DNA from: a bacterium
Lineage (GTDB): Bacteria > Patescibacteriota > Patescibacteriia > JAACEG01 > JAGUWE01
Direction: 5' to 3'
DNA: 64,000 nucleotides
Assembly: GCA_043798995.1 (NCBI GenBank)
Contig: JAZDOD010000010.1
Span: forward strand, 845 to 64,844
Shown: positions 1 to 64,000 of the stretch, piece after piece
How the letters are laid out: every line of letters starts with the position of its first letter
Numbering within the stretch: position 1 is the stretch's first letter
The notes under the pieces: generated by a model
What the model saw: only the letters and a program-made list of their open reading frames with translations
Databases searched by the model: none
Told to the model about the DNA's origin: nothing
Translations under genes and position numbers: made by a program

Positions 1-522
1 GCAGTGACGATGATAGTTGATTTGGGCGCTGTGACCACCAATATTTCAATTGTTGAAAAGGGCATTCCGCTTATTAACCGCAGCATTGATGTCGGCGGCA
101 AATCAATGACCAAAGCCATTGCCGATAGCTTGGAGATTACTTTTGCTCGCGCCGAACAATTTAAGCAGGACATCGGCATCGGCGGCGGCTCGGTTTCGGA
201 AACTGTCCCGGCCACCATTGAATCAGCCATTGCCCCGATTATTGATGAAGTAAAATACAGTCTGAATTTTTATCAGAACCAGAGTTTTTCTCTGGAGGAA
301 AAAGTTGATGAAGAAAAAAAAGTTGAGAAGATTATTCTGACCGGCGGGTCGTCGCTTCTCCTAAATTTAGCCGATTATTTTGTTAAGACCGTGGGAATTA
401 AGACTTATTTGGGCGATCCTTGGGCTATGATTTCTTATCCCGAGGAACTTAAGGATGTTTTGGGGGAAATTGGTCCTAAATTAAGCGTGGCAATCGGCCT
501 GGCAATGAGAGACATTGAGTAG
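1..522 (+). CDS. pilM: Type IV pilus assembly protein PilM, C-terminal part (5' end lies outside the window)
   Basis: Open frame from base 1. The C-terminal actin-like ATPase fold ('ILTGGSSLLLNLADYF...IGLAMR') is typical of PilM/FtsA. It sits in a T4P locus, with pilN/O/B/C downstream. Confidence 0.6.
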   Translation, partial: AVTMIVDLGAVTTNISIVEKGIPLINRSIDVGGKSMTKAIADSLEITFARAEQFKQDIGIGGGSVSETVPATIESAIAPIIDEVKYSLNFYQNQSFSLEEKVDEEKKVEKIILTGGSSLLLNLADYFVKTVGIKTYLGDPWAMISYPEELKDVLGEIGPKLSVAIGLAMRDIE

Positions 523-584
523 AATTGAAAATTTACCAGTAAATTTTCAAATTTAAATTTCTAATTTTCAATTTTTTTCTTTAT

Positions 585-711
585 GTCATTGCGACAGCCT
601 GTCCAGAAACTGCCGAATCATACTCTACTGTCATTCCTGCGAAAGCAGGAATCCAGAAAAATAAGATAAATTTCAGATATTCTGGATTCCGCATCAAGTG
701 CGGAATGACAG
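585..711. repeat. MITE-like hairpin element, GTCAT...ATGAC family (copy E1)
   Basis: Termini are 'gtcattgcgacagcc' and 'ggaatgacag'. Internal palindromes are 'gtcattcctgcgaaagcaggaatccaga' and 'tctggattccgcatcaagtgcggaatgac'. It is related to the copies at 36113, 36668 and 49962. The ORF-track ATG at 705 lies inside this repeat. Confidence 0.7.
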
Positions 712-812
712 TTTATAGACAGGCTGGCGGCAATCTCACGGGAAGCTGCAGGCTGACCCGTGTTCGCTGGTCACTAATGCTCCCGCTGAGAATTTTGAAT
801 TTGGTTAAGCTT

Positions 813-3800
813 ATGTTTTCTAAAAATACAGACAAAAAATTTTATAAAAAGAAAATATATTTGCTAACTTTTGGTTTTTTAATTGGTTTTGGTTTTTTTC
901 TTTTGGCTAAGACGGCACTAGCTCAATTCGGCCTGGAATACGCCACGGCTTCTGGCTTGGGTACGCGCGGACTTAAACAAACTGTTTTTACCGTCATTAA
1001 TGTTCTCTTGGGTTTCTTGGGCATTGTGGCCCTCGTTATTGTGATGTATGGCGGTTTTGTTTGGATGACAGCCGGCGGCAATCAGGAAAAGGTTTCGCGA
1101 GCCAAGAAAATTTTATTAAATGGCTTAATTGGCCTGCTTTTAATTTTAACTTCTTGGGGGATTGCCAATTTTGTTTTGGGCCAGCTTTGGGGAGCAACCG
1201 GCGGTGGCGGACCAACCCCGGGTTCGCCTTGTGATTGCGTGACAGAACTTGGAATTTGTTCCGGGTGTTTGCGTTGTCAGAATACAGGCGGACCGGGTGT
1301 TTGCACCTGGCAGAATGATGTAACTTGCGACCCGACTTGTTTTGGCTTGCCCGGCGCCAAGACCTTTTACGCTCAAAAATTCCAGCCAACTTCGCCGCCG
1401 GATGCCATTCGCAACGCTGTAGTCAGAATTACCTTTAAAGGAGTAAATACTTCAAGCCAGCCCGGAGCCATTAATTATGGTACGAACTTTTCCGTGATAG
1501 ATGTGACCGGCGGTAATGTTTTAGTCAATCCTGATGCGGCCGGTAGTTATCCTAAGGTGGTTGGCAACCGCTTGGAATTTAAGCCCGACACTAACTGTCC
1601 GCCGCCCAATGCCAGTTATAAATGTTTTAATAGCAATAATGATTATCAAATTGTTATTAGTAATTTACCGCCCAACACCGCCGTGATTTCCAATACGGCC
1701 GGCATTAATATTAATTGTATTTTAGGAGCTGGCTGCCAAGCTAATTTTCGCACCAATGATATTGTTGACACCACGCCGCCGCAGATCAGCGTTTCAACTT
1801 TAAGCCAAATTTGCGCCGGTACAACCAATACGGTTTATGCCAATGGCAAAGATGATTCTGGCATTGCTTATGTTGAATTTTATTACGACGATGGCAGCGG
1901 CGACGCTTTAATTGATACTGATAATGCACCAAACTGTCTTGGTGTACCACCTAATGTTAATTGTTCAGCCCAGGTTAATTGGGATACTTCAGGAGACCCT
2001 GATCTGGTGGCCGGCGGTACCGCCTTTCTCAAAGCCAAAGCTATGGATTTGGATTCCAATGAAGGTAATTCAGCCAATTATAAAGTGACTTTGCGGGCGG
2101 CTCATTGCTGTAACAGCATTCAAGATATGGATGAAGAAGCGATTGATTGCGGCGGAACCGACTGCGCGGCTTGCGCCGGCGCTAATTGCGATATTGATAT
2201 GCCAACCCCGGGCTGCCAACCTGACGATATGGTTTGCGCTTCAATTTTTTGCGATCCAAGTCCTGGCCCGAACGAGTGCAAATGCCAGCAGCCGCCGATT
2301 ATTGACTGGGTCCAGCCGGCCGGTGGTTTTTGCGACGGCTCAATCAATACTCCGTGCAACGATAATGCTGATTGTTCTACTTTTATTCCTAATACATGCA
2401 ATAATACCGATCCTAATGGCCGGCCGGGTAATTTTGTCACCATCGGCGGCAGATTTTTTGGCACGACATCCGGCACGGTTAATTTTAGAGGAGCCGCTGG
2501 CTGGATTATGGCTCTTCCCCCTATTTCAGTTAATCCGGCCTGTCCTCCTGACACTTGGACTGATCACGAGATTGTGGTAGCCGTGCCTAACGGGGTAGTT
2601 AATGGCCCTATTCAAGTTGAAACAGCCGCCGGTTATACTGACCAGACCGCCGATACGCGCGGACCGCTGGTTCCTGATTTTCTTGTTAATACTATTACTC
2701 GTCCCGGGCTTTGCCAGGCCGCGCCAAATAGCGGCCCTTACGCTACCTTAGTTAATTTGACCGGTGTGCGTTTTGGCCCGGCTGCAACTTCTCGGACCAT
2801 AGAATTTGGCAATGAAACGAGTTTTGTGCCCGGAGAAAACATTAACTGGATAAATAACGAAAACGCTAATGTTACCGTGCCTAATCTTCGGCCGGCAGAT
2901 GTCGGGCTTAGGATTAAAACAGATGATATTTACAGCAATTATTTGTCGTTTAGGGTTTTGCCCGGCACGGCCGGTGGGCCGTATATTTCTTATCTTGACC
3001 CTGTTAGCGGGCCGGTCGGACAATACATGACGATTTTTGGCGGTAATTTTGGCAATCAAGTAGGCACGGTTAAGTTTATTGATGGCGGCGCAAATGAAGT
3101 TAACGCCGATGTTAATTTTCCCAGCGAGTGTTTAAATAATTTTTGGCACAATAATTATATTATTGTCAAAGTGCCCAGTGCGGCCGGAGTAAACGACGTA
3201 AAAGTTATCACCCAAGCCGGCAAAGAAAGTAATGTTGTACCATTCACCATAACAGCCGGCACTCCTGGGCCGGGCATTTGCGCTCTGATTCCTGATAACG
3301 GTCCGGTTGGCACAACAGTTGATTTTTTTGGCGATAATTTTGGCGGAGCCCTGGGCCAGATAATTTTTCATAATAGTGTTTCCGCCCCCATTACCTCGTG
3401 GGCTAACCAGTCAATTAAGAGTTCAGTTCCTTTAGGCGCGGTAACCGGCCCGGTTTTTGCCCGCCGTGGCGGTCAGCCGTCAAATCAAGTGCCTTTCCGG
3501 GTCGGAGCTTGTCAGGATTCTTCCCAATGCCAAGCGGGCGAGGAGTGCTGCGAGGACAAGACCTGCAGGATAACTTGTCCGGAAAAAGTGGAAGCAATCT
3601 ACGGCTGGAGCTTTACCACCGGCGATTATTTTGTGGCTCAAAATTGTATTCGGGACATAGAGATTCCCGCGACCGGGCCAAAAGGCGGCAATATTTGCGT
3701 TAATGCCCAAATTGCCGTGCGTTTTACCACTACAGTTAATGATGCTTCTGTGCCACCTAATGTTGTAGTTGAAAGATGTGATAATGATGAATGCACTACG

Positions 3801-6800
3801 GTAAGTCCAGTTGCCGGAAATGTGACTATGGTTACTTTAGCCACCGATCCGGTGACTGAGGGCTTTACTTTTACGCCCAGCATTATAGTTTTATTTGATA
3901 CAAACACAACTTATCGCGTGACGCTCCGGGGCGGACCCGGCGGCATTGAAGACGAAAGCGGCACGCCGCTTATTGATGATTTTTCCTGGACTTTTAAAAC
4001 CAGAAACGACGGCCGCCAATGCGAGATTGATAAAATCAATGTGGCGCCGAATAATTCTAAATTAGTGCTGATGGGCGCTACCCAGGACTACGTGGCTCTT
4101 ATTACGGCCAAAGAAGATCCCTGCCTTTTGATTGATCCCAAGGGCTATACTTGGGCTTGGGAGTCAAGCAAACCCGAAGTTGCTCAAATTTCTGGGTTTA
4201 CTGTCAATACTGCTACAGCTGTGGCTATGGGAGCTGGTTCGACCGATATCATTGCCAAAATTCCTTCAGAAAATAAATCAGGTAAAGCCATCCTCACGGT
4301 TGATCTTTCCGGCCTCCAGGTTTTAAACGCCGTGCCTAAATGCGATACAACCTGCACCAATGCCCAGATTAGGGCGCGCTTTAGCAACTGGGTTGATGAC
4401 AATACTTTGGCCGGCAATCTTTTTATCTATCAGTGCCCGAATAAGGTCTGCGGTTCAGGTTTTACGCCCGTGGCTTTGAACGGCGCCAATCCTTATGATT
4501 ATTTCTGGAATGGTTTGACCGGCGATTCGCTTTTGGACATTAATCAGGCCGCTAATTTTAACCCCAATACTTTTTATCGGGTGATTATCAAAGGCGGCCC
4601 AGCCGGTATTAAAAATTATTTAGGCGGGGGACTTTCTAATCCGAATTATAAATCATCCGCGGGCGAGGAATGCGAACCACCCGGTTTCCCGGGTTGTAGT
4701 GCGAGTTGTTTACACACCAGCGGCGAATGTACGCCTGGCTCTTTAGGTTGTAATGGCGCAGGGCTTCATACCGGTTCAATCGGTTCAAGCTGCGGCAATG
4801 GCGCGGTTGAGCCGGCACGGGGAGAAAATTGCGATCCTAGCGCTCCTGGCTATGGGCCAAGTGGTTGTGATAGTACAACATGTTTACTCAAAGGTAGTAT
4901 TTTTCCAGCTATTTGTGGCGACAGTTCCACGCCGGATAGGGTTCACGGTGAGGCCTGCGATGATAGAAATCAGACAGCCGGCGACGGTTGTTCGCCAAAA
5001 TGTTTGCGCGAAGGCACAGTGGCGCCAATTTGCGGCGATGGAAATATTGATCTTGGCGAGGACTGCGATGATGGAAATATTACTAACGGCGATGGCTGTT
5101 CGGCTAAATGCCTTGCTGAAGGAGCGATCGGCTCGGTTTGCGGCGACAGAAGAGTCGGCCTTGGCGAGGATTGCGACGACGGCAATACTGCGCCAAATGA
5201 CGGCTGTTCAGGCAGTTGTTTAAGCGAAGGCGCAACTGGTTTGGCAGTTTGCGGCAATAATGTAGTTGAAGATGGCAAAATTAATGATAGCTATTCCTGG
5301 GTTTTTGGCGTGGGCAATGCCATTTGTCAGCCCTTGCGAAGCGAAGTGGTACCAGCTAACCTTACCACCATTATAGGCAAAACCATAGATTATTTGGCTA
5401 ATGTTTATAGCTTGGCTGATGAATGCTCGCCCACAGGGCAATTATTGGATGCCGACGATTATCCTTGGGAGTGGACAACTAACAATGCTTTTGTGGCCGA
5501 TTTTGATCCGCCGCTTCCATTACCGCCTCATCCTCCGCGAGAAACGGTCAAAACCCTGAACGTTGGCAATGCCCAGATTTGCGCTTCGGCTGACACAACA
5601 ACGCCTCCGGATGGAACTTATGATCTTCAGGACTGCGCTGATATTGTGGTGCAAAATCCGGGCCCTCGGCGTTGCCAGCAATCGGGCAATGCTTGCTGTG
5701 CCAATGGCGTATCAAGTTGCGAGCCGGCTTATAAATGTCTGGAAAATCAGAGCTTGCCAGCTTGCCCTTGGTCGCCCGGCTTTTTTCAGGATTGCCTTTG
5801 TTGTTGCGATCCAACGGATGATAAGTGTCCGGCCCCGCTTTCCTGCTACGCTGACAAAGCTCCTTGCGCGGGCGCTAACCGCGGACTTTGCTGCGGCTGT
5901 AAGCAAGACAGCGAATGCCCTGACCCGATAGGTGAGGGCTGCGGCAGTGACAAGTGTTGCCATAGCCGTCCGGCCGTTGCAGCTACTCTGCCGGCGAATA
6001 ATGATGCCAATATCTGTCGCAATCTTAAAATCAGAGTTGACTTTGATCCGCTTGAGCCAATGCAGACCTCAAGTTTTGTTGGTAAAGTAGAAATGATAAA
6101 AATGAGCGACAGCAGTGCAGTTAAAGGGATGACTTCTTCAGCCGGTAACACTATTTTATATTTTAGTCCACAAAGTATTTTAGAACCACAAACCCAATAT
6201 CGCGTTACGATTAAAAAGGAGGTCTTAAGCATTTATAAAGTAGCAATGGCGGCTGATTATATTTTTTCCTTTACTACAGGCGATATCATCTGTGAGGCCG
6301 ATTATTTAAAAGTTTCAATCCAGCATGATGCCGATCTTTTTGTCACAACTAATAAAGATCTTTTCACTTGCGCCAAGACCAGCGGTTGTATCGATGATAC
6401 CAATACAACCATCTTGCCTCCTGATATACCTGACAATCAGCACCTTTATTTAGCCGAAGCCATGGATATGACCGGCGTGGTTTTAACCGGCTATGATTAT
6501 AATTGGCAGACCACTGACCCCGATGATATTGTTAATCCTAATACTTGGGCTTTAAATTCAATTACCGTTACGGCTAATAATAAAAAAGGCCGGACGACCT
6601 ATAATGTTAAGGCTACGCCACAACTCACTTCTGGCAATACCGCCGCTGTTTCTAACTATGTTTATGTGACTAACTTTATTTGCGAGAATCCTTGGCCGGC
6701 GGTTAATAATTGGCCTTGGATTGATGATTCGGTTTTAAATCCAAATTCAATTTGCAATACCCCCGGTTGCTTTAACGTTAATACTCAATTCCAAATAATG

Positions 6801-6923
6801 TATTGCCGCGATGCTGGCGGCCCGGGCCCAGCCGATGATCTGCCGGAGTTAAAATGGGATCCGCCGCTCATTCCCGGCCAAAGCGGAAATCTTCTCAAAG
6901 AATTTTATTTTGTGGTACCGTAG
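813..6923 (+). CDS. Giant (~2,035 aa) secreted/membrane-anchored cysteine-rich surface protein. It has an N-terminal signal peptide plus two hydrophobic helices (VirB2/TrbC-like topology), IPT/TIG-like beta domains, about 5 tandem 'Myxococcus cysteine-rich repeat' units (CGDG..GEDCDDGN..DGCS.KC) and Cys-rich EGF-like modules
   Basis: Long ORF. The likely true start is the ATG at 813 (MFSKNTDKK...), because the upstream ATG at 705 is inside repeat E1. Repeats 'ICGDGNIDLGEDCDDGNITNGDGCSAKCLAEG' recur about 5 times around 4,900-5,270. There is no stop codon for 6.1 kb. Confidence 0.75.
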   Translation: MFSKNTDKKFYKKKIYLLTFGFLIGFGFFLLAKTALAQFGLEYATASGLGTRGLKQTVFTVINVLLGFLGIVALVIVMYGGFVWMTAGGNQEKVSRAKKILLNGLIGLLLILTSWGIANFVLGQLWGATGGGGPTPGSPCDCVTELGICSGCLRCQNTGGPGVCTWQNDVTCDPTCFGLPGAKTFYAQKFQPTSPPDAIRNAVVRITFKGVNTSSQPGAINYGTNFSVIDVTGGNVLVNPDAAGSYPKVVGNRLEFKPDTNCPPPNASYKCFNSNNDYQIVISNLPPNTAVISNTAGININCILGAGCQANFRTNDIVDTTPPQISVSTLSQICAGTTNTVYANGKDDSGIAYVEFYYDDGSGDALIDTDNAPNCLGVPPNVNCSAQVNWDTSGDPDLVAGGTAFLKAKAMDLDSNEGNSANYKVTLRAAHCCNSIQDMDEEAIDCGGTDCAACAGANCDIDMPTPGCQPDDMVCASIFCDPSPGPNECKCQQPPIIDWVQPAGGFCDGSINTPCNDNADCSTFIPNTCNNTDPNGRPGNFVTIGGRFFGTTSGTVNFRGAAGWIMALPPISVNPACPPDTWTDHEIVVAVPNGVVNGPIQVETAAGYTDQTADTRGPLVPDFLVNTITRPGLCQAAPNSGPYATLVNLTGVRFGPAATSRTIEFGNETSFVPGENINWINNENANVTVPNLRPADVGLRIKTDDIYSNYLSFRVLPGTAGGPYISYLDPVSGPVGQYMTIFGGNFGNQVGTVKFIDGGANEVNADVNFPSECLNNFWHNNYIIVKVPSAAGVNDVKVITQAGKESNVVPFTITAGTPGPGICALIPDNGPVGTTVDFFGDNFGGALGQIIFHNSVSAPITSWANQSIKSSVPLGAVTGPVFARRGGQPSNQVPFRVGACQDSSQCQAGEECCEDKTCRITCPEKVEAIYGWSFTTGDYFVAQNCIRDIEIPATGPKGGNICVNAQIAVRFTTTVNDASVPPNVVVERCDNDECTTVSPVAGNVTMVTLATDPVTEGFTFTPSIIVLFDTNTTYRVTLRGGPGGIEDESGTPLIDDFSWTFKTRNDGRQCEIDKINVAPNNSKLVLMGATQDYVALITAKEDPCLLIDPKGYTWAWESSKPEVAQISGFTVNTATAVAMGAGSTDIIAKIPSENKSGKAILTVDLSGLQVLNAVPKCDTTCTNAQIRARFSNWVDDNTLAGNLFIYQCPNKVCGSGFTPVALNGANPYDYFWNGLTGDSLLDINQAANFNPNTFYRVIIKGGPAGIKNYLGGGLSNPNYKSSAGEECEPPGFPGCSASCLHTSGECTPGSLGCNGAGLHTGSIGSSCGNGAVEPARGENCDPSAPGYGPSGCDSTTCLLKGSIFPAICGDSSTPDRVHGEACDDRNQTAGDGCSPKCLREGTVAPICGDGNIDLGEDCDDGNITNGDGCSAKCLAEGAIGSVCGDRRVGLGEDCDDGNTAPNDGCSGSCLSEGATGLAVCGNNVVEDGKINDSYSWVFGVGNAICQPLRSEVVPANLTTIIGKTIDYLANVYSLADECSPTGQLLDADDYPWEWTTNNAFVADFDPPLPLPPHPPRETVKTLNVGNAQICASADTTTPPDGTYDLQDCADIVVQNPGPRRCQQSGNACCANGVSSCEPAYKCLENQSLPACPWSPGFFQDCLCCCDPTDDKCPAPLSCYADKAPCAGANRGLCCGCKQDSECPDPIGEGCGSDKCCHSRPAVAATLPANNDANICRNLKIRVDFDPLEPMQTSSFVGKVEMIKMSDSSAVKGMTSSAGNTILYFSPQSILEPQTQYRVTIKKEVLSIYKVAMAADYIFSFTTGDIICEADYLKVSIQHDADLFVTTNKDLFTCAKTSGCIDDTNTTILPPDIPDNQHLYLAEAMDMTGVVLTGYDYNWQTTDPDDIVNPNTWALNSITVTANNKKGRTTYNVKATPQLTSGNTAAVSNYVYVTNFICENPWPAVNNWPWIDDSVLNPNSICNTPGCFNVNTQFQIMYCRDAGGPGPADDLPELKWDPPLIPGQSGNLLKEFYFVVP

Positions 6924-6967
6924 TTCGTCATTCTGATCCGCCAGTTGGCGGAGAAGAATCCCGAACA
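6924..6967. repeat. Short hairpin element 'ttcgtcattctga-ccgccagttggcgg-agaagaatcccgaaca' (GTCATTCTGA sub-family)
   Basis: Shares both end motifs with the B units at 7289-7331 and 7411-7452. It has a central palindrome 'ccgccagttggcgg'. Confidence 0.65.
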
Positions 6968-6972
6968 GTTTT

Positions 6973-7260
6973 ATGAAAGAGAACTTTTATGTTTACATTG
7001 CCACCAATAAACGAAATACCGTTTTTTATACTGGGATAACCAGTGATTTGGCAAAAAGAATGTGGCAACATAAACAGAAAGAGGTCAAAGGTTTTACTAG
7101 TAAATATAACATTAACAAATTAGTCTATTACGAGATATTTTCCAATCCCCAAGAGGCAATAGCAGCTGAAAAGAAAATCAAAGGTTGGACAAGAAAAAAG
7201 AAGATTGATTTAATCAAAGAGATTAATCCTGAATTTAAAGATTTGTCAGAAGAACTATAA
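6973..7260 (+). CDS. GIY-YIG nuclease family protein (UPF0213-like, 95 aa)
   Basis: 'FYVYIATNKRNTVFYTGITSDLAKRMWQHK...GFTSKYNINKLVYYE' matches the GIY-YIG catalytic module. The gene is bracketed by repeat elements on both sides. Confidence 0.8.
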   Translation: MKENFYVYIATNKRNTVFYTGITSDLAKRMWQHKQKEVKGFTSKYNINKLVYYEIFSNPQEAIAAEKKIKGWTRKKKIDLIKEINPEFKDLSEEL

Positions 7261-7495
7261 TGAGATCCTTCACTGCGTTCAGGATGACTACTTTTTTCGT
7301 CATTCTGAGCGGAGCGAAGAATCCCGAACAACATTAAAGGGGATCCTTCACTGCGTTCAGGATGACAAGAGAAGATGTTCAGGATGACAAGAGAAGATGC
7401 GTAGGATGACTACTTTTTTCGTCATTCTGAGCGGAGCGAAGAATCCCGAACAAGATCGGATGGGATCCTTCACTTCGTTCAGGATGACCACCCTC
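7261..7495. repeat. Composite array of two repeat units: A = 'gatccttcactgcgttcaggatgac' (x3), B = 'tacttttttcgtcattctgagcggagcgaagaatcccgaaca' (x2)
   Basis: Direct sequence repetition at 7264/7342/7466 (A) and 7289/7411 (B). The ORF-track ORFs 7128..7334(-) and 7357..7590(-) are translations of these repeats and are not called as genes. Confidence 0.75.
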
Positions 7496-7510
7496 AGCAC
7501 AAGATAGTCA

Positions 7511-9763
7511 TTGGCCCTATTGGGCAAAAGTAAATTTATCCATTCTATGTTAGTAAGACAAAAAACCAAACGAAAAAAATTAATGCGCAAAAATCGTTCA
7601 CAACTATTATTAGTTGTTAGTTGTATGTTGTTAGCATTATTGGTTGGTTTTGGTTTTTACTATCTTAACCTTAATTTTAAAAATTTTATCTTCTCAGCCC
7701 CCGCCCAGGCCCAAACCGAAAGCGCCCTGGCCATTCGCGTCTTCAAAAATCCCGACCACCTCTCGCCCGAACAATGGTACAAGGAAAATGTGCCTCACCC
7801 AAGCAATCCGCAGTCAACCGTGATTGATGGCTATCAAGCCATCCGCGATGGCCGCAGCATTTATGTCTCGGCCGCCAACTTAAACACCGTTGACAACCAG
7901 CTTCACTCCAACATTTATTTAATTTCCTACAGCGAAGGCGCTTCTACTGCCGCCCAAAAGATTTTTGAGGGAGTTTTGGCTAATTGGCAGTTTAACAGCA
8001 ATATACCGCCTAATAATGCAGGCAAAGTTTGCTCCAATGATTACACCACGGTCTGCAGCCAGGATAAGGATTGTCCCACAGGCGAAACTTGCTTAAACAT
8101 TGAGCCCAAACCCCGCCTCACCCGCGACGTGAAGCGACTGGCTGATCTCCAAGATATCCGCCAAGAACTGGAAGATTACAATTATCAAGCCGGCTCTTTT
8201 CCGACTTTAAGCTCCGGCACTTACATTCCCAAACTTTCTTTTTCCGTCTGGCCCAGCTGGGAAAAAACTTTGGGGCAAAACTTGGGTTCAACCTTACCCG
8301 CTGATCCAATTAACCGATTGATGGGCTGTACTAATCCGTATGACCCAACCACTTGTTGGGATAACAAATCTTTAGCTTTTCAGTGCCCCGGCAACTATTA
8401 CATTTATGCCTACCGATCGCCAACTCTTTCCGGCGACCAAGCCAAACTTTACACCAAATTAGAATACCGCGATCAAACCTGGGCCTCAACTTTAGATATT
8501 TTAACTAACCCCCAAGAATTATTAGATAATATATTAGCTAAGTGTCTGCTTAATTTTGGCCAAAATACCAATGATTATGATAATGATACTGTGCCTAACG
8601 GCGATGATAATTGTCCGACCATTCCTAATACGACCCAAACTGATTCAGAAGTTCCAATAAAAGACGGTATTGGCGATGCCTGCGACGCCTGCCCCAATGA
8701 CGCGCAAAACGACCAGGACAACGACGGTTATTGCCTCGGGCTGGCCAGTTTAGTTTTTGGCGACAAAAAAAGCAATGACAATTGCCCCACTATTTACAAT
8801 CCCAGCCAGCAGGAAAATCCAGCTATCCCAGGCACGGGTTTGGCTTGCTCGCGCTGTCAGGACGCTGATAGTGACAGCTATTGCTCTTATGCGACCGGCG
8901 GCGATGATTGTGATGACACAAAGGCTGATATTCACCCAGGCGCGCCAGAATTTTTCAATGGCCTTGATGATAACTGCGACGGCCGGATTGACGAATGCGA
9001 AAAAACAGTCGGCTTTAATGTTACCACGTCATTCGGCACGACTCAAGTAGCCCAGGCTTTTAGCTTGGACAAAGACGTCGAAGATCTTTACTCTTATGCC
9101 AGCGCCTCTGCTTATATATTTGAGTTTGATTATAATAAAGATGGCTGGGCTGATTGGTATCAAAGTCAAGCGAGCAATATTTTTATTTATCATAGCCGGA
9201 TCAGCAATCGTCTTTATTTAGGAATAATTCATAATATGGAACAGGGGGGCACTGGCACTGCTGATCTTGGCTTTTCAGGCCTGCCAGCTGACGCCACCTT
9301 TGTGATTAAGGATGACCCCAACCACGCCCCCGATACTTATAGCTTAACTCAAATTACACATGGCTGGAGCAAAAATAGCGACGGCGCCATAATTGACTTG
9401 GGGCCAGCCAGCCGGCCTTGGACAATCACTATTACCAACAATGGTTTTGGTGGCGTCGGTCCCGACCCGATTAATAAGTGGCGCCTGGCTTATCCGCGCT
9501 TCAACGGCATTAACTATATTGGTTTAGATATGGCCGCCGCCTCCTGGGTCAGGTTAGAATACGGCGGCAGCTTGAACCAGTCCATTCCCTGTTATAATGG
9601 CCCAGCGGGGACCGAAGATGTCGGGATTTGCCATGGAGGGTTTGCCACCTGTCAACTAACCGGGCTTTTAGGGACGTGCGTGGGTGAGGTTGTGCCCCAG
9701 ATAGAAAAATGCGGCAATGGCATTGATGAAGATTGCAATGGCTCTGATCTTGTTTGTGCATAA
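7511..9763 (+). CDS. Secreted cysteine-rich protein with thrombospondin-type-3-like Ca-binding repeats (DNDTVPNGDDNCP.., DQDNDGYC) and MopE-like 'putative metal-binding' CxxC...DDCDD..PGA.E.CDG.D motifs
   Basis: N-terminal hydrophobic segment after a basic stretch (start may be the internal Met at 7547 or 7583). The TSP3-like aspartate-rich repeats and the terminal 'CGNGIDEDCNGSD' are read directly from the translation. Confidence 0.6.
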   Translation: MALLGKSKFIHSMLVRQKTKRKKLMRKNRSQLLLVVSCMLLALLVGFGFYYLNLNFKNFIFSAPAQAQTESALAIRVFKNPDHLSPEQWYKENVPHPSNPQSTVIDGYQAIRDGRSIYVSAANLNTVDNQLHSNIYLISYSEGASTAAQKIFEGVLANWQFNSNIPPNNAGKVCSNDYTTVCSQDKDCPTGETCLNIEPKPRLTRDVKRLADLQDIRQELEDYNYQAGSFPTLSSGTYIPKLSFSVWPSWEKTLGQNLGSTLPADPINRLMGCTNPYDPTTCWDNKSLAFQCPGNYYIYAYRSPTLSGDQAKLYTKLEYRDQTWASTLDILTNPQELLDNILAKCLLNFGQNTNDYDNDTVPNGDDNCPTIPNTTQTDSEVPIKDGIGDACDACPNDAQNDQDNDGYCLGLASLVFGDKKSNDNCPTIYNPSQQENPAIPGTGLACSRCQDADSDSYCSYATGGDDCDDTKADIHPGAPEFFNGLDDNCDGRIDECEKTVGFNVTTSFGTTQVAQAFSLDKDVEDLYSYASASAYIFEFDYNKDGWADWYQSQASNIFIYHSRISNRLYLGIIHNMEQGGTGTADLGFSGLPADATFVIKDDPNHAPDTYSLTQITHGWSKNSDGAIIDLGPASRPWTITITNNGFGGVGPDPINKWRLAYPRFNGINYIGLDMAAASWVRLEYGGSLNQSIPCYNGPAGTEDVGICHGGFATCQLTGLLGTCVGEVVPQIEKCGNGIDEDCNGSDLVCA

Positions 9764-9854
9764 GTTCACATTCAGTGTTTTAATTTTTAGTTACTTTGAG
9801 GTATAATAATAAAAAGATGTTTTTAAAAACTTTAAGCCTTATAGTAGATTTACT

Positions 9855-10700
9855 ATGATTGATTTAAAAAAGAAAATTAAATTACTAAAAGAATATTTTT
9901 TTCGGCGGTCAGAGGTTTTGATGGCGTTTGTTTTTGGCTCTCAGGCAAAAAAGAAGGCTGGTAAAATTTCTGATTGGGATATTGCCATTTATTTTCAACC
10001 GTGCTCAAAAGAGATAGAGTGGGAAAGCAACCGCCGTTATCCTCAAGAAGAAAAAATTTGGCTTGATTTAGTTGAACTGCTGGAAACTGATCAAGTTGAT
10101 TTAGTTGTTCTCAACCGAGCTTCAGCCAGCGTGGCAGCTTCAGCTCTTCAAGGCCTACCTTTAATAATCAAAGACCGTCAGCTTTTTCTTGAATTTATGT
10201 TAATTGTTAGTCGGGAAGCCGAAGATTATCGCCAAACTGCCAAAGAATACGCCGAGATTTACTGGCGCTCCTCTTCACTAAGTGAAGAAGATAAATACAT
10301 CCTTAATCGACGAGTTATTTTTCTTGATTCAGAATTAAAAGATGCAGCTAAATTCCGCGAGCTTAATCAGTTAGAATATGAAAAAGATAGCACCAAAAGA
10401 AGGGAAGTGGAGCGTTGGATTGAAAACTTGATCAATGCGGCCATTGATATTACAAAAATTATTTTAGCCAGCCAGAAGCGACCGATTCCCTCGACTTACA
10501 AAGAAGTTCTTCGAGCACTTGAAATTTTACCCAATTGTCCAAAAAATTTAGGAGAACAACTGGCTGTTTGGGCGGAACTGCGTAATATTCTGGCTCACGA
10601 GTATTTAGACATTCGCTGGCGGCGGATTGAAGATTTTATTAAAAAAAGCGAATCTTATTTTCAAAATTTAATCAAAATGGTCAAAGAAAATTTTCTTTAA
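9855..10700 (+). CDS. Single-chain fusion of a MntA-like nucleotidyltransferase (N-terminal) and a HepT/DUF86-like HEPN RNase domain (C-terminal); toxin-antitoxin-like
   Basis: N-terminal 'FVFGSQAKKKAGKISDWDIAIYF' matches the Pol-beta NTase G[SG]x(9-13)DxD motif. C-terminal 'LRNILAHEY' matches the HEPN/HepT Rx4HxY motif. 281 aa is about MntA plus HepT. The gene has its own TATAAT upstream at about 9811. Confidence 0.6.
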   Translation: MIDLKKKIKLLKEYFFRRSEVLMAFVFGSQAKKKAGKISDWDIAIYFQPCSKEIEWESNRRYPQEEKIWLDLVELLETDQVDLVVLNRASASVAASALQGLPLIIKDRQLFLEFMLIVSREAEDYRQTAKEYAEIYWRSSSLSEEDKYILNRRVIFLDSELKDAAKFRELNQLEYEKDSTKRREVERWIENLINAAIDITKIILASQKRPIPSTYKEVLRALEILPNCPKNLGEQLAVWAELRNILAHEYLDIRWRRIEDFIKKSESYFQNLIKMVKENFL

Positions 10701-10721
10701 ATTAGAAATTAATAATTACAT

Positions 10722-12131
10722 ATGCCTGCAGATGATATTAATCTTTTACCCCCAGACCTAAGGGGCAAAGAAGAAAAAATTAGGAAGAGGGCGCCTCGGA
10801 AAGTTTGGGAAATAAGAATGACCTCACCGCAACCCAAGCAATCGAAATTAAAAGAGGCATCGAAAACTTCGTGGTGGGAGGAAATGAAAAAGTTTTTAAC
10901 TCAACCCTTAGGCAAGAAAGCCCGACCAATGCCCTTAGGCAGTATGGCACCTCTTAAAATGCCAGTTTTTGAATATGAGAAGAAAGTTTTGGCTAAGCCG
11001 GCAGAAAAGCCAAAACTAATTGAAATAAAAACTTTGCCGTCGAAGGCAGAGCCGGCCAAAAAAGTATCATTTTGGTCCAGGGTTTTTAAAACCAAGAAGC
11101 ACGAACTAAAAATAGAAGCAAGGATGATTTCAACCAGGGATCTTCCTTCGCAAAAAAAAGAAATTTCGCCGTCAGTCAAAAAGGAAGCTGTCAAAGAAAT
11201 TGCCGCTTGGTCTAAGGTAACTGAACCGGAAAAAATTCAGCTCAAGCCAGCCCCCAAAATGTCATTTTGGTCGAAAATTTTCAAGAAAAAAGAAAGAAAA
11301 ATCACGCCATCGGTTCCATCGCCCCAAAAACCAGCCAAAGTTTCCTTTTTTGAAAAAATATTTGGGCCAAAAATCAAACCGGCTCGCAAGGAAACCCCTT
11401 TAGCGCCAGTACTTCATAAAAAAACATCTTTTTTTCAAAAGTTTTTTTCAGCCAAAGAAGAGCCGACTAAACCGGCCAAATCCTTTAAAACGCCGCCGCT
11501 GTCAGCTGGGGGAAAGAAAAAAGAAAAAGCGCCTCTTAAACCCAAGAAATTCAAAAGCCCGTCAATTTCTTTTATTCCCGAAAACGAGGTTTCGGCTAAG
11601 CTTAAGTTTTTTAAGAAAATATTCCTGGGCGAAATTGTTGTTCTTCTTTTTTGTTTTTTACTTGGCTTTAGTTATTTAATACTTCTTTGGTATCATGCCA
11701 ATTTAATGACTAAATCAAGCAATTTGGAAATAAAAATCAGCGAGTTAAAAGAAAAAATTGCGCGCAATCAAAAAGAGGAGGAGATGATGCTTATAGATCA
11801 GAAACGAATTAAAGCCGCTCAAGTGCTTTTGGATCAGCATATATATTGGTCTAACTTATTTGATTTGCTTGGAAGATACACCGTTGATGATGTTTATTAT
11901 AAAGATTTTGCTGTCAGTGATTTTGAAAAGATAACTTTGCAGGCCGTAGGCGCTGATTTCAGATCAATGGCCCGCCAACTTTTAGTTTTCAGCCAGGCTA
12001 AAGATTATATTAAGGATGTTAAAATCAGCAGCGGGAGTTACTCAATCACGGGAGTTAGTTTTACAATTAATTTGACAGTTGACAAAGCTTTATTTTACAA
12101 ACTTAGCTACGATAACAACAGCCTAAAATAA
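10722..12131 (+). CDS. pilN: PilN-like type IV pilus assembly protein with an expanded lysine-rich repetitive cytoplasmic linker
   Basis: N-terminal 'DDINLLPPDLRG' resembles the PilN INLLP signature. A single TM 'IVVLLFCFLLGFSYLILLW' follows about 300 aa of K/P-rich sequence that contains 5 copies of a K-x-SF(W/F)-x-K-I/F-F-K motif. A periplasmic ~150 aa domain follows. It is positioned immediately upstream of the pilO-like gene and pilB. Confidence 0.55.
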   Translation: MPADDINLLPPDLRGKEEKIRKRAPRKVWEIRMTSPQPKQSKLKEASKTSWWEEMKKFLTQPLGKKARPMPLGSMAPLKMPVFEYEKKVLAKPAEKPKLIEIKTLPSKAEPAKKVSFWSRVFKTKKHELKIEARMISTRDLPSQKKEISPSVKKEAVKEIAAWSKVTEPEKIQLKPAPKMSFWSKIFKKKERKITPSVPSPQKPAKVSFFEKIFGPKIKPARKETPLAPVLHKKTSFFQKFFSAKEEPTKPAKSFKTPPLSAGGKKKEKAPLKPKKFKSPSISFIPENEVSAKLKFFKKIFLGEIVVLLFCFLLGFSYLILLWYHANLMTKSSNLEIKISELKEKIARNQKEEEMMLIDQKRIKAAQVLLDQHIYWSNLFDLLGRYTVDDVYYKDFAVSDFEKITLQAVGADFRSMARQLLVFSQAKDYIKDVKISSGSYSITGVSFTINLTVDKALFYKLSYDNNSLK

Positions 12132-12136
12132 AAATT

Positions 12137-12802
12137 ATGCTTCTTAATAAAGAAAATTTTAAAGTAATTATTGTTAGAAATTTAATTAAATATTTTTATC
12201 TAATCATTTTTTTAATTATCGTAATTATCGGTTTGATTGGTTATTACTATCTTTTCCTGCCGAAAATTGAACAAATCAGAGAATTGCAAGATGTTGATTT
12301 TTCAGCTAAACAAACAGATTTTTCTAAAAAAAGCGAGCATTTAAAAAAAGTTGAAGCACTGCAAAAGAATTATCAAACAATCAATGCAGATGATTTAGAA
12401 AAAATCAAACAAGTTATTCCCGAGGGGCCAGATTTGTCGGGGCTTTTTGTTCAGCTTCAAAGTTTAGGGCGGGAGTTTGATCTTCAACTTATTTCAGTGG
12501 CAGTAACAGAAGAAAAAAGTAATCAGGGCAAAGGAACGGTTAAGGAAGGCATTAGTTTTAATTTGCCAGGCCAAGAGGCTCCGTCGCAAGCCCTTTCCGG
12601 ACTTAATAATGTTAAAAAATTAAATATCAACCTTCAGTACCAAGGTCTTGGCAATTACGCTTCTTTTAAGAGTTTTCTTCTTGGTTTTGAAAATCATATT
12701 AGATTATTTGATATAAATAATCTAAGTTTTACCTTGGCTAAAACTGGTGAAAAAAGCGGTATGATTAATCTTAATTTTACTACTTATTATTTAGAGATAT
12801 AA
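12137..12802 (+). CDS. pilO: PilO-like pilus biogenesis protein (N-terminal TM + coiled coil)
   Basis: The topology (TM 'LIIFLIIVIIGLIGYYYLF', then coiled coil) and its position between the pilN-like gene and pilB support the call. Sequence similarity alone is weak. Confidence 0.45.
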   Translation: MLLNKENFKVIIVRNLIKYFYLIIFLIIVIIGLIGYYYLFLPKIEQIRELQDVDFSAKQTDFSKKSEHLKKVEALQKNYQTINADDLEKIKQVIPEGPDLSGLFVQLQSLGREFDLQLISVAVTEEKSNQGKGTVKEGISFNLPGQEAPSQALSGLNNVKKLNINLQYQGLGNYASFKSFLLGFENHIRLFDINNLSFTLAKTGEKSGMINLNFTTYYLEI

Positions 12803-12807
12803 ATATT

Positions 12808-13179
12808 ATGTTAATCTTAGAAGAAAAGGATAGAAAAAAGATGGTTTCGTCAATCGTAGTCTTAATCTTAATAATTTTGGGAGTGATGGGGCTTCTCTTT
12901 TTTTGGAGTTTATCTATTAGCGGATTCTCGGTTAGCAGTGTTAAGTCAACAATTTCCCTGCCTCAATTTTTAATCGGCAGCAAAGAAAAAATCATTGAGA
13001 GCACTAATATAGAAACAAGGATTTTTAAAGATTCAAAATTTAAAGCTTTAAGATCCTACGAAGTTCTGCCAATCAGAGAAGGAAGTTTTGGCAAAGCTGA
13101 TCCTTTTGCAGCGCCTTTTTTCTTTTCCCAAGAAGAATTTAGTAACGAAGAAGCGGGTAATAGCGAACCATTTAGATAA
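12808..13179 (+). CDS. Small membrane-anchored protein (pilus-locus accessory, PilP-like position)
   Basis: N-terminal TM 'IVVLILIILGVMGLLFFW'. Called from genomic context only. Confidence 0.35.
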   Translation: MLILEEKDRKKMVSSIVVLILIILGVMGLLFFWSLSISGFSVSSVKSTISLPQFLIGSKEKIIESTNIETRIFKDSKFKALRSYEVLPIREGSFGKADPFAAPFFFSQEEFSNEEAGNSEPFR

Positions 13180-13222
13180 GAAGAAGAGTAAAAAATAATT
13201 TACCGCATTAATTTTTAATAAA

Positions 13223-14980
13223 ATGCCGAAATTAAGCAATTTGCTTTTAGATAAAATAGTTCAAAAGAAATTAGCCAGCGTCGCCGAACTTGAAAAATTA
13301 GTCAAAGAAAGCAAATCTTCCAATGAAGAGATTGAAAATTTGTTAGTCAAAAAAAGAATTGTTGATATTGAAACCCTAACCCAGCTTAAGGGCGAGCTTT
13401 TAGGAGTTCCTTATATTAATTTAAAGGGTACTTCGCTGGATCCGGCGGTGATTAGCTTAATTCCGTCTGAAGTAATGGAAAATCATCAGATTATTGCTTT
13501 TGAACGCGCCGAAGGGGAACTTAAGGTCGGTTTGGTTGAGCCGCAAAATTACCGGGCGATTGAAACAATTGAATTTTTGGCCAAAAAAAATCGTCTGCGC
13601 GTCAAATATTTTATCATTTCTGCCGCCAGCTTTGAGGAAGTTTACAGTAAGTTCAGAACTATTAAAAAAGAGGTGGAAAAGGTCTTAGATATTGCCTCAG
13701 CCAAATATACGCCGGCTAAAGAACGGGAAGGATTGTCCACGTTTAAGGAATTGGAAGTTGTTAAGGGAGCGCCGATTTCAAAAATTGTTGATGTCATTAT
13801 TAACCACGCGGTTGAAGGCAAGGCCTCGGATATTCATATTGAGCCGGGCTCTAAAGAGTCAAGGGTCCGCTATCGTTTGGACGGCATTTTGCATACCTCG
13901 TTAATTTTACCAATTTATTTACATTCAGCCATTATCTCGCGCATCAAAGTTTTGGCTAATTTGAAATTAGATGAAACCCGCATTCCCCAGGACGGGAGAA
14001 TTCGTTTGGTCATCAGCGGAAAACCGATTGATTTTCGTATTTCAACTTTGCCGCTCTTGGATAATGAAAAAGTGGTAATGAGGGTTTTGGATACTTCGGC
14101 CGGCGTGCTTAGCCTTTCAGATTTGGGCTTTAACAAACACCAAGTCGCCATTATTGAAAGAAATGTTGAGAGTTCGCACGGTATGTTTTTAGCGACCGGT
14201 CCGACCGGCTCTGGTAAATCAACCACGCTTTACACCGTGCTTAATATGCTTAATAAAGAAGGCGTTAACATTATTACTTTAGAAGATCCGGTTGAGTATT
14301 ATTTGAAAGGCGTTAATCAATCGCAAGTTAAGCCGGAAGTTGGTTTTACTTTCGCCAGCGGGCTTCGTTCAATTTTGCGCCAGGACCCGGACATTATTAT
14401 GGTCGGTGAAATCAGAGATAGCGAAACGGCCGAGCTGGCGATTCACGCCGCTTTGACCGGCCACATTGTGCTTTCAACTCTTCACACTAACGACGCTACC
14501 GGAGCCATTCCTCGGCTTATTGATATGAAAGTTGAGCCGTTTTTATTGTCTTCAACTTTAAACTTAGTAATTGCCCAAAGATTAATCCGCCGCCTTTGCC
14601 AGCATTGCCAGCAAGAGGTTGAGTTGCCGGCCAATCTTAAAGAGGATGTGTTTAAGGCCTTGGCCGAACTGCCCGACGAATATTTAGACGAAATAAATAT
14701 TAAAGACAAGAGAAATATTCCCGTTGAAAAATTGGTTTTTTATAAAGGCCAAGGTTGCAATCATTGCGGCGAGACCGGTTATAAAGGCCGCTCGGTTATT
14801 GCCGAAGTTTTGCAGGCGACGGATAATTTGAAAAAAATTATCAACGAGGGAAATAAAATTGATGAGGTAATGGCAGAAATTAAAAAACAGCAAATGATCT
14901 CGGTTGTTCAGGACGGCATTATTAAGGCCTTAAAAGGCATTACCAGTTTAGAAGAAGTGATGCGGGTGATGAGAGAATAA
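13223..14980 (+). CDS. pilB: Type IV pilus assembly ATPase PilB (GspE family)
   Basis: GspE N-terminal domain, Walker A 'GPTGSGKSTT', Asp box, His box and the tetracysteine 'CQHC...CNHC' motif are all present in a 585 aa protein. Confidence 0.92.
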   Translation: MPKLSNLLLDKIVQKKLASVAELEKLVKESKSSNEEIENLLVKKRIVDIETLTQLKGELLGVPYINLKGTSLDPAVISLIPSEVMENHQIIAFERAEGELKVGLVEPQNYRAIETIEFLAKKNRLRVKYFIISAASFEEVYSKFRTIKKEVEKVLDIASAKYTPAKEREGLSTFKELEVVKGAPISKIVDVIINHAVEGKASDIHIEPGSKESRVRYRLDGILHTSLILPIYLHSAIISRIKVLANLKLDETRIPQDGRIRLVISGKPIDFRISTLPLLDNEKVVMRVLDTSAGVLSLSDLGFNKHQVAIIERNVESSHGMFLATGPTGSGKSTTLYTVLNMLNKEGVNIITLEDPVEYYLKGVNQSQVKPEVGFTFASGLRSILRQDPDIIMVGEIRDSETAELAIHAALTGHIVLSTLHTNDATGAIPRLIDMKVEPFLLSSTLNLVIAQRLIRRLCQHCQQEVELPANLKEDVFKALAELPDEYLDEINIKDKRNIPVEKLVFYKGQGCNHCGETGYKGRSVIAEVLQATDNLKKIINEGNKIDEVMAEIKKQQMISVVQDGIIKALKGITSLEEVMRVMRE

Positions 14981-14985
14981 TCCCC

Positions 14986-15180
14986 GCTCTAATTGACCTA
15001 ATTGACCTAATTGACCTAATTATTCTAAATAAATTCTCTCCCTACGGGAGATCTCTGTCCCTTCGGGACATCTCCCGAAGGGATGACCAAAGGGAGACAA
15101 ATCCCAATGACCAATAAAATTTTGGGATTTAGAAAATTGGGAATTATTTAGAGCAATTAGACTAATTAGAATAATTAGGA
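14986..15180. repeat. Inverted-repeat-bounded intergenic element: left arm is a 'taattgacc' x3 tandem, right arm is 'aattagactaattagaataattagg', with an internal cluster of short G/C hairpins (tctccc-N3-gggaga, tgtccc-ttc-gggaca)
   Basis: Read directly from the sequence between pilB and the receiver gene. Confidence 0.55.
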
Positions 15181-15198
15181 ATTCTTTATGACAAATTT

Positions 15199-15621
15199 AT
15201 GGTCAACAACAACAAAAAAACAAAAATCCTCCTGATTGAAGATGACGTTTTTTTATCTAATATTTACAGCAAAAAATTTGAAAGCGAGGGCTTTGAAATG
15301 TTGATTGCTTTGGATGGAGAAAAGGGGCTGAAACTGGCTTTAAGCAAAGAGCCGGCTTTGATTTTATTAGATCTTCTTTTGCCGGGCCTAAACGGCTTTG
15401 AAGTTTTAAAAGTTCTTAAAAAAGACGAAATGGCAAAAAAGATTCCGGTCATTCTTTTAACTAATTTAAGCCAAAAAGAAGATATTGAAAAAGGACTAGC
15501 TTTGGGAGCAGACGATTATTTGATTAAGACCCATTTTATGCCTTCGGAAATAGTGGAAAAAGTCAAGAAGTTTTTAAGCAAAACATCTTTTAAATCCGAA
15601 ATCCTAAGCACTAAACTCTAA
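15199..15621 (+). CDS. Single-domain response regulator (CheY-like receiver)
   Basis: 'KILLIEDD...LILLDLLLPGLNGFEVLKVLK...KIPVILLTN...GADDYLIK' carries the conserved receiver Asp and Lys. It sits between pilB and pilC. Confidence 0.85.
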   Translation: MVNNNKKTKILLIEDDVFLSNIYSKKFESEGFEMLIALDGEKGLKLALSKEPALILLDLLLPGLNGFEVLKVLKKDEMAKKIPVILLTNLSQKEDIEKGLALGADDYLIKTHFMPSEIVEKVKKFLSKTSFKSEILSTKL

Positions 15622-15729
15622 ACAAATTCTAAACTTTAAATCACAAATTCTAAACGGTTTGGAATTTAAAAAATTGGAATTTTGAATTTGTTTAGGATTT
15701 AGAATTTCGGATTTAGGTATTTTTTTATT

Positions 15730-16941
15730 ATGTCCATTTTTAACTATAAGGCAAAAAACCGCAAAAGCCAGACCATTAAAGGCAAGGTTGAGGCAATGAC
15801 CGAGGAAGTGGCAGCTGATATTTTAAAAGACAAAAATCTTGTTGTTATTAAGATAAGCCGCCAGAAGCGGATTTTTGTTCTTGATAAGATTTCGGAAACA
15901 CTTTTTCATAGGGTTAAAATTAAAGATCAGGTGATTTTTTTTCGTCAGCTCTCTATCCTAATTTCAGCTAATATGCCCTTAGTCCAGTCTCTTCGCATTT
16001 TAGCCAAACAAACTCGCCTTGAGTCCTTTCAAAATATTATTTTAGACATAGCCGATGATGTGGAGGGAGGCAATCGCTTATCCGATTCTTTAGCCAAATA
16101 CCCGCGGGTTTTTAACAATTTCATTATCAATATGATTAGATCCGGCGAGACCTCGGGCAAGCTTGAAGAGGTCTTGATTTATCTGGCTAATCAGCAGGAA
16201 CAGGATTATGATATGATGAGTAAAATTCGCGGGGCAATGATTTATCCGGCTTTTATTTTCGGGATGTTACTTGTGGTTGGGGTGGTGGTGATGACTTTTG
16301 TCATTCCCAAACTGACCGCGATTTTTACCGAATCGGAAACCAAACTGCCAATGGCCACCACGATTTTGATCAATACTAGTAATTTTATCATCAATTTTTG
16401 GTGGCTTTTACTTTTACTTTTTTTTGTGCTTTTGTCATTTTTGCAAATTTATATCAGAACGCCCTTTGGCCGGCGTCAGTGGGATGTTTTTAAGTTAAAA
16501 ATACCGATTATCGGGCTGCTTTTTCAGAGAATTTATTTAGTCCGTTTTACCCGCAGTTTTTCCACCCTGCTGACCGGCGGAGTCGTAATTACCAAGGCCT
16601 TGGAAGTAACCAAAGAAGTGATTGGCAATGTAGTTTACAAGGAATTGATTGGCAAGACCATTAAAGAAGTTGAGGACGGCAACTCCTTAGTTTCAATTTT
16701 TAGACAGAGTCCCTATGTCCCGGCTATGGTTGTTCAGATGATTGCCGTGGGCGAAGAAGCCGGTAAATTAGATTTAGTGTTGACTAAAATCACTGATTTT
16801 TACACCAAAGAAGTGGAGACGCTCGTTAAAAATTTGCTGACCCTGCTTGAACCATTGGTTATTGTTTTAATGGGTTTGGGCGTGGCCGCTCTCGTCGCCG
16901 CCGTTATTTTGCCCATTTACAACTTGGCCTCGCAGTTCTAA
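15730..16941 (+). CDS. pilC: Type IV pilus inner-membrane platform protein PilC (GspF family)
   Basis: Duplicated T2SS-F domains, 3 TM helices, 403 aa. Confidence 0.9.
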   Translation: MSIFNYKAKNRKSQTIKGKVEAMTEEVAADILKDKNLVVIKISRQKRIFVLDKISETLFHRVKIKDQVIFFRQLSILISANMPLVQSLRILAKQTRLESFQNIILDIADDVEGGNRLSDSLAKYPRVFNNFIINMIRSGETSGKLEEVLIYLANQQEQDYDMMSKIRGAMIYPAFIFGMLLVVGVVVMTFVIPKLTAIFTESETKLPMATTILINTSNFIINFWWLLLLLFFVLLSFLQIYIRTPFGRRQWDVFKLKIPIIGLLFQRIYLVRFTRSFSTLLTGGVVITKALEVTKEVIGNVVYKELIGKTIKEVEDGNSLVSIFRQSPYVPAMVVQMIAVGEEAGKLDLVLTKITDFYTKEVETLVKNLLTLLEPLVIVLMGLGVAALVAAVILPIYNLASQF

Positions 16942-16994
16942 AAATTTAAAATTATTTTATTAAATTATTACGAGTTTAGCGAGTTAGCGGGTTT

Positions 16995-17381
16995 ATGAAA
17001 ATAAAAAATTTTGAGGATCTGAATATTTGGAAGTTAAGCTTAAAAATAACCAAGGAGATTTATGACTTAACTTCTAAAAGCGGTTTTTCTCATGACTTTG
17101 CTTTGAGAGATCAGATAAGAAGAGCCATTATTTCTGTTAGTTCTAATATCACGGAAGGATTTGAAAAAAATAACAACAATGAATTCATTCGTTATCTTAA
17201 AATCTCAAAAGGATCAACTGGCGAGGTTAGAAATCAACTTTATATCGCCTTGGCGGTAAATTATATTACTCAACAAGAATTTGAAAAGGTTAATCAAGAA
17301 TTAATATCTTTAGCCAATCAGATCGGGAAGTTTATTAGTTATTTAGAAATAAGAAGAAAATTAACCCGCCAAACCCGTTAA
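16995..17381 (+). CDS. Four-helix-bundle protein (23S rRNA intervening-sequence protein family, TIGR02436-like), copy 1
   Basis: 'DQIRRAIISVSSNITEGFEKNNNNEFIRYLKISKGSTGEVRNQLYIA'. The gene is flanked by inverted repeats at 16972-16994 and 17363-17389. Confidence 0.75.
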   Translation: MKIKNFEDLNIWKLSLKITKEIYDLTSKSGFSHDFALRDQIRRAIISVSSNITEGFEKNNNNEFIRYLKISKGSTGEVRNQLYIALAVNYITQQEFEKVNQELISLANQIGKFISYLEIRRKLTRQTR

Positions 17382-17452
17382 ACTCGCTAAATAGATTAAT
17401 AAAAGGAATAAATTTTAATTTTTTATTTTAATTTTACCTTTCCATTATTTTA

Positions 17453-17461
17453 TGTTATAAT
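17453..17461 (+). promoter_or_regulatory. Extended -10 promoter element 'TGtTATAAT' upstream of pilA
   Basis: The sequence 'tatgTGTTATAATgtgg' lies about 55 bp upstream of a strong RBS 'aggaaggggg' and the pilin start codon. Confidence 0.5.
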
Positions 17462-17517
17462 GTGGATAACTAATTAAAATGAAGAATTAAAATTCTTAAC
17501 AGGAAGGGGGTGAAACA

Positions 17518-18051
17518 ATGTTAAAAAAGAAAAAAGGTTTTACTTTAATTGAATTATTGGTCGTTATCGCTATTATTGGTATTTTATCAACCTTAGCCAT
17601 TATTGCCTTAGGCAATGCCCGCGCCAAAGCCCGAGACGCCAAGCGTCTTTCCGATGTCAAACAGCTTTCTACCGCCTTAGAGATAGCTGAAACAACCAAT
17701 CCCGGAGCTAGTTTAGCCTGTCTCGGCCGTGTTATAACAGACAATGGTGTAGCCACAGATACTTGCACCGATTTAACCGAATCCGCTAATGGCGTAGTTT
17801 TAAACTGGGATAATTTTTATGATCCTTCTTGCTCTCCTACTGCTACCCCTGCTTGTACCACTGTTTGCTCTACTGCTGCTCCAACAACAGCGTGTATGTA
17901 CTCAGTAAATCTTGGTGCAACTGTTGCGATGACCACTGCTAATTACAATATTTGTTTTCGCATGGAACAAACCAGTAGTGTAGGTGGCGCCGGTCTTTAT
18001 AAGATTTCCACCGGTGGCAATATTTCATCGGGTTGTACCGATTTACCGTAA
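17518..18051 (+). CDS. pilA: Type IV major pilin (prepilin with class III signal peptide)
   Basis: 'KKGFTLIELLVVIAIIGILS' is the prepilin cleavage/methylation motif. There is a strong Shine-Dalgarno sequence and a terminator downstream. Confidence 0.9.
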   Translation: MLKKKKGFTLIELLVVIAIIGILSTLAIIALGNARAKARDAKRLSDVKQLSTALEIAETTNPGASLACLGRVITDNGVATDTCTDLTESANGVVLNWDNFYDPSCSPTATPACTTVCSTAAPTTACMYSVNLGATVAMTTANYNICFRMEQTSSVGGAGLYKISTGGNISSGCTDLP

Positions 18052-18132
18052 CATGTTTTTTACTTTGTCGCCTGCCGGCAGGCTGGATTTTACAAAGGGA
18101 AAAAACAAAAAAGCAACCGGATTTAATAAAAC

Positions 18133-18165
18133 AAAAACTTCTCTAAAAGAGAAGTTTTTGTTTTA
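18133..18165 (+). terminator. Rho-independent terminator after pilA
   Basis: 'aaacttctct-aaa-agagaagttt' stem followed by 'ttgtttt'. It is preceded by a second palindrome 'gcctgccggcaggc' at about 18070. Confidence 0.65.
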
Positions 18166-18218
18166 TACGTTTTCGTCATTAAGGGTAATTTGTGATATAA
18201 TTTTAACAAGGGAGGATT

Positions 18219-18374
18219 AAAAATCTCCCTCAATCCCTCTTTTACAAAGAGGGAAACCGTTTTTCTCCCTTTAAAAAAGGGAGAACCAAAGAGGGATTTG
18301 TATATCTTCTCCTTTTGTCAAAAGGGAGAATTTCCGCCCAAGGCGGATCCGCCTCTGGCGGAAAAGAGGGATTT
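18219..18374. repeat. Hairpin-cluster repeat (AAATC-CCC...GGGATTT family), left direct repeat flanking the DUF559 gene
   Basis: About 110 nt of near-identity with 18739-18850. Both copies end 'tttccgcccaaggcggatccgcctctggcggaaaagagggattt'. Confidence 0.75.
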
Positions 18375-18376
18375 TT

Positions 18377-18739
18377 ATGAGACGTTACTATAAATCTCAT
18401 TTAAGAAATATTTCCAGAAAACTTAGAAGTAATATGACCGAAGCAGAAATAAAACTCTGGAATAGAATTAGAAAAAAACAAATTAACAATTTTCAATTTT
18501 ATAGACAAAAACCGTTAGGTAAATACGTGGCGGATTTCTATTGCCCGGTTAAGGAGTTGGTCATTGAAATAGACGGAGGACAACGTTACGACGAAGCCGG
18601 AGAAATCACAAGGGAAGATAAAGAAAAAGAAAATTATCTTAAAAATATTTTAAAATTAAAAGTAATAAGATTCACTAATATTGAGATAACGAAGAATTTA
18701 GACGGTGTGGTAAATAGTTTAATAGAAGAATTAAAGTAA
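18377..18739 (+). CDS. DUF559 endonuclease-domain protein (Vsr-like fold)
   Basis: 'EAEIKLWNRIRKKQINNFQFYRQKPLGKYVADFYCPVKELVIEIDGGQRY...LKVIRFTNIEI' matches the DUF559 signature (W..LR, FrRQ, DFyc, LvIEiDG, lRf.N). Confidence 0.8.
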   Translation: MRRYYKSHLRNISRKLRSNMTEAEIKLWNRIRKKQINNFQFYRQKPLGKYVADFYCPVKELVIEIDGGQRYDEAGEITREDKEKENYLKNILKLKVIRFTNIEITKNLDGVVNSLIEELK

Positions 18740-18850
18740 AAATCTCCCTCAGTCCCTCTTTTACAAAGAGGGAAGTCACTTCTCTCCCTTTAGAAAAGGG
18801 AGAGTTTCCGCCCAAGGCGGATCCGCCTCTGGCGGAAAAGAGGGATTTGC
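18739..18850. repeat. Right direct repeat flanking the DUF559 gene
   Basis: See 18219-18374. It is a shorter copy that lacks about 45 nt from the middle of the left copy. Confidence 0.75.
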
Positions 18851-18859
18851 ACATCTCTT

Positions 18860-19615
18860 ATGACCCTTATTTTTATCTTTCTTTTCGGCCTGATTATCGG
18901 CAGTTTTCTTAACTGCCTGATTTGGCGGACTTACCAAGGAAAGTCGTTTATAAAGGGCCGCTCAATTTGTCCCAAGTGCCGTCATCAACTTGCTTGGCAA
19001 GACAATATCCCTATTTTAAGTTTTATAATGTTAAGCGGCAAATGCCGCTGGTGTGGCAAACCAATTTCCTGGCAGTATCCCTTAGTGGAATTGGCTACGG
19101 CTATTTTATTTGTTTTGGCGTATTTTGTTGAATTGCGGGTTGCGGGTTGCGGGTTGCGGGTTTTAGCGATAGCTCGCGATTGGTTTTTTATCGCCGTTTT
19201 AATCATTATTTTTGTCCAGGATTTGCGCTGGCAGGTGATTTTAGACCGAATAACTTTGCCGGCCATGGCGGCTGCTTTACTTTTTAATTTAATCTTGGGT
19301 TTTTCTTTAGGAAATCTTTTAATTTCTGCTATAATAGGAGGTAGTTTTTTTGCTATCCAATATCTGGTTTCCCGCGGCCGCTGGATTGGAGGAGGGGATA
19401 TTAGAATGGGGGCGTTAATGGGTCTGATGCTGGGCTGGTCGGTTCTTTTAGCCATTATGTTTGGCTATTGGCTGGGGGCGATCGCGGGAATTTATTTAAT
19501 TCTTAGCGGCCAAAAGAAATTTTCAAGTAAAATCCCGCTTGGCACTTTTTTGGCAATCGGCACAATTGCGGCACTTTTTTGGGGAGAGGCAATATTAGAA
19601 ATTTTTAATTTCTAA
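18860..19615 (+). CDS. pilD: Prepilin peptidase (A24 family) PilD
   Basis: N-terminal zinc-binding CxxC...CxxC ('CPKCRH...CRWCGK') and a polytopic membrane peptidase domain 'IGGGDIRMGALMGLMLGW'. Confidence 0.85.
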   Translation: MTLIFIFLFGLIIGSFLNCLIWRTYQGKSFIKGRSICPKCRHQLAWQDNIPILSFIMLSGKCRWCGKPISWQYPLVELATAILFVLAYFVELRVAGCGLRVLAIARDWFFIAVLIIIFVQDLRWQVILDRITLPAMAAALLFNLILGFSLGNLLISAIIGGSFFAIQYLVSRGRWIGGGDIRMGALMGLMLGWSVLLAIMFGYWLGAIAGIYLILSGQKKFSSKIPLGTFLAIGTIAALFWGEAILEIFNF

Positions 19616-19620
19616 ATTCA

Positions 19621-20274
19621 ATGAAAATTAAAAAATGCCTGCCTGCCGGCGAGGCAGGGAAATTGAAACAAAATTTTGGTTTCACCATTATTGATCTTTT
19701 GGTTTCTATGGCTATTATGACGCTTTTAACTCTAACCTCGATAATAAGTTTTAGACAGGCCGAGCGAAACCAAAATTTAAACAACGCCGCTGAAATTTTA
19801 GCTAGTCAAATTAGAGAGCTTGAAAACATGGCCATTACGGGCAAAGAAGCTCAAGCTGGCCAAGTGCCAGCCGGTGGTTATGGTATTCACTTTGAAAAGA
19901 CCGTAGAGAATATTTTTTATTTCTTTTTTGCTGATATGGATCGCGATTTATTATATAAAACTTCAATCCCGGCAGATCTCGTGCCTTATTTTTCAACCTC
20001 TGATCGCGAGATCGAATTAAAAAAGAAATATTCTCCGCACCCGGATATTATTATTTCTGAGATTAATATTAATGGTCTACCAGTTAATTGGGGGGAAACC
20101 CTATCTCTAGACATAGTTTTCAAAACACCTAATGCTAAGGTTTATGTTAATGGCGAAACAAAAATTAATTTTGTTCTCATTAACTATGTTTCAATTGCTT
20201 TAAAACATACTAAAATTGATAAAACTAAAACTATTAAGATTTATCCTCTTTCGCGGCAGATTAGTGTAGAATAA
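19621..20274 (+). CDS. Minor pilin / pseudopilin (prepilin-type N-terminal domain)
   Basis: 'NFGFTIIDLLVSMAIMTLLT' is a class III signal variant (D at +5). Confidence 0.6.
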   Translation: MKIKKCLPAGEAGKLKQNFGFTIIDLLVSMAIMTLLTLTSIISFRQAERNQNLNNAAEILASQIRELENMAITGKEAQAGQVPAGGYGIHFEKTVENIFYFFFADMDRDLLYKTSIPADLVPYFSTSDREIELKKKYSPHPDIIISEININGLPVNWGETLSLDIVFKTPNAKVYVNGETKINFVLINYVSIALKHTKIDKTKTIKIYPLSRQISVE

Positions 20275-20285
20275 AATTAACTCAA

Positions 20286-20672
20286 ATGTCAAAACTCAAA
20301 ACTCAAAACCACAACTTAAATCTTAAAACTAACGTTAAATACCGTACCTACTATTTTTCTTTAGATGTAATTAAACTTGTTGCTACCCTGCCAAATGAAA
20401 GGATATATTGGATTATTAGTGATCAATTATTGAGATCCGCTACTTCTATTGGAGCTAATATTGTTGAAGCTAAGTCAGCGAGCTCCCGAAGAGATTTTAT
20501 TAAATTTTATGAAATTGCTTTAAAATCTGCTAATGAAACTAAATACTGGTTTTGTCTTCTAAGAGATGGAACCAAAGTTGACAAACAAGGGATAAACAAA
20601 CTTTTAAATGAAGCAGAGGAAATATCAAGAATGATAGGATCAAGTTTACTTACACTTAAAAATAAAAGATAA
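20286..20672 (+). CDS. Four-helix-bundle protein (IVS-protein family), copy 2
   Basis: 'SIGANIVEAKSASSRRDFIKFYEIALKSANETKYWFCLL'. Inverted repeats built from 'tcaaaactcaaaac' words lie at 20283-20312 and 20697-20724. Confidence 0.7.
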   Translation: MSKLKTQNHNLNLKTNVKYRTYYFSLDVIKLVATLPNERIYWIISDQLLRSATSIGANIVEAKSASSRRDFIKFYEIALKSANETKYWFCLLRDGTKVDKQGINKLLNEAEEISRMIGSSLLTLKNKR

Positions 20673-20776
20673 GAAGTTTAAAGGTTTTAACATTTAATTT
20701 TGACATTTGACTTTTGAGTTTTGAAATTAGAGGATGAACATAGAGAAAATATTATCAATCAATTTGATTCTCAAAT

Positions 20777-21547
20777 ATGATAAAATTTTATAAGAATAAT
20801 CGTGGTCAAAGTTTGATCGAGCTTTCGGTAGCGATTGGCTTAACCTCTATGGCTCTTTTAGCCATCATAAGTTTGGTTTTGATTGGGATTGTTACCCAAA
20901 GAAAAAGTGCTAATTATTATATTGCTATTAATTTAGCTCGTGAAGCCATTGAAACTGCTCGCAATATACGCGATACTAATTGGCTTATTAGAGAAAAAGA
21001 AATAAAAGATACTGGCGTTGCTACAACGCTTTGGGATAATTATTTATATAACGGAAATATTTACTCTGCTATTTTAAAATTTCTCCCGGAGACCGATTTA
21101 AGCAGTATCCCTAGCAGATTAAATTTTGAATTTATCGATCCAGTAGCGGAAAAAGAGAAAACTATCATTTATGAAAAAAAATTAACGCCAGGCGAGACGA
21201 CTGTTTATTTAGATTATTCTTGTGTTGATTGTCAGAAAACTAATTTTAAGCGCTTAATTCATTTAAAACCTATTTGCAATGGTGATACAGGCTATTCCGG
21301 TAATCACGACGCCTTTTTAGCAGCTAACGGAGCGGATTGTCCCGAGGATACGAGTGTGGCTGGCTGTGAGGTTGTCAATCCTCCTCTTAAACCAGACAAA
21401 ACCTGCAATTTTATCTGTGAAAATAATTGGTTCTGCAATGATCTGGCTCCCAAAATAGGTATTAGGGCGGTGGTGGAAATCAATTGGACCGAAGGCGGGC
21501 GGACCAATAATTTAAAATTAGTTGATGATATTTATAATTGGCGCTAA
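20777..21547 (+). CDS. Minor pilin / pseudopilin
   Basis: 'NRGQSLIELSVAIGLTSMALLAIISL' prepilin motif. Confidence 0.65.
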   Translation: MIKFYKNNRGQSLIELSVAIGLTSMALLAIISLVLIGIVTQRKSANYYIAINLAREAIETARNIRDTNWLIREKEIKDTGVATTLWDNYLYNGNIYSAILKFLPETDLSSIPSRLNFEFIDPVAEKEKTIIYEKKLTPGETTVYLDYSCVDCQKTNFKRLIHLKPICNGDTGYSGNHDAFLAANGADCPEDTSVAGCEVVNPPLKPDKTCNFICENNWFCNDLAPKIGIRAVVEINWTEGGRTNNLKLVDDIYNWR

Positions 21548-21571
21548 TTAGAATTTAGCCTTTTTTGAATT

Positions 21572-22198
21572 ATGTATTACAAACAAAAACAAGTCGGTTT
21601 TACTTTATTAGAAATGATTGTGGTACTTGGTATTTTTTCCATTGTGGTAGTGGTAATATCCTCAATTTTAAATTCTATATTTTTATCAAGAAAAGTAATT
21701 GTCGCCCGAGAAAAACTACAAAGTGATTCTAACTCAATTATAGAAATTATCAGTAGAGATTTTAGGACCGCTCGTTTATATTACCCCTGGTATAGCGATT
21801 CAAATCCTTTGGCTGGAGAGTTAACCGCCACCAATCCAACGGAAAGTTTGGCCTTAATTGATCAAAATGGCAATATGGTTATTTATCGTAAATCTCAAAA
21901 TCAAGGCAATTGCGGTGAAAGAACTCCGGATGTTTGCTTAGTCGTAGCAGTAGGAACAGAAAGTGAGTTTGGCCTGTTAACTTGGACCAATGTTACGCCC
22001 CAAGATGTTAATTTAGTTGATGTTAAATTTTATCTTGAACCAATTAGAGATCCTTTTGATATCACCAATGGAATTGATAAACAACCATTGGTTGCTATTA
22101 TTTTAAAAACCGAAGCTCAAGCAGGCAACAGCCAAAATAAAGTCAGTGGATTTATCCAAACATCTATTTCTTCGCGTTTTTATCAGGAACGCTACTAA
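21572..22198 (+). CDS. Minor pilin / pseudopilin
   Basis: 'KQVGFTLLEMIVVLGIFSIVVVV' prepilin motif. Confidence 0.7.
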   Translation: MYYKQKQVGFTLLEMIVVLGIFSIVVVVISSILNSIFLSRKVIVAREKLQSDSNSIIEIISRDFRTARLYYPWYSDSNPLAGELTATNPTESLALIDQNGNMVIYRKSQNQGNCGERTPDVCLVVAVGTESEFGLLTWTNVTPQDVNLVDVKFYLEPIRDPFDITNGIDKQPLVAIILKTEAQAGNSQNKVSGFIQTSISSRFYQERY

Positions 22199-22236
22199 AC
22201 TAACTTTAAAATTCATTCCTTGGTGGATTTGAAATT

Positions 22237-22270
22237 TAAAACCATCCCTTGGATTTAGGGATGGTTTTAA
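22237..22270. terminator. Bidirectional hairpin terminator between convergent genes
   Basis: 'aaaaccatccct-tggattt-agggatggtttt' is flanked by A/T runs on both strands. Confidence 0.6.
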
Positions 22271-22387
22271 ATTTGTTTAAGGTTTATAATGAATGATTTT
22301 ATAGAGATGTCTTTAGTGCGGGATTCTGCTTCACCTAGATGACTTGACACCGTGCGAGGCACCACGGGCTTGCCCGCGGTGCTCCAT

Positions 22388-22876
22388 TTAAATCGGTAAA
22401 AGACGGATTTCTTGAGGAGTAATTTCTTCTTTATATTTAATATTTTCGTTGGCGATAATTTCAATTAAATCACCAATTTTTAAGTCCCGAATTTTAATTT
22501 GAGTTATTAGATTGGTAAAAGAAATTTTGTTGCCTTCGGCTTGGGGTAGATTAACGATTTTTTTTATTACTGTTTTGTCAGTAATAATGATTTTTCTTTC
22601 GGTTGGAATTTGAGCAGCTTTGGGATTTTGAGCAGGTAAATACGTTGCTACGGTTAAAGTATTTTTTTCTGCATCAATGGCCGTAATTTTGCCATTGAGC
22701 AGTCGTGTTTCTTCAACAAATTCTTGGGTTTCTTGTTGAGCTTGAATTTGTTCTAAAATGTTCTTTTTTGGTTTAAGAGGCAGGGTTATTTCTTGGCGCC
22801 AGAAATACCAACTTACTGCGCCAGTTATCACAATTATTACCAACACAATGATTAAAATTTTAAGCTTTTTGTTCAT
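22388..22876 (-). CDS. Hypothetical membrane-anchored protein (the only clear minus-strand gene in the first 40 kb)
   Basis: A 162-aa ORF with an N-terminal TM 'ILIIVLVIIVITGAVSWYFW'. No recognizable domain. Confidence 0.5.
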   Translation of the reverse strand: MNKKLKILIIVLVIIVITGAVSWYFWRQEITLPLKPKKNILEQIQAQQETQEFVEETRLLNGKITAIDAEKNTLTVATYLPAQNPKAAQIPTERKIIITDKTVIKKIVNLPQAEGNKISFTNLITQIKIRDLKIGDLIEIIANENIKYKEEITPQEIRLLPI

Positions 22877-23043
22877 AATTTTGGAAATTAAATAAATTTT
22901 ATTTTATAAGCGAGATGTTTTTGGGCTCACCCTCACCAAGCAGTAGTCTACCACAGACATTGTTTCGCTAAAACTAGGCGAAGGTGAACAGGCGAAGGCC
23001 TGTGGATAAATTTGCAAAAAGAGTAGGAATTTCTTGTCTCTTA

Positions 23044-23052
23044 TGGTATAAT
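23044..23052 (+). promoter_or_regulatory. Extended -10 promoter 'TGgTATAAT' upstream of the 3,046-aa gene
   Basis: 'cttatGGTATAATaactac' lies 42 bp upstream of the ATG at 23094. Confidence 0.45.
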
Positions 23053-23093
23053 AACTACATTATAATATATTTTAAAATAAAACAAAAGCCAAG

Positions 23094-26000
23094 ATGTCAA
23101 CAAGTAAAAATAAAAACACTTTTTGCTTTTCCCTACTAAAATTTAACCGAATTGTTAAGCCCTTATTAATGACTGGTATTTTTTTATTTTTTCTTTTTCT
23201 AAATTTTTTGCCCTGGCCGGCTAAAGCGGTAGAGATTAGTAATTTTAATCTTTCTCCCGGATGCGATAATAAGACTGATAATCCCGTCAACTGTGTGCCT
23301 GGTCAGATAGTAATAGAAGCGAGATGGGCAGCCCTAGATAATGCACTTTGCCCGACCGTGTCGGAAAATAAATGTTACTATAGAATTTTAAGAAAAGAAA
23401 GCTCGCCCACAGGGAGTTTTGTGACTTTAGTTAGCAACTTAACTTATATAAGCGGTGCTTCGGCAGTTTGGCGAGATACCGGCGGCGGATCTTATCCCCT
23501 GAAAGAAAGAACCAACTACACTTATAAAATAGAAGCTCGTGACGCCAGTGGCGGAACAATTTATGGCACCAGCGGCGAGAAAGAGACAATGAGCAAGGTT
23601 TGCGGCTGCCCGCACCCGTTTGTTTTATATGGAGCCAGTAATGATTGTGACGGCAATATTTCTCAAATCGGATTAAGTTGGCAAGAAACTGCCATTGAAG
23701 TGAGAGACGGGCGTGGGACTTCCATTTTAGCGCCTCACTACGGAATTTATCGTTGGAATGGTCCTTGCAGCAGCTCAAGTTGTTATGACCCTTCTAATGC
23801 AGTCGGATTTATTGATCGAGCCATTGCCTGTCAGGCTGGTAAATGTTTTTTTGTTGACGGCAATAATTCTGCCAAACGGCTCGAATTCAATAAAAGTTAT
23901 TATTATAAAGTAGTAGCTTATAGTGAGGGCGCGGAGAGAGCTTCTGCCAATCAATTAACACCAATAGCTGCTTTTTGTCCTAAACCCGTAATTCCCTCTA
24001 ATAGTGCCACGCCGCCCGGCTTAGAGCTTGACTGTAATCCCCTACAATTGAAATTAAGATGGGATGATTGCGCTGGCGCAACTAATCCTGCGGCCTGTCA
24101 GCAAAGTCGGCTTAACGTCCCTATCTTTTATAATATTTATAAAAATACCAATGAGAATGGCTATATTTGGATTAATTCACTGGCTGCCAATTCTTCCCAA
24201 TCTCCTTGCCAGTGGCAGAGCAACAAATTTAGTTGTCAATTTAGTGACAGCATTAAAAGTAATTTTAGCTATAGTTATTATGTTAAGGCAGCTGGCCAGG
24301 GCTGGACTTTAGACAGCAATTATAGCGAACTACTGACAATAATACCAGGCGCCTGCGCCGTTCAGATTAATCCGCCTGATTATCTATGGGTTACGCCTTT
24401 TTGCGATTCGCTTGATAATAATAAACCCAAGATGACTTTAAGCTGGGGTTACACTGCCACTCCGCCGGCTAATATCAGACGCTATTATATTCATAAATAT
24501 CGTTGCACTAATCCCCCAACTTGTAGCAGCTGGCAAGCCATTACCAAAGACGGGAATACAACTTATTACGATAGTTATAACACTACAGCCGAAGATGTGA
24601 TTTGGGTTGACGGTTCTCAAAGTTATCATACAGTGATTGCCGGTGAAACTTATCGTTATCAAGTGAAAACCGAAACTACCGACGGAGTCAGTAATCCTAC
24701 CCCCCCCAGCACTTCGGTCAAAGCTCGTGAAGATTGCGTTTCGCCGCCTCATACAGCTACTCCGGTTTTAACCTTGGGAGCTAGTTGTTCTAATTTAGCC
24801 CCGGTTATGATCTTAAATTGGACGCCGCCCAAAACCGACGGCAATGGCGACGGCAATAGCGACGGCACTACCGACGATATTTTTGTTTATCATATTTTAA
24901 AAAACGGCGTACTTTATACTGATACCGCCAATTCTGATTCTTATATAGACACATTCAACGTTAGCCCTGGCCAGCCGTATTATTATCAAATTATTGCCGA
25001 TGGGCCAGGCGGCCCAGCGGCTTCCAATCTTACCCCAACGGTAGTTAGCCGAGACGATTGCAATAAACCCACGCCTTTTAAATTAATCACCGTGGCTAAA
25101 AGTTGTCTTCCGCCGAGTCAGCATCAAGTTTATTTGGATTGGCAAAACTCATCTAATCTTAGCCGTTACGAAGTTTTTAGAAAAGCGACCAATAGCCCCC
25201 CTGATTGTACTACCAGCGAAGGGCGACTTTCGGCCGGCCTAATTACCAATCTTAATGTCACTAACTTTACTGATACTGAAAACTTAGTCGAAGGCGCGAC
25301 TTATTATTATTTTATCAGGGCTTCGGTTGACGGCGGCAGCTGTACTTTAGCCACCCTAGCCAGCGGCGTGAGCAATGCCGTGACCATTCCTTATACCACC
25401 CCAGGCCAGCCGAGCGGTCTTGCCGCTACGCCCCAGTGCTTAAATAGCTGGCAAAGCAGTATCCGCCTTACTTGGACAGTTGATCCCGCCGTAGCCAGTT
25501 ATAAGCTCTGTTACAATACTTCGCCGGCGGTGACCGAAGCTAATTGCACCCAGTCCTTACTTTCTACTGGTTCTTATGATTTCACCAATAATGTTACAGT
25601 TGGTCAGAATTATTATTTTGCCATTCAGGCCGATAGCGGTTGTGCCAAAAGTTTGTCAGCCGTGGTGGGGCCAACAACGGCTCGTTGTTGCCCGCCACCA
25701 AGTTTTTCCATAAACGGCACGGCAACCTGCCAATCAACGGCCGCGGCCCAACATACCCTTTCTTGGACTACTCATTCCTCGGCTGAAAGCTATGAGGTTT
25801 TTCAATCAGCCAATAATCTTGACTTTTCTTCTTTAGGTTTGCGGGTTTCACCTTTTAATACCTTAGTTGGCCCAAATAACACCTTTTACTATTTTGTCCG
25901 AGCCAAAGCTACTTGTGGATTAGAATATACTAATTCTAATACTTCTCAACTGGCGATTAATTGTCTTCAGTCCGCCAGTCCAACCTTAACCTTGAGCAGC

Positions 26001-29000
26001 ACCAGTTGTATTGGTGGCTATCCGGCTATTGCCTTTAGCTGGAGCCAATCAGCCAATGCCACTTCTTATAGCATTTATCGCTGCCAAGGAACTAGTTGCC
26101 CGCCCAACACAGAGATTAAAAGCGGTTATAATGGGACAAGCTATAATGACATAGGTGGCGAAGGTCAAGCACCCATAAGCGGCAATCTTTACAGTTATCA
26201 GATTAAAGCCATCAATGCCAATAGTAATAGTTTTAATCTTTCTAATTCTATCCAAAATATTTCAGCGCCTTATTGTCCGCCCGGTCCTTTTATTTTATCT
26301 TCCGCAACTAATTGCGATCCAGTGGCGAATAGGCCGATTTTTAAACTTAAATGGACCAAGGCGGCTGAACCAGCGACTTTGGATAAATATAAAATTTATC
26401 GGGTGACGGGCTTTATTTCCGGCCGAGGGCCAAGCGATCCAGTGGTAGCAGAAAAAGCCGGCACTTTTTTTGACCAATGGTGGACTGATGATACATTTCC
26501 GCCCGGCGAACCAATCAATGACCAAAATTATTCTTATTATGTTGAAGCCGTAGCCAAAAATAATGCCGGTTCTTCCTATTCTAATATTGTCAATTTGAAA
26601 AAGGACTGCCAAGGCCCGACCGGGACTTTGGCTTTAACCGCTAATGCCTCTTGTGATGCCAATGACGATCCTTATGTTGATTTGGACTGGACAATGAGCA
26701 ATTTGACTGATGTGGCCTCTTACAAGCTTTATCGGGGGGGCCAATTAATTTATACCGACGCCACTATTTCGGCCGTGGAAACTTATCCCGATTCCAATAT
26801 CGAAAGCGGTTCTTCTTATAATTATGCGGTGAGGGCGTGCGACCAAAATAATTTATGTACCAGCGATTCGGTCGTCAATAATGTTTCAGCGCCTTATTGC
26901 CCGGTCGGTATTCCGGCTGATTTGCAAGTCGGTGCTATTTGCCAAGAAGTAGATTTGCCCGCGGTTAATTTAAGCTGGCAGCCGGCCAAAAACGCCACCC
27001 AGTACACCGTTGTCAGAAAGATAGGAGGGGTCATTAATAAAACTTACTCGGTTACCGCTACTTCTAAATCAGATAATGAGGTGGTGGGCGGGACAACTTA
27101 TACTTATCAAATCATTGCCAAAAATCCAGCTAATTTGTGTGCTACCAATGATTGTGCCGTTTGTGCTGGCCAATGTTCAACTGTCCAAACCGCCTCGGTG
27201 CCTACTTGCGGGGTTAGTGAGCCGGTTCTTTTTGCTGACAGATATTGTAGCGGAGAAGGAGTGCCGGCTGATTTAAAGTGTTTTAGTCAGGGTGATCAGT
27301 ACGGCACTTATGCTCATTTTTGTTGGACAGCTGACGAATCAGCGGGAGCGCCGCTTTGGTGCCGCCTAGAAAGACAAACTCCTGAAGGCTGGTGGCTGGT
27401 TAAAACCCCGACTTTTCATAGCCAGGGGATATACGATTCTGGTTCTTCTACCGTTGATAATATTGCTACAACTCAAAGGAATAATATTACTAATCGAGCT
27501 TATTCAGCGCTTAGCTTTTATGATTTTTATGAGTCAGTCGTGCTGGGTCGGAGTGGCGTCAGTATGGTTCCTTCGCGCATCCAGCTTCTAGCCGGCATTT
27601 ATCCGGTCGGACCTTATCCTGAAGCTTCCCGGAATGTGACTTTGGACTTTTGGTTTAAAATTGGTCCTTACTCTTGTCTTACTAATAGAGATGATTTATT
27701 TTATTCGTTCCTTTGGAAACATAGCGGCGATCAAACTCAACCAGATTTTAGAATATCTTATAATGCTATTAACAACGGTGGTTATCAAGATGACTTAGTG
27801 ATGCTGAAAACAGATGAACTCGTGATCGTTGCTCCTGAGTCAGAAAGAGCAACTTTAATTAATTATCCAGAGCCAGGAGGCGGTTTAACTTGCGATACTT
27901 GGCATCATTTTCTTTGGACCCAAGACCAGACCTCGGGTCAGACCCAGGTTTATCTTGATAAAACTTTAGCTTACAATGGTCTTTGGGGTAGAAATTTTAC
28001 GAGAAATAATAACTTATATTTTGGTTGCGAATCTTTTTTTATGCCTGGCACAGCTAGTTATTTCCGCGTGCCGGAAACAATTTTTGACGAAATTAAAATC
28101 TGGCCGGACAAGATTATAAATAGCCGCCAAGTCCAAAAACTTTATGATCAAGATTACACCAAGCTAACAACATGGCCGGTTTTAAAAAATGTAATAGCTG
28201 TAACAACCTCCGCCGGCGGTTATCACACCTGCGCCCTTCTTGAAGACAAGACAGTTAAGTGTTGGGGGGAAAATGGCTTTGGCCAGCTCGGCCTTGGTAA
28301 TACTAATAGTCCCCAACTTAACCCAGTTTCAGTTCCTAATTTATCTAATGTCAAAGCCGTCGCCGTCGGCTTTTTTCACACCTGCGCCCTTCTTGAAGAC
28401 AAGACAGTTAAGTGTTGGGGGGAAAATTACTATGGCCAAGTCGGTGATGGTACTACTGTTACTCTCGCATTGAGCCCAGTTTTTGTTCATGATGTTAGTG
28501 TTAGTGGTGTTGTTTGGGCTGATTACCACACTTCTTACGATGATTTTGAGACAATTGAAGGCGGGCAATATAATTATCAGGTGACTTGCGGCTACACTGG
28601 CGGAGCAACCAGAACCACACCGGGTAACTTTGCTTTTCCCTGGTGTCAGCCAGACATTGATTTTCCCCAGACCAATGATTTACAAGGCATTTGTTCTGAT
28701 TGGGCCGATAAAAATAAAAATATAGTTGCTGATCAAACAGCTGATTGTTCCGGCGGTTATTCTGATGATACCGAAGAAATTGCGGAATCCAAGTATCAAC
28801 CTCAAGCTCCCTACGCACTGCTGGCTTGGGATTATTTAGGTGGGGCTGAAACTGTTGAAGTTAAAAGATATCAAGAAGGACAATCTGAAACCGAGGCAAT
28901 TACTTTAGCCAGTTTCTCGGTTGATCCGACTGATCCTAATAAGGCGAGCAGTGATATTCAGTGTCCTGAGGGTCATTGTTACTGCCAAGACCGCAGCGTC

Positions 29001-32000
29001 CAAGAAGCTGATCTTTCGCAAAAGTTTCATTACTTTGTTAAAGCTATCGGCCCGCCGCCTAGCAGGAGAGAAGCCAAACTTTATTTTCCCTCAGCTGACC
29101 CAGCTTTGTCTAAATCCTTTGGCCTGACTTGCTCTAATGATTACGGAACTGAAAAATTCTTGCTTTTAAACCCTTGCCAAGCGGGCCAGCCTACAGTCAA
29201 AATCGTTTTAAAGCCAAATAGCGGTCCGGCAGCTAACATTAAGAGCTATTGGGAAGGCAACGCTGAAATTTTAACCATTAGTCAAGGCCTAAGAAGCGTG
29301 ACCAAAGAAGGCGTGGCCTTAAGCGAGGATATGGCAGGCAATGATGATAGCGCGACTCAATTAAACGCCACTGGCTTTGCCAATCCTTATGGTGCGGTTT
29401 CCTGGTCAGCTTTGGGCAACATAAGTACTGACCCCAATCTGTCTCAAGAACCAATAGCCCTTTCAATGTGGGTAAAATTTGACAGTGCTTATCAGGCAGA
29501 AAAAGAAATTTTATTTTATGGCTTAAATCCGGCTTCTGTTTGGTGTGAAGGTTGCGGTGATGAGCCGCAAGAGTATTTAAGATTATCGCGTTCAGGCACG
29601 AGCCTTACTGCAGCTGACGAGGGCGAATTAGAAATTGCTTCGCGGGCGAGCGCCTATGTTGATAAAAGATATTATACTGATTATATTTTATCAGACACAA
29701 CTTCCTGGCATCACTTAAAAGGTGTCTGGCAAAATAATGGCGCTAACAAGAAAATGAAATTTTGGCTGGATTTTAACTTTATTGGCGAGATGATCATTGA
29801 CACCCCTTTTCCCATTCCTGCTACTTCTGGCTATAATATCTATTTAGGCGACCATTATAAAAACAGCGATACCTCGCCTCTAACTCACAATTCTATTACG
29901 GCCAAAGCTCGCCTTGATGAAGTTTATATTTCCAAAGATTCGGGCAATGACCCTTATTATTACGAGATTTTCCGCAAAGCCCCGAGCGAGCAAACTTACC
30001 GGCATTTAGTCACTTTGGATAGCAATGCTTATCAATGGTTTGAAAGGGAATTAACAGCCGAGAGCGAATATGCTTATAAAGTGCGTCTGATTCCGACTGA
30101 TCAAAATAAACTTTCCCTGACTTTAGCTACTTTTGAAAATACACCTGATAATATTATTTTGCCGGCCGACTGCCGGCCCGAATATGGTCCGTTTGACTTT
30201 CAGGCCTTGTCCTCCAGTTGTTTGGCCAGCCAGCCAGTTATTAATTTATCTTGGCAGGACAATAAGGCACCTTCGGCTGAGAACAATTACTCCCTCTTAG
30301 CTGACTTGCCAAGCGGTGTAGTTTATATCTCCATCCCGCCGGCAAATTGCACTAAAAATTCACCCAATGAGCCTTACCAATGTCATTATGTCTATCAGCT
30401 GCCGGCCGAAACTGATTATTTTCACGAGCATATGTTTTATCTTATACGTGAGGCCGAAGAAGACGAAATAGCCAATGGCGCGCCTGATTTTTTCTTAACT
30501 TCTTTAGCCGAAGCAGTCCGACCAGCTCGCTGTTTTGACGAGCTGCCAAAGTGGCCTGATCCTGATAATTTATCTGGCAATGCTTGTTGCGCGGAAAATG
30601 GTCTTTGTACTTCTAACGGGCCAGAGCCAGCTGTTTTCTTAAACTGGCAGGATGCGCAATACACTAATTATTATGAGATTTATCGCTGTCAGTTAGGGGT
30701 CTCGCTTTGCAGTGATTTATCTGATTTTATTTTAATGGGTTCTGTTGAAGAAACAGTGGTCTGTTTAAATGCGGGTAGCCAGACTGGCAGCCTTTGTCGA
30801 TTTGACTGGGAATGCGGCAGTGGCACCTGCGGTGAAACCAGTTATAATTTGACCGATGATCAAGTAGCGGCCGGCGCCACTTATGTCTATCGCATTTTTG
30901 CTTATGGTAATGGCTCTCAAGAGGCCAATAATTCTCTAATTGTTATTACCCCCAGTTTTGGCAGAGAAGCGGGAAATTGTAAATTAATTCCGGCCACTCC
31001 TTTTATTACTAAAATTGAAAGAGGCTGTACTGCCACGGACGAGCCGTTTCATCGGCTATGGTGGGATTATGCTAATCAATATGGCACAGAAGTTGCGCCT
31101 TCGGGCGATCCTAATCCTAATATTATTATTGATCATTGGCTAATTGAAAGACAGCCCCCAAACGGCTCCTTTGATTTAGTTAAAGAATTTTATCCGACTA
31201 ACTTACCCTTGCCTTTGGTGAGCACTAATTTTATCACTCCTTTTAATAATAATTTGGTCGCCGGCCACTTTTATAATTACGGAGTCAAAGCCGTGACTCA
31301 AGTTGATTCAGAATTTTTTGAATCTTATCCTTCGCCGACGGTTGGAGCAATGGCTCCTTTTTGCACTGATCCGCCGAAAAACGATATTTTCAATTTTGGC
31401 ATAGATGAGTACAGTAGTTGTAATAAAATTAGCTTTAAATTCGAGACTGCCGCTGATGATTTTGCCGAGGGTTATGAAATTTATCAACTTGCTAATTTGC
31501 CCAGTTTGGCCAAATTTAATTATCAAAATTGTCAATATAATTATTCAAATTTTTCCCAAGGAGAACTAAAATGTAGCTATTCTTCTTCTTGTAGTTGCGC
31601 TGGCGTGGGCAGTGTTTGTGATTTCTGCAAAAACAAAAAATTAAATGACCAGGGGCTCTTAATTAAAGAGATTATTCAAGCTCGGGGACCGACTACCTAT
31701 ACTTTTGAAGCAGAAAATTTTGCCCAAAACACCACCTTATATTGGGCAGTGGTGCCTTTTAATAGCCGGGGTTATTACGATTCAATCGAGGGCGGTAATA
31801 TTATTCCAATTCAAACTAATCTTTGCGCCCAGGCCCCAATCAGTTCCACCTTTACTGCCGTAAGTAAATGTCCTTCAACCGTTGAGCTTAAATGGAAAAA
31901 CCCCGACGAATCAATTTATGGCTATAAAATTTATCGCAAAAAATTAGAAGAGTCGGATGCCTCTTATCTTTTGTTGGCTGATAAAGACGAGGATAGCAAT

Positions 32001-32234
32001 GAAGTGAAAGAAGCTTGCGATATTCCCAATAAATCATCCTGTTTCAATCTTTATCAAGATGAACTGTCTCAAGCTCTGACCGAGATTTACAAATATAAAA
32101 TTGTCAGTGTTTCCCAACAATTTATTGAGAGCGAAGGTCGAACGTATCTGATCGAAGGCGAGGCCATTAATAAAAACGCTCGCGCCTGTTTCCGCTTGCC
32201 GCGCTGGCAGGAACTGCCGGGAATAACGCCGTAA
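23094..32234 (+). CDS. Giant (3,046 aa) surface protein with an N-terminal signal/TM, many fibronectin-III-like modules, two RCC1-like blades, a LamG/concanavalin-like lectin region and Cys-rich segments
   Basis: Uninterrupted 9.1-kb ORF. Recurrent 'L.W....Y.(I/V)YR' FN3-like periodicity. '[28 protein letters not shown]' occurs twice (RCC1 signature). It has its own promoter. Confidence 0.8.
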   Translation: [3046 protein letters not shown]

Positions 32235-32280
32235 ATTCATAAATTCCAAATCCCAAGCACCAAATAACAAATAAATTTCA

Positions 32281-32646
32281 ATGACCGAAATTTCAAATTC
32301 CAAACCATACAATTTAGAAGAAAGAACTTTTCAATTTGCTAAAAAAGTAGCACTCTTTTGTAAAAAATTACCAAGAACTGTAAGTAACCTTGAATACGTT
32401 AAACAAGTAATTAGATCATCGGGCTCAACCGGCGCTAATTATATTGAAGCAAATGAGTCATTTAGTAAAAAAGATTTTAGATTAAGGATTAAAATTTGTC
32501 GCAAAGAAGCAAAAGAATCAGTTTATTGGCTGAGATTAATTATTGAAACCAACGACAAGAAATTTGAAAAAGAAGGGAAAGAGCTTTTAGAAGAAGCGAT
32601 GGAACTCAAAAAGATTTTTTCCGCAATTATTGAAAAATCAAAATAA
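32281..32646 (+). CDS. Four-helix-bundle protein (IVS-protein family), copy 3
   Basis: 'SSGSTGANYIEANESFSKKDFRLRIKICRKEAKESVYWLRLI'. Flanked by inverted 'aaatttcaaattccaaa / tttggaatttgaa' word repeats. Confidence 0.7.
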   Translation: MTEISNSKPYNLEERTFQFAKKVALFCKKLPRTVSNLEYVKQVIRSSGSTGANYIEANESFSKKDFRLRIKICRKEAKESVYWLRLIIETNDKKFEKEGKELLEEAMELKKIFSAIIEKSK

Positions 32647-32662
32647 TTTTTGTATTTGATAA

Positions 32663-33460
32663 TTGGAATTTGAATATTATTTGGAATTTGTAATTTGTAA
32701 TTTGGAATTTATGTTCGTTTGTATTTTGAGACATTTTAAAAGATATCCAGAGAGAGGCAATGTTCTCCTTTCCACCATCCTTATTATGGGCATAACGCTT
32801 AACATTGGGCTGGTGATAGCAACCTTAGCTTTAAGTGGTTTTAGTAGGGCGCGGAATATCAAATTGCAATCCTTGTCTTATTATGGGGCCGAAAGCGGCG
32901 TTGAATATAGTTTATTTAAAGTTAGGAAAGGTGGCAGTGAAATTGGTAATTTGAATATTAACGCCGCTACTGAATCTGGCGTCAGCTGGGAGAGCGCGGG
33001 TAAAATTTTTTCATTAGAAATTTTTGAGGATTTAGAAGAAGATAAATCAATCATTCTTTATCTTTATAATCCAGACACTTGGACCAGCGGCATCAATCGA
33101 TTGTTAATTAAGTGGAATGATACTTGTTATGGTAGTTCAGTTTTAGAAATTAAATATTATGAAATTAATGAGCAGACCGATTTAAACAATCTTAATTGGA
33201 CAGGAAAGATTACCAGAGAATGGATACAAGAAGAAACAACGCCACCTGGCACCATTGAAGATCTTTTTTTAAATTCCAACAATGCCTATGCCATGAAAAT
33301 TACAGTAAAAAATTGTTATGTTAATGTTTTAAACATTAACCCCCAAGTGTATAATTATACTACGGGTCAGTATGAAGAAACAAATATTAATATTGAAAAT
33401 GTTATTACCTCTACCGGTGCTTCGGGCGATGTCAAACAGACGATCAGGGTATCGATGTGA
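32663..33460 (+). CDS. Hypothetical membrane-anchored protein with a PilX-N-like hydrophobic N-terminus (probable start at 32711)
   Basis: 'ERGNVLLSTILIMGITLNIGLVIATLALSGFSRARN...YYGAESGVEY' resembles the PilX N-terminal domain. The remainder is Asn-rich with no recognizable domain. Confidence 0.4.
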   Translation: MEFEYYLEFVICNLEFMFVCILRHFKRYPERGNVLLSTILIMGITLNIGLVIATLALSGFSRARNIKLQSLSYYGAESGVEYSLFKVRKGGSEIGNLNINAATESGVSWESAGKIFSLEIFEDLEEDKSIILYLYNPDTWTSGINRLLIKWNDTCYGSSVLEIKYYEINEQTDLNNLNWTGKITREWIQEETTPPGTIEDLFLNSNNAYAMKITVKNCYVNVLNINPQVYNYTTGQYEETNINIENVITSTGASGDVKQTIRVSM

Positions 33461-33577
33461 AATTTTTAATTTTTAATTTTTAATTTTCAATTAAACCGGT
33501 ACTTTGAAATGGCCGGTTTTTGTGATACAATAACAACAAATCCAAAATCCAAAACTCTAAATACTAAACAAATTCTA

Positions 33578-33946
33578 ATGATTCAAATTCCAAATTCCAA
33601 ACGAAATAATAAATATGATTTAGAGGAAAGAAGTCTTAAGTTTGCTAAAAGAGTTAACGATTATGTTAATAAATTGCCTAAAACTATTCCTAACATTGAA
33701 AACGGTAAGCAATTAGTTCGCGCAGCCGGTTCAACCGGTGCTAATTATATCGAAGCTAATGAATCTTTGGGCAAAAAAGATTTTCAAATGAGAATCAAAA
33801 TTTCTAAAAAAGAAGCCAAGGAAAGTGGATTTTGGTTAGAACTATCCCAACCTTTAAAAGAAAATGAAAAAGAAAAACAAGATTTAATTCAAGAAAGCAT
33901 AGAACTTATGAAAATTTTTGGTTCTATTTTAGAAAAGTCAAAATGA
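33578..33946 (+). CDS. Four-helix-bundle protein (IVS-protein family), copy 4
   Basis: 'AAGSTGANYIEANESLGKKDFQMRIKISKKEAKESGFWLEL'. The ORF-track start at 33509 lies inside the left inverted repeat; the Met at 33578 gives a length like copies 1-3. Confidence 0.7.
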   Translation: MIQIPNSKRNNKYDLEERSLKFAKRVNDYVNKLPKTIPNIENGKQLVRAAGSTGANYIEANESLGKKDFQMRIKISKKEAKESGFWLELSQPLKENEKEKQDLIQESIELMKIFGSILEKSK

Positions 33947-34016
33947 AGAGTTTGTGATTTGAAATTTATGATTTAGATATTGTTTAGGATTTAGGATTTC
34001 GAATTTAGAATTTTAA

Positions 34017-36056
<2,040 letters not shown>

Positions 36057-36112
36057 TTACCAATTTTCAATCAATTTACAATGATTCAATTTTCAGTTAC
36101 CAGTTTTTTCTC

Positions 36113-36262
36113 CTGTCATTCCCGTCCCTGCTTCCGCAGGGGTAAACTTGTCCCCGCGAAAGCGGGGAGCGGGAATCCAGAACTCAGAAAGTTTATCCCT
36201 GGATCCCGCATCTCAGCCCGAGGCTGATCCGCCTTTGGCTGGAAAGTGCGGGATGACAAAAC
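36113..36262. repeat. MITE-like hairpin element (GTCAT...ATGAC family), copy E4
   Basis: 'tgtcattcccgtccctgcttccgcaggg...ggaaagtgcgggatgacaaaa'. Its reverse complement occurs at 36668-36822. Confidence 0.75.
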
Positions 36263-36304
36263 ATATTGTTTGAAAATCTCTAAATTTAAAACTTTAAAAA
36301 TATT

Positions 36305-36613
36305 ATGCCTACTACTAAAAAAATTTCAATTCAAGAAATTAAGCATTTGGCCGATTTGGCCAGATTAAAAGTGAGCGAAAGCGAGGTCAAAAAATACGCC
36401 TCGGATCTTTCGGCAATTTTAGATTATGTTGCCGAGTTAAAAGGAATAGACACTCAGAAAATTTCTCCGACTGCCCAGGTGGTGGAAACAGAAAATGTTT
36501 TTAAAAATGATTTGGTTGATTTGGATTATACTGCCAAAACTAAAGAAAAAATAATTAAAAATTCGCCCGAAAGTCAGGATAATTTATTTAAGGTTAAAAA
36601 GGTGTTTGAGTAA
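36305..36613 (+). CDS. gatC: Asp-tRNA(Asn)/Glu-tRNA(Gln) amidotransferase subunit C
   Basis: 'ISIQEIKHLADLARLKVSESEVKKYASDLSAILDYVAEL' and length about 100 aa, located upstream of gatA. Confidence 0.85.
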   Translation: MPTTKKISIQEIKHLADLARLKVSESEVKKYASDLSAILDYVAELKGIDTQKISPTAQVVETENVFKNDLVDLDYTAKTKEKIIKNSPESQDNLFKVKKVFE

Positions 36614-36667
36614 ATTTACAATTTCCAATTATCAATTCACAATAAATTTTTAAATGGCCCAATTTTC

Positions 36668-36822
36668 AATTGTCATCCCGCACTTTCCAGCCAAAGGCGG
36701 ATCAGCCTCGGGCTGAGATGCGGGATCCAGAATGAAAATAGAATAATTGCTGGATTCCTGCTCCCCGCTTTCGCGGGGACAAGTTTACCCCTGCGGAAGC
36801 AGGGACGGGAATGACAAAATAC
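36668..36822. repeat. MITE-like hairpin element, copy E5 (inverted relative to E4)
   Basis: Near-perfect reverse complement of 36113-36262. Confidence 0.75.
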
Positions 36823-36843
36823 TTGAAAATTGAAAATCAAATT

Positions 36844-38283
36844 ATGTTAAACGAATTAACCATCACCCAAGCCCATCAAGGTTTGATAAAAAAAGAATTT
36901 TCTTGCCAGGAGCTGACCAGGGCTTGTTTAGGGCAAATTAAGAAAGTTGATCAGAAAATCAAAGCTTTTTTGACCTTGACTCAAGATTCGGCGCTAAAAG
37001 AAGCCAAAAAGATTGACCAGAAAATAAAAAATAAAGAAGAAATTACTATTCTTTCGGGCATTCCGGTGGCTATTAAGGATAATATTAATATAGAAGGAGT
37101 TAAAACTACCGCCGGCTCGCAAATTTTAAAAAATTTTATTGCCCCGTATGATGCTACGGTAATTGAAAAATTAAAGTCAATCGGAGCTATTTTTTTGGGC
37201 AAAACCAATCTTGATGAGTTTGCCATGGGTTCAAGCACTGAAAATTCTAGCTACCAAAAGACGGCCAACCCCTGCGATTTAAAGCGCGTGCCGGGCGGTT
37301 CTTCCGGTGGCTCGGCTGCGGCTGTCGTCGCTCACCAGTGTATTTACGCCTTGGGTTCTGACACCGGCGGTTCAATCCGCCAGCCAGCCAGTTTTTGCGG
37401 CCTGGTGGGGCTCAAACCAACTTATGGCCGCGTTTCTCGTTATGGCCTTTTGGCCATGGCTTCTTCTTTGGATCAAATCGGGTCCTTAACCAAAACCGTT
37501 GAAGACGCCGCTTTAGTTTTAGAAACAATTGCCGGCCAAGACGCGCGGGACGCAACCAGTTTGCCTAAGGACGTTCCTTCTTATTCACAGCAGTTAAAAA
37601 AAGACATTAAGGGTCTTAAAGTCGGCTTGCCCAAAGAATATTTTGCCCAAGGTCTAAATAGAGAAATTAAAAAAATAATTGAGAAAGCGGTTAAACAAGT
37701 AGAAGATTTGGGCGCTCAAGTTAGAGAAGTGGAATTGCCCTATACCAAGGCGGCTTTGCCGGTTTATTATTTACTTATGCCCGCCGAGGTCTCCTCTAAT
37801 TTAGCCCGTTACGACGGCATAAAATATGGTCTTTCGGATAAAAAAGCCAAAGATTTATTATCGGTTTATTTAAACTCAAGACAACTTGGTTTTGGCCAGG
37901 AAGCAAAGCGGCGGATTATACTCGGCGCTTATATTCTTTCGGCCGGTTATTATGACGCTTATTATTTAAAGGCGCAAAAAGTAAGAACTCTTATTAAATG
38001 GGATTTTGACAAAGTTTTTAACGAGGTTGATGTTTTAATCACCCCGACCTCGCCAACAGTCGCTTTTAAAATCGGCGAGAAAATAAATGATCCTTTGAAG
38101 ATGTATCTTTCCGACATTTATACCGTTTCAGTTAATTTGGCTGGACTGCCGGCCATCTCCATTCCGGTCGGTTTTAGTCAGGGGTTGCCCGTTGGACTGC
38201 AAATCATTGGCCGCCAGTTGGATGAGGCCACGATTTTAAGAGTAGCGTATTGGTGTGAACAGAAGACAGGTCGGCATAATTAG
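36844..38283 (+). CDS. gatA: Glu-tRNA(Gln)/Asp-tRNA(Asn) amidotransferase subunit A (amidase signature family)
   Basis: Amidase signature '[13 protein letters not shown]' and the Ser-cisSer-Lys triad context. The start is placed at the ATG at 36844 because the ORF-track ATG at 36811 is part of the E5 terminus 'ggaatgacaaaa'. Confidence 0.9.
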
Positions 38284-38307
38284 ACTTTTAATTTTTAACT
38301 AATTTTT

Positions 38308-38658
38308 ATGACTGATGAAAGATGGCAAAATATAATCTCGCTTATTAAAGATAAGTTTAAAGTTGAAAAAGAGGAAATCACTGAAGAAGAAATTGACAAA
38401 GACCAGGAAGGCAAAGCTGTCTTGGAAAAAAGAGAAATGATTATTTTTCCAAGCCCTTTAGGCCGGCTTAAAATGGAAAGAACCACTAAACCTTTAATTC
38501 TTGATAAAAAAACCAAATATTCCCAAAGAATTGGCGGCGAGGTAGCAGTAAATTATATTTATTCAAAAGAAGAAAAAGTTCATAGATTCAAAGTTTATCG
38601 TTATAGCGAAGATGATAATATTTGGGTAGAAATAGACCAAAATAATTTTAATCTTTAA
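38308..38658 (+). CDS. Hypothetical protein (116 aa, acidic/lysine-rich)
   Basis: ORF with a plausible start. No recognizable motif. Confidence 0.4.
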   Translation: MTDERWQNIISLIKDKFKVEKEEITEEEIDKDQEGKAVLEKREMIIFPSPLGRLKMERTTKPLILDKKTKYSQRIGGEVAVNYIYSKEEKVHRFKVYRYSEDDNIWVEIDQNNFNL

Positions 38659-38670
38659 GATAAGACCAAA

Positions 38671-39321
38671 ATGGAGATCTTTAATCATCAAAAAGAACAA
38701 AGAAAATTAATTATAATTAATTTTCTTCGCTTGCTTTTCAGTGGTTTGGTTATCCTTGAACTTTTTAATTATTTAAGAATTTTTCAATTTAGTGTGGAAT
38801 ACACTTGGCTGGGTTTACTTGTTACTTCCACTGTTAGTTGGATCTTATTAGAGAGCACTGCTTATCAATACCAAAAGAAAGAAAGGCATCGTTTACATTG
38901 GTTATTTTGGTTGATTATTTTAGCCGCTCTTAGTTTAGATGCCGCCGGTGATTTCTTTCACTTTTATGGTAAGTTTGACTGGTGGGATCAATTTGCCCAT
39001 CTATTTATTAGTGCCGTAGTTTGTTTTACTTTATTCGTGGTTATCAGTGCTTTTTGGATTGACAAATTTCAATTCAGTTTGCTTTTCAGGGGAGGTAGAT
39101 TAAAATTGTCTCTATTTTTAGCAGCTACTAGTACGATAAGCCTATCAGCTCTTTATGAGATTGAGGAATACTTAGAGGACATTATTTTTAAAACCCATCG
39201 TTTAGGCCCTGGCACAGATACTGCTAATGATTTATTATTTAATTTGTTGGGAGTGTTGTTAGTAGTAATTTTTATGAACTTTTATTATCTTACTACACAT
39301 AAAAGAAAAATTTTAGATTAA
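38671..39321 (+). CDS. Hypothetical polytopic membrane protein
   Basis: Multiple hydrophobic helices in a 216-aa ORF. It is followed by a hairpin terminator. Confidence 0.5.
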   Translation: MEIFNHQKEQRKLIIINFLRLLFSGLVILELFNYLRIFQFSVEYTWLGLLVTSTVSWILLESTAYQYQKKERHRLHWLFWLIILAALSLDAAGDFFHFYGKFDWWDQFAHLFISAVVCFTLFVVISAFWIDKFQFSLLFRGGRLKLSLFLAATSTISLSALYEIEEYLEDIIFKTHRLGPGTDTANDLLFNLLGVLLVVIFMNFYYLTTHKRKILD

Positions 39322-39330
39322 AATTTACCC

Positions 39331-39372
39331 CGTTAGAAAGGACAGGGTTTTCTAACGGGGTTTACAAAAGAA
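39331..39372 (+). terminator. Hairpin terminator 'ccccgttagaaa-ggacagg-gttttctaacgggg' + T-rich tail
   Basis: Read directly from the sequence. Confidence 0.55.
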
Positions 39373-39471
39373 GTTTTATGTCTCAAAAAGAACAAAGTGC
39401 TCAAAAAATCAAACTTTTAGAAAAAAAGATTAAAATTTTAAATCAAGAAATAAAATTGACAGTAGTAAAAT

Positions 39472-40323
39472 ATGGCTAAATTTATTCCACGTTCATTGCT
39501 CAGATATTTAACCCCGGTGCTAATTTCTTTTTTGATTTTTTTGGGCCTGGAATTTTTTTTTATTTTTCCAAAAATCTGGGCCTTAATTGCTCTTTTTTTA
39601 TTTTTAGTTAATTTTATAGCAATTTGGCAATTAATACCCAAAACAACACAGGCAAGATTGATTTTAAACAGTCAAAAATTTTCGCTTAAGTTACTGTTTG
39701 CTTTTTTCCGCATAATAACCGATCGGGAATTTATTAATTTTCTTTTGCCAACTTTGTTTTTAAATTTAGGGAGCATCATTTTTCTTATTTTTTTGCCCGT
39801 CGGTTTATTTCGTCATTTAGTGGCATTGTTTACTGCTTTTTTATCATTTTTATTTTTTAAAAGTCTTTTCTTGTATTTTTTCCGGCCGGAAGAATATCAA
39901 GCTCGGAGCCTTGAAAATGTTTCGCTCTATCTTTCTTTGATAACTTTTTATTTTTTTTCCAGCAGCTTTTTGGGCCTGATTATTTTTGCCGATTTTTTAC
40001 TTTGGCAGGCACTGCTTATTTATTTGGCAGTTACTTTTCTTTTGGTTTGGCAAGTTTTTTGGGTTCATCAGTTTGAGGTTAAAAATAGCTGGTATTATAT
40101 TTTTATTTTATGTCTTTTGGCAGGTGAATTTTTTTGGGCAATAAATTTTTTACCGCTTAATTTTTATGTCGGGGGCTTGCTTTTAGCTGTTATTTATTAT
40201 CTATTTTTTAGCTTAAGCAGAAGGCAATTAACAGGCGCTTTAGAAAAAAAAATAGTTTGGCATTATTTACTTTTAAGTTTGGCGATTATTCTAATTATTT
40301 TGGCCACAGCCGAGTGGCGATAA
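39472..40323 (+). CDS. Hypothetical Phe-rich polytopic membrane protein
   Basis: Eight or more hydrophobic segments in a 283-aa ORF. Confidence 0.5.
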   Translation: MAKFIPRSLLRYLTPVLISFLIFLGLEFFFIFPKIWALIALFLFLVNFIAIWQLIPKTTQARLILNSQKFSLKLLFAFFRIITDREFINFLLPTLFLNLGSIIFLIFLPVGLFRHLVALFTAFLSFLFFKSLFLYFFRPEEYQARSLENVSLYLSLITFYFFSSSFLGLIIFADFLLWQALLIYLAVTFLLVWQVFWVHQFEVKNSWYYIFILCLLAGEFFWAINFLPLNFYVGGLLLAVIYYLFFSLSRRQLTGALEKKIVWHYLLLSLAIILIILATAEWR

Positions 40324-40335
40324 GAATATAAAAAT

Positions 40336-41511
40336 ATGGCTTTTATTTCAAATGAAAATCAACCCCAAAATGGTTTTAATAAATTTTTAAAAAGAGATAT
40401 TAGCGCGCCTTTTCTTATTTTATCTTTTTTATTGATTAGTTTTTTATCCGGCACTTTAGGCGGTTTAATTGTCAATAATTATTATCAAGCCGAAGAGATA
40501 AGTGCCCAGCAGCAAATTTCCCGTCAAAATTTGCCCAAGGTCTCAACTAAAGAAGTTGAATCTAAACAGCTTAATCAATCTTTAGCCGGAAGTACTGTTG
40601 GCATCTATTTAACAAAAATAGCCGGCCCTGATTTATTAAACAATAGTTATTCACCCTTGGACCTAAAAGGCAGCGGCCTTATTTTAACCAATGACGGCTG
40701 GATAACGACAAGTCGGAAAGTTATTGAAGCGGCGCAACCGAATAAATATACGGTTATAACTCAAGACAGCTATACATTTCCTCTGGATAAGATAGTTTTA
40801 GACAATGCCACGGATATAGTTTTTGCTAAAATCAAAAGTGAGGCAAAAATAGAAAATTTGCCAACCGTTCTTTTTGCCGACAGTTCCGAATTGCAAGTCG
40901 GCGACGACTTTTTTTCATTCGGTTCTTCGGGCAGAATCGCTACGGGTAAAACCTTAAACTCAATTGATTATTATTTTGATTCTCGCGATCAATTTGTTCA
41001 GTCAACGGAAAAATTTTCTAAAATTATTTTATTAGCCGGCAAGGGCTATGACAATTCTTTTATCGGAGGTCCTGTCTTCAATTTAAAAGGAGAGGTAGAA
41101 GGCGTGGTTATTAATTTTAATAATAATGAAATAAGAATTTTGCCGATTGATTATCTTAGCGATAAATTTGAAACTTTATTCAAGACGGGTGAGATTAAAA
41201 GAAACTATTTGGGGATAAATTATTTGGATTTAAATTCTATTTATTTATTTGATAAAAGAGCCCTTAATCTCACCCAAGGAGCATTAATTACAAAAAATAA
41301 AAACAAAGTCGCTGTCAGCAAAAGCAGTCCGGCTGAAAAAGCAGGATTGCGAGAAAATGACATTATCTTGGCAGTTGAAAAAGAGTCATTAGCCCCTTTT
41401 TATAATTTGACCGAGTTAATTCAGCAATATAAAGAGGGGAGCGAGGTAACATTAAAAGTGAAGAGGCAAGATAAAATAATCGATATAATAGTTAAATTAG
41501 AGACAAGATAA
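40336..41511 (+). CDS. HtrA/DegP-like trypsin-fold protein with a C-terminal PDZ domain, probably catalytically inactive
   Basis: The trypsin-like core and PDZ ('GALITKNKNKVAVSKSSPAEKAGLRENDIILAV') are recognizable. The His-box reads 'ILTNDGWITT' with no His, and the GDSGGP serine box is replaced by 'DNSFIGGPVF'. Confidence 0.55.
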   Translation: MAFISNENQPQNGFNKFLKRDISAPFLILSFLLISFLSGTLGGLIVNNYYQAEEISAQQQISRQNLPKVSTKEVESKQLNQSLAGSTVGIYLTKIAGPDLLNNSYSPLDLKGSGLILTNDGWITTSRKVIEAAQPNKYTVITQDSYTFPLDKIVLDNATDIVFAKIKSEAKIENLPTVLFADSSELQVGDDFFSFGSSGRIATGKTLNSIDYYFDSRDQFVQSTEKFSKIILLAGKGYDNSFIGGPVFNLKGEVEGVVINFNNNEIRILPIDYLSDKFETLFKTGEIKRNYLGINYLDLNSIYLFDKRALNLTQGALITKNKNKVAVSKSSPAEKAGLRENDIILAVEKESLAPFYNLTELIQQYKEGSEVTLKVKRQDKIIDIIVKLETR

Positions 41512-41526
41512 AATTAGATTTTATTT

Positions 41527-42585
41527 ATGAACATCTTAGCTATTGAAACCAGTTGCGATGAAACAGCCGCGGCAATTTTAGAGATTAAAGAAGAAAAAGA
41601 TAATTTAAATTTTAAGGTTTTAGCTAATATAGTTTCTTCTCAAACAGAAAGTCATCGAGCTTTCGGCGGCGTAGTGCCGAATTTGGCCGCAACTTTGCAT
41701 TTGGAAAATATTTTGCCGAGCATTAAAAAAAGTTTTGCCAAAGCCAAAATCGAGCCTCAAAAGCTCGATTTTATCGCGGTGACTGCCGGGCCGGGCCTTG
41801 CCCCGGCTTTGTTAGTCGGCGTTAATACGGCCAGAACCTTAGCTTGGCTTTGGCAAAAACCAATTATCAGTGTTAATCATGTAGAGGCTCATTTGCTGGT
41901 CAATTGGCTGGAAATCAGAAAAAAAAATATTTTTCCGGCCATCGGTTTGGTTGTTTCAGGCGGACACACCCAATTAATTCTTCTGAAAGATTTTGGACAA
42001 TATCAATTAATCGGCGAAACGCGCGATGACGCCGCCGGCGAGGCCTTTGACAAAATTGCGCGACTTCTTGGTTTAGGTTATCCAGGTGGTCCAGCAATTG
42101 AAAAGGCAGCTCAAAATTTTAAAAAGGGGACAATTAGTTTGCCTCGGCCCATGATTAAAAGTGATAATTTTGATTTTAGTTTCTCGGGGCTCAAGACAGC
42201 TGTTAGTTTATTAGTCAAAGAAAGAAAATTAACTCAAAACGAGAAAAATGAATTTGCCCGGGCAGTACAAAAAACAATTATTGATGTTTTGGTTAGTAAG
42301 ACCATTAGGGCCGTTAAAACCTATCAAATTAAAACTTTAGTTCTCTCCGGCGGCGTGGTGGCTAATGGTTATTTAAGAAAGGAATTTAAAAAATCAGCCA
42401 GACGCCAATCATTAAAACTTATTATACCGCCCATAAATTATTGTACCGACAATGCGGTTATGATTGGGGTAGCAGCTTATTTTAAAGTGCAAAGAGTCAA
42501 AGATTTTTCTTATCCCGTAAATTCAAAAATTTACGGGACTTGTTGGCAGAAAGTCGTTACCGAGCCAGATCAGGAGTTTATTTAA
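41527..42585 (+). CDS. tsaD: tRNA N6-adenosine threonylcarbamoyltransferase TsaD (Kae1/YgjD family)
   Basis: 'MNILAIETSCDETAAAIL...', 'GLVVSGGHTQL' and the conserved metal-binding His pair 'HVEAHL'. Confidence 0.9.
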   Translation: MNILAIETSCDETAAAILEIKEEKDNLNFKVLANIVSSQTESHRAFGGVVPNLAATLHLENILPSIKKSFAKAKIEPQKLDFIAVTAGPGLAPALLVGVNTARTLAWLWQKPIISVNHVEAHLLVNWLEIRKKNIFPAIGLVVSGGHTQLILLKDFGQYQLIGETRDDAAGEAFDKIARLLGLGYPGGPAIEKAAQNFKKGTISLPRPMIKSDNFDFSFSGLKTAVSLLVKERKLTQNEKNEFARAVQKTIIDVLVSKTIRAVKTYQIKTLVLSGGVVANGYLRKEFKKSARRQSLKLIIPPINYCTDNAVMIGVAAYFKVQRVKDFSYPVNSKIYGTCWQKVVTEPDQEFI

Positions 42586-42590
42586 CGAGC

Positions 42591-42890
42591 TTAGTTTTCA
42601 TTTTTGGTTGTTTCCTGGCCGGGGCTAAAAAGTTTATTTTTAATTTTCCATTTTTCCACATACTGGCCAACCCCCTCCCGTTCTAATTTGAGGCGGCGGC
42701 GAGTATTTTTTTGCGACCAACTAACCAAACTCTCAAAATTAATTTTGTAACGGCCCCTGACCACAATATAACGCAGCTCCTGATTTTTTAGGGCTTGGCG
42801 AATAGTGGTGGACGTCACGCCAAAGAGGCGACCGGCTTCGCTAACTGAAACCCGGATTGGGAACTTGGGTGCTTTGTTTTGTTCAGCCAT
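42591..42890 (-). CDS. Small helix-turn-helix DNA-binding protein (Xis/MerR-like HTH_17 type)
   Basis: 'VSEAGRLFGVTSTTIRQALKNQEL' is an HTH. The likely start is the internal Met (MAEQNK...). It is divergent from the operator-like palindromes at 42917-43014. Confidence 0.55.
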   Translation of the reverse strand: MAEQNKAPKFPIRVSVSEAGRLFGVTSTTIRQALKNQELRYIVVRGRYKINFESLVSWSQKNTRRRLKLEREGVGQYVEKWKIKNKLFSPGQETTKNEN

Positions 42891-42916
42891 AAATTTAAAA
42901 AATAAGAAATTTAAAT

Positions 42917-43014
42917 TATACACAGTTGTATAAGTTTATAATTATATTTTATACAATGTTGTATAGGTTTGTCAAGTTTTTAATGATTTTATTTATTTTA
43001 TACAGCTATGTATA
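42917..43014. promoter_or_regulatory. Three 16-bp perfect-arm palindromes TATACA-N4-TGTATA (42917-42932, 42950-42965, 42999-43014); putative operator array
   Basis: 'tatacacagttgtata', 'tatacaatgttgtata' and 'tatacagctatgtata', read directly. They lie between a divergent HTH gene and the ECF sigma operon. Confidence 0.6.
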
Positions 43015-43028
43015 ATTAAGCGATTGAT

Positions 43029-43146
43029 GTCATTGCCACGCCCACCCCTTTCCGAGTAAAGGGGTGGGCGTGGCAATCTCTTTCTTCATTAAAAATAATA
43101 AGATTGCTTCGTCGTCCGCCAGCTGGCGGACTCCTCGCAATGACAG
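43029..43146. repeat. MITE-like hairpin element (GTCAT...ATGAC family), copy E6
   Basis: 'tgtcattgccacgcccacccctttccgagtaaaggggtgggcgtggcaatc ... cgtcgtccgccagctggcggactcctcgcaatgacag'. Confidence 0.7.
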
Positions 43147-43244
43147 AAATAGATAGTTGCCAAGATCTTAAAAATCATTTATTATATCTTATATCAATAT
43201 TGGCTTAAAAGTGTAACACTTTAATAAATTTTTCGTCTTAATAA

Positions 43245-43841
43245 ATGATTGAGAATTTACAAGATAAAATCCTTGTTTTAAAGATAAGAAACGGTGAAAC
43301 AGAGGCCTTTTCAGAAATTTATGATCGCTACGCCACCAGAATTTACCGCTTTATTTTTTTTAAAACAAGCCGAGTTGAAGAGACAGAGGATCTGACTTCC
43401 GAGGTTTTTCTCAAGCTTTGGCAGTATCTTAGCCAGGAAAGGGGAGAACTTCGCAATTTAAAAGCTTTTCTTTATCAAATGGCTCGGAATCAGGTAATTG
43501 ATTATTACCGCGGTCTAGCCGCTAAACAAACCGTGTCTTTGGATGAAAGATTAATCGAGCAAGTGGAATTATCAAGTTTAACGGGTTTAACGGGTCAGAG
43601 CCAGCAGATGAAAATTTTTGAAAAAATTGAGTTTGAAGAGGCATTTGAAAATATTAAAGATGGCTTGGCTAAACTCAAAGAAGAATATCGGGAAGCGCTG
43701 TTGCTTAAATATGTTGAAGATTTTTCAACCGGGGAGATCGCGGAAATTATTAATAAATCAAAAGGAGCAACGCGAGTCATTATCCATCGAGCCCTATCGG
43801 CCTTAAAAGAAGTAATTAAGGACGCCGAGCGTCCGAAATAA
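43245..43841 (+). CDS. RNA polymerase sigma-70 family factor, ECF-type
   Basis: Region 2 ('YDRYATRIYRFIFFKT...DLTSEVFLKLW') and region 4 ('EYREALLLKYVEDFSTGEIAEIINKSKGATRVIIHRALSALK'). Confidence 0.85.
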   Translation: MIENLQDKILVLKIRNGETEAFSEIYDRYATRIYRFIFFKTSRVEETEDLTSEVFLKLWQYLSQERGELRNLKAFLYQMARNQVIDYYRGLAAKQTVSLDERLIEQVELSSLTGLTGQSQQMKIFEKIEFEEAFENIKDGLAKLKEEYREALLLKYVEDFSTGEIAEIINKSKGATRVIIHRALSALKEVIKDAERPK

Positions 43842-43846
43842 AAAAA

Positions 43847-45001
43847 ATGACCAATCAAGAATTAATCAATAAATTAAAAGTTATCAAAAAAATTCAGCCG
43901 GATGAGACTTGGCTTAAATTAAATCGGGAAAGATTATTGGCTCAAATCGCCAATCAGAAAACTGCTTCCTCGTCTCATCAAGGTTTGGCTGAAGTTTTTT
44001 ATTTTGGCCGGCTTTTCAAACAATTAAGCAAAAATTTTGTTTTACAGCCCGTCGGCACTTTTGTTTTAATGCTGGCTATAGTTTTAGGCGGCGGAGTGGC
44101 TAAGGTTCAAGCTGATGCCAGTTTGCCGGGCGATTTTCTTTATGCTTTTAAACAGGGCGGCCAGCAGTTTCGGATGATGCTGGCCAGACGCGATGATCAA
44201 CGGCTCAAACTGCAGTTGGAATTTACCGACCGCCACTTAGATGAGTTAACCCAAATTGCCGAGCAAAGTAATTTTGCTACCTCCGAAAGAGAAGAACGCC
44301 TGCGAGAAGCGCTTAATATTTTTCAGGCCGATTTAGCTTATTTAAATAATAATTTGCAATCAATAAATTCTCAGACCGATGTTTCCGGAGCAGTGGCAGC
44401 GGCTCAGAAAGTTGATGAGAAAACCAATCTTTATCAATTGGTCTTAAAACAAACCGAACGAAAAATGGCTACTGGTAAAATTCAAACAGAGGTTCGGAAG
44501 ACAATTAAAGCCGTTGATGAAACCGAAACCAAGGCCTTAACTATGATTGTCAGCAAACATCAGCAAGGCCAAAGCCAAATTTCTTCCCAGGAAGTGGCAA
44601 TGAGAATTGAAAGCAAAATCAAACAAGCCACCGATAATTTAGATGAATTAGGCAAAACTTTAACAACAACTTCAGTTGACGGTAAAATAAATGAAGCAAA
44701 AACCAATTCTCAAAAAGTGCAAGATATGTTAGAGCAAGCCAGACAGGACTTGGCTAATCAGGAATTTGTCATTGCTTTGGAAAAAATTAAAACCTCGCAG
44801 GAAATTTTTAATGAGGCCAAGGATTCTGTTGCCGAAACAACCGAAACAGCCACTTCAACCTCAACCGAAACTAATGTTAATGCCGGTTTAATCAGAGAAA
44901 ATTCAATCAATATTTTAACTCCAACCAGTTCTGAAAAAGGTTTTGGCAGCGCTCCGGCTGATCCTGAAATGCCGGCTCAGACACCACAGACGCTTAAATA
45001 A
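43847..45001 (+). CDS. DUF5667-like membrane protein, putative anti-sigma factor partner of the ECF sigma
   Basis: It is located immediately downstream of the sigma gene with a 5-bp gap. It has one TM 'VGTFVLMLAIVLGGGVA' and a long coiled-coil extracytoplasmic region. Confidence 0.5.
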   Translation: MTNQELINKLKVIKKIQPDETWLKLNRERLLAQIANQKTASSSHQGLAEVFYFGRLFKQLSKNFVLQPVGTFVLMLAIVLGGGVAKVQADASLPGDFLYAFKQGGQQFRMMLARRDDQRLKLQLEFTDRHLDELTQIAEQSNFATSEREERLREALNIFQADLAYLNNNLQSINSQTDVSGAVAAAQKVDEKTNLYQLVLKQTERKMATGKIQTEVRKTIKAVDETETKALTMIVSKHQQGQSQISSQEVAMRIESKIKQATDNLDELGKTLTTTSVDGKINEAKTNSQKVQDMLEQARQDLANQEFVIALEKIKTSQEIFNEAKDSVAETTETATSTSTETNVNAGLIRENSINILTPTSSEKGFGSAPADPEMPAQTPQTLK

Positions 45002-45042
45002 AATCCTAAATCCTAAATCCTAAATCCTAAATCCTAAATCCT
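45001..45042. repeat. Tandem heptamer (aaatcct) x6
   Basis: Perfect tandem repeat starting on the stop codon of the preceding gene. Confidence 0.9.
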
Positions 45043-45186
45043 ATTTATTTTTATGTTTATAAACCATTGTAAGTTAAAGGTCGGGCCCTTTAAAAGGCGC
45101 TTGCAATTAAAATTTAATTAACCTTCTAAGTTTGGGCAGAAGTCGAAAATTGCCTTGAACTTAGAAAAAAGGAGAAAAAATTAATT

Positions 45187-48100
45187 ATGTCCAAATTAAC
45201 CAAGAAAATTTTCACTTATGTAGTAGTTTTTACTACGGTGATTTGGTCCATTGGTTTGGTTTCTGTTTTGCCAGTAGCAGCGGTTAGCTTATCTGCCGGC
45301 GACGTTATCAAAAGCAGCGGCAAAGCCGTTTATTACTACGCGGCTGACGGTAAAAGATATGTCTTTCCAACCGACTTGATTTTCAAGACCTGGTATAAGG
45401 ACTTTACAGGAGTTAGAACCATTTCCGACAGCGAACTTTCTGCCATTACTATTGGCGGCAACGTCGTTGCTCGAGGTGGCGTTAAATTAGTCCAATTCGT
45501 GACTAATGACACTCCTTGGAAGGTCTCTGATCCCAAGGTCTATGCGGTCACTCCGGGCGGAAAATTAAGACAGCTTACTTCAGCTGATGTCGCTTCTGGT
45601 CTTTATGGAGCTAACTGGGAGTCCAGAATTACCCCGGTAGTAGAAACTCTCTACAACAATTACACAATTGGTAATCAGATTACCAGTTCAACCGATGTTC
45701 CTGACGGTTCATTAATCAAATATTCCGGCTCAGCTGCTATTTATTATGTTGATGGCGGCAAAAAGCGAGCCGTTGACACAATGGCTACTATGGATGCCAA
45801 CCGCTTCCAGGATTCAGCCATTATCACTATTCCCAGCACTGTAACTTTGTCTGATGGCACTGCTTTAACTGGCGCTGAATCAACTATCACCAATACCGCT
45901 GGCGGAGCTAGTACCGGCACTTCAACCGGCACTGGTTTAACCGTGGCTTTGGCCTCTGATACTCCGTCTTCAGGTCTAGTAGTTGGCGGCGCAGCCAGAT
46001 ATCCATTCACCAAAGTTAATTTAACTGCTTCGTCTGATGGCGACATTGTTATTGATTCATTGGTTATGCAAAGAGGCGGTCTTGGCAGCGATGGCGCTTT
46101 TTCCTCTTTAGCTATCATTGACGTGGCTACTGCTGAGCAAATCGGTCTTGATAAAACCCTTAATTCTGATCATGAAGCGAATTTAAATGATGACATCACT
46201 ATTAAAGCTGGTACCACTAAAACCCTGCTTTTGGCTGGCAATATGGTGGCTAGAGCGACAATGGCTAGCTATGCTGGCGAAGCTCCGGCTTTATGTTTGA
46301 AGTCAATTACCCTTTCCGGCAGCGTTACCTTAACCGGCACCTTGCCTATTTGCGGTAACACTCAAACCACCAACGCGACCATTATCGTTGGCACTGCTAC
46401 TTTAGGCACTGGCGCTTCTAATCCAGCGGCTAACTCTTCAGTTGCTATTGGGACTAAGACCTTTAACATCATGGAATTCAAGATTTCCAATACTGGTTCA
46501 GCCGAAGATGAGCAAGTTGAGCAAGTGACGGCCCAGGTTTATGATGGTTCTGTAGCCGACGGCGACATCAAGAATATCCAGTTAGTTGACTCAACTACTG
46601 GCTCTGTTTTAGCTACCGTAGCTCAAGCCACCAGTAAGAAAGTCATCTTTAATTTATCAGCCACTCCCTTGGAAATTAAAAAGGGCTACAGCAAGGACTT
46701 GATGATTCGGGCTGATATTGATGGCGGCGCCGCTAGAACCTTGGATATGGTCATTAAGAAATACACTGATCTTTTGATCAAGGGTAAAACTTATGGCTAT
46801 TATGTTACGGCTACGGCCGGTACTGGCGCTTCAGGCAGTGAGCCAATAATCAATGGCGCTAATCACACCGTTGGTTCTGGGACTTTAGCGGTAGCTCAAG
46901 GCACTTTGGCTGCGGCTAATATTGCCGAAAACAGCCAGCAAGTGACTTTGGGTAAATTTGATTTCACCGTCAAAGGTGAGTCAGTTGAGATGACCCAAGT
47001 TGGTTGGCAGACCTACATTGATCAAACCACAGCCGGCACTGGAGCAACCACTTCGGATATTACCAATATCACTATTTATGATGAAAACGGTAAAACCGTG
47101 GCTGGTCCGACTAATCCTACCCATGATTATGGTGATGGTGACGAGGCCTATGGTTCAGCGACTACGACCGATACGATTACTTTGACTCCGGGTACTCACA
47201 CCTTGACTGTTAAAGGTAATTTAAGCGCTGATTTTAGCAACAATGATGTGGTTAAGATTAACTTAACTCCCAATCCTAATATTACAGCTAAAGGCGTGAC
47301 CACCGGCAACACCATTACAGCAACTCCGGCGACGGTTTTGATTTCAGCTACTATGACTGTTAAGACCGTGGCTTTGGTTGTCAGTATGTCTAGTTTGCCT
47401 TCAGCCCAGACCGTGGTTAAAGGCGTTAATGGCTTTACTCTTGCTAATATTATTTTAGACACTCAGGGTTCAGGCGAAGATGTTAATGTTACCCAAGTTG
47501 CTGTTTCGGTTAAACCACTCGTTATGGCCGCCAATGAACTGTCTGGTTTTGCCATTTATGACGGTACCACTAAAATCTCAACTTCCAACGATCCGGACAA
47601 CGCTCTGTCTTCAACTGCCGCGACTAACTCAACCAGTACCTTTACCTTTTCTTCAACTTTGAAGCTGACCAAAGGTACGGTTAAGACCTTAACTGTTAAA
47701 GCTAATATCAGCCGAGCGACTTCAGCTTCTGACACAGTACAAGTTGGTGTTGGTTCTTCTGGCTGTGTTTCAGCCAGCGGTTCTTCCACCGGCTCGTCTA
47801 TTACTGCTTCAGTTAGTCCAAGTCATGGGCCATTAATGACCCTGGCTGATAATGGTTCTTTGACTATTTACGCTTCTTCCGCTAGTCCAATCGCCGGACT
47901 CTTGCCGGCTTCAACCTCTGGCGTGACAGTCGGCGTAATCAATATCAGCGGGAAGCAGGAAGACATTAATCTGCAGAAGATTTACTTGACTGCTACCGCG
48001 GTTAATAGCGGCGGTCTGGATCAAATTGACAAACTCTATCTCTATGATGGTTCAACTCAAGTTATTGCTGTCACGCCAACTACTTCTGACACCGGTTCAG

Positions 48101-49020
48101 CCACTGTTTTAGTTGATATGACTAATACTCCAGTGGTAATTACGGCTGGCGCCAGCAAGGACTTAACTATTAAGGTAGATACCGCGGCCGCTAATCGCTT
48201 CTTGGGCTCAACCAAGGGTATGGCTGGTCAGGGCCTTAGCTTCTCAATTGCCGCTGTTGCTGATGTGACCGCTCAAGGCGTCTCTTCTGGTTCAACTTTG
48301 GGCACTACTGACAAAACGGTCAGTTGCTCTATGAACCAGTTTACTCTCTACAAGAGCGTGCCAACTGTGACGGTTAATTCAGATCTGGCAACAGCTGACA
48401 AGGTGGCTGATGGTACACTAACCACTTCATCCGGTAAAGAGGTTTACAAGTTTAGAGTAGCGGCTGATAGCGCCGGCGACATCGGTCTTTACCAGGTCTC
48501 ACTCTTGGTCACGACCAGTACGGCTACCACCTCTAATTATTATCTTTATGATGGTGGTACCAAAGTCGCGGCGACTACCACTGCTTCCCAGTATGTGACA
48601 GCTTCTTCTGGTCAAGGTGGCATTGCTGTCTTCAACTTACTCTTTACCAATGATGGTAATGCGCCAAGCAATACCAATGTGGTGCCTTTGACCATTTCGG
48701 CCGGTACCTCTAAGATCTTGACCTTAAAAGCTGATTTGACTTGTAGCGCCGGTGGCGCTGGTTGTACTAGTGCTAATGGCAGTTCGGTTCAATTCCAGTT
48801 CTTAGGCGATTCTGCCTTCCCCAGTACCTATCCTAACAATGCTACGACCTTAGGTGTCGATGCTTATGACGCCAGCTTTATCTGGGGTGATTACAATATC
48901 ACCAACGGTAACTCATCAACCACTGCTTCTACTTCAGAGCAATGGACCAATGGTTACCGCGTCAAATCCGGTTCTTCTGTCTTGGCAGCTACTTCATCCG
49001 CAGTCAGCTTCACCAAGTAA
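45187..49020 (+). CDS. Large (1,277 aa) secreted Thr/Ser/Ala/Gly-rich surface protein, S-layer-like
   Basis: Signal peptide 'VVFTTVIWSIGLVSVLPVAAVS', a ~200-aa N-terminal globular domain, then about 1,000 aa of beta-rich T/S/G/A low-complexity repeats. Strong RBS 'aaggag' at 45166. A strong terminator follows the gene. Confidence 0.7.
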   Translation: MSKLTKKIFTYVVVFTTVIWSIGLVSVLPVAAVSLSAGDVIKSSGKAVYYYAADGKRYVFPTDLIFKTWYKDFTGVRTISDSELSAITIGGNVVARGGVKLVQFVTNDTPWKVSDPKVYAVTPGGKLRQLTSADVASGLYGANWESRITPVVETLYNNYTIGNQITSSTDVPDGSLIKYSGSAAIYYVDGGKKRAVDTMATMDANRFQDSAIITIPSTVTLSDGTALTGAESTITNTAGGASTGTSTGTGLTVALASDTPSSGLVVGGAARYPFTKVNLTASSDGDIVIDSLVMQRGGLGSDGAFSSLAIIDVATAEQIGLDKTLNSDHEANLNDDITIKAGTTKTLLLAGNMVARATMASYAGEAPALCLKSITLSGSVTLTGTLPICGNTQTTNATIIVGTATLGTGASNPAANSSVAIGTKTFNIMEFKISNTGSAEDEQVEQVTAQVYDGSVADGDIKNIQLVDSTTGSVLATVAQATSKKVIFNLSATPLEIKKGYSKDLMIRADIDGGAARTLDMVIKKYTDLLIKGKTYGYYVTATAGTGASGSEPIINGANHTVGSGTLAVAQGTLAAANIAENSQQVTLGKFDFTVKGESVEMTQVGWQTYIDQTTAGTGATTSDITNITIYDENGKTVAGPTNPTHDYGDGDEAYGSATTTDTITLTPGTHTLTVKGNLSADFSNNDVVKINLTPNPNITAKGVTTGNTITATPATVLISATMTVKTVALVVSMSSLPSAQTVVKGVNGFTLANIILDTQGSGEDVNVTQVAVSVKPLVMAANELSGFAIYDGTTKISTSNDPDNALSSTAATNSTSTFTFSSTLKLTKGTVKTLTVKANISRATSASDTVQVGVGSSGCVSASGSSTGSSITASVSPSHGPLMTLADNGSLTIYASSASPIAGLLPASTSGVTVGVINISGKQEDINLQKIYLTATAVNSGGLDQIDKLYLYDGSTQVIAVTPTTSDTGSATVLVDMTNTPVVITAGASKDLTIKVDTAAANRFLGSTKGMAGQGLSFSIAAVADVTAQGVSSGSTLGTTDKTVSCSMNQFTLYKSVPTVTVNSDLATADKVADGTLTTSSGKEVYKFRVAADSAGDIGLYQVSLLVTTSTATTSNYYLYDGGTKVAATTTASQYVTASSGQGGIAVFNLLFTNDGNAPSNTNVVPLTISAGTSKILTLKADLTCSAGGAGCTSANGSSVQFQFLGDSAFPSTYPNNATTLGVDAYDASFIWGDYNITNGNSSTTASTSEQWTNGYRVKSGSSVLAATSSAVSFTK

Positions 49021-49043
49021 TATTTAGTATCTCTTGAAATAGA

Positions 49044-49087
49044 AAACCCCCCACCAATGTACATTGGTGGGGGGTTGTGTTTTTGGG
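49044..49087 (+). terminator. Strong rho-independent terminator
   Basis: 'aaccccccaccaatgtacattggtggggggtt' (perfect 13-bp stem) followed by 'gtgtttttgg'. Confidence 0.8.
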
Positions 49088-49201
49088 GAAAATGTGGTTT
49101 AATTGGAAAAGTAAAATCCCCCTATTTCCCCCTTTTTAAAAGGGGGACTAAGGGGGATTTCTGAAATTAAATTTATCTCAATAAGTTGTAAGTTAATTTC
49201 T

Positions 49202-49942
49202 ATGTCCAAAAATAAACTTATTCAATACATCGTCCTAATCTTAGTCATTATTATTATCGGCGGTTATTTTGTTTGGCAGGGAAAATTTAAACAAGAACCA
49301 AATAATCAAAGCAATAGCACAAATCAATCCTTGGGCGTTGAAAGATTTTTTGAATTTAAAGTTTTAGACCAAACACTTTCAACCGAATTAAAAAATAAAT
49401 ATTATGGTGATTTTTCCCAAATGAAAGCGGTTTTGGAAAAGGATAATAAAAATACTGACGCTCTGAAAGAAATAGCCAAGATTAAAACATACATCGGCGA
49501 TTACGAAGGGGCCAGGGAGATTTATCTTTATGCCGAGGCAATTAGTCCTTTAAATTATACCATTCCGGCCTCACTGGCTGATTTATGCCACAATTTTATT
49601 AAAGATTACACTTGCGCCGAAGATGCTTATAAGAGAGCAATTGATAAATGTGTCGGCAAAACCGAAACCGACTGCAGTCTAATTTATATGAATTTGTATG
49701 ACCTTTACTATAACATTAGACATGACAATGCTTTGGCAGAAAATATTTTAAAAGAAGGTTTAGTAAAGCTGCCGGATAATGTTAATCTGCCGACAAGCTT
49801 AGCCAATCACTATAAAAAAATTGGCGATAATGCCAAGGCCAAAGAAATTTATGAGAAGATTTTGAAATTAGACCCAAAAGATGAAAATATTAAAGCGGTC
49901 CAAGAAGCGGTGAGAAGGGAGATGGAAAACTTGCCAAAATAA
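49202..49942 (+). CDS. Membrane-anchored tetratricopeptide-repeat protein
   Basis: N-terminal TM 'IVLILVIIIIGGYFVW'. TPR-like 'AKEIYEKILKLDPKDENIKA' repeats. Confidence 0.55.
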   Translation: MSKNKLIQYIVLILVIIIIGGYFVWQGKFKQEPNNQSNSTNQSLGVERFFEFKVLDQTLSTELKNKYYGDFSQMKAVLEKDNKNTDALKEIAKIKTYIGDYEGAREIYLYAEAISPLNYTIPASLADLCHNFIKDYTCAEDAYKRAIDKCVGKTETDCSLIYMNLYDLYYNIRHDNALAENILKEGLVKLPDNVNLPTSLANHYKKIGDNAKAKEIYEKILKLDPKDENIKAVQEAVRREMENLPK

Positions 49943-49961
49943 TAAATTATCATTTTTCAAT

Positions 49962-50121
49962 ATCATTGCGATAGCCTGTCCAAAAACTGTCATTCCGCAC
50001 TTGATGCGGAATCCAGAATATCTGAAATTTATCTTATTTTTCTGGATTCCTGCTCCCCGCTTTCGCGGGGACAACCCCGTATTTAATACGGGGCCTGCGG
50101 AAGCAGGGGCAGGAATGACAA
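49962..50121. repeat. MITE-like hairpin element (GTCAT...ATGAC family), copy E7
   Basis: 'tcattgcgatagcctgtccaaaaactgtcattccgcacttgatgcggaatccagaa...ttctggattcctgctccccgctttcgcggggacaa...gcaggggcaggaatgacaag'. It shares modules with E1 and E4. Confidence 0.75.
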
Positions 50122-50128
50122 GAAGTAT

Positions 50129-51376
50129 TTATTTAGAATAAAGTTTAATAGTTTTACTTAACATTTTTTCAAAACCAAATTCTTTTTCAAATTTTTCTTT
50201 CGCCTTTTGGCCAAAATTTTTCGCTAAGTCAGGATTTTCCAGCATCTGGCTTATTTTTTCTGCCAAAATTTCACTTTCTCTTGGCTGAACTAAAAAGCCG
50301 GATACCCCGTCTTCAATCATTTCCGAGATGCCCCCGACTCGGGTAGCGACAATCGGCAGCTCGGCTGCCATAGCTTCTAAAATAGTGTAAGGCAAGCCTT
50401 CCTTGACCGATGATAAAACAAAAATATCAAAGGCCTTAAGATATCTGTAGGCGTCAGCGATTTTTACTAACTTAAAATTATCTTGTAAATTTAGTTGGTT
50501 AATTTTTTTATTCAGAAATTCTCTTTGTTGACCTTCGCCAATCAAAACAAAAAGAATATCAGGAAATTTTTTTCTCACCAAATCAGCTGCTTTAATTAAA
50601 TAATTAAGTCCCTTGGTCGGATAAAAATTAGCGATCGTGCCAATGATTTTGAATTTTGAATTATGAATTATGAATTTAGAATTAATCATGTTTAGTAATT
50701 TCTCTCTGGCCTCGTTTCTTTCTAAAAATTTTAAAGTATTAACATCGATGCCGTTATGAATAGTAATTAATTTTTCCTCGGAAAAATTATTCTTTACGGC
50801 AACTTGCCGGTCAAATTCCGAAACGCAGATAATCTTGTCTTTAAAGAAAGCGGTAAATTTTTCCGCCCAAAAATAAAAAGTTTTCTGCCAGTGCGATAAA
50901 GGTTCGTTAAAAACCCAGCCATGAACGGTATAAAGCACATAACATTTAACATGAAACATGAAACAAATTTTAGCCGCTACAGAGCCGAGAATGGAAACTT
51001 TTGAACTATTAAGGTGGATAATGTCTGGTTTTTCTTTTTTGATTAATCTAACGATTTCTATTAACCCCCAAAAATCAGTCAAAGGGTTAATGGCTCTAAC
51101 CAGATTTTTAAGATAAATTGTTTTAATGCCTTTTTGGGCGAGTTTCTTAAATAATTCACCATTTTCATCTTCGCCGGCAGCCACCACTGCTTCAAAAAAA
51201 ATGTCATTGCGAGGACCCCGCGTAGCGGGGGATGTGGCAATCCCATTCAAAACTGAAAGAGATCCCTCGCCCTGTTTTGGCAGGACTCGGGATGACAGAG
51301 CGGTTGCCAAATCAAAAACATATTTCTGCGCTCCGCCCCACTCGGACTGGGTTATGATATATAATATTTTTTTCAT
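50129..51376 (-). CDS. Glycosyltransferase family 4 (GT-B), carrying an in-frame 32-codon repeat-element insertion near its N-terminus
   Basis: 'MKKILYIITQSEWGGAQKYVFDLATAL...' is the typical GT4 N-terminus, and the 'E...GGISEMIEDGVSGFL' motif lies near the C-terminus. Residues 27-60 are encoded by repeat copy E8. Confidence 0.8.
   Translation of the reverse strand: MKKILYIITQSEWGGAQKYVFDLATALSSRVLPKQGEGSLSVLNGIATSPATRGPRNDIFFEAVVAAGEDENGELFKKLAQKGIKTIYLKNLVRAINPLTDFWGLIEIVRLIKKEKPDIIHLNSSKVSILGSVAAKICFMFHVKCYVLYTVHGWVFNEPLSHWQKTFYFWAEKFTAFFKDKIICVSEFDRQVAVKNNFSEEKLITIHNGIDVNTLKFLERNEAREKLLNMINSKFIIHNSKFKIIGTIANFYPTKGLNYLIKAADLVRKKFPDILFVLIGEGQQREFLNKKINQLNLQDNFKLVKIADAYRYLKAFDIFVLSSVKEGLPYTILEAMAAELPIVATRVGGISEMIEDGVSGFLVQPRESEILAEKISQMLENPDLAKNFGQKAKEKFEKEFGFEKMLSKTIKLYSK
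51203..51298. repeat. MITE-like hairpin element, copy E8; 96 bp, inside the GT4 coding sequence
   Basis: 'gtcattgcgaggaccccgcgtagcgggggatgtggcaatc...cctgttttggcaggactcgggatgacag'. Its termini are the same as the intergenic copies, and its length is a multiple of 3. Confidence 0.7.
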
Positions 51377-51574
51377 AATTTTTGTACTGTAAATATCGAA
51401 TTTTCACCGCCCAGGATAGTTGACTTTTGGATTGATTTATAATACTATATTAAAACAAGTTTTTTTAATTTACAAGTTTTTCAAAGATTTAATTAAAAAT
51501 AACTTGCGCCTAAATTAAGATTGACAAAAATTGTTAATTTGCTAAAATAGTTAGATTTTATACAAATAACTTTT

Positions 51575-52963
51575 ATGGAAGAAACTATTAATAATTTTAG
51601 CCAAAATGATACGGAAGAGGACTCGCTTTTAAGCGAGAAATTTTATCGGCAAAAAAATCAGAATCCGGTTATAGATGAATTTTCCCAATCCCGAAAACCG
51701 GCCGTTTGTGTTATCGGTATGGGCTATGTTGGTTTTCCCCTGGCAGTTTTGGCCGCCAGCAAGGGTTATGAAGTTTTCGGTTTTGATACAGATACGGAGA
51801 AATTAAAATTAATTGATAAAGGGGCAAATATCGCCGGCGAGAAATATTTAGATGAGCTGATACCAAAGGCAAAGATCAATACCTTTCACGACCCGCGCTT
51901 GATGCGTATCTGTGACATTTTTATTATTTGCGTGCCAACGCCGGTTGACGAAAAAGCCCATCCGATTTTGGATTATGTGGTAAGCGCAACGCGCGCTATT
52001 GCCCAAAACGCAAAAAAAGGCGCTTTGGTGATTTTAGAATCAACCGTTAATCCCGGCGTGTGCGAAGGAGTTATCGGGCCAATATTTGAAGAAGCGGGCT
52101 ATAAGATTGGCCAGGATATTTTTATTGTTCATTGCCCGGAAAGGGTTAATCCGGGAGATGCGACTTGGAATGTAACTAACTTACCGCGCGTGATTGGCTC
52201 GCTTGATGATGCCGGACTTAAAAAAGCCATGGAATTTTATCAAAGTATTGTTGATGCTCCGATTATTGCTATGGATAATATTCGCGAGGCCGAAGCAGTT
52301 AAAATTTTAGAAAATTCTTTCCGCGACATTAATATTGCTTTTGTTAATGAACTGGCCAAATCATTTGACCGACTGGATATTGACATTACCAATGTCATTC
52401 GCGGGGCTGCCACCAAGCCGTTTGCCTTTATGGCCCACTGGCCGGGTTGCGGAGTGGGCGGCCATTGCATTCCTGTCGATCCTTATTATTTGATTGAAGA
52501 GGCTAAAAAAAATGATTTTGACCACAAATTTTTGCGCTCCGCCCGCAATATTAATAACAGCATGCCCGTTTATACCGTGGAATTATTGCAAGAGGCGCTT
52601 AACTCTATAGAAAAGTCAATTAAAGGCACTAATATCGGCATTCTGGGAGTTTCTTATAAAGCAAATATCGGCGATCTGCGAGAAAGCCCGCCTTTAAAAA
52701 TAATTGAACTTCTTAGAAAAAAAGGGGCAAATCTTCATATTTTTGATCCTTATATAGCAAAACTTTCTACAACGGGCAGCCTTGCTGAGCTTTTGCAAAA
52801 ATCAGAAGCGATCATAGTAGCTACCAATCATCGGGAATTTTTACAAATGCCGGTTGAAGAATTTGGAAATAACAACATCAGGGTAATTATTGATGGCAGG
52901 AATTGTCTGGATAAAAAGGCGATTAAAAAATTAGGCATTGTCTATAGGGGTATCGGCAGGTAA
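51575..52963 (+). CDS. UDP-glucose/GDP-mannose dehydrogenase family nucleotide-sugar dehydrogenase
   Basis: N-terminal Rossmann 'VCVIGMGYVGFPLAVLAA', catalytic Cys context 'HWPGCGVGGHCIPVDP' and a C-terminal UDP-binding domain. Confidence 0.85.
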   Translation: MEETINNFSQNDTEEDSLLSEKFYRQKNQNPVIDEFSQSRKPAVCVIGMGYVGFPLAVLAASKGYEVFGFDTDTEKLKLIDKGANIAGEKYLDELIPKAKINTFHDPRLMRICDIFIICVPTPVDEKAHPILDYVVSATRAIAQNAKKGALVILESTVNPGVCEGVIGPIFEEAGYKIGQDIFIVHCPERVNPGDATWNVTNLPRVIGSLDDAGLKKAMEFYQSIVDAPIIAMDNIREAEAVKILENSFRDINIAFVNELAKSFDRLDIDITNVIRGAATKPFAFMAHWPGCGVGGHCIPVDPYYLIEEAKKNDFDHKFLRSARNINNSMPVYTVELLQEALNSIEKSIKGTNIGILGVSYKANIGDLRESPPLKIIELLRKKGANLHIFDPYIAKLSTTGSLAELLQKSEAIIVATNHREFLQMPVEEFGNNNIRVIIDGRNCLDKKAIKKLGIVYRGIGR

Positions 52964-53089
52964 ATTTTTACAATTTGCTAAATTATTTTTAACAAAGTAT
53001 GATATTAATATCATACTTTAATTATAATATAATACTTTAGTAACCGGTGAGAGAGCTTTTTAGTTTTATTTTTTTTCTATATATTTAGT

Positions 53090-54049
53090 ATGAGCACTAT
53101 TCTTATAACCGGTGGCGCTGGTTTTATCGGTTCGCATGTGGCCAAAAAATTAATTGAGGAGGGCCAAGAAGTTATTATTATTGATAATTTTAACCAGTAT
53201 TATGACCCGCTTCTAAAAGAAGCCCGCCTCAATACTTTTCTTAAAGATTTAAATTTTAAACTTTATAGGATTGATATTACTGATTTTTCCGAACTTAAAA
53301 AAGTATTTTTGGAAAATAAATTCACTAAGATTTGCCACTTGGCAGCCCAAGCCGGGATTAGATATTCTTTGAAGAATCCCTTTTTATATGAGGAAACCAA
53401 TGTTCGCGGCATGCTTAATTTATTGGAATTGGCCAAGGATTTTGGCGTTAAGGGTTTTATTTATGCTTCCAGCTCCTCGGTTTATGGGGGAAATAAAAAA
53501 ATTCCCTTTTCAGAAGCCGATCGGGTGGACAAACCAATTTCTCTTTATGCCGCGACGAAACGTTCCGGCGAGCTTTTAGCTTATACTTATCATCATCTCT
53601 ATAAGTTGCCTTGCACAGGACTTCGTTATTTTACAGTTTATGGCCCCTGGGGCCGGCCGGATATGGCTTATTTTAAATTTACCAAAGCGATTTTAGATGG
53701 ACGTCCTATTGAAGTTTATAATTATGGCAAAATGAAGCGCGATTTTACTTATATTGACGATATAGTTTCCGGAACTTTGGCAGCTCTTGAAAGCAGTTTT
53801 TCTTATGAAATTTTTAATTTAGGCAATTCCGAGACAGTTGAACTTGAATATTTTATTTCGGTTTTGGAAAAATCTTTAGGCAAATTAGCCCAAAAAAAAT
53901 ATTTACCGCTTCAAGCGGGCGATGTGCCGGAAACTTACGCTAACATCAGCCAGGCCCAAGAAAAACTGGGCTATTGTCCCGTAACTTCAATTGAAGAGGG
54001 GATTGAGAAGTTTGTTGCGTGGTATAAAGAGTATTATAAAGTTAATTAA
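53090..54049 (+). CDS. NAD-dependent epimerase/dehydratase (SDR family), likely a UDP-glucuronate 4-epimerase type
   Basis: '[18 protein letters not shown]', the 'YAATKRSGE' catalytic YxxxK, and 319 aa. Confidence 0.8.
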
Positions 54050-54059
54050 ATTATTTCTT

Positions 54060-55001
54060 ATGAAAAAAAGGAGTTTAGTCACCGGCGGAGCCGGCTTTAT
54101 CGGCTCTCATCTTTGCCAGCGTCTTTTGACTGAAGGCCAGGAAGTTATTTGCGTTGATAATTTTTTTACCGGCTCAAAGGAAAACATTGAACATTTAATT
54201 AATAATCCTTATTTTGAGTTTATTCGTCACGACATCACTTTCCCTTTGTATATAGAAGTTGATGAGATTTACAATTTAGCCTGTCCGGCTTCGCCGGTTC
54301 ATTATCAATTTGATCCGGTCCAGACGGTTAAGACCAATGTTCATGGTTCAATTAATATGTTGGGCTTGGCCAAGCGACTCAAAGTGCCGATTCTTCAGGC
54401 CTCAACTTCCGAGGTCTACGGCGATCCACTGGAGCATCCGCAAAAGGAAAGTTATTTCGGCAACGTCAACCCAATCGGACCGCGGGCTTGTTACGACGAG
54501 GGCAAACGTTGCGCTGAGACTTTATTTGCCGCTTATCATAAGCAGTATAAATTAGACATCAAAATTGTCAGAATTCACAATACCTTTGGTCCGCGGATGC
54601 TGGAAAATGACGGCCGTGTTGTTTCTAATTTTATAGTTCAGGCGCTGCGCGGCCAGGATTTGACCGTCTATGGGGGCGGGAGCCAGACCCGCAGTTTTAT
54701 GTATATTGATGATTTAGTTGAGGCGTTAATAAAGATGATGGCGGCAAAAAATTTTAGCGGACCGGTTAATGTGGGCAACCCTAAAGAAGTTTCAATTAAA
54801 CAACTAGCTGATAAAATTTTAGAATTAACCGGCAGCCCAAGTCAGATTGTTTATCAGCCCTTGCCACAGGATGATCCAAAAAGACGACTCCCTGACATTA
54901 GTTTAGCCAAAGAAATCTTGGCTTGGCAGCCAAAATGTGATTGGGTAGAAGGATTGAAAAAGACCATTGATTATTTTAAAGAAAAGTTAAAAATAAAATA
55001 A
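54060..55001 (+). CDS. UDP-glucuronate decarboxylase (UDP-xylose synthase) type SDR
   Basis: '[19 protein letters not shown]...[18 protein letters not shown]' and '[14 protein letters not shown]' (YxxxK) are highly characteristic of UXS. The start is the ATG at 54060; the ORF-track start at 53991 overlaps the preceding gene. Confidence 0.8.
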
Positions 55002-56569
55002 TGAGAAAGATTTTAATATTTTCCTTGGCTTATTTTCCTTTGATTGGCGGGGCTGAGGTGGCAATCAGAGAAATTGCCAAAAGAAATCCGGAATTTGAAT
55101 TTGATTTATTGACCGCTAAATTCAAAAAAGAGCTGCCGAGACAAGAAAAAATAGACAATATTAATGTTTATCGCCTGGGTTTGGGAAATTATTTTGACAA
55201 ATATTTGTATTTTTGGCTTGCTTTTTTAAAAGCCGGCGAATTTAATCGCCAAAGAAAATATAATTTAATTTGGGCCATGATGGCTAACTACGCCGGGCTC
55301 TCGGCCCTTCTTTTCAAAAGAGCCCATCCGGAAATTAAATACTTGTTAACCCTGCAAGAAGGCGACAGCGAAGTTTTTTTGCGCCGCCGGACCTGGTTTT
55401 GGCAGCCGATTTATAAAAAAATTTATACCGAAGCCGATCATATCCAGGTGATCAGCAATTATTTAGCCAAGCGCGCCCAGAAAATGGGAGTTAAATGTCC
55501 AATTGATCTTGTCCCTAATGGAGTTGATTTTGAAAATTTTGCCAAAGATTTTTCAGAAGAAGAATTAAAAGAATTAAAAGCAAGCTTAAAAATCAAAGAT
55601 AATGAAAAAGTAATAATTACCGTCTCCCGTTTGGTTGAAAAAAACGGAGTTGATGATTTAATCAGAGCCATTAAAGAATTAAAGTTAAAAAGAGATAATT
55701 TGCCGGTAAAGTTATTGATTATTGGCGATGGCAAGGATAAAGATGAACTAACGGAATTAACTCGTCGCTTGGATTTAAAAAATGAAGTTTTATTTTTAGG
55801 CCAAATTGATCATTGGGCTTTGCCGCGCTGTTTAAAAATAGCCGATGTTTTTGTCAGACCTTCTCTATCAGAAGGGTTGGGCAATGTTTTTTTAGAAGCA
55901 ATGGCGGCCGGACTGCCAATAATCGGAACGCCGGTTGGCGGGATTCCCGATTTTTTGACCGACTACGAGACCGGACTTTTCTGTGAAATTCGCAATCCAG
56001 AGAGTATTGCCGAGAAAATATTAGAATTAATTGACAAGCCGGAATTAGCTCAAACCCTAACCAAGAATGGACAGAAATTAGTTTTGGAAAAATATGATTG
56101 GGATAAGGTTGCTGGGCAAATGAAAGAAATTTTTCTAAATGAGATTTATAAAGCTAACAAGAGCTTGATTGGCAGATTATTGGTCCTAACTTATTCAAAA
56201 ATACGATTTATCAAATATTGCGTTGTTGGCACCATTGCTGCCGCAGTGGATTTTTCTTTCCTTTACGTTTTAACCGAATTTGTTGGAATTTATTATTTAA
56301 TTTCTTCATTATTTTCTTTTATTTTTAGCGCCAGCACTAATTTCACGCTTAATAAATATTGGACTTTTAAAAATCAAAGTAAAGCCGTCACAGCGCAATT
56401 TACCACTTTTTTATTTATTGTTATAATTGGCTTAGGGTTTAATTTGATTTTAATGTATATTTTGACAGAGAAGTTGGGTTTATGGTATATGTTATCTAAA
56501 GCTATTACGATCGCCCTTGGTTTGTTTTGGAATTATACCGGCAACAAGCATTTTACTTTTAGAACTTAA
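55001..56569 (+). CDS. Fusion of a GT4 glycosyltransferase (N-terminal) and a GtrA-like membrane domain (C-terminal)
   Basis: GT4 'E..GLGNVFLEAMAAGLPIIGTPVGGIPDFL' motif, then a 4-TM GtrA-like segment 'RFIKYCVVGTIAAAVDFSFLYVL...NKYWTFKN'. TAATG overlap with the previous gene. Confidence 0.75.
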   Translation: MRKILIFSLAYFPLIGGAEVAIREIAKRNPEFEFDLLTAKFKKELPRQEKIDNINVYRLGLGNYFDKYLYFWLAFLKAGEFNRQRKYNLIWAMMANYAGLSALLFKRAHPEIKYLLTLQEGDSEVFLRRRTWFWQPIYKKIYTEADHIQVISNYLAKRAQKMGVKCPIDLVPNGVDFENFAKDFSEEELKELKASLKIKDNEKVIITVSRLVEKNGVDDLIRAIKELKLKRDNLPVKLLIIGDGKDKDELTELTRRLDLKNEVLFLGQIDHWALPRCLKIADVFVRPSLSEGLGNVFLEAMAAGLPIIGTPVGGIPDFLTDYETGLFCEIRNPESIAEKILELIDKPELAQTLTKNGQKLVLEKYDWDKVAGQMKEIFLNEIYKANKSLIGRLLVLTYSKIRFIKYCVVGTIAAAVDFSFLYVLTEFVGIYYLISSLFSFIFSASTNFTLNKYWTFKNQSKAVTAQFTTFLFIVIIGLGFNLILMYILTEKLGLWYMLSKAITIALGLFWNYTGNKHFTFRT

Positions 56570-56600
56570 TTTTAATAAACTGCCAGCGCCGCTTATCTTT

Positions 56601-57125
56601 ATGAAAAAATATGTTATTTTTTTGATTTTTTTGCCGATTTTATTTGCCGGCTGTTTAAATCAAGCAAAAACTAAAATGAGAGAATCTGTTCCTTCAACGG
56701 TCAATATAAATCAAACTCCCCAAGAATCAGGAAAAAAAGACATTAATTCCAACACCAACCAAGTCCTTCTTGAATATAATAACGTTAATCAGGATCAAAA
56801 GAACAACGAAAAAAAAGACATTAAAGTTAGTCTAATTTTAAAATTTGCCGGTCAGGAAGAAAAATATGATGAAAATATGGAGGCGGGGCAGACTGCTTTT
56901 GATCTTTTGGTGATGGCGGCGGCTCAGCATAATTTTTCGGTTAAATTTCAAAATTATCCCGAGATGGGAGTTTTTATTACTGAAGTTCACGGCCAAGAAA
57001 ACGGGCAAAGCAATAAATATTGGCAATACACCGTTAATGATCATTACGCTGAAAAAGCCGCTGACAAACTGGAGCTTAAAGAAGGAGACGTGGTTACTTG
57101 GGAATTTAAGGAGTCAAATTTTTAA
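56601..57125 (+). CDS. Putative lipoprotein (DUF4430-like C-terminal fold)
   Basis: Lipobox 'ILFAGC' after a hydrophobic signal. The start is at the ATG at 56601. Confidence 0.5.
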   Translation: MKKYVIFLIFLPILFAGCLNQAKTKMRESVPSTVNINQTPQESGKKDINSNTNQVLLEYNNVNQDQKNNEKKDIKVSLILKFAGQEEKYDENMEAGQTAFDLLVMAAAQHNFSVKFQNYPEMGVFITEVHGQENGQSNKYWQYTVNDHYAEKAADKLELKEGDVVTWEFKESNF

Positions 57126-57208
57126 AAGCTATTTTGGAAACCAGGTTTCCAAATAATTACTTAGAAACCTGGTTTCCTTTCGAGGATTTAATAATTTAAT
57201 TTAAACTT

Positions 57209-57739
57209 ATGAATCAAACTTTTAAATTGGGTCTGGCTTTATTTCTGGTTTTAGGAGCGGTTTTATTGCGTTTCTTGCCTCACCCGGCTAATTTTGCGCC
57301 GATTGCAGCATTGGCTTTGTTCAGCGGAGTTTATTTAAATAAAAAATATGCTTTAGTGGTACCGGTGGCAGCGATGCTGGTAAGTGATTTTTTTATTGGT
57401 TTTTATGATTGGCGGCTGATGAGCGTGGTTTATAGTTGTTTTTTAATATCGGGACTCGTTGGTTTATGGTTCAAGAATCATAAAAATTTGGCAACTATTA
57501 TTGGCGGAACATTAGTTAGTTCTCTGGTTTTTTTCTTGGCGACAAATTTGGCAGTTTGGGCTTTTTCTTCCTGGTATCATCATAATTGGCAAGGGCTGCT
57601 TTATTGTTACAGTTTAGCTTTGCCGTTTTTTAGAAATACAATGTTCGGCGATTTGTTTTACGTCGGCGTTTTGTTTGGTCTTTATGAGATGGTTTTGATT
57701 TTAGCTAAAAGGCAGATTTTAGCCAGAAAAACAATTTAA
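57209..57739 (+). CDS. Hypothetical 5-6 TM membrane protein
   Basis: Hydrophobic segments in a 176-aa ORF. Confidence 0.5.
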   Translation: MNQTFKLGLALFLVLGAVLLRFLPHPANFAPIAALALFSGVYLNKKYALVVPVAAMLVSDFFIGFYDWRLMSVVYSCFLISGLVGLWFKNHKNLATIIGGTLVSSLVFFLATNLAVWAFSSWYHHNWQGLLYCYSLALPFFRNTMFGDLFYVGVLFGLYEMVLILAKRQILARKTI

Positions 57740-57831
57740 TTTTTTGAAGTTTAAAGAAAAAAAGTTAAAATCGAGCTAAAAGCTCGATTTTAAGTTGAAA
57801 AAAAGTCAGATTTAAATTAGAATGAAGATAT

Positions 57832-59046
57832 ATGAAAATGGTTATTGCGGCTGAGATTTTTCCGCCTGATATCGGCGGACCGGCAACTTATGCCCAAAAA
57901 TTAGCCGAGGAATTAGAAAAAAAAGGTTATTCGCTGACTCTTCTTTGTTATGGCGAAAAAACGGCTGAGCAATTTTCTTTTCCGGTTTTAAGAGTCAGTC
58001 GCCGGCAACCTCTTTTTTGGCGCTATTTTAACTATTTTTGGCAGTTATTGAAAGCAAGTCGTGATGCTTCCTTAATTTATGCCCAGGGGCCGGTGAGTTC
58101 TGGCTGGCCAGCTTTATGGGTTAAAAAATTACTCGGGAAAAGATTAGTAGTTAAAGTGGTGGGAGATTATGCTTGGGAACAGTGGCAAAACGAAGTTAAA
58201 AGTTTAAAGTTTAAAGTTAAAAGTCGCGATGAAAAATTTGAAAATTTAGAGGATTTTCAAAAGATTAAAGTTAGCAGCAAGATTGGCTGGTTAAAAAAAA
58301 TTGAGAGAAAAGTTTGCCAAAAAGCTGAGGCGGTGATTGTGCCAAGTTATTATTTAAAAAAAATAGTTGCTTCTTGGGGAGTTGATGAGAAAAAAATAAA
58401 AGTCGTTTATAACGCGATTGAAATTCCTGTGCCTTTGGTGAGTAAAAACCAGGCCAAGGAGCAAGTGAAATTAAATGGCGATTTAATAGTTTCTGCCGGC
58501 CGTTTAGTCAAGTGGAAAGGTTTTGAGGCGTTGATTGAGATTATGCCGCGCCTTTTGGCAGTCAATCCTAATTTTAAATTAATTATTATTGGTGATGGGC
58601 CGGAAAAAGAAAATCTTAAATCTCAAATCTCCCGCCTGTCATCGGCTTTGCCTCAGGCAAATGGCGGGCAGGTAAATCTCAAACTTCAAGAAAAGGTTAT
58701 TTTAACCGGCAAACTTTCTCAACCAGAAGTGATTTGTTATTTAAAGGCAGCTGATACATTTGTTTTAAACAGCGGCTATGAGGGTTTGTCTCATCTGCTT
58801 TTGGAGGCAATGGCTGTTGGAGCGCCGATCATTGCCACCAATATCGGCGGTAATCCGGAATTAATAAAGCACAATGATAATGGTTTTTTAGTTGAATATA
58901 ATAATAAGGAAGAGCTTTTGGACGCCATTATTCAGCTTTGGCGCGATAAAAATTTACAAAATAAATTTGTTAATAATTCCGAGGAGGTTTTAGAAAAGTT
59001 TAAATTTTCCAAAATGATAGAAGAAACGATAAGAATTCTAAAATAA
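57832..59046 (+). CDS. Glycosyltransferase family 4
   Basis: N-terminal 'EIFPPDIGGPATYAQKLAEEL' and C-terminal 'EGLSHLLLEAMAVGAPIIATNIGGNPELI' GT4 motifs. Confidence 0.8.
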   Translation: MKMVIAAEIFPPDIGGPATYAQKLAEELEKKGYSLTLLCYGEKTAEQFSFPVLRVSRRQPLFWRYFNYFWQLLKASRDASLIYAQGPVSSGWPALWVKKLLGKRLVVKVVGDYAWEQWQNEVKSLKFKVKSRDEKFENLEDFQKIKVSSKIGWLKKIERKVCQKAEAVIVPSYYLKKIVASWGVDEKKIKVVYNAIEIPVPLVSKNQAKEQVKLNGDLIVSAGRLVKWKGFEALIEIMPRLLAVNPNFKLIIIGDGPEKENLKSQISRLSSALPQANGGQVNLKLQEKVILTGKLSQPEVICYLKAADTFVLNSGYEGLSHLLLEAMAVGAPIIATNIGGNPELIKHNDNGFLVEYNNKEELLDAIIQLWRDKNLQNKFVNNSEEVLEKFKFSKMIEETIRILK

Positions 59047-59068
59047 TTATTTTACTCGCTTTTGACTT

Positions 59069-60817
59069 ATGAATTTTAAAAATAATTTTATTCAAAAACA
59101 TCAAGAGATTATTTTTTTAATTGGTTTACTGTTAATCGCTTCTTTTTTGAGGTTTTATCAAATAGAACGGGCTGATATGATAAATGATGCTTCAACTTAT
59201 GCTTTTCGTTCAATCGGTTATACTGATATTTTGATGAGCGACATTCAGACTACGCCGCTAAAATGGTTTGGTTATATGCCGTCTTGGAGCAAGTTTTCTT
59301 TTCACGATGCGCCGCCTTTGGTATTTTTAATTCAACATTTATTTTTTAAAGTTTTGGGAGTTAATTTATTGGTGGCGCGGCTGCCTTTTGCAATTTTTGG
59401 CATTTTAACGGTTTTGGTTTTTTATTTTTTTGTCAAAGAACTTTACCCCGTAAGACCTTCGGTCTCTTACGGGGTTTACGGCCGAAAACCGGCTTTTTTG
59501 GCCTCATTGTTTTTAGCAGTTGATGCTTATCATACTTTATCCAGCCAGTCGGGACTGCTTGAGCCTATTTTATTGTTTTTTGTCATTCTTAGTTTATGGT
59601 TTTTAAAAAAAGGTTTGGCCGATTCAAAATATCTTATTTTGGCCGCTTTATTCCTTGGTTTGAGTTTGCTTTGCAAATACTTAGCCTTGTTTTTATTATT
59701 AGCTTTTTTCTTAATTTTTATTTTTGATAAAAATTTTAAAAAATTTTTGAGTGACTGGAAATTTTATACGGCAGTTTTAGTTTTTCTCGTGGTGATTTCT
59801 CCTTTGGTTATTTATAACGTTGAAATGTATCAAGCACGAGGGCACCTTGATATGCAACTGGCTCTCCTGTTTGGTCAAAAACAACAGGACTGGACTTCAA
59901 TCAGCAGCCGCCAAGTCGGCGTGAATATAAGCCAAAATTTTTTTACTTTTTTCGCGGCAGTTAAAAATTCATCTATTGCGGTTTACTGGTTGTTTTTAAT
60001 CAGTTTATTTTATCTTCTGGTAAAAATAATTTTTTATCGGCAAAAACGACATTTTTTTATCGGTCTCGTTTTATCGTCTTTATTTATCTTTTTTAGTTTA
60101 GTTGGCGCCGGCGCTCGCTATTTGGCAATTTTGTCTCCCTTTGTTTTTTTAGTTATCGCTATTTTTTTAATAGATTTGACGGCAGAGTTTAAAAAATTAA
60201 AATATTATGTATTCGGTTTGATTGGAATTCTAATTATTTATCTCGCTGTTTTTAATCTTAACAGCAACCAGTTTATGCCGTTTGGCAAAGCTGATTTGAC
60301 TTATTCTTCTTATCGCGAAGATAACTGGGGGTATAATCAGTTAGAAAAATATTGGACAGCCAAATATACGGGAATTTATCAACTTAAGCCGGCGAAAATT
60401 AAAAAAATAGATGATACCGAATTGGGTAAAAATATGGAACAGATCACGGAGTTAGTCAGGGATAATTTATTAGTTTATGACAGCAGAATGAATTGGTTTG
60501 CCAAAGAGTGGTATATTTATCGCTGGATTGTTTACTGGCGTGTTCCTTTTGTTTCAACCGATGAATTTACGGATTTAGCCTCTCAGGAAGGAGGAATTGA
60601 ATTTCTTAATTCTTTAGGCAGCAAGAATTTAATTTTTATCAAAGCGACTGAAAAATCATTTTTAGATCCGGCCGAAAGCAATGTTTCTCAAAGCGCTGAA
60701 TTTATGGAGCATCGGCTTTTAGAGCAAAAATTTAAACCATTAGATATTATTTATAATCCAAAAGGCGAAGAAGCTTTTCGGGTTTACAAAATCCAGCAGT
60801 TGATTAAGAAGCAGTAA
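59069..60817 (+). CDS. Polytopic membrane glycosyltransferase of the GT39/GT83 (PMT/ArnT-like) fold
   Basis: About 12 predicted TM helices, with an N-terminal loop 'YQIERADMINDASTYAFRSIGY' containing the DE-like motif typical of lipid-linked-sugar-dependent GT-C enzymes. Confidence 0.6.
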   Translation: MNFKNNFIQKHQEIIFLIGLLLIASFLRFYQIERADMINDASTYAFRSIGYTDILMSDIQTTPLKWFGYMPSWSKFSFHDAPPLVFLIQHLFFKVLGVNLLVARLPFAIFGILTVLVFYFFVKELYPVRPSVSYGVYGRKPAFLASLFLAVDAYHTLSSQSGLLEPILLFFVILSLWFLKKGLADSKYLILAALFLGLSLLCKYLALFLLLAFFLIFIFDKNFKKFLSDWKFYTAVLVFLVVISPLVIYNVEMYQARGHLDMQLALLFGQKQQDWTSISSRQVGVNISQNFFTFFAAVKNSSIAVYWLFLISLFYLLVKIIFYRQKRHFFIGLVLSSLFIFFSLVGAGARYLAILSPFVFLVIAIFLIDLTAEFKKLKYYVFGLIGILIIYLAVFNLNSNQFMPFGKADLTYSSYREDNWGYNQLEKYWTAKYTGIYQLKPAKIKKIDDTELGKNMEQITELVRDNLLVYDSRMNWFAKEWYIYRWIVYWRVPFVSTDEFTDLASQEGGIEFLNSLGSKNLIFIKATEKSFLDPAESNVSQSAEFMEHRLLEQKFKPLDIIYNPKGEEAFRVYKIQQLIKKQ

Positions 60818-60824
60818 GTTAGAA

Positions 60825-60950
60825 ATTAAAATCCCCTTTATTAAGGGGGATTAAGGGGGATTTATTTCCCCTCTTTAATAAAGAGGGGTTAGGGGAGATT
60901 TAGAAATCCTCCCCAACCCTCCTTTTTAAAAGGAGGGAATATACTTATAT
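60825..60950. repeat. Hairpin-cluster repeat (AAATCCC...GGGATTT family)
   Basis: 'aaaatcccctttattaagggggatt', 'tcccctctttaataaagagggg' and 'ccctcctttttaaaaggaggg' palindromes. It is related to 18219, 49100 and 15050. Confidence 0.65.
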
Positions 60951-60963
60951 CTTTTATCTTTTT

Positions 60964-62121
60964 ATGAAAATTTTAATGCTTTCAATTGACAAAGGATTAT
61001 TGGGCAAGGGACAATTAGGCGACGTGGTTGAGCGCCATGAGCGATATGGTAAATCGGCAGATCGTTTGGATATTATTGTTTTTTGTAAAAAGGGTTTTTC
61101 CGAGAATAGAATTTCTGACAATGTTAGTGCTTGGCCAACAAATTCAAAGAACAAGTGTTGGTATTTTTTTGATGGCTTTAAAGTAGGAAGAGCATTATTT
61201 TCTAAAAATAATTATGATTTAATAGTCACTCAAGAGCCGTTTGTTACGGGCTTAGTTGGTTATATGTTGAAGAGAAAATTTGGCGCCAAGTTACTCGTTC
61301 ACTTTCACGGAGATTTCTTCAGTCCTAAATGGTTGGCAGAAAGCCCCAGGAACAAGTTGTTTTTGATATTGGGGAAATTTTTGGCCCGTCGGGCTGATGC
61401 TATCCGTTCGGTTAGTTCTGGCATCAAAGAGAGTCTTGTCAAAAAAGTTGGAATCAAAGAAACTAAAATTCGCGTCATTTCTACGCCGGTTAGCTTAGAG
61501 CGTTTTGAAGAAGTAGATGAAAAGATAGTTTTAGATTTCAAAACCAACTTTCTCAAAGGCCATCCAACCATCTTGCACGTTGGCCGGGAAGACCCGGCTA
61601 AAGATTTTGAAACTTTGACTAAAACTTTTGCTTTGGTTTTAGAAAAAAAGCCCGAAGTTCGCCTTTTGCAATTGGGCCGGCTTAATCAAAATATAAAATT
61701 TTCCGAGATCAAAGAAAAACTTAAATTATTTGATTCAACCAAAGAGCCATTAGCTGGGCCAAAATTAGCTATAACTGATTTACCGATCATTTATAGCGCG
61801 GTTGATTTATTGGTATCAAGTTCAACTCATGAAAGTTTTGGTAAAGTTTTGGTTGAAGCTAACGCCGCCGGCAGGCCGGTGGTAGCCACGGCCACCACCG
61901 GTGCCAAAGATATTGTCAAAGATGGCTATAATGGTTTTTTAGTGCCGATTGGCGATGCGGAGGCGCTGGCTCAAAAAATTTTATATTTGCTGGATAATCC
62001 CGAGGAAGCTAAAAAAATAGGGGAGAACGGCAGAAAGTTAGTTTGGAAAAACTTTAGCGGTCAAGCTAATACGCAAAAAATCATCAATTTTTGGCAGGAT
62101 ATTTCGGCCGGTAAATTATGA
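60964..62121 (+). CDS. Glycosyltransferase family 4
   Basis: 'ESFGKVLVEANAAGRPVVATATTGAKDIVKDGYNGFLV' GT4 C-terminal motif. Confidence 0.8.
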   Translation: MKILMLSIDKGLLGKGQLGDVVERHERYGKSADRLDIIVFCKKGFSENRISDNVSAWPTNSKNKCWYFFDGFKVGRALFSKNNYDLIVTQEPFVTGLVGYMLKRKFGAKLLVHFHGDFFSPKWLAESPRNKLFLILGKFLARRADAIRSVSSGIKESLVKKVGIKETKIRVISTPVSLERFEEVDEKIVLDFKTNFLKGHPTILHVGREDPAKDFETLTKTFALVLEKKPEVRLLQLGRLNQNIKFSEIKEKLKLFDSTKEPLAGPKLAITDLPIIYSAVDLLVSSSTHESFGKVLVEANAAGRPVVATATTGAKDIVKDGYNGFLVPIGDAEALAQKILYLLDNPEEAKKIGENGRKLVWKNFSGQANTQKIINFWQDISAGKL

Positions 62122-62199
62122 TTGACAAATAAAATCTTTTATTATAAGCTATATAAAATTTTGTTCATTGAATTTTAGAAAATAAAAAAGGAGGGAAAA

Positions 62200-62415
62200 A
62201 TGGGAGAGAAGGGAAAACCCAAGCAAATTTTTGAAAGGTTCATTGGCAAACTGCATCCTTATTCATATTCTCGGATACGATTGATTACGCTCATAATATT
62301 ATCAACGCTCTTAGTTATAACTTTCATTGAAGGCCCTACACCATCACCTATTAGAATCATTGCCTTGTTTTTAGCACTTATTGTTTTATTTTTTATAGGA
62401 GCAGCTGTGCCTTAA
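62200..62415 (+). CDS. Small hypothetical membrane protein (71 aa, 2 TM)
   Basis: RBS 'aaaggaggg' 8 nt upstream. Hydrophobic segments. Confidence 0.45.
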   Translation: MGEKGKPKQIFERFIGKLHPYSYSRIRLITLIILSTLLVITFIEGPTPSPIRIIALFLALIVLFFIGAAVP

Positions 62416-62443
62416 AAATTTAAAAAGGAGGTCATAGGATGAT

Positions 62444-62764
62444 GTGTGGCAAGTTTTAAAGAAAAAAATTATTAAACGGAAGAGAAAACTATTAAAGTTT
62501 GTCAGGGAAACAAAATTACTTTGTCAGAGGGCAGAAAGGGGGGAGTTTGATAACGCAGAAGATTTATTAAGAGAATATTTTAAAATCTGGCCCTTACTTG
62601 GACATCATCTAAAAGAGAAAACAATTAAGAGAAAGATCAAACGCTTTATAATACCCTCTTATGATGACCTTAATTATACTATTAAGTTAATTGAAGACGC
62701 GGTTGTTTCAAACATAATACGCGGCCGCTTAAAAGAGATTAACTGGTTGCTAAAAAACCTTTAA
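62444..62764 (+). CDS. Hypothetical basic protein (106 aa)
   Basis: ORF with RBS 'aaaggagg' upstream. A terminator follows the gene. Confidence 0.4.
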   Translation: MWQVLKKKIIKRKRKLLKFVRETKLLCQRAERGEFDNAEDLLREYFKIWPLLGHHLKEKTIKRKIKRFIIPSYDDLNYTIKLIEDAVVSNIIRGRLKEINWLLKNL

Positions 62765-62780
62765 AAAATTCAAGACAAAG

Positions 62781-62810
62781 GGCTCAAAAACGAGCCCTTT
62801 TATTTTTAAT
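62781..62810 (+). terminator. Rho-independent terminator 'gggctcaaaaacgagccc' + T-run
   Basis: Read directly from the sequence. Confidence 0.65.
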
Positions 62811-62898
62811 CAGACCTTTACTTTTTAGCTCGTTTGGGTAAAATAAAGGTAGGAAAACTCTTTTTTTATTTATAGTGAAATTGACAAAAAGCTAATTT

Positions 62899-64000
62899 AT
62901 GCCTAAAATAAGAGAAGTTTTTAAATATTTCAAAAAACCAACTTTTCATCTGGGTTTTTTAATTATTTTACTTGGTTTTGTTTTTTTAAACACCAGAATT
63001 ACCCAAATGGATGACGGCTTTTTGTATCAAAAGTTTGCCGAAACTTTGGTTAAAGAGCATCGGCTGGATATGTCCATTCCGGGTTTTCATGGCCCCTCGC
63101 TTTTTGCCGCCTTAATTTATTGGCTGACCGGTTCAAGTTATTCAATCAATTATTTTGAAATTATTGCCGCTCTTTTGATAATCGTTTTTATTTATTTAGC
63201 CGTAAGGGAAATATTTCAATCGCAGTTGGCAGGCATTATGGCAAGTTATCTTTATGTACTAATGCCACTTCACTATTTTACGGCTTTCCGCGGTTTTATC
63301 TGGGCCAGTTTTCTTTTTTTTGTCGTTCTGACGCTTTATTTATTGTATAAAAAGCCGCAATTTTCTTTTTTGTCTCTGGGACTGGCCTTAATTACCAAAC
63401 CTTTTGCCATTTGTCTTTTGCCTTTTTTTATTTATAAAAGAAAAGTTAAGCAGTTTTTTCTGGCTTTAATTTTTCCTATTCTTTATTTGGCAATCCAGCT
63501 TAGCCAGATCCAGCGGGTTATTATCGGCGCTCATCAAGATTTGACTGCCGGCGGACTTTTTAATCCAAGCCGACTTATTCCTAATTTATTTTACGCTTTC
63601 CAGAATTATTTCAGCATTCATAATTATTCGCCGCTCCAGCCGCTTCACTTTATGGATATGATTCATCTTTCGCCCTTTATTTCCTTTCTGGCGCTTTTGG
63701 CTATTTTTTATCCTCGTAAATATTTTCACGATTTAAAATTATATTATACCTTAATAGCTTTTGCTTTTTTTTCTTTGATAATTCCGGCCAGTTTTCATCA
63801 TTTGGATATGTATTACCTGACTACTTTTAATCTGGCTTTGATTTTTTTAGCCCTTTTGCCTTTAGTTGAATATGAAAAATTGTGGCCGCTGATAGCGGTT
63901 AGTTTTGCCTTTCAGTTTTTTTACGCTTATCTAAGTTACAAAGAGGCCTTTTGGGACTCTTATATAATTTTTCTTATTCCTTTAGTAATATTTTTTATTA
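62899..64000 (+). CDS. Polytopic membrane protein, 3' end outside the window (not in the ORF track because no stop codon is reached); possibly another GT-C / O-antigen-type membrane enzyme
   Basis: The ATG at 62899 opens a frame (MPKIREVFKYFKKPTFHLGFLIILLGFVFL...) that runs without a stop to the window end and has many hydrophobic helices. Confidence 0.5.
   Translation, partial: MPKIREVFKYFKKPTFHLGFLIILLGFVFLNTRITQMDDGFLYQKFAETLVKEHRLDMSIPGFHGPSLFAALIYWLTGSSYSINYFEIIAALLIIVFIYLAVREIFQSQLAGIMASYLYVLMPLHYFTAFRGFIWASFLFFVVLTLYLLYKKPQFSFLSLGLALITKPFAICLLPFFIYKRKVKQFFLALIFPILYLAIQLSQIQRVIIGAHQDLTAGGLFNPSRLIPNLFYAFQNYFSIHNYSPLQPLHFMDMIHLSPFISFLALLAIFYPRKYFHDLKLYYTLIAFAFFSLIIPASFHHLDMYYLTTFNLALIFLALLPLVEYEKLWPLIAVSFAFQFFYAYLSYKEAFWDSYIIFLIPLVIFFI

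Follow-up and report, generated by a model that had tools for sequence, protein, structure and literature searches.

Tagged hairpin repeats of a Patescibacteria-like genome are probably Ssn-related motifs accompanied by a small GIY-YIG nuclease gene

The window analysed here, a 64,000-nucleotide stretch of a Patescibacteria-like (CPR) genome, carries a family of short structured repeats. These repeats are likely Ssn-related motifs (SRM), that is, CGTC-tagged REPs: DNA hairpins that act single-stranded, together with a 95-residue Ssn-type GIY-YIG nuclease, the short doublets being ORF-less derivatives. Because the GTC-tagged hairpins match the targets of such nucleases and a gene for such a nuclease lies between two of them, the window would be a further example of a published system, of a kind already known.

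A sequence-only reading of this DNA had announced at least nine copies of the family. The described sequences were found at all eight loci that it listed; the repeats therefore stand, but the locus count does not, since the list holds eight. These loci comprise 18 intact and at least four degenerate units. The motif GTCATTSC occurs 15 times as compared to 2.6 expected (15 or more in 0 of 100 shuffles), and GTCATYC 28 times as compared to 7.3. The copies do not merely share a short terminal motif by chance, as the extended similarity is real (93-100%): positions 644-725 align with 49973-50054 (98% over 82 nt, inverted), 36114-36259 with 36670-36816 (99-100% over about 146 nt, inverted) and 7281-7366 with 7403-7488 (93%, direct). 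The individual features are as follows.

585..622, + strand: degenerate unit, a remnant (GTCATTGCGACAGCCTGTCCAGAAACTGCCGAATC); fold no better than shuffles (z = +0.3)
629..709, both strands: doublet, tags outward; unit + 630-655 GTCATTCCTGCGAAAGCAGGAATCCA, AT-rich spacer, unit - 683-709 GTCATTCCGCACTTGATGCGGAATCCA; unit fold z -5.8 and -4.6; inverted 98% copy at 49973-50054
6927..6962, + strand: left unit of the nuclease-carrying element, GTCATTCTGA-TCCGCCAGTTGGCGGA-GAAGAATCCC; z -4.2; followed by CGAACA and then the ORF
6973..7260, + strand: gene for an Ssn-like single-domain GIY-YIG nuclease, 95 aa, Pfam PF01541
7262..7288, - strand: right unit of the nuclease-carrying element, GTCATCCTGAACGCAGTGAAGGATCTC; begins 2 nt past the stop codon
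7299..7366, both strands: ORF-less doublet 1; in alignments, the nuclease element's left unit, CCCGAACA and its right unit, with a spacer of 18-20 nt where that element has the ORF
7367..7410, - strand: two tag-proximal half-units, truncated copies; GTTCAGGATGAC with repeated AAGAGAAGAT flank, and GCGTAGGATGAC
7421..7488, both strands: second ORF-less doublet, which repeats doublet 1 in direct orientation (93%)
36115..36257, both strands: doublet upstream of gatC; unit + 36115-36179 (62 nt, two nested hairpins), unit - 36200-36257 (55 nt, twin hairpins); z -5.1 and -4.2
36672..36815, both strands: inverted copy (99-100%) of the preceding doublet, between gatC and gatA
43029..43144, both strands: ATTGC-type doublet in a divergent intergenic region; unit + 43029-43080 with a 20-bp stem, unit - 43100-43144 with CCGCCAGCTGGCGG apex; z -9.5 and -2.5
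49962..49988, + strand: degenerate remnant, ATCATTGCGATAGCCTGTCCAAAAACTG; second copy of 585..622 in the same orientation
49989..50119, both strands: doublet, inverted copy of 630-709; z -7.7; unit - 50043-50119 (74 nt, four-way junction) keeps the outer stem ATTCCTGC/GCAGGAAT, with three hairpins replacing the GAAA loop
51203..51296, both strands: in-frame doublet in the glycosyltransferase gene 50129-51376 (- strand), encoding LSSRVLPKQGEGSLSVLNGIATSPATRGPRNDI

Each unit consists of an unpaired (T/C)GTC tag, a hairpin and an unpaired tail led by C. The first two stem pairs are A-T and T-A, and the next three covary from one subfamily to another; the family is not uniform, its basal stems being ATTCC, ATCCC, ATTGC, ATTCT and ATCCT. 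Tag, A-T/T-A opening and C tail are common to all 18 units, T or C precedes GTC in 16 of them, and the tail reads CCAG in eight. The interior is free: tetraloops, pentaloops, long stems, a tandem G.A with a triloop and sets of two or three nested hairpins all occur. Wherever an intact unit was folded (minimum free energy), GTC and the 3-nt tail were unpaired. As compared to shuffles, 10 of the 17 folded sequences had z <= -3.6, whereas the short GA-bulged units had no predicted thermodynamic advantage (z about 0). Units are arranged as inverted pairs, tags outward, around AT-rich spacers of 20-33 nt, giving doublets 68-146 bp long whose 6-nt termini are inverted; the members of a pair usually differ in sequence. 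The terminal inverted motifs described earlier are thus not simple TIRs, since each end folds on itself as a unit of GTC, a hairpin and a C-tail. The tag is specific. In the window, a complementary 5-mer plus C closes 21% of GTC-AT sites at a distance of up to 110 nt, as compared to a mean of 4% for the other 63 trinucleotide tags; in the 80 homologous loci considered below the values are 31% and 3.4%.

The units are indeed GC-rich (57.8% as compared to 39.5% in the window), and the motifs are mostly intergenic. Their placement at gene boundaries holds except at 51203-51298, which lies in frame inside ORF 50129-51376, and the description as non-coding fails for this doublet within the glycosyltransferase gene. 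The insert, of 32 residues, is absent from 16 of 20 aligned glycosyltransferase homologues. Ogata et al. (2000) reportedly described Rickettsia palindromic elements inserted in protein-coding genes, and the window likewise tolerates an in-frame insertion. However, the lineage is different, the insert comprises both units of a doublet, and at the same site P0121 and P0122, among the nearest homologues, have a diverged doublet.

Stable GC-rich hairpins that lie at the ends of genes, for the most part between genes on the same strand, could also be RNA-level elements, that is, terminators, mRNA-stabilising stem-loops or structured non-coding RNA, with the nuclease gene as a passenger; REPs are known to stabilise upstream mRNA (PMC3733652). 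We consider this very unlikely. Of the 10 units in 35.9-51.5 kb, only 2 have a T-run behind them, terminator-like sites show no enrichment (18 as compared to 16.3), and no Rfam family matched the repeats. Since each site holds units of both orientations, half of them would be antisense. Conservation lies in the tag and tail, both unpaired, which serve as determinants for a DNA-binding protein, and the characterised Ssn enzyme does not bind RNA (PMC11893778). The units may still have a secondary effect on transcripts.

The sequence-only reading saw no cognate transposase in the window, but it overlooked ORF 6973-7260, a candidate cognate gene between its copies 6924-6967 and 7261-7495, nested between units 6927-6962 and 7262-7288. 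This ORF matches Pfam PF01541 (E = 1.3e-18). The protein has more than 1276 homologues. Y8, Y19, R29, H33 and E66 are invariant, and its AlphaFold model (pLDDT 91) has UPF0213, Slx1 and UvrC-N as nearest folds. The product is a predicted hydrolytic nuclease, not a known transposase; GIY-YIG nucleases hydrolyse DNA and are not known to carry out strand transfer. At another locus (L001), a 96%-identical gene with the same ends is found beside a different gene, and homology with the window element starts exactly at cGTCAT.

The linkage of units and gene was followed in 80 homologous loci from many phyla, with 50-73% amino-acid identity across phyla. In half of them (40/80) the gene is preceded by a + unit and followed by a - unit, each no more than 80 nt away; 56 loci show at least one of these two units, and 68 some unit nearby, the background being 0.45 units per kb. 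The commonest 6-mers are GTCATT/TGTCAT in upstream flanks and ATGACA in downstream flanks (36-40 of 80 flanks, 16-19x enriched). Left and right stem types agree within a locus, ATTGC being paired with ATTGC in 17 of 17 cases, and homologues bear C-terminal tails that are translated units.

The size and inverted termini of the doublets, their near-identical copies at distant sites in both orientations and their AT-rich intergenic settings would suit classical MITEs, deletion derivatives of a DDE-type IS mobilised in trans by a transposase from another locus, for which the TGTCAT...ATGACA ends would be the recognised sites. Such non-autonomous transposable elements, proposed earlier, are highly improbable here. 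The shared termini are just TGTCAT/ATGACA. Each end is a hairpin unit in its own right; such units are also found alone (6927-6962), and the two members of a pair differ. Target-site duplications, suggested as a check, were not seen, as direct repeats flank none of the seven doublets. The ORFs scanned yielded no DDE, Y1/HUH or other transposase domain, and the sole ORF-bearing version holds a GIY-YIG nuclease, a linkage that holds across phyla.

In REP/BIME-REPIN systems, tagged single-stranded DNA hairpins form inverted doublets and flank the gene of a small nuclease, RAYT (TnpA-REP). This Y1 HUH protein recognises tag and hairpin, cuts nearby through a covalent intermediate and can rejoin strands. 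The window shares the tagged hairpins, the inverted doublets and the flanked small nuclease gene, the latter being also typical of RAYTs (PMC3733652; PMC11893778). Yet mobilisation by a Y1 HUH tyrosine transposase, the partner suggested earlier, is barely credible: the tag is GTC/CGTC and not GTAG, the flanked gene encodes a GIY-YIG nuclease, and in no species did Di Nocera et al. find CGTC units flanking a RAYT (PMC3733652).

The earlier description as REP/BIME-like structured repeats was borne out, the anatomy being that of CGTC-tagged REPs (PMC3733652) and of SRM/Neisseria NTS (PMC11893778). Di Nocera, De Gregorio and Rocco (2013, BMC Genomics 14:522) described CGTC-tagged REPs, including Rickettsia RPE-4/-6 and Neisseria dRS3, with AT-first stems, CCA tails and inverted heterodimers, and without transposase (PMC3733652). 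The window units likewise have an unpaired CGTC/TGTC tag, A-T and T-A first, a 3-nt tail close to CCA, inverted dimers that are often heterodimers (published spacers, 20-100 nt), occasional intragenic copies and no transposase association. The published stems of 8-9 bp and loops of 4-5 nt fit 3 of the 18 window units, whereas the others are GA-bulged, long-stemmed or branched. CGTC REPs were reported in five phyla, CPR not among them, and that study did not find a dedicated enzyme (PMC3733652), whereas the window has a candidate nuclease in a CPR-like genome.

Chenal et al. (2025, Nat Commun 16:2388) showed that NTS and related motifs are bound and cut, as ssDNA only, by a GIY-YIG nuclease (PMC11893778). 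SsnA has 94 residues with catalytic Y6, Y17 and E64, its gene is arranged as NTS-ssnA-NTS, and the hairpin loop is dispensable and extendable (PMC11893778). The window nuclease is similarly a single-domain GIY-YIG protein of about 94-95 residues, Y8, Y19 and E66 reproducing the Tyr-Tyr-Glu spacing, and its gene is motif-flanked on both sides. The units share the CGTC/TGTC tag, the AT-opened palindrome and the C after the stem, and the tail CCAG fits the published CYRG. Unit 629-656 matches 25 of the 28 positions of the NTS consensus (CGTCATTCCCGCGMAVGCGGGAATCYRG; PMC11893778), two of the three mismatches forming a compensatory pair. However, the published degenerate SRM search string had 0 matches among the window units and the gene-flanking units of the 80 loci; membership therefore rests on the experimentally defined determinants. 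Further differences are units of 55-74 nt as compared to 20-50 nt for SRMs, a CPR/Patescibacteria-like host, absent from the main text of that paper (PMC11893778), and several stem classes for one candidate nuclease gene in 64 kb. Also unlike Ssn systems, the gene's own flanking units (ATTCT/ATCCT) have 5-bp stems, a tandem G.A and a triloop, and they differ from most other doublets, of ATTCC, ATCCC or ATTGC type. As flank types differ and the published enzyme is specific for both sequence and structure (PMC11893778), some subfamilies may not be served by the one nuclease gene of the window.

With the polarity reversed, doublets would have come first and the GIY-YIG gene would be a free-standing, homing-endonuclease-like invader of spacers. 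The ORF sits exactly at the spacer position of a doublet, many doublet subfamilies lack an ORF-bearing version in the window, and the gene is widely transferred across phyla. This order of events is nevertheless unlikely. The cut made by the published enzyme lies beyond the hairpin on its tag side and not within the spacer, and duplex DNA is left uncut (PMC11893778). Moreover, the ORF-less doublets adjoining the gene keep the CCCGAACA that precedes the ORF, more simply explained by an internal deletion.

By analogy with the Neisseria and Wolbachia enzymes, the Ssn-type nuclease would bind just one strand, folded into the hairpin, the C following the stem being the main binding determinant. It would hydrolyse this strand 5′ to the tag, at a distance of a few nucleotides, with GTC as the main cleavage determinant, and would be inactive on duplex DNA or RNA. 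We infer that this protein cuts these units, and that the short doublets arose as ORF-less derivatives of a unit-ssn-unit module. The doublets would have multiplied by spreading to intergenic slots, where they would turn over, one being tolerated in frame in a gene. The likely cellular effect would be site-specific cutting of ssDNA, either incoming transforming DNA or replication and repair intermediates, which would modulate recombination around the marked genes.

All eight loci at which the sequence-only reading had placed a MITE-like or REP/BIME-like family contain the sequences it described. GTCATTSC occurs 15 times in the window as compared to 2.6 expected, a count reached in none of 100 shuffles, and GTCATYC occurs 28 times as compared to 7.3 expected. 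Chance sharing of a short terminal motif, which that reading had named as the outcome that would dissolve the family, is not what we observed: the copies align well beyond their termini. Segments 644-725 and 49973-50054 are complementary at 98% over 82 nt, 36114-36259 and 36670-36816 at 99-100% over about 146 nt, and 7281-7366 shares 93% identity with 7403-7488. The units are also GC-rich as reported, with 57.8% GC as compared to 39.5% for the window. The motif excess, the extended similarity between copies and the GC content of the units therefore show that the repeat family is real.

The ends had been described as terminal inverted motifs. We find that the basic unit is no terminal inverted repeat but a self-folding element consisting of a (T/C)GTC tag, a hairpin opening with AT and a tail led by C. 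The tag reads TGTC in 13 of 18 units, CGTC in three and carries another base before GTC in two. Tag and tail are single-stranded in every minimum free energy fold (DNA) of the intact units. The stem opens with A-T, T-A in 18/18 units, and the next three pairs vary by subfamily with complementarity kept (ATTCC/GGAAT, ATCCC/GGGAT, ATTGC/GCAAT, ATTCT/AGAAT, ATCCT/AGGAT). The tail starts with C and reads CCA(G) in eight of the 18, CCC, CTC or CTT in the others. GTC directly 5′ and C directly 3′ of the palindrome are both found in all 18 intact units. Since the unit scan required GTC, AT and a closing 5-mer, these determinants are partly built into it, and the non-circular support comes from a tag-specific closure test and from the k-mer ranking described below. 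Of the GTC-AT sites of the window, 21% have the complementary 5-mer plus C as a closing partner no more than 110 nt away, whereas the other 63 trinucleotide tags give a mean of 4% and a best value of 11%. The GTC tag is specific by this test.

An 8-bp stem with a 4-5-nt loop is found in only three units (630-655, 683-709, 49989-50015); in the remaining ones the stem either has 5 bp and a G.A bulge or extends to 20 bp, or else the interior is branched. The interiors, and the two units flanking the gene discussed below, are as follows.

Hairpin units of the window (position, strand where relevant, description)
630-655 and 683-709: tetraloop or pentaloop interior
7299-7325: tandem G.A, then two pairs and a GNA triloop
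43029-43080: 20-bp stem
36115-36179, 36200-36257 and 50043-50119: two or three small nested hairpins, up to 74 nt
6927-6962, + strand: left flank of the nuclease ORF, which begins 11 nt past the tail of the unit
7262-7288, - strand: right flank of the nuclease ORF, starting 2 nt past its end

The internal sequences first described as interchangeable modules are the apical portions of these hairpins. For instance, the outer stem ATTCCTGC/GCAGGAAT is common to 630-655 and 50043-50119, the GAAA loop of the former being replaced by three hairpins in the latter. Fold stability reached z ≤ -3.6 in 10 of 17 folded sequences, with z about 0 for the short GA-bulged units. Seven inverted doublets contain no ORF; their tags point outward, their spacers are AT-rich and 20-33 nt long, and the two partners mostly differ in sequence. 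One further pair brackets an ORF.

That the hairpins act primarily as transcription terminators, a role raised earlier, or as RNA elements is unsupported. A T-run follows only 2 of 10 units in the 35.9-51.5 kb region, and terminator-like sites are as numerous as expected from shuffles. No Rfam family reached the gathering threshold in the whole window, region 6850-7550 giving only chance-level matches, and doublets and units occur in both orientations. At 49045-49076, after a 1277-aa ORF, there is a bidirectional terminator-like hairpin with a perfect stem of 14 bp (AACCCCCCACCAATGTACATTGGTGGGGGGTT); the genome thus does make use of conventional terminators, distinct from the tagged units.

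No cognate transposase had been seen in the window. An ORF at 6973-7260, lying between the repeat copies at 6924-6967 and 7261-7495, had however been overlooked. Its product is a 95-aa single-domain GIY-YIG protein (PF01541 at residues 5-78, E = 1.3e-18), and the AlphaFold model displays a compact GIY-YIG fold (pLDDT 91). Residues Y8, Y19 and E66 do not vary among 26 homologues; their spacing, 11 and 47, is identical to that of Y6, Y17 and E64 in SsnA, the GIY-YIG nuclease of Neisseria (Nm SsnA). Among solved structures, UPF0213, Slx1 and the UvrC N-domain come closest to the model; no Ssn structure was among the matches of this PDB search. COG2827/UPF0213 was dropped as a label because the UPF0213 structure match is weak (E = 6e-5), consistent with a separate subfamily.

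Doublets 7299-7366 and 7421-7488 carry the left unit with CCCGAACA and the right unit as in the nuclease element, with an 18-20-nt spacer at the position of the ORF. Direct sequence evidence thus points to the short doublets being ORF-less versions of the nuclease module. The reverse polarity, with a nuclease gene having invaded pre-existing doublets, is a less likely alternative that fits less well with the retention of CCCGAACA in the ORF-less doublets and with the published cleavage position. On an unrelated contig (locus L001), a nuclease copy 96% identical to that of the window shares both ends of the element next to another neighbour gene. Homology begins precisely at cGTCAT, and 7 of the 12 nucleotide differences between the two genes fall in synonymous codons. 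Exact-protein look-ups with the window GIY-YIG protein, GatC and protein P0001 matched no contigs. ORF 6973-7260 is the probable partner gene of the repeats.

This kind of system has been described in two papers. Di Nocera et al. (2013; PMC3733652) defined CGTC-tagged REPs by an unpaired CGTC or TGTC (also CCTC) tag, an 8-9-bp stem opening A-T, T-A, a 4-5-nt loop and a tail close to CCA. Most are arranged as inverted dimers, frequently of two different units, whose spacers measure 20-100 nt, and some copies lie inside genes. Such repeats were reported from five phyla, and dRS3 of Neisseria and RPE-4/-6 of Rickettsia belong to the group; the authors concluded that they 'apparently lack a dedicated transposase'. 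The window units share the tag, the A-T/T-A opening, CCA-like tails and the inverted dimers, whereas the 8-9-bp stem with a 4-5-nt loop is matched by three units only. Chenal et al. (2025; PMC11893778) reported that the Neisseria sequence NTS, CGTCATTCCCGCGMAVGCGGGAATCYRG, and related motifs (Ssn-related motifs, SRMs) flank homologues of ssnA, which is a single-domain GIY-YIG gene of 94 aa (CDD cd10448). SsnA binds the hairpin as single-stranded DNA only; duplex DNA, the reverse strand and RNA are not bound, and cleavage falls a few nucleotides upstream of the motif. Binding depends most on the C after the palindrome and cleavage on the three nucleotides before it; the loop is not required and may be lengthened. 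SsnA reduces transformation by NTS-containing DNA, and the authors noted that NTS-ssnA-NTS resembles an insertion sequence, by analogy with REP-RAYT.

The window units carry all the published SRM determinants, and the window nuclease is flanked by tagged hairpins on both sides, as is ssnA. Unit 629-656 agrees with NTS at 25 of 28 positions, two of the three differences forming a compensatory pair. The published SRM string, HGTCWYN(0-2)YYVSBRHN(0-5)WNVSBRGN(0-2)RNCYNB, had no match in the window or among the gene-flanking units of the 80 homologous loci considered below, although our implementation does match NTS itself. The string is a search heuristic and not a definition; the GAG..GAA-bulged class flanking this nuclease clade therefore lies outside the published pattern. 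Other differences are that some window units are longer (55-74 nt) and branched, that at least three stem classes occur beside one nuclease gene in 64 kb, the gene itself being flanked by only one, and that the group to which the host seems to belong, Patescibacteria/CPR, is absent from the main text of PMC11893778. This placement of the host draws on the best named protein matches, which come from that group, on the 39.5% GC of the window and on its type IV pilus cluster. Judged from sequence, the window repeats are most likely Ssn-related motifs/CGTC-type REPs, and not a new class of element, with a putative Ssn-like GIY-YIG gene in the canonical motif-gene-motif arrangement.

The linkage extends across phyla. 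The window nuclease has more than 1276 homologues. At 80 loci, with 50-73% amino acid identity to the window nuclease, hosts included Patescibacteria, Chloroflexota, Cyanobacteria, Bacteroidota, Ignavibacteria, Proteobacteria, Firmicutes, Omnitrophota and others. At 40 of these loci the gene is preceded within 80 nt by a + unit and followed within 80 nt by a - unit; at least one unit in such orientation was present at 56 and any unit nearby at 68, for a background of 0.45 units per kb elsewhere in the same loci. When the gene flanks were scanned without bias for perfect stems of 6 bp or more, no signal was seen: basal stems are mostly no longer than 5 bp, and the count is dominated by chance stems; k-mer enrichment and the tag-specific closure test were used in its place. 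Ranked without any model, the top 6-mers of the upstream flanks were GTCATT (40/80) and TGTCAT (36/80), enriched 16-19x, and that of the downstream flanks was ATGACA (39/80, 19x). The left and right units of a locus belong to matching stem classes: an ATTGC unit has an ATTGC partner in 17/17 cases, and AT(T/C)CT types pair among themselves. Identity is slightly higher between nucleases that share a flank class (61% vs 58%, from comparisons that are not independent). The C-termini of several homologues (e.g. DSSLRSE, LRMTN) are translated right-hand units.

Doublets 630-709 and 49989-50119 are inverted copies, beside which a degenerate segment (585-622, 49962-49988) has the same orientation at both sites. 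The gene gatC lies between two copies of one doublet that are inverted relative to each other. In L082, a metagenomic relative with 96% identity in GatA, both of these intergenic slots are filled by wholly different units, showing that units turn over much faster than genes. This was the only close relative obtained in a search for empty sites, and none of its slots was empty.

If the doublets were classical MITEs, target-site duplications would be expected, but none was found in their 10-nt flanks. In addition, the ends are self-folding units, and no transposase domain was detected in the ORFs scanned. An ORF-bearing version with doublet ends does exist, its ORF encoding a GIY-YIG hydrolase and not a known transposase. 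The classical MITE interpretation is thus very unlikely. A REP-RAYT system fails, since the tag is GTC and not of the GTAG type and since the Y1 HUH (RAYT) enzyme, which it had been suggested to look for, is absent from the window ORFs scanned. The reading of the repeats as probable Ssn-related motifs is retained. The 10 nt on the tag side of the doublets are mostly T-rich.

Doublet 51203-51296 lies in frame within a glycosyltransferase gene (50129-51376, - strand) and places 32 extra residues (LSSRVLPKQGEGSLSVLNGIATSPATRGPRNDI) between two conserved segments, DLATAL and FEAVVAAG. No insert is present at this site in 16 of 20 aligned homologues; in the two closest ones, with 75% and 73% identity, it is occupied by a diverged doublet. 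Homologues P0125, P0128, P0140, P0153 and P0218 have other short in-frame inserts, at the doublet position and in other loops (e.g. SLRGRQQTAEAIS.., PPATLRPPDTLTRIMRAGVAKRAG, WKSAFLWKSDFPKI). These look like translated hairpin repeats, and the coding loops of this glycosyltransferase family seem to be common sites of repeat insertion. Separately, a 22-nt tandem duplication at 7367-7410 consists of the 12 nt that end a unit (GTTCAGGATGAC) and the 10-nt tag-side flank (AAGAGAAGAT), and is followed by the half-unit GCGTAGGATGAC. Its breakpoints are near the cut position of the published enzyme, a few nt 5′ of the tag; speculatively, it could mark error-prone repair.

As to how the units multiply, one proposal, which we consider rather unlikely, is that unit-ssn-unit is a genuinely mobile, IS-like element, that the doublets are non-autonomous forms multiplying via ssDNA intermediates produced by the hydrolytic GIY-YIG nuclease, and that the nested hairpin modules are a second layer of tiny mobile inserts in loops. 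If true, this would be a route without transposase, recombinase or reverse transcriptase. To our knowledge, mobility of that kind via a hydrolytic nuclease has been demonstrated for no element.

Other small cassettes are present in the window. A DUF559 (Vsr-like) endonuclease gene of 120 aa (ORF 18377-18739, NF007294, E = 8.6e-18) is bracketed (18218-18848) by direct copies, 90-98% identical, of a different composite hairpin element, AAATCTCCCTCAATCCCTCTTTTACAAAGAGGG ... GAGGGATTT. Positions 15030-15090, 49114-49160 and 60833-60936 of the window belong to the same observation, as do loci L057, L089, L090, L091, L093 and L094. Five homologous loci were read, from CPR-like genomes, Gracilibacteria and metagenome contigs: AAATCCCCCTnAATCCCCC-loop-GGGGGA follows the stop codon in four, and one or more hairpins with AGGGGGATTT precede the start codon in four, Cellvibrio included. 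A Smithella locus has the same bracket with a diverged motif, and viral contigs gave no DUF559 match. By analogy with Ssn/SRM, this looks like a second pairing of a small nuclease with tagged hairpins; short of a dedicated literature search, we know of no description of it. The window also contains four paralogues of the '23S rRNA-intervening sequence protein' type (PF05635, E between 4e-32 and 6e-12).

PF05635 genes of the window and inverted-repeat alignments (I) around them
16995-17381: PF05635 gene
20286-20672 and 32281-32646: PF05635 genes bracketed by 40-64-nt AT-rich inverted repeats of AAATCC(T/A)AAATCC type (I5, I8)
33509-33946: PF05635 gene with related AAATCC-type arms (I4, I6)
15596-15717: further related AAATCC-type arms (I14)

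Together they point to a third type of small cassette. DUF559 and PF05635 cassettes interrupt a type IV pilus cluster (4-522 and 13223-22198) encoding a PilM-like protein, a PilB-type ATPase, PilC, two prepilins and a prepilin peptidase; the cluster could be of importance should the Ssn nuclease target DNA that enters the cell in single-stranded form. In ORF 9855-10700 (281 aa), a nucleotidyltransferase domain (Polbeta/NTP_transf_2) is joined to a HepT-like RNase domain, making it a fused MNT-HepT toxin-antitoxin-like gene.

Because the SRM string misses a large gene-flanking class (GTCAT-YSY-GAG..GAA-RSR-ATC), published censuses probably undercount the system. The units tolerate long branched interiors, in agreement with the published loop dispensability, and each nuclease with its flanking units would be a candidate new specificity for ssDNA-cutting tools. 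Overall, a repeat family that seemed to be an orphan is placed in a nuclease/hairpin system already characterised by experiment, with its probable partner gene in the same window. The Ssn/SRM pairing is thereby extended to a Patescibacteria-like genome with a type IV pilus cluster, where ssDNA uptake may matter.

Follow-up and report, generated by a model that had tools for sequence, protein, structure and literature searches.

Does a very small GIY-YIG nuclease gene that sits among hairpin repeats, directly behind a large surface-protein gene, mark a mobile cassette, a homing endonuclease or something else? The question arises from a 64-kb stretch of Patescibacteria-type DNA (hereafter the window, meaning the whole stretch that was analysed), which constitutes a type IV pilus locus encoding PilM, PilB, PilC, a pilin and a prepilin peptidase. 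At 705..6923 it carries a 6.2-kb gene for a 2072-aa protein with Ig-like domains and a pilin-like N-terminus. The original prediction had described, downstream of this gene, a 95-aa GIY-YIG ORF with a 44-bp element on its 5' side and a 235-bp repeat array on its 3' side, and the ORF, the Pfam match and the repeat coordinates confirmed this description. As judged from the sequences compared below, the locus is most probably an Ssn/SRM system, the hairpin repeats being its putative recognition motifs.

The nuclease gene, which we designate ssn by homology, occupies 6973..7260 on the + strand, is present in a single copy within the 64-kb window and encodes a single-domain protein of 95 aa. This protein matched the Pfam family PF01541 (GIY-YIG) over residues 5-78 (E=1.3e-18; 67.5 bits, with a cut-off of 22.6), and no second Pfam domain was matched in it. 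A tblastn search of PLSDB (7.3 Gb) retrieved two N. gonorrhoeae chromosomes filed as plasmids (E=2e-13), with one match per record, corresponding in each case to a 94-codon frame located amid copies of the NTS repeat; we infer this frame to be the ortholog of NMV_0044. Pairwise alignment with the N. gonorrhoeae ssnA product gave 44% identity, 84.7 bits and E=2e-28. Residues Y8, Y19 and E66 of the window protein, which are invariant among 21 homologs, align at a constant offset of 2 with Y6, Y17 and E64 of the N. meningitidis protein, in which cleavage is lost in the Y6A, Y17A and E64A variants (PMC11893778). The published study took E<1e-10 as its threshold for homology to Neisseria SsnA (PMC11893778), and by this standard the window protein is a probable member of the Ssn family.

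More than 1,200 relatives occur in the databases; the best 120 share 64-100% identity with the window protein, and the named sources among these 120 are mostly Patescibacteria/CPR MAGs. Homologs range from 92 to 123 aa in length, and some annotated ones bear C-terminal tails, for example DSSLRSE or DPSAYASG, which from their sequence appear to be read-through into the right-hand repeat unit. Exact-sequence look-ups of the window protein and of P0001 returned no record. The best match in the PDB, a weak one, was UPF0213 (E=6e-5); proteins of this UPF0213/YhbQ group (PDB 1ZG2, 1YWL) have a similar size and belong to a common fold family, but they are distant from the window protein (26 bits, compared with 84.7 bits for the Neisseria ssnA product). 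No solved Ssn structure was found in the PDB, and no Ssn-specific model matched in NCBIfam.

The family to which these comparisons lead has been characterised in N. meningitidis, whose SsnA is a 94-aa single-domain GIY-YIG protein of the CDD group cd10448 (Chenal et al. 2025, Nat Commun 16:2388, PMC11893778). SsnA binds the hairpin repeat NTS, CGTCATTCCCGCGMAVGCGGGAATCYRG, solely as single-stranded DNA and cuts a few nucleotides upstream of it, while the reverse strand, double-stranded DNA and RNA are not acted on (PMC11893778). Cleavage is governed by the three nucleotides that precede the NTS palindrome, and the C that follows the palindrome is the top base for binding (PMC11893778). SRM units flank 71% of ssn homolog genes, in 42% on both sides; in addition, NTS units account for about half of the dRS3 copies, and the NTS-ssnA-NTS arrangement has been likened to an insertion sequence, compared with REP/RAYT and discussed in terms of an IS-like origin (PMC11893778).

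The repeats of the window showed a comparable organisation once their orientation was considered. Two alternating repeats had been proposed in the downstream array (7261-7495), unit A in three copies (GGGATCCTTCACTGCGTTCAGGATGAC at 7263-7288, 7341-7366 and 7463-7488) and unit B in two (TTCGTCATTCTGAGCGGAGCGAAGAATCCCGAACA at 7296-7330 and 7418-7452). These copy counts held, but the distinction between two repeats did not, since the reverse complement of B, GTCATCCTGAACGCAGTGAAGGATC, aligns with A, GTCATTCTGAGCGGAGCGAAGAATC, as a close variant in the opposite orientation. A and the reverse complement of B being variants of one unit, the gene lies between inverted repeats, and two inverted doublets come after them. 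The left SRM hairpin is the 44-bp near-palindrome at 6924..6967 (+ strand), immediately 3' of the stop codon of the 2072-aa gene; its arms (6923-6943 and 6946-6966) are 81% complementary and its core at 6927-6960 reads GTC-ATTCT-GA-TCCGCC-AGTT-GGCGGA-GA-AGAAT-C. The right SRM hairpin (7263..7288, - strand; core 7264-7288, GTCATCCTGAACGCAGTGAAGGATC as read on that strand) is inverted with respect to the left one. The first gene-less doublet (7296..7366, both strands), with a run of T just 5' of it, comprises a + core at 7299-7323 and a - core at 7342-7366 that are separated by an 18-nt spacer and turn their GTC ends outward. The second one (7418..7488, both strands; + core 7421-7445, - core 7464-7488) is 93% identical to the first, with most differences in the spacer, and the 10-nt junction TACTTTTTTC is identical in both. 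A tandem duplication with a third partial copy extends over 7355..7410 (- strand; 22-bp repeats at 7355-7376 and 7377-7398), and through it the outer end of the - unit recurs twice more, at 7377-7388 and 7399-7410. Comparable partial end duplications were observed at six loci of other genomes (L022, L040, L027, L030, L039 and L044).

All eight units of 6924-7488 share the pattern of GTC, stem, matching stem and C. In its general plan, the unit begins with GTC and a 5-bp stem, usually followed by a tandem G.A/A.G and by a variable distal stem-loop, and ends with the matching stem and a C; at the ssn locus the 5' stem is ATTCT or ATCCT and the 3' stem AGAAT or AGGAT. The core motif occurs seven times in 6927-7488 and eight times in total, compared with 1.84 copies expected per whole window, a total that was reached in none of 100 shuffles. 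It had also been suggested that the repeats generate spurious antisense ORFs, and such frames do exist across them (6928..7071, 7128..7334 and 7357..7590, all on the - strand) and lack support as genes.

The units were also considered as folded single strands. The left element (6924-6967) folded as single-stranded DNA at -13.3 kcal/mol (z=-5.65), and both doublets of the array form long single-stranded hairpins whichever strand is folded (-14.3 to -15.9 kcal/mol; for doublet 1, -15.9 kcal/mol with z=-4.1 and -14.3 kcal/mol with z=-3.5). The right unit, B1, folded weakly by itself (-1.6 kcal/mol, z=0.07). In a covariation test across loci in which GTCAT was the sole anchor, the 3' arm fitted the class of the 5' arm in 133 of 137 cases distributed over six compensated classes, namely ATTCT/AGAAT (53/55), ATCCT/AGGAT (49/50), ATTGC/GCAAT (17/17), ATTCC/GGAAT (6/7), ATGCT/AGCAT (4/4) and ATCCC/GGGAT (4/4). 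Of 387 units, 71% were paired at stem level 8 and 64% at level 9, two levels that did not form part of the detection; level 6 was G.A in 269 of 387 units and level 7 was A.G in 244 of 386. The covariation of the arms, together with the pairing at levels 8 and 9, indicates that selection acts on the hairpin of the unit in its folded, single-stranded form.

Two RNA-based readings of the same bases were considered and rejected. A hammerhead or other ribozyme, to which the CUGA...GAA core and the tandem G.A might have pointed, has an incomplete CUGANGA box here, and the characterised homolog lacks RNA binding (PMC11893778). For a long-range mRNA stem around the ORF, cut by RNase III, pairing of the left with the right unit yields one G.U plus one A.C whichever strand is read, and hence no strand signal.

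In order to place the locus among its relatives, we scanned for units a sample of 82 non-redundant ssn loci from other genomes, mostly of Patescibacteria. A unit was present within 150 nt upstream of the gene in 77 of the 82 loci, downstream in 76 and on both sides in 72. The nearest upstream unit lay on the + strand in 72 of 77 cases and the nearest downstream unit on the - strand in 60 of 76, and the density of units was 9.7 per kb beside ssn and 0.51 per kb at distances beyond 300 nt, a 19-fold enrichment. Left and right units differ from each other, with the order ATTCT/ATCCT in 27 loci and the reverse order in 5. Between nuclease clade and stem class there was a weak trend, insufficient for a claim of co-evolution (identity for the ATTGC group, 66% within and 60% between groups). 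An apparent 75-bp indel between two of the loci (L006 and L007) proved to be an artefact of differing gene-start calls and of the coordinates chosen.

Units are not confined to the vicinity of the nuclease gene. A search of the window with GTCATYCTGARCG, allowing up to two mismatches, had been too narrow and made the repeats seem limited to the ssn site, but a structure-based scan detected 24 units, whereas Markov simulations led to an expectation of 1.4 and to no more than 6. About 18 of these 24 are convincing, and comprise the ssn array and six further doublets of other stem classes, all of them with units on both strands. The first (630..709) lies 5' of the 2072-aa pilin-like gene, so that this gene is enclosed by a doublet on one side and by the ssn array on the other; its + unit at 630-653, GTCATTCCTGCGAAAGCAGGAATC, shows 2 mismatches in 24 positions to one of the gonococcal NTS copies, its - unit is at 685-709, and the whole doublet folds as single-stranded DNA with z=-8.2. 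The gene gatC (36305..36613) is likewise enclosed by two doublets inverted relative to each other, one 5' of it at 36115..36257 and one 3' of it at 36672..36815, the units of the latter being the reverse complements of those of the former. The remaining three are located at 43029..43144 (stem class ATTGC/GCAAT), at 49989..50119, where the 630-709 element appears flipped with a reverse-complementary spacer, and at 51203..51296 (stem classes ATTGC and ATCCC). Within the window, none of the six dispersed doublets adjoins a nuclease gene.

Taken together, the proposed link between the nuclease and the repeats is real, as the flanked loci and the enrichment beside ssn demonstrate, but the REP-like dispersal that had been set against it is present too, in the form of the six gene-less doublets: in these Ssn-related motif units, dispersal and association with ssn coexist. 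The parallel that had been drawn with a DUF559 cassette applies only loosely. A nuclease gene flanked by hairpin repeats is common to both, but the DUF559 repeats are direct, multi-hairpin and unrelated in sequence, and the unit scan detected no unit of the ssn class in them.

The comparison with known systems revealed both likenesses and differences. As in the published Ssn/SRM system, a nuclease of about 94 aa with a single domain retains the catalytic Tyr, Tyr and Glu; in the units, the GTC, the C on the 3' side and a palindrome that opens with ATTC or ATCC are all retained; and inverted units flank the gene, while others are intergenic and enclose surface-protein genes. On the other hand, the stem of the window units has a tandem G.A/A.G at a place that forms Watson-Crick pairs in the Neisseria NTS, suggesting that the details of recognition may differ from those in Neisseria. 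The window units also have variable distal stem-loops with longer loops, occur mainly as outward-facing doublets and belong to a Patescibacteria-type MAG, a group that is absent from the main text of the published study (PMC11893778). The published SRM string, HGTCWYN(0-2)YYVSBRHN(0-5)WNVSBRGN(0-2)RNCYNB, a hand-made search aid derived from 29 genomes (PMC11893778), gave 0 matches among the units of the 64-kb window. This string fits the NTS consensus, yet it misses a genuine gonococcal NTS directly 3' of ssnA, and we have therefore treated it as a heuristic rather than as a definition. Since it also misses the window units, surveys that use it undercount the system in the Patescibacteria part of the tree.

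With REP/REPIN elements and their RAYT enzymes, the locus shares the placement of one nuclease-type gene between short hairpin repeats in inverted orientation, the additional dispersal of these repeats as intergenic inverted doublets and the recognition of a folded single strand; but the window enzyme is a GIY-YIG protein, RAYT is an HUH/Y1 transposase and the repeat sequences are unrelated. The arrays of dRS3 repeats and Neisseria intergenic mosaic elements (NIMEs) are built of the 20-bp palindrome ATTCCC-N8-GGGAAT interspersed with short spacers. Compared with these, the window arrays are far smaller, have other stem classes and occur in another phylum. The feature of the window belongs to the already known Ssn/SRM system, with a sequence variant of its hairpins.

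The strongest competitor of the Ssn/SRM reading was suggested by the mobility that the original prediction attributed to the cassette. The unit, ssn and the inverted unit could form an active autonomous transposon in which the GIY-YIG protein serves as transposase and the doublets are non-autonomous derivatives, as in RAYT/REPIN or IS200/IS605. Part of the evidence agrees with this proposal, beginning with the IS-like architecture of the cassette and its outward-facing inverted units, for which an IS-like origin has already been raised (PMC11893778). A contig of another organism (L001) contains the cassette with 94.7% DNA identity across 342 bp, in surroundings unrelated to those in the window; the gene next to it encodes a protein with 30-40% identity to the product of the window gene at 23094..32234, which lies elsewhere, and the alignable stretch starts slightly 5' of the GTC in the left unit. 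In a Sungbacteria genome, atpA and atpG have a related cassette between them, at least two copies of the ssn cassette are present in several MAGs, doublets at differing sites are found in either orientation, and the asymmetry between left and right units is systematic. The mobile-cassette claim thus stands as far as a near-identical copy in an unrelated context is concerned, but not with respect to the traces of movement: neither an empty site, nor a target-site duplication, nor an excision junction was found, a metagenome scan for an empty site with the C-terminus of the 2072-aa protein having yielded only 31%-identical relatives devoid of units. Moreover, identical proteins on 20-30 contigs always shared one context per organism, and no identical cassette copies in more than one context were found among the loci compared. 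The 64-kb window holds just the one ssn gene, and ssn paralogs within one genome are mostly 60-80% identical, suggesting old copies. The 10-nt junction shared by the array doublets is equally compatible with local tandem duplication. For the Ssn family, cleavage of single-stranded DNA is the sole activity demonstrated. GIY-YIG enzymes are not known to transfer or rejoin strands, which counts against a role as transposase.

Active transposition is therefore possible, but an autonomous transposon with this nuclease as its transposase seems quite unlikely to us. The cassette of inverted units probably descends from a small mobile element. Unlikely, too, is that the Patescibacteria cassette is still self-mobilising, in which case it would represent a new class of transposon that combines a bare GIY-YIG single-strand nuclease with host replication or repair. 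If that were true, the gene-less doublets would be miniature passengers, made of DNA bounded by oriented hairpins, and the left/right asymmetry and the partial end duplications would be functional ends and footprints, respectively.

A second alternative is that the hairpins are ordinary REP-like terminators or mRNA stabilisers whose adjacency to the nuclease is coincidental. Such a function would suit the units found at operon boundaries away from nuclease genes, the stable long hairpins formed by the doublets and the run of T in front of doublet 1. It does not account for the 19-fold enrichment beside ssn, nor for the fixed orientation rule, over 82 loci and many lineages, and a terminator needs neither the GTC nor the C that are conserved outside the stem. 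Specific binding and cleavage have furthermore been demonstrated for the Ssn family (PMC11893778), and the units match no Rfam family: neither a scan of the whole window at the gathering threshold nor one of 6800-7650 at E<=10 yielded more than miRNA and lncRNA matches at chance level, and the accompanying tRNA search found none. The enrichment beside ssn refutes coincidental terminators as the sole explanation, and we regard that reading as very improbable, although the repeats could possibly act as secondary terminators. Scarcely credible, and already largely refuted, is a homing-endonuclease-like origin, a possibility that the original prediction had raised for examination. A free-standing GIY-YIG enzyme of this kind would cleave a double-stranded target in alleles that lack the cassette and propagate through recombinational repair. 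Despite a domain common to homing endonucleases and a weak match to the NCBIfam group I intron endonuclease model TIGR01453 (E=0.004; 17 bits versus a cut-off of 56), the 95-aa protein is the nuclease domain alone, devoid of a DNA-binding module, the characterised Ssn homolog is inactive on double-stranded DNA (PMC11893778), and homing leaves the gene-less dispersed doublets and the covarying stems unexplained.

Under the Ssn/SRM reading, the mode of action can be outlined by homology to SsnA. Natural competence has been reported in Patescibacteria, with DNA uptake via pili and ComEC, and the trigger would be single-stranded DNA, such as that arising during uptake through the type IV pilus and ComEC or at replication forks. 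The nuclease would bind the folded unit on the strand that carries GTC...C, as the N. meningitidis enzyme does, and would cut a few nucleotides 5' of the GTC, ignoring the complementary strand, duplex DNA and RNA. Each of the + units (6927, 7299 and 7421) and of the - units (7288, 7366 and 7488) would then direct a cut of its own strand just outside the element. In this way, single-stranded DNA bearing the units would be fragmented during uptake or replication, with less recombination across the genes that they flank. A role of Ssn in transformation has been demonstrated solely in N. meningitidis; by analogy, the fragmentation of single-stranded DNA would likely limit the recombination of incoming DNA across unit-flanked genes, among which are, in this locus, gatC and the pilin-like gene of 6.2 kb.

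With regard to the window, the outcome is chiefly one of annotation, the ORF being ssn, the repeats putative recognition hairpins and the antisense ORFs spurious. The cassette lies in a type IV pilus locus with units around the 6-kb pilin-like gene, and this mirrors the pattern known from Neisseria, where units cluster near surface-protein genes and affect transformation. Ssn is the first family of site-specific nucleases described that acts on single-stranded DNA only, and it is abundant and strongly conserved in Patescibacteria. Our assignment extends the range of the Ssn/SRM system to these ultra-small, naturally competent bacteria.

Six further SRM-type doublets, pairs of inverted Ssn-related hairpin units, occur in the window remote from any nuclease gene, at 630-709, 36115-36257, 36672-36815, 43029-43144, 49989-50119 and 51203-51296. 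All six present the plus-strand unit first and the minus-strand unit second, with their GTC ends facing outward, and together they comprise several stem classes, as defined by the 5' and 3' arms of the unit. The doublet at 49989-50119 is the same element as that at 630-709 in reversed orientation.

Some of these elements bracket genes. The housekeeping gene gatC (36305..36613) carries a doublet on each side, within 36115-36815, the two being reverse complements of each other, and this unit-gene-unit arrangement resembles that reported around Neisseria genes. Likewise, the 6.2-kb gene at 705..6923, whose product combines Ig-like domains with a pilin-like N-terminus, has a doublet upstream and the ssn array, that is, the nuclease gene with its flanking hairpins, downstream (630-7488). 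Since its annotated ATG (705) falls within the SRM unit 685-709, the real start of this gene may lie further downstream. As for other neighbouring ORFs, the 750-aa ORF at 7511..9763 is annotated from a TTG at 7511, which is probably too early as a start; an ATG at 7584 begins a signal- or TM-like N-terminus (MRKNRSQLLLVVSCMLLALL...). The ORF at 9855..10700 (281 aa) encodes a nucleotidyltransferase (Polbeta/NTP_transf_2) domain together with a HepT-like RNase domain.

Left and right SRM units of ssn loci differed systematically across a set of 82 related loci that are not phylogenetically independent of one another (L001, L002, L012-L091 and the window), with ATTCT-stem units upstream and ATCCT-stem units downstream in 27 of these related loci and the reverse arrangement in 5. 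Partial duplication of the outer ∼12 nt of the unit (the GTCATYCTGA end), at a spacing of 14-30 nt beside complete units, was recurrent, appearing in the window at 7355-7410 and also at loci L022, L040, L027, L030, L039 and L044.

In other genomes, a Sungbacteria contig (MHQY01000007.1; L109, 1357-1830) carries an ssn cassette with one doublet within its ATP synthase operon, where the insertion separates atpA from atpG and is stable in about 10 metagenome assemblies. In N. gonorrhoeae NZ_CP119142.1, a 2.17-Mb chromosome listed as a plasmid in PLSDB, the ssnA frame (L092, 589-873; 94 codons) has ATT at the expected place of the start codon, and a nearby ATG (594) belongs to a different reading frame.

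The window also holds other small genes within repeats. The DUF559 gene (18377..18739) is flanked on both sides by direct repeats of several hairpins each (window 18218-18848); these repeats (18218-18374 and 18737-18848) are 90-98% identical and bear no sequence relation to SRM units. Three genes encode 23S_rRNA_IVP four-helix-bundle proteins (16995..17381, 32281..32646 and 33509..33946), and AAATCC/GGATTT-rich repeats flank those at 32281 and 33509, similar repeats being found also at 15592-15720. The 23S_rRNA_IVP genes with these repeats are a further type of small-gene-in-repeats cassette in the same locus.

Follow-up and report, generated by a model that had tools for sequence, protein, structure and literature searches.

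A fused MntA-HepT protein encoded in a type IV pilus gene cluster as a probable single-chain type VII toxin-antitoxin module

In canonical HepT/MntA systems the two proteins form hetero-oligomers in which the MntA adenylyltransferase modifies HepT as a separate chain (PMC13000451). DUF86 HEPN domains were listed in 2013 as "occasionally fused to MNT" (Anantharaman et al., 2013), and one such fused MNT-HEPN protein, FhepTA (SO_1440), which is encoded in the CP4So prophage of Shewanella oneidensis, has now been characterised (Yao et al., NAR March 2026; PMC13000451). FhepTA tri-AMPylates its own Y240 within one molecule, and while the full-length protein is non-toxic, the HEPN domain alone is toxic. 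Modification in trans was not obtained, either by co-expression or by in vitro mixing of complementary mutants, and the short, hydrophobic linker SAQNHFIIL that joins the two domains is essential for self-modification. Furthermore, the protein is monomeric, its MNT domain blocks HEPN dimerisation, and it carries a cysteine redox switch formed by C163 and C270 (PMC13000451). How 1:1 fused MNT-HEPN modules are activated is a live question, with the first experiments dating from 2026 and covering one narrow Shewanella group.

Here we examined a fused gene in a 64,000-nucleotide stretch of a Patescibacteriota genome (assembly GCA_043798995.1, contig JAZDOD010000010.1, positions 845 to 64,844), which we refer to as the window. 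An earlier note on this DNA had described a 281-residue open reading frame that combines an MntA-type nucleotidyltransferase (NTase) with a HepT HEPN RNase in one polypeptide, with a GS-x10-DWD motif at the N-terminus and an Rx4HxY motif, RNILAHEY, at the C-terminus. The reading frame is present exactly as described, both motifs can be read directly in its translation, and a 100% identical NCBI protein is titled 'HepT-like ribonuclease domain-containing protein [bacterium]'. The features of the coding region are as follows.

9855..10700, + strand: fused MntA-HepT open reading frame, ATG start, 281 amino acids plus stop codon (open reading frame list and sequence)
9885..10235, + strand: MntA-type minimal nucleotidyltransferase domain, residues ~11-127 (Pfam, NCBIfam, fold, and identity to split MntA)
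9936..9980, + strand: NTase catalytic motif G28-S29-Q30-x9-D40-W41-D42 (direct sequence reading)
10098..10100, + strand: D82, likely third catalytic carboxylate (invariant in 103 homologues; on model strand 81-85)
10239..10283, + strand: inter-domain junction KEYAEIYWRSSSLSE, residues ~129-143, specific to the fused subfamily
10323..10679, + strand: predicted HepT / DUF86 HEPN RNase domain, residues ~157-275 (Pfam, NCBIfam, fold, and family profile)
10581..10604, + strand: RNase motif R243-N-I-L-A-H248-E-Y250, including the predicted AMP-acceptor Y250 (sequence reading)

The two-domain assignment was borne out by Pfam and NCBIfam profiles, by fold matches for each half, and by a family profile compared with PDB sequences, with the N-terminal half scoring as an NTase and the C-terminal half as HepT/DUF86, both above the curated cut-offs of Pfam and NCBIfam and far beyond chance. 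In the N-terminal half, Pfam Polbeta (PF18765) matched residues 11-107 (E = 4.9e-13; 49.5 bits against a cut-off of 26.9) and NTP_transf_2 (PF01909) also matched (E = 1.6e-6), while the NCBIfam equivalog MntA_antitoxin (NF047752) matched residues 18-127 with 61.5 bits, a marginal pass against its cut-off of 60. Likewise, the predicted fold of this half resembles MNT antitoxin chains 7ae9_H/G, 7ae2_B and 7bxo_E, with target-normalised TM scores of 0.58-0.70. The catalytic DxD is present in this half as D40 and D42, and D82 is presumably the third catalytic carboxylate, a role that we assign from general knowledge of the pol-beta-type NTase fold.

The C-terminal half scored more strongly, with Pfam HepT-like (PF01934) matching residues 160-275 (E = 6e-16; 58.7 bits against a cut-off of 23.5) and the NCBIfam equivalog HepT_toxin (NF047751) matching residues 157-270 with 73.8 bits against a cut-off of 60. 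Its predicted fold resembles HEPN toxin chains 5yep_B, 7bxo_G and 7ae8_C (target-normalised TM 0.78-0.84; rmsd 2.6-2.8 Å), and in the comparison of the family profile with PDB sequences 7ae9_A was matched at E = 4.5e-9. In the profile alignment Y250 falls on residue 109 of the Aphanizomenon flos-aquae HEPN toxin, which is the tyrosine mutated in the PDB entry 'HEPN(H107A-Y109F)'. The structure model of the whole chain is confident, with a pLDDT of 91.3 and a pTM of 0.84, which suggests a defined inter-domain arrangement; confidence dips only in the GS...DxD loop and the Rx4HxY loop.

Although the earlier note implied that such a fusion is rare, this was overstated, as the architecture was catalogued in 2013, characterised in 2026, and is common to hundreds of homologues of ~280 amino acids, mostly from Patescibacteria and Omnitrophota, at identities down to ~35%. 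The window protein is therefore a new, distant member of an already known fused MNT-HEPN architecture. Searches gave 597 matches at E ≤ 0.001, and 66 representatives of 50%-identity clusters at E ≤ 1e-30. Among the 120 homologues listed, which reach down to 47% identity and stem from many independent samples and assemblers, 116 are 255-320 amino acids long and all but one have both domains; a further 45 full-length fused cluster representatives were also found. We assessed conservation in an alignment of 103 fused homologues that are 46-70% identical to the window protein, every one of which is matched by both the MntA and the HepT NCBIfam models (best MntA E-value 2e-23). Residues G28, S29, D40 and D42 of the NTase motif are invariant, as are R243, N244 and Y250, while H248 is at least 90% conserved. 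This conservation of NTase, RNase and tyrosine residues indicates that both activities, and the acceptor tyrosine as well, are under selection.

The nearest relatives of each half are found in two verified two-gene MntA/HepT operons from metagenomes (L068 and L069), where the MntA half is 51% and 44% identical, and the HepT half 41% and 43% identical, to the respective stand-alone proteins. These operons share the catalytic motifs of the window protein but encode the two proteins in separate genes that overlap (by ATGA in L068) and lack the segment corresponding to residues ~129-141. We also compared the protein with the canonical systems SO_3166/SO_3165 of S. oneidensis (PDB 5YEP/6M6U/7BXO) and HEPN/MNT of A. 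flos-aquae (PDB 7AE2-7AE9). Both domains are homologous to these by profile (E = 4.5e-9 to 2.6e-7) and by fold of each half (target-normalised TM up to 0.84), the same catalytic motifs are present, the acceptor tyrosine aligns with Y250, and the mntA-hepT gene order is colinear with the MNT-then-HEPN domain order, although in pairwise sequence comparison the solved proteins are barely similar to it (E = 0.01-0.26). In contrast to the two adjacent genes of the canonical systems, the window module is one uninterrupted reading frame with an extra junction segment, and with one gene instead of two the toxin:antitoxin stoichiometry is fixed at 1:1. A tblastn search of plasmids returned only distant two-gene pairs (25-33% identity).

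For the comparison with FhepTA we used its homologue from Shewanella sp. KJ2020 (L053), which was recovered by back-translating the published linker peptide; the same search gave no match in S. oneidensis MR-1 itself. Residues 18-280 of the window protein align end-to-end with residues 19-268 of the KJ2020 homologue (26% identity; E = 3e-12), with Q30, D40, D42 and Y250 in register with Q31, D41, D43 and position 240, the last being the acceptor Y240 of the FhepTA study (PMC13000451). Both proteins are single chains of similar length (276 residues in FhepTA and 281 here) with an N-terminal MNT domain, a C-terminal DUF86-type HEPN domain, and GSQ-x9-DxD and Rx4HxY motifs in register, and both are encoded by stand-alone genes that lack a partner gene and have close two-gene relatives. 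However, the window protein is only 26% identical to the KJ2020 homologue, and FhepTA falls outside its subfamily, which includes split forms, in a rough neighbour-joining tree of HEPN halves that is star-like, carries no bootstrap, and supports only this separation and not a count of fusions or fissions. The redox cysteines C163/C270 of FhepTA are absent, as are C186/C213, which are conserved in the Shewanella group; the window protein has only two cysteines, C50 and C228, neither of which is conserved, with position 228 being Phe in 76% of homologues. FhepTA resides in a prophage or island of Gammaproteobacteria, whereas the window gene lies in a pilus cluster on the chromosome, has no integrase close by, and its subfamily occurs in Patescibacteria/Omnitrophota-type metagenome-assembled genomes.

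The clearest difference concerns the segment between the domains, as the SAQNHFIIL linker of FhepTA is replaced here by KEYAEIYWRSSSLSE, which is ~8 residues longer, serine-rich, and conserved as a motif of its own, YWRSxSLSxED, across the fused subfamily. S141 does not vary within the 103 homologues, and R138, S139, L142 and D146 each reach a conservation of at least 90%. The segment is missing from split relatives, where MntA ends just past the residues aligned to ~128-133 and HepT begins at ~142-143, and in the model it is bounded by two helices (108-138 and 144-161) that flank a loop at residues 139-143. A separate HEPN product is not expected, since the stretch from codon 135 to codon 160 contains no in-frame start codon (ATG, GTG or TTG). 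As this junction differs from the linker that is essential in FhepTA, the geometry and cis mechanism of the latter may not transfer to the window protein.

The gene had also been described as isolated cargo with its own TATAAT inside a type IV pilus operon. The pilus cluster is real, comprising PilM, PilO-like, PilB, PilC and PilD genes together with several pilins, and it includes further small stand-alone genes (one GIY-YIG, two 23S_rRNA_IVP and one DUF559), which fits an insertion hot spot. Examination of ten independent homologue contexts revealed no conserved neighbour and frequent other toxin-antitoxin (TA) modules, and this variability supports the gene being stand-alone cargo. In two of the homologue loci (L001 and L072) the fused gene sits in a TA island, and further MNT/HEPN genes lie within ~2.3 kb of it in L001, L003, L005, L006 and L072, whereas in the window we saw none within ~10 kb of the fused gene. 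The MntA/HepT pair beside the fused gene in L003 is not a recent split or duplicate, since its proteins are only distant relatives of the fused one. L003 is also the other pilus-adjacent homologue that we compared with the window in its flanks, and the flanking proteins proved not to be homologous, with no shared synteny. No recognisable mobile element was found at the window gene (no integrase nearby, and no flanking repeats beyond short AT-rich chance ones), there is no GC anomaly (0.36-0.40 compared with 0.31-0.49 nearby), tblastn in 50,697 phage records gave no homologue, and no Rfam match was found around the gene.

As to transcription, the hexamer is present:

9802..9807, + strand: TATAAT, a possible but weakly evidenced -10 box, 48 nt upstream of the ATG

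Evidence for a promoter of its own is weak, however, as TATAAT is common in the window (90 copies against ~65 expected) and a consensus scan upstream of the gene found no sigma-70-like paired -35/-10 site. The gene begins 91 nt past the upstream gene and ends 21 nt ahead of the downstream gene, all on the same strand, and a scan found no terminator at the gene. With a common hexamer, no -35, close same-strand neighbours and no terminator, co-transcription with the pilus genes would be at least as likely as transcription from its own promoter.

Taken together with the observed identity and fold of each half, the residue conservation, the colinearity with FhepTA and with two-gene operons, and the variable context, we consider it probable that the gene is a single-chain type VII TA module, carried as stand-alone cargo, in which an MntA adenylyltransferase and a HepT HEPN endoribonuclease are joined and the RNase is kept off by self-AMPylation of Y250. 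By analogy with FhepTA, the N-terminal domain would most likely use ATP to place AMP units onto Y250 of the same chain, and as this tyrosine adjoins the Rx4H RNase motif, its AMPylation together with steric interference with HEPN dimerisation would silence the RNase. Loss of the modification would then release RNA cleavage and lead to growth arrest, with ATP shortage, proteolysis of the MNT half, de-AMPylation of the tyrosine or an attack by phage as possible triggers. Such a gene would be a mobile unit for addiction or defence that stands alone and came to lie in the type IV pilus cluster, and not a pilus component. For the window protein, we infer AMPylation, its action in cis, RNase activity, toxicity and the trigger from analogy; the earlier suggestions of a self-modifying toxin or a regulated RNase both match the behaviour of FhepTA and, on the same analogy, may hold here.

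Close relatives of the fused protein are encoded in overlapping two-gene operons, where a single-base change could fuse the frames, and the fusion could in principle be an artefact in which two adjacent genes of a metagenome-assembled genome were joined by a frameshift error of sequencing or assembly, or because a stop codon was lost. We reject this with near certainty because the architecture, and the junction with its invariant S141, are conserved in more than 100 independent homologues, and in the case of the architecture also in the 45 further full-length cluster representatives; a conserved junction would not be expected from a random fusion of frames. A KNTase/ANT(4')/LinB/AadA-type two-domain NTase, whose helical C-terminal domain only binds substrate and whose target is a small molecule or another macromolecule, with no toxin involved, is also improbable. 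Such enzymes (KNTase/ANT(4'), LinB and AAD(9)) share the order of an N-terminal pol-beta NTase followed by a HEPN-like domain in one chain and were among the whole-chain Foldseek matches (E ~5e-4 to 3e-2), and antibiotic nucleotidylation was once proposed as a possible role of MNT-HEPN modules (Makarova et al., 2009). However, they superpose poorly on the whole chain (TM 0.19-0.29; rmsd 15-17 Å; 9-14% identity), and the Aminoglycoside_NT_C family has no conserved Rx4-6H motif in the 2013 survey (Anantharaman et al.), whereas R243, H248 and Y250 are conserved across the family of the window protein, both of its halves score as type VII TA equivalogs, and its closest relatives are two-gene MntA/HepT operons.

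A module of the same composition could instead be neutralised in trans, with the MNT domain of one chain AMPylating the tyrosine in the HEPN domain of a partner chain, within a dimer or oligomer, or that of a nearby separate HepT. This would resemble the canonical 2:2 or 2:6 HepT/MntA complexes, where MntA works on a separate HepT chain (PMC13000451; PDB complexes), and it is in keeping with a junction unlike the linker required for cis modification in FhepTA and with the extra MNT/HEPN genes close to several homologues. We nevertheless regard it as unlikely, as the complementary FhepTA mutants gave no such modification whether co-expressed or mixed, the window holds no second MNT/HEPN gene nearby, the adjacent pair in L003 is only a distant relative, and the high pTM suggests a packed single-chain unit. 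Less likely still, indeed very improbable, is a dedicated pilus component or regulator, for example an RNase that tunes pilin mRNA, in place of a selfish module. The gene does lie within a co-directional pilus cluster, close to the next gene and with no terminator, T4P/T2SS-type genes occur within 7 kb in the window, L003, L008, L070 and L072 (about half of the contexts, as a raw count), and a PilZ-domain gene lies near the L006 homologue; against this, gene order and immediate neighbours are not conserved, L003 and the window share no homology in their flanks, pilus genes are entirely missing from four contexts, several contexts are TA islands, and the other small stand-alone genes in the cluster fit an insertion hot spot. 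We give a similarly small chance, comparable to that of the antibiotic NTase, to a joint proposal in which the fused subfamily (mainly Patescibacteria/Omnitrophota) arose independently of FhepTA, its WRSxSLSxED junction is regulatory or sensing, and the pilus link is real. If all three held, the junction could be, for example, a cleavage, phosphorylation or phage-protein-binding site that releases the HEPN RNase, making the protein a single-gene sensor for abortive infection, comparable to CapRel, and the adjacency to pilus/pseudopilin genes would reflect a guard against pilus-dependent phages or policing of DNA uptake by ultra-small bacteria, rather than a hot spot for insertions.

With the self-AMPylated single-chain module as the preferred reading, the general picture of HepT/MntA modules is unchanged by the window protein. 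What it adds is a fused subfamily of Omnitrophota and candidate-phyla-radiation-type bacteria that is very divergent and much larger than the Shewanella group, keeps the catalytic and acceptor residues, has a different junction and lacks the redox cysteines, and that is thereby a useful natural comparison for separating general from lineage-specific features of FhepTA. Self-AMPylation and the dimerisation block may be general, while the linker sequence and redox switch perhaps are not. Among PADLOC defence models, the protein gave weak N-terminal matches only, to the candidate system PDC-S09 (E ~5e-5).

The earlier note had described a single reading frame carrying both an MntA-type nucleotidyltransferase (NTase) and a HepT (DUF86/HEPN) RNase domain, and this observation is confirmed.

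9855-10700, + strand, fused MntA-HepT ORF, ATG start, 281 aa

Both motifs that it had named were read in the translation, with GS-x10-DWD at G28-S29-x10-D40-W41-D42 in the N-terminal half and RNILAHEY at R243-NILA-H248-E249-Y250 in the C-terminal half. A Pfam search matched residues 11-107 to Polbeta (PF18765, E = 4.9e-13), with a further match to NTP_transf_2 (PF01909, E = 1.6e-6), and residues 160-275 to HepT-like (PF01934, E = 6e-16), all far above chance. Likewise, the two NCBIfam equivalog models for the type VII system, which have curated cut-offs of 60 bits, were both passed, narrowly by MntA_antitoxin (61.5 bits) and more clearly by HepT_toxin (73.8 bits). The C-terminal half scores as HEPN and the catalytic DxD is present, so the ordinary single-domain enzyme that the earlier note had set against its reading falls away, and we regard the domain identities as practically certain.

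Searching 5.8 billion proteins gave 597 matches at E <= 0.001, and nearly all of the best 120 were ~280 aa in length with both Pfam domains and 47-100% identity. Named sources among these 120 were Patescibacteria, Sungbacteria, Omnitrophota or unclassified "bacterium" MAGs, and their annotation was solely "DUF86 domain-containing" or "HepT-like ribonuclease domain-containing"; the window protein belongs to a large, annotated but unstudied subfamily. Scanned with HMMER without an index, 1.84 billion cluster representatives yielded 1022 matches at E <= 0.001 (66 at E <= 1e-30), with 45 full-length fusions among the best 150. Among 103 aligned fused homologues, every one of which matches both NCBIfam models, G28, S29, D40, D42, D82, N87, G100, S141, F156, Y175, E186, E190, Y215, R243, N244, Y250, D252 and F261 are invariant and H248 is at least 90% conserved. 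To judge from this alignment, both active sites and the predicted acceptor tyrosine, Y250, are under purifying selection. Since the architecture and these residues recur across many ~280-aa homologues, a frameshift or assembly artefact as the origin of the fusion is excluded, with a residual chance that we consider negligible.

Lower in the HMMER list were proteins of 100-220 aa that match one half alone, with 34-62% identity. The two that we looked up, L068 and L069, are both genuine overlapping two-gene operons, with MntA and HepT of 135 and 150 aa in the former, whose genes overlap at ATGA, and of 142 and 149 aa in the latter. Their MntA halves are 51% and 44% identical to the window protein, and their HepT halves 41% and 43%. 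As these split MntA proteins stop just past positions aligned to ~128-133 and the split HepT proteins begin at ~142-143, the fused family contains an extra joining segment (consensus EYAxIYWRSxSLSxED), in which S141 is invariant and R138, S139, L142 and D146 are at least 90% conserved across the 103 fused homologues. Colinear NTase and DUF86 gene pairs with 25-33% identity also occur on plasmids of haloarchaea, cyanobacteria and Thermus. In a rough neighbour-joining tree of HEPN halves the fused and split forms were interleaved, and as this tree is unresolved it allows no conclusion on the number of fusion events.

Proteins of this fused kind are already known. MNT-HEPN pairs were predicted to be a TA system by Makarova et al. 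(2009), the DUF86/PF01934 HEPN family was catalogued as "occasionally fused to MNT" by Anantharaman et al. (2013; Table 1), and the fused FhepTA of Shewanella oneidensis (SO_1440, 276 aa, prophage CP4So) has been experimentally dissected by Yao et al. (Nucleic Acids Res., March 2026, PMC13000451). In that study, toxicity was seen with the isolated HEPN domain but not with full-length FhepTA. The MNT domain uses D41/D43 to place three AMPs on Y240 of Rx4HxY, and the reaction is intramolecular because complementary mutants do not modify each other. FhepTA also requires its linker SAQNHFIIL for self-modification, prevents HEPN dimerisation through its MNT domain and contains a redox switch made of two unique cysteines, C163 and C270 (PMC13000451). 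These findings make the self-modifying toxin suggested in the earlier note a published mechanism for the fused architecture, which we carry over to the window protein by inference.

For comparison we back-translated the published linker peptide and scanned a genome collection, which recovered an FhepTA homologue.

L053 4482-5351, - strand, FhepTA homologue of Shewanella sp. KJ2020, 276 aa from an internal Met

Its numbering agrees with PMC13000451 (G29-S30-Q31, D41, D43, C186, C213), and it adjoins a 411-aa gene resembling a P4-type integrase (putative). At position 240, where SO_1440 accepts AMP, this homologue has His rather than Tyr (RNALVHDH), and its only cysteines are C186 and C213, the C163/C270 pair being absent. 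Residues 18-280 of the window protein align to 19-268 of the homologue (26% identity, E = 3e-12), with Q30, D40, D42 and Y250 falling on positions 31, 41, 43 and 240. There are two real differences: the conserved junction of the window family is ~8 residues longer and of different sequence, and the window protein has none of the Shewanella cysteines, its own C50 and C228 not being conserved, so that the redox switch is absent. The rough HEPN-half tree sets FhepTA apart, on a long branch, from the window subfamily, which includes split forms. Because these split relatives (41-51% identity) are much closer than FhepTA (26%), the fusion in the window lineage would be most simply explained as independent of that in Shewanella. 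The junction and missing redox switch make this subfamily a useful comparison case rather than a surprise.

An AlphaFold2 model built with the 103-homologue alignment was confident (mean pLDDT 91.3, pTM 0.84), with an N-terminal alpha/beta domain joined by a long helix (108-138) and a loop of five residues (139-143) to a C-terminal domain made of helices, and its sole soft regions were residues 31-40 (GS...DxD loop) and 241-250 (Rx4HxY loop). Using Foldseek against the PDB, the N-terminal half resembled MNT antitoxin chains 7ae9_H/G, 7ae2_B and 7bxo_E (target-normalised TM 0.58-0.70) and the C-terminal half HEPN toxin chains 5yep_B, 7bxo_G and 7ae8_C (TM 0.78-0.84, rmsd 2.6-2.8 A). The family profile likewise matched S. 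oneidensis HepT (E = 3.2e-8), the MNT antitoxin (E = 2.6e-7) and, most strongly, the HEPN toxin of A. flos-aquae (E = 4.5e-9), in which residue 109, the tyrosine mutated in the entry HEPN(H107A-Y109F), aligns with Y250.

The homology, fold, residue conservation, colinearity and context observed here support the interpretation that the window protein is a single-chain type VII TA module. By analogy with FhepTA and canonical systems, from which AMPylation, action in cis, toxicity and trigger are taken, its MNT half would most likely AMPylate Y250 of its own HEPN half and also hinder HEPN dimerisation, together keeping the RNase off, and the RNase would be freed if the modification or the MNT half were lost. 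We consider this whole scheme probable. Modification in trans, as between the separate chains of a two-gene pair, is unlikely given the behaviour of the FhepTA mutants. A KNTase-like small-molecule NTase, which would also join an NTase to a second domain, is less likely still, as the two-domain NTases matched by Foldseek (ANT(4')/KNTase, LinB, AAD(9) and Hailong HalB) gave a poor whole-chain fit (TM 0.19-0.29, rmsd 15-17 A). Least probable of these is a pilus-specific role; the location of the gene would point that way, and the varied contexts of its homologues point away from it.

The window comes from a chromosome and carries housekeeping genes, among them LigA, GatA, TsaD, a sigma factor and glycosyltransferases, and the fused gene does lie, as the earlier note had placed it, within a co-directional type IV pilus cluster. 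The order is PilM C-terminal part, giant 2072-aa protein, GIY-YIG, 750-aa TSP3/MopE protein, fusion, unassigned 469-aa protein, PilO-like gene, 123-aa ORF, PilB, response regulator, PilC, 23S_rRNA_IVP, pilin, DUF559, PilD, 217-aa ORF, second 23S_rRNA_IVP and two pilins. Gaps of 91 nt upstream and 21 nt downstream separate the fused gene from its neighbours. The TATAAT hexamer proposed as its own is present at 9802-9807 but is one of 90 in the window, and around the gene we found no terminator, full promoter consensus, flanking repeats or RNA families; its GC content is unremarkable. Other features of the surroundings are:

705-6923, giant ORF of 2072 aa between pilM and the remaining cluster, with an N-terminal T4SS_pilin-like segment, Big_5 Ig-like domains and DUF4215
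7511-9763, 750-aa protein directly upstream of the fusion, inside the cluster, with thrombospondin type-3 repeats and a MopE-type metal-binding motif
10722-12131, 469-aa protein directly downstream of the fusion, without a match in the Pfam search
23094-32234, second giant ORF, 3046 aa
6973-7260, 16995-17381, 18377-18739, 20286-20672, 32281-32646 and 33509-33946, six small stand-alone genes, co-directional with the operon genes

The 469-aa protein occupies the place where PilN would be expected. Its N-terminal half is repeat-like and rich in lysine and proline, with motifs such as 'KVSFWSRVFK' and 'KMSFWSKIFKK' that recur, and the protein has a hydrophobic stretch around residues 300-325. The six small genes that pepper the cluster and its surroundings, one GIY-YIG, four 23S_rRNA_IVP (four-helix-bundle) and one DUF559 (Vsr-like), are typical of selfish or defence-type cargo, and 23S_rRNA_IVP genes also lie ~4 kb or nearer to the fused homologues in loci L001 and L006.

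Contexts of fused homologues elsewhere were as follows, with the position of any second MNT/HEPN-type module or orphan NTase.

L001: TA island with Uma2, DUF2283, HicB-like, MNT+HEPN, two PIN and AbiEii genes (11107-11806)
L003: separate MntA/HepT pair directly downstream, then PilC and pilins (8931-9602)
L005: CinA, RecA, MNT+HEPN pair (7872-8496)
L006: giant protein, 23S-IVP, PilZ, orphan NTase (6544-6867)
L007 and L008: housekeeping genes
L070: FtsA/PilM-like gene upstream
L072: ParE/Phd, divergent MntA/HepT pair, pseudopilin nearby (1623-2451)
L074-76: multihaem cytochromes

No neighbour was conserved across ten independent contexts, which bears out the description of the gene as isolated cargo and fits a stand-alone, horizontally mobile module; the flanks of the L003 gene likewise showed no homology to those in the window. 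In about half of the ten (L003, L008, L070, L072 and L006), as in the window, the fused gene has T4P or T2SS-type genes (PilC, pilins, T2SSE ATPase, FtsA/PilM-like, T2SSG pseudopilin, PilZ-domain) no more than ~7 kb away. These contexts share no synteny, and as a raw count they leave an enrichment of pilus genes unproven. In 5/10 contexts the second module or orphan NTase adjoins the fused gene or lies no more than ~2.3 kb from it, the L003 pair being a distant relation of the fused protein, and such neighbours could reflect TA clustering or possible cross-talk.

Follow-up and report, generated by a model that had tools for sequence, protein, structure and literature searches.

A stand-alone DUF559 nuclease gene flanked by hairpin modules in a type IV pilus operon: a putative selfish cassette with dispersed ORF-less units

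To our knowledge, DUF559 is a large and widespread protein family with a solved structure but no assigned function. We know of no free-standing homing endonuclease genes that carry conserved hairpin ends which also exist as independent repeats, and of no established origin for the BoxC-type short palindromic repeats of E. coli. VSR, DUF559 and DUF2726 have been placed in one PD-(D/E)xK clade that includes the structures 1cw0, 3hrl and 3r3p (Steczkiewicz et al., PMC3424549), and REP/RAYT systems consist of repetitive extragenic palindromes (REPs) together with Y1 HUH transposases (RAYTs) (PMC2817692, PMC3333891, PMC3116915). In the literature that we searched, we found no report of DNA cleavage by any stand-alone DUF559 protein, and searches covering DUF559, ycjD and BoxC yielded no description of an association between DUF559 genes and hairpins. 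Here, we describe a DUF559 locus to which we assign a probability of roughly 0.6 of being a compact selfish cassette, composed of a left end module, the DUF559 ORF and a right end module, that would spread in a homing-type or REP/RAYT-like manner.

The window, that is, the whole 64-kb stretch of DNA analysed, is AT-rich (39.5% G+C) and contains a type IV pilus operon comprising pilB (13223-14980), a response regulator gene (15199-15621), pilC (15730-16941), the first of two 23S_rRNA_IVP genes (16995-17381), a type IV pilin-like gene (17518-18051, plus strand; Pfam N_methyl, E=7.7e-10), the prepilin peptidase gene pilD (18860-19615, plus strand; A24_N_bact and Peptidase_A24), a pseudopilin-like ORF (19621-20274) and the second 23S_rRNA_IVP gene (20286-20672). 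Between the pilin-like gene and pilD lies a 120-aa ORF for a DUF559 / Vsr-like PD-(D/E)xK nuclease (18377-18739, plus strand), and Pfam matches for all three proteins bear out the gene order given in the first-pass annotation. The pilin-like gene is followed by a terminator, a 19-bp perfect stem with a T-rich tail (18126-18166, plus strand), and then by a promoter-like site, TCGTCA-17-TATAAT with an extended -10 TG (18173-18201, plus strand; 10/12 matches, a consensus match only). Because both precede the upstream repeat, DUF559 and pilD would share one transcript. A tblastn search of the window detected neither a second DUF559 copy nor a remnant of one, and exact-sequence look-ups of the DUF559 and pilD proteins of the window returned no match. 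A scan of genome contigs with pilD recovered relatives at 29% identity only. Judged by its pilD homologues, the organism belongs with bacteria of the Parcubacteria/Falkowbacteria type. Further hairpin families are present at other genes of the window.

The ORF matches Pfam DUF559 (PF04480) with E=2.7e-28 (98.5 bits against a cut-off of 20.6), and this match, its sole one in Pfam, spans positions 3-108 of the 109 in the profile. Using an AF2 model (pLDDT 89.6) as the query, Foldseek retrieved 3hrl (E=8e-8, TM 0.83), 3r3p, the catalytic domain of the homing endonuclease I-Bth0305I (probability 1.0), and the Vsr-like domains of PvuRts1I and AbaSI; 3HRL was matched by sequence as well (E=1.2e-16). 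The modelled fold is that of a Vsr-like restriction endonuclease of the PD-(D/E)xK type. The claim that all family signature blocks are present held for D53, E64 and D66 of the D...E-x-D-G-x-x-H motif, but failed for its histidine, which is conserved in 118 of the 120 best homologues and is replaced by arginine solely in the window protein (codon CGT, 18584-18586, plus strand). Judged by sequence, membership in the DUF559 family stands despite this replacement, whereas catalytic competence is doubtful; the change suggests a degenerating copy, which may therefore be inactive, its activity perhaps lost.

The ORF is bracketed by two copies of a hairpin-cluster repeat, an upstream copy U of 157 nt that adjoins it (18218-18374, plus strand) and a downstream copy D of 112 nt that overlaps its end (18737-18848, plus strand), the stop codon TAA (18737-18739) forming the first three bases of copy D. 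The copies share two direct-repeat blocks, D1 (67 nt, 90% identity; 18218-18284 and 18737-18803) and D2 (55 nt, 98% identity; 18320-18374 and 18794-18848), and both end in the same string, as had been noticed at first reading along with their near-identity. The length of about 110 nt then given for the repeats fits copy D but not copy U, which is longer because it contains an extra 35-nt module (18285-18319).

Both copies consist of a series of short hairpins with an all-pyrimidine 5' arm and an all-purine 3' arm, for example, TCCCTCTTTT-ACA-AAGAGGGA and TCTCCCTTT-AAA-AAAGGGAGA, with a C-arm (AAATCTCCCTCAATCCCTCTTTT) at the start and a complementary G-arm (AAAAGAGGGATT) at the end. Copy U contains hairpins at 18234-18254, 18264-18284 and 18307-18330, an internal G-arm at 18288-18298, a G/C double hairpin at 18333-18362, and the terminal G-arm AAAAGAGGGATT at 18362-18373, at Shine-Dalgarno distance from the ATG. 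In copy D, the C-arm AATCTCCCTC (18741-18750) starts one base after the stop codon, and is followed by hairpins at 18753-18773 and 18783-18803, the G/C double hairpin at 18807-18836 and a G-arm at 18836-18847. The 28-nt G/C double hairpin occurs exactly twice in the 64 kb, with 0 occurrences expected from shuffles. Thus bracketed, the ORF has a G-arm (..AGGGGGATT) at Shine-Dalgarno distance on one side and a C-arm (AATCCCCCT..) at the stop codon on the other, the G-arm lying 3 nt before the ATG and including GAGGGA at the position expected of a Shine-Dalgarno sequence. The C-arm and G-arm ends of the window unit form a 12-nt perfect inverted repeat (18232-18243 with 18362-18373), and, as RNA, both copies are predicted to adopt a multi-branch structure that the C-arm and the G-arm close by pairing (z=-6.4 for copy U and z=-6.4 for copy D), the predicted closing stem of copy U pairing CUCCCUC with GAGGGA. 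An Rfam covariance-model scan of the whole window gave 0 matches at the gathering score, and a relaxed scan of 17900-19000 gave chance-level matches only. The hairpins were also considered as plain terminators, an identity that we rejected given that most of them lack a T-run and that they are specific to DUF559 genes.

This specificity emerged from a set of 82 loci with DUF559 homologues (80 fetched beyond the first two; 32-56% G+C). A pyrimidine-arm/purine-arm hairpin is present in 90 of the 111 intergenic regions adjacent to DUF559 (81%) versus 12 of the 95 other intergenic regions in the same loci (13%; odds ratio 30, p=2.4e-24), and hairpin density is ~1.0 per locus in the 100 nt next to the ORF on either side versus ~0.02 per 100 nt at distances greater than 400 nt. 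Comparison of the two 220-nt flanks revealed significant direct repeats for 21/64 DUF559 ORFs but for 2/102 control ORFs (p=2.4e-8). The G-arm ends 0-17 nt 5' of the start codon in 49 of 78 loci, and the C-arm starts within ~12 nt of the stop in 38 of 80. The consensus downstream of DUF559 ORFs, AAATCCCCCTTAATCCCCCTTTnnnAAAGGGGGA, forms a hairpin in which 92% of cells are paired, and it accumulated 17 compensatory double-sided changes, against 5.5±1.8 in shuffles, a value reached by 0/500 of these. Two 23S_rRNA_IVP genes inserted in the same pilus operon lack such hairpins.

When unrelated loci were compared in pairs, nucleotide homology ended sharply, at a median distance of 37 nt on the upstream side of the ORF (n=319 pairs) and of 35 nt on its downstream side (n=208 pairs). 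The inherited unit is therefore defined as hairpin, G-arm, ORF, C-arm and hairpin. The window locus matches L003 at 76% over 442 nt, the former lying in a pilus operon and the latter in an ATP synthase operon. Within loci, G-arm and C-arm do not co-vary (6.18/10 matches versus 6.18 with permuted pairs), so that pairing across the ORF is not under detectable selection, and a selected stem enclosing the ORF was rejected for the same reason. The two closest homologues of the window protein, P0002 (68% identity) and P0008 (63%), are both encoded between atpF and atpH of ATP synthase, with flanks of the form TAAAAATC..hairpins..GAGGGATTTTTATG, ORF, TAAAAATCCCCC..hairpins. The layout is kept at 32-40% protein identity in Picosynechococcus PCC 7002, Pseudanabaena, N. 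gonorrhoeae (in the locus of the gene whose protein is PDB 3HRL), Azospirillum, Deinococcus and E. coli K-12 (ycjD). Hairpin modules accompany DUF559 genes specifically, and they do so across phyla. In one large group of loci, DUF559 lies directly after carA, with carA divergence down to ~66% nucleotide identity; such retention resembles stable inheritance by vertical descent and might reflect a host function.

Comparison with relatives speaks to how the gene came to its place. In the closest pilD relative, L085 (76% identity), no DUF559 is present between the pilin terminator and the pilD ATG; the slot holds a 174-aa Y1-transposase-like (RAYT-like) gene, with hairpins of a different, REP-like family to either side of it. 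A relative with 61% identity in pilD carries yet another palindrome there, and the homology of pilD relatives to the window begins at the pilD ATG. With other elements in both of these relatives, DUF559 is thus not ancestral at the pilD slot, the possibility that the first-pass annotation had named as fatal to an insertion, and the pilin-pilD spot thus appears to be a landing place for different selfish elements. At the window's own pilin-pilD site, a clean empty allele was not found, only an alternative occupant, the RAYT-like gene of L085.

Such an allele exists at the atpF|atpH junction. In L096, L097 and L098, atpF and atpH overlap as ATGA, with neither a spacer nor a hairpin unit (junction sequence ..ATCAAATGAAAATA..). 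Inserts of 613 nt in L003 and 471 nt in L004 lie exactly at this junction, with both host ORFs intact, and L004 represents a minimal form of the cassette that takes up precisely the space from the atpF stop to the atpH start region. The host genes of L003 are 68-71% (atpF) and 63-72% (atpH) identical to those of the empty relatives versus 59% and 53% to those of the occupied L004, yet the DUF559 proteins of L003 and L004 are 74% identical. This pattern needs two insertions at one junction, cassette transfer between lineages, or precise loss, of which the first two options are homing-like. Neither the window nor L003 nor L004 shows a target-site duplication at its boundaries, and the flanking repeats, whose alignment had been recommended in search of one, do not represent such a duplication. 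As far as these sequence comparisons reach, the DUF559 cassette is a derived insertion, not an ancestral member of the operon. The initial idea of a selfish-type insertion accordingly gained from the pilD relatives lacking DUF559 in the slot and from the clean empty atpF|atpH site, whereas its alternative, recombination between two pre-existing copies of a host repeat, did not survive, given that the repeats are family-specific end modules and that the orthologous empty site is repeat-free. The pair L062/L066, with a 95% identical cassette, was considered as a case of recent transposition and rejected: the neighbourhood is the same, with an indel and a foreign MITE in one hairpin. That the empty atpF|atpH site is free of units weakens the idea of homing into a hairpin unit already in place.

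Units without an ORF occur both in the window and elsewhere. A palindromic junction at 18208-18231 consists of a G-arm AAGGGAGGATT, the spacer AAA and a C-arm AATCTCCCTC; a solo unit of the same hairpin family, AAAATCCCCCT..TCCCCCTTTTTAAAAGGGGGA..AAGGGGGATTT, lies at 49115-49165, and an array of three units at 60825-60940. In this array, the junction GGGGAGATTT-AG-AAATCCTCCCC (60891-60914) and its flanking hairpins closely match the brackets of the DUF559 ORF of L018, and the segment 60868-60937 closely resembles the two flanks of that ORF joined together. ORF-less G-arm/C-arm junctions are common among the loci, and next to the ORF of L007 a 100-nt unit recurs 3.4 times with 98% identity, further copies lying nearby. 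Internally deleted ORF remnants were found beside an intact gene in L056 and in the ycjD region of E. coli K-12. Of 5426 E. coli genomes, 3375 carry ycjD. In E. coli, the 58-nt unit from the ycjD flanks occupies a median of 17 places per genome. We presume that these units may be the repeats known as BoxC; the current RefSeq record of K-12 contains no BoxC feature at ycjD. BoxC repeats are 56 bp long, with 33 copies in K-12 (PMC5172473). Conservation of ycjD extends across the E. coli phylogroups A, B1 and C; the gene lies between sapF and fabI, where eefRABCD is located in other phylogroups (PMC12817139).

From the observed architecture, the specificity for DUF559 across phyla, the sharp homology boundaries, the inserted state and the ORF-less or degenerate copies, we propose the following organization for the putative selfish cassette. 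Its left end module would comprise a pyrimidine-arm/purine-arm hairpin and a G-arm (..AGAGGGATT) at ribosome-binding-site distance, its middle part the stand-alone Vsr-like DUF559 nuclease ORF, and its right end module a C-arm (AATCYCCCT..) at the stop codon and a second hairpin. The cassette would have landed downstream of the promoter and ahead of the pilD start codon; it would thus be co-transcribed with pilD, neither host gene being broken. The ~110-nt direct repeats would represent whole ORF-less units (C-arm, hairpins and G-arm) on either side of a live ORF, likely, products of local duplication and decay of cassettes or cassette ends. DNA cutting by the nuclease would promote the spread of the cassette or its units, possibly at the palindromic G-arm/C-arm junction that is split by the ORF, or at the recipient gene junction, and recombinational repair after the cut would copy the cassette in, in a homing-type or REP/RAYT-like process. 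The hairpins might restrain translation through sequestration of the ribosome-binding site and might also insulate the host operon.

Several observations argue against a simple version of this model. The cassette encodes neither a recombinase nor a transposase, and a PD-(D/E)xK nuclease alone cannot join DNA, which counts against simple mobility. The lack of a target-site duplication, the lack of G-arm/C-arm co-variation, the unit-free empty site in the atp operon and the retention of DUF559 after carA point in the same direction, and the arginine at the histidine position gives no ground for claiming present activity of the window's copy. The palindromic G-arm/C-arm junction is a candidate target, but it is absent from the empty atp site.

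Part of this evidence agrees with the alternative that survives best, although we consider it unlikely, namely, that DUF559 is a host housekeeping or repair nuclease with a Vsr-like function, the hairpins being cis-regulatory or transcript-stabilising elements with no role in mobility, and the gene spreading by ordinary horizontal transfer. The upstream hairpins would then sequester the ribosome-binding site, and the downstream ones would serve as a 3' stabiliser. The position of the G-arm at Shine-Dalgarno distance, the predicted leader folds that sequester GAGGGA (z=-6.4), the long-kept carA-DUF559 arrangement and the conservation of ycjD across E. coli phylogroups A, B1 and C are all compatible with a host role. 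Such a role, however, leaves unexplained the ORF-less units far from DUF559 (49115-49165 and 60825-60940 in the window; a median of 17 per genome in E. coli), the tandem arrays at 98% identity and the direct repeats on both sides of the ORF, the occupation of one gene junction in two lineages separated by empty relatives, and the insertions that split translationally coupled housekeeping genes.

Distinctly improbable, in our assessment, is a passive association, in which the hairpin units would be an independent REP-like or MITE-like family, moved by another enzyme or by replication slippage, that gathers beside dispensable genes, DUF559 among them. Passive gathering is hard to reconcile with the specificity of the association (81% versus 13% of intergenic regions in the same contigs) or with the exact placement of the G-arm at the start codon and the C-arm at the stop codon. 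The two 23S_rRNA_IVP genes, in the same operon but free of these hairpins, the sharply bounded conservation that the unit sequence shares with the ORF in unrelated loci, and the absence of a unit from the empty atpF|atpH site likewise argue against it. What an independent family does accommodate is the existence of units alone and in arrays, the other hairpin families at other genes in the window, and the presence of the G/C double hairpin of these units in elements flanking gatC. Finally, a local accident, whether a one-off duplication or recombination between host intergenic repeats that trapped the ORF or an artefact of metagenome assembly, can practically be dismissed: the 90-98% identity of the two copies suggests recent duplication, and assemblies can break at such repeats (the end of contig L095 lies within such a unit), but the architecture recurs in dozens of independent assemblies and finished genomes, and NCBI lists an identical protein, encoded on a 101-kb contig of a metagenome-assembled genome.

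The specific and positionally exact link between DUF559 and palindromes, extending from candidate-phyla bacteria to E. coli, suggests a testable role for this family, that of a selfish nuclease cassette giving rise to intergenic repeats as its copies decay, and it offers the G-arm/C-arm junction, the hairpins and the empty atpF|atpH junction as candidate substrates. As a more tentative extension, possible but less than probable, stand-alone DUF559 proteins could be dedicated partners of an unrecognised pan-bacterial class of palindromic repeats with AATCCCCC / GGGGGATT-type arms, probably including E. coli BoxC and the cyanobacterial and Neisseria units, cutting at or near these repeats and thereby driving their copying. 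If true, this would be a second REP/RAYT-like system, mechanistically distinct in its PD-(D/E)xK fold, and would give DUF559 a function. The loci also indicate that tiny, streamlined genomes tolerate selfish genes in essential operons, where the insertions coincide exactly with gene boundaries and supply translation signals of their own. The interest of these findings rests more on the general rule exposed than on the single pilD locus.

Among the described systems, integron cassettes resemble the locus in that an ORF is bounded by imperfect palindromes made of two nested pairs of inverted boxes, as in attC. Unlike integron cassettes, it comes without an integrase, an attI site or a cassette array, and is solitary and inside housekeeping operons; an attC identity was rejected because the units lack RYYYAAC / GTTRRRY cores, there is no IntI integrase, and the neighbours are pilus genes. 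Set beside MITEs and IS elements, the DUF559 units have complementary ends (the 12-nt perfect repeat), with no target-site duplication at the window, L003 or L004. Counterparts within the same family are E. coli YcjD and N. gonorrhoeae NGO0050 (PDB 3HRL), which are likewise stand-alone DUF559 proteins encoded within analogous hairpin repeats; their protein identity to the window DUF559 is 36-38%, and their hairpin sequences are adapted to the higher G+C of their genomes. Within its species, ycjD is polymorphic for presence and absence.

Free-standing homing endonuclease genes and I-Bth0305I (PDB 3r3p; grouped with DUF559 in PMC3424549) share a related nuclease fold with the DUF559 protein. As with homing genes, a small nuclease ORF lies between conserved genes that it leaves undisrupted; L096, L097 and L098 have an empty atpF|atpH junction, which in the non-sister L003 and L004 is occupied, with intact flanks; and the intact, mutated, internally deleted and ORF-less stages that recall a homing cycle are all seen. 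I-Bth0305I, however, is intron-encoded and has an extra DNA-binding region, whereas the DUF559 cassette is associated with no intron or intein, and, unlike any free-standing homing gene known to us, it possesses elaborate, conserved hairpin ends that also exist as independent repeats.

Similarly to REP/RAYT, the cassette joins a single nuclease gene to flanking short palindromic units that are also dispersed, alone or in arrays, in intergenic regions, both in the window (49115-49165 and 60825-60940) and in E. coli (median 17/genome), and a RAYT-like gene with REP-like hairpins occupies the same pilD slot in the nearest relative. The DUF559 protein nevertheless differs from RAYTs, which have the HUH/Y1 fold, in its Vsr-like PD-(D/E)xK fold, and its units differ from REPs in being pyrimidine-arm/purine-arm hairpins with AATCCCCC / GGGGGATT arms and without a GTAG or CGTC tag. 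On the two sides of the ORF they are arranged as direct repeats, in contrast to the inverted arrangement of REPs around RAYT genes, and, unlike in REP/RAYT, they abut the start and stop codons. By analogy, then, the mode of action of the DUF559 cassette would come closest to that of a REP/RAYT pair or of a free-standing homing endonuclease gene, while the cassette is a member of neither group.

Two loci with the Vsr-like DUF559 nuclease gene that share a neighborhood and carry a 95% identical cassette, L062 and L066, differ in the upstream DUF559 hairpin: its 5' arm is replaced in L066 by an inserted foreign MITE-like element (about 470-612) with the terminal inverted repeats TATGAGACTGTGTCTCAAT / ATTGAGACACAGTCTCTATA. 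In E. coli K-12 (L094, 2700-2900), the stretch between ycjD and fabI, downstream of the intact ycjD, repeats about 35 nt from the 3' terminus of the ycjD ORF, and hairpin units come after this partial copy. The copy resembles what would be left of another cassette after deletion.

Within the window, an inverted pair of hairpin clusters, each roughly 140 nt (36110-36250 and 36660-36820), lies either side of gatC (36305-36613). These clusters, of the type GTCATTCCCG...CGGGAATGAC, belong to a hairpin family other than the DUF559 units, and both contain a variant of the G/C double hairpin of those units (CAGCCCGAGGCTGATCCGCCTTTGGCTG). The double hairpin may represent a small element in its own right, one that inserts itself within other palindromes. 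Between pilB and the response regulator gene (14985-15110), tandem TAATTGACC repeats precede a cluster of TCTCCC/GGGAGA and TGTCCC/GGGACA hairpins, and another hairpin cluster, located between convergent genes (49990-50125), represents the GTCATTCC...GGAATGAC family (CATTCCGCACTTGATGCGGAATCCAG, TCCCCGCTTTCGCGGGGA, CCCCGTATTTAATACGGGG).

Both atp operons with DUF559 between atpF and atpH also encode, between atpH and atpA, a 129-aa ORF without a Pfam match (L003, 4082-4471; L004, 4006-4395, minus strand). This ORF is absent from the relatives with an empty DUF559 site (L096 and L097) and is therefore a second operon-internal insertion. Separately, an 84-aa GIY-YIG gene is found upstream of the atp operon in L004.

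The pilus operon of the window contains two inserted genes of the 23S_rRNA_IVP (four-helix-bundle) family, at 16995-17381 (Pfam E=4e-32) and 20286-20672 (E=5e-26), with no pyrimidine/purine hairpins in the flanks of either. One such gene is also present in L085, the locus of the nearest pilD relative (3595-3969), at a different place in the pilus operon. Inside the window pilD, about four copies of the heptanucleotide GTTGCGG (19131-19163) produce a 7-aa insertion, LRVAGCG, that is missing from the 76%-identical relative (P0122); this repeat could be a slippage-prone tract within an essential membrane peptidase.

In L085 (1-890 region), a 174-aa gene with a weak Pfam match to Y1_Tnp lies between the pilin terminator and pilD, with REP-like hairpins (ACGCAGGCTAAAGCCTGC.., GGATTAGCAAACTTTAGTTTGCG) on both sides. 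Together, this gene and its hairpins form a pair of the RAYT/REP type, here in the genome of a candidate-phyla bacterium and in exactly the position that DUF559 occupies in the window.
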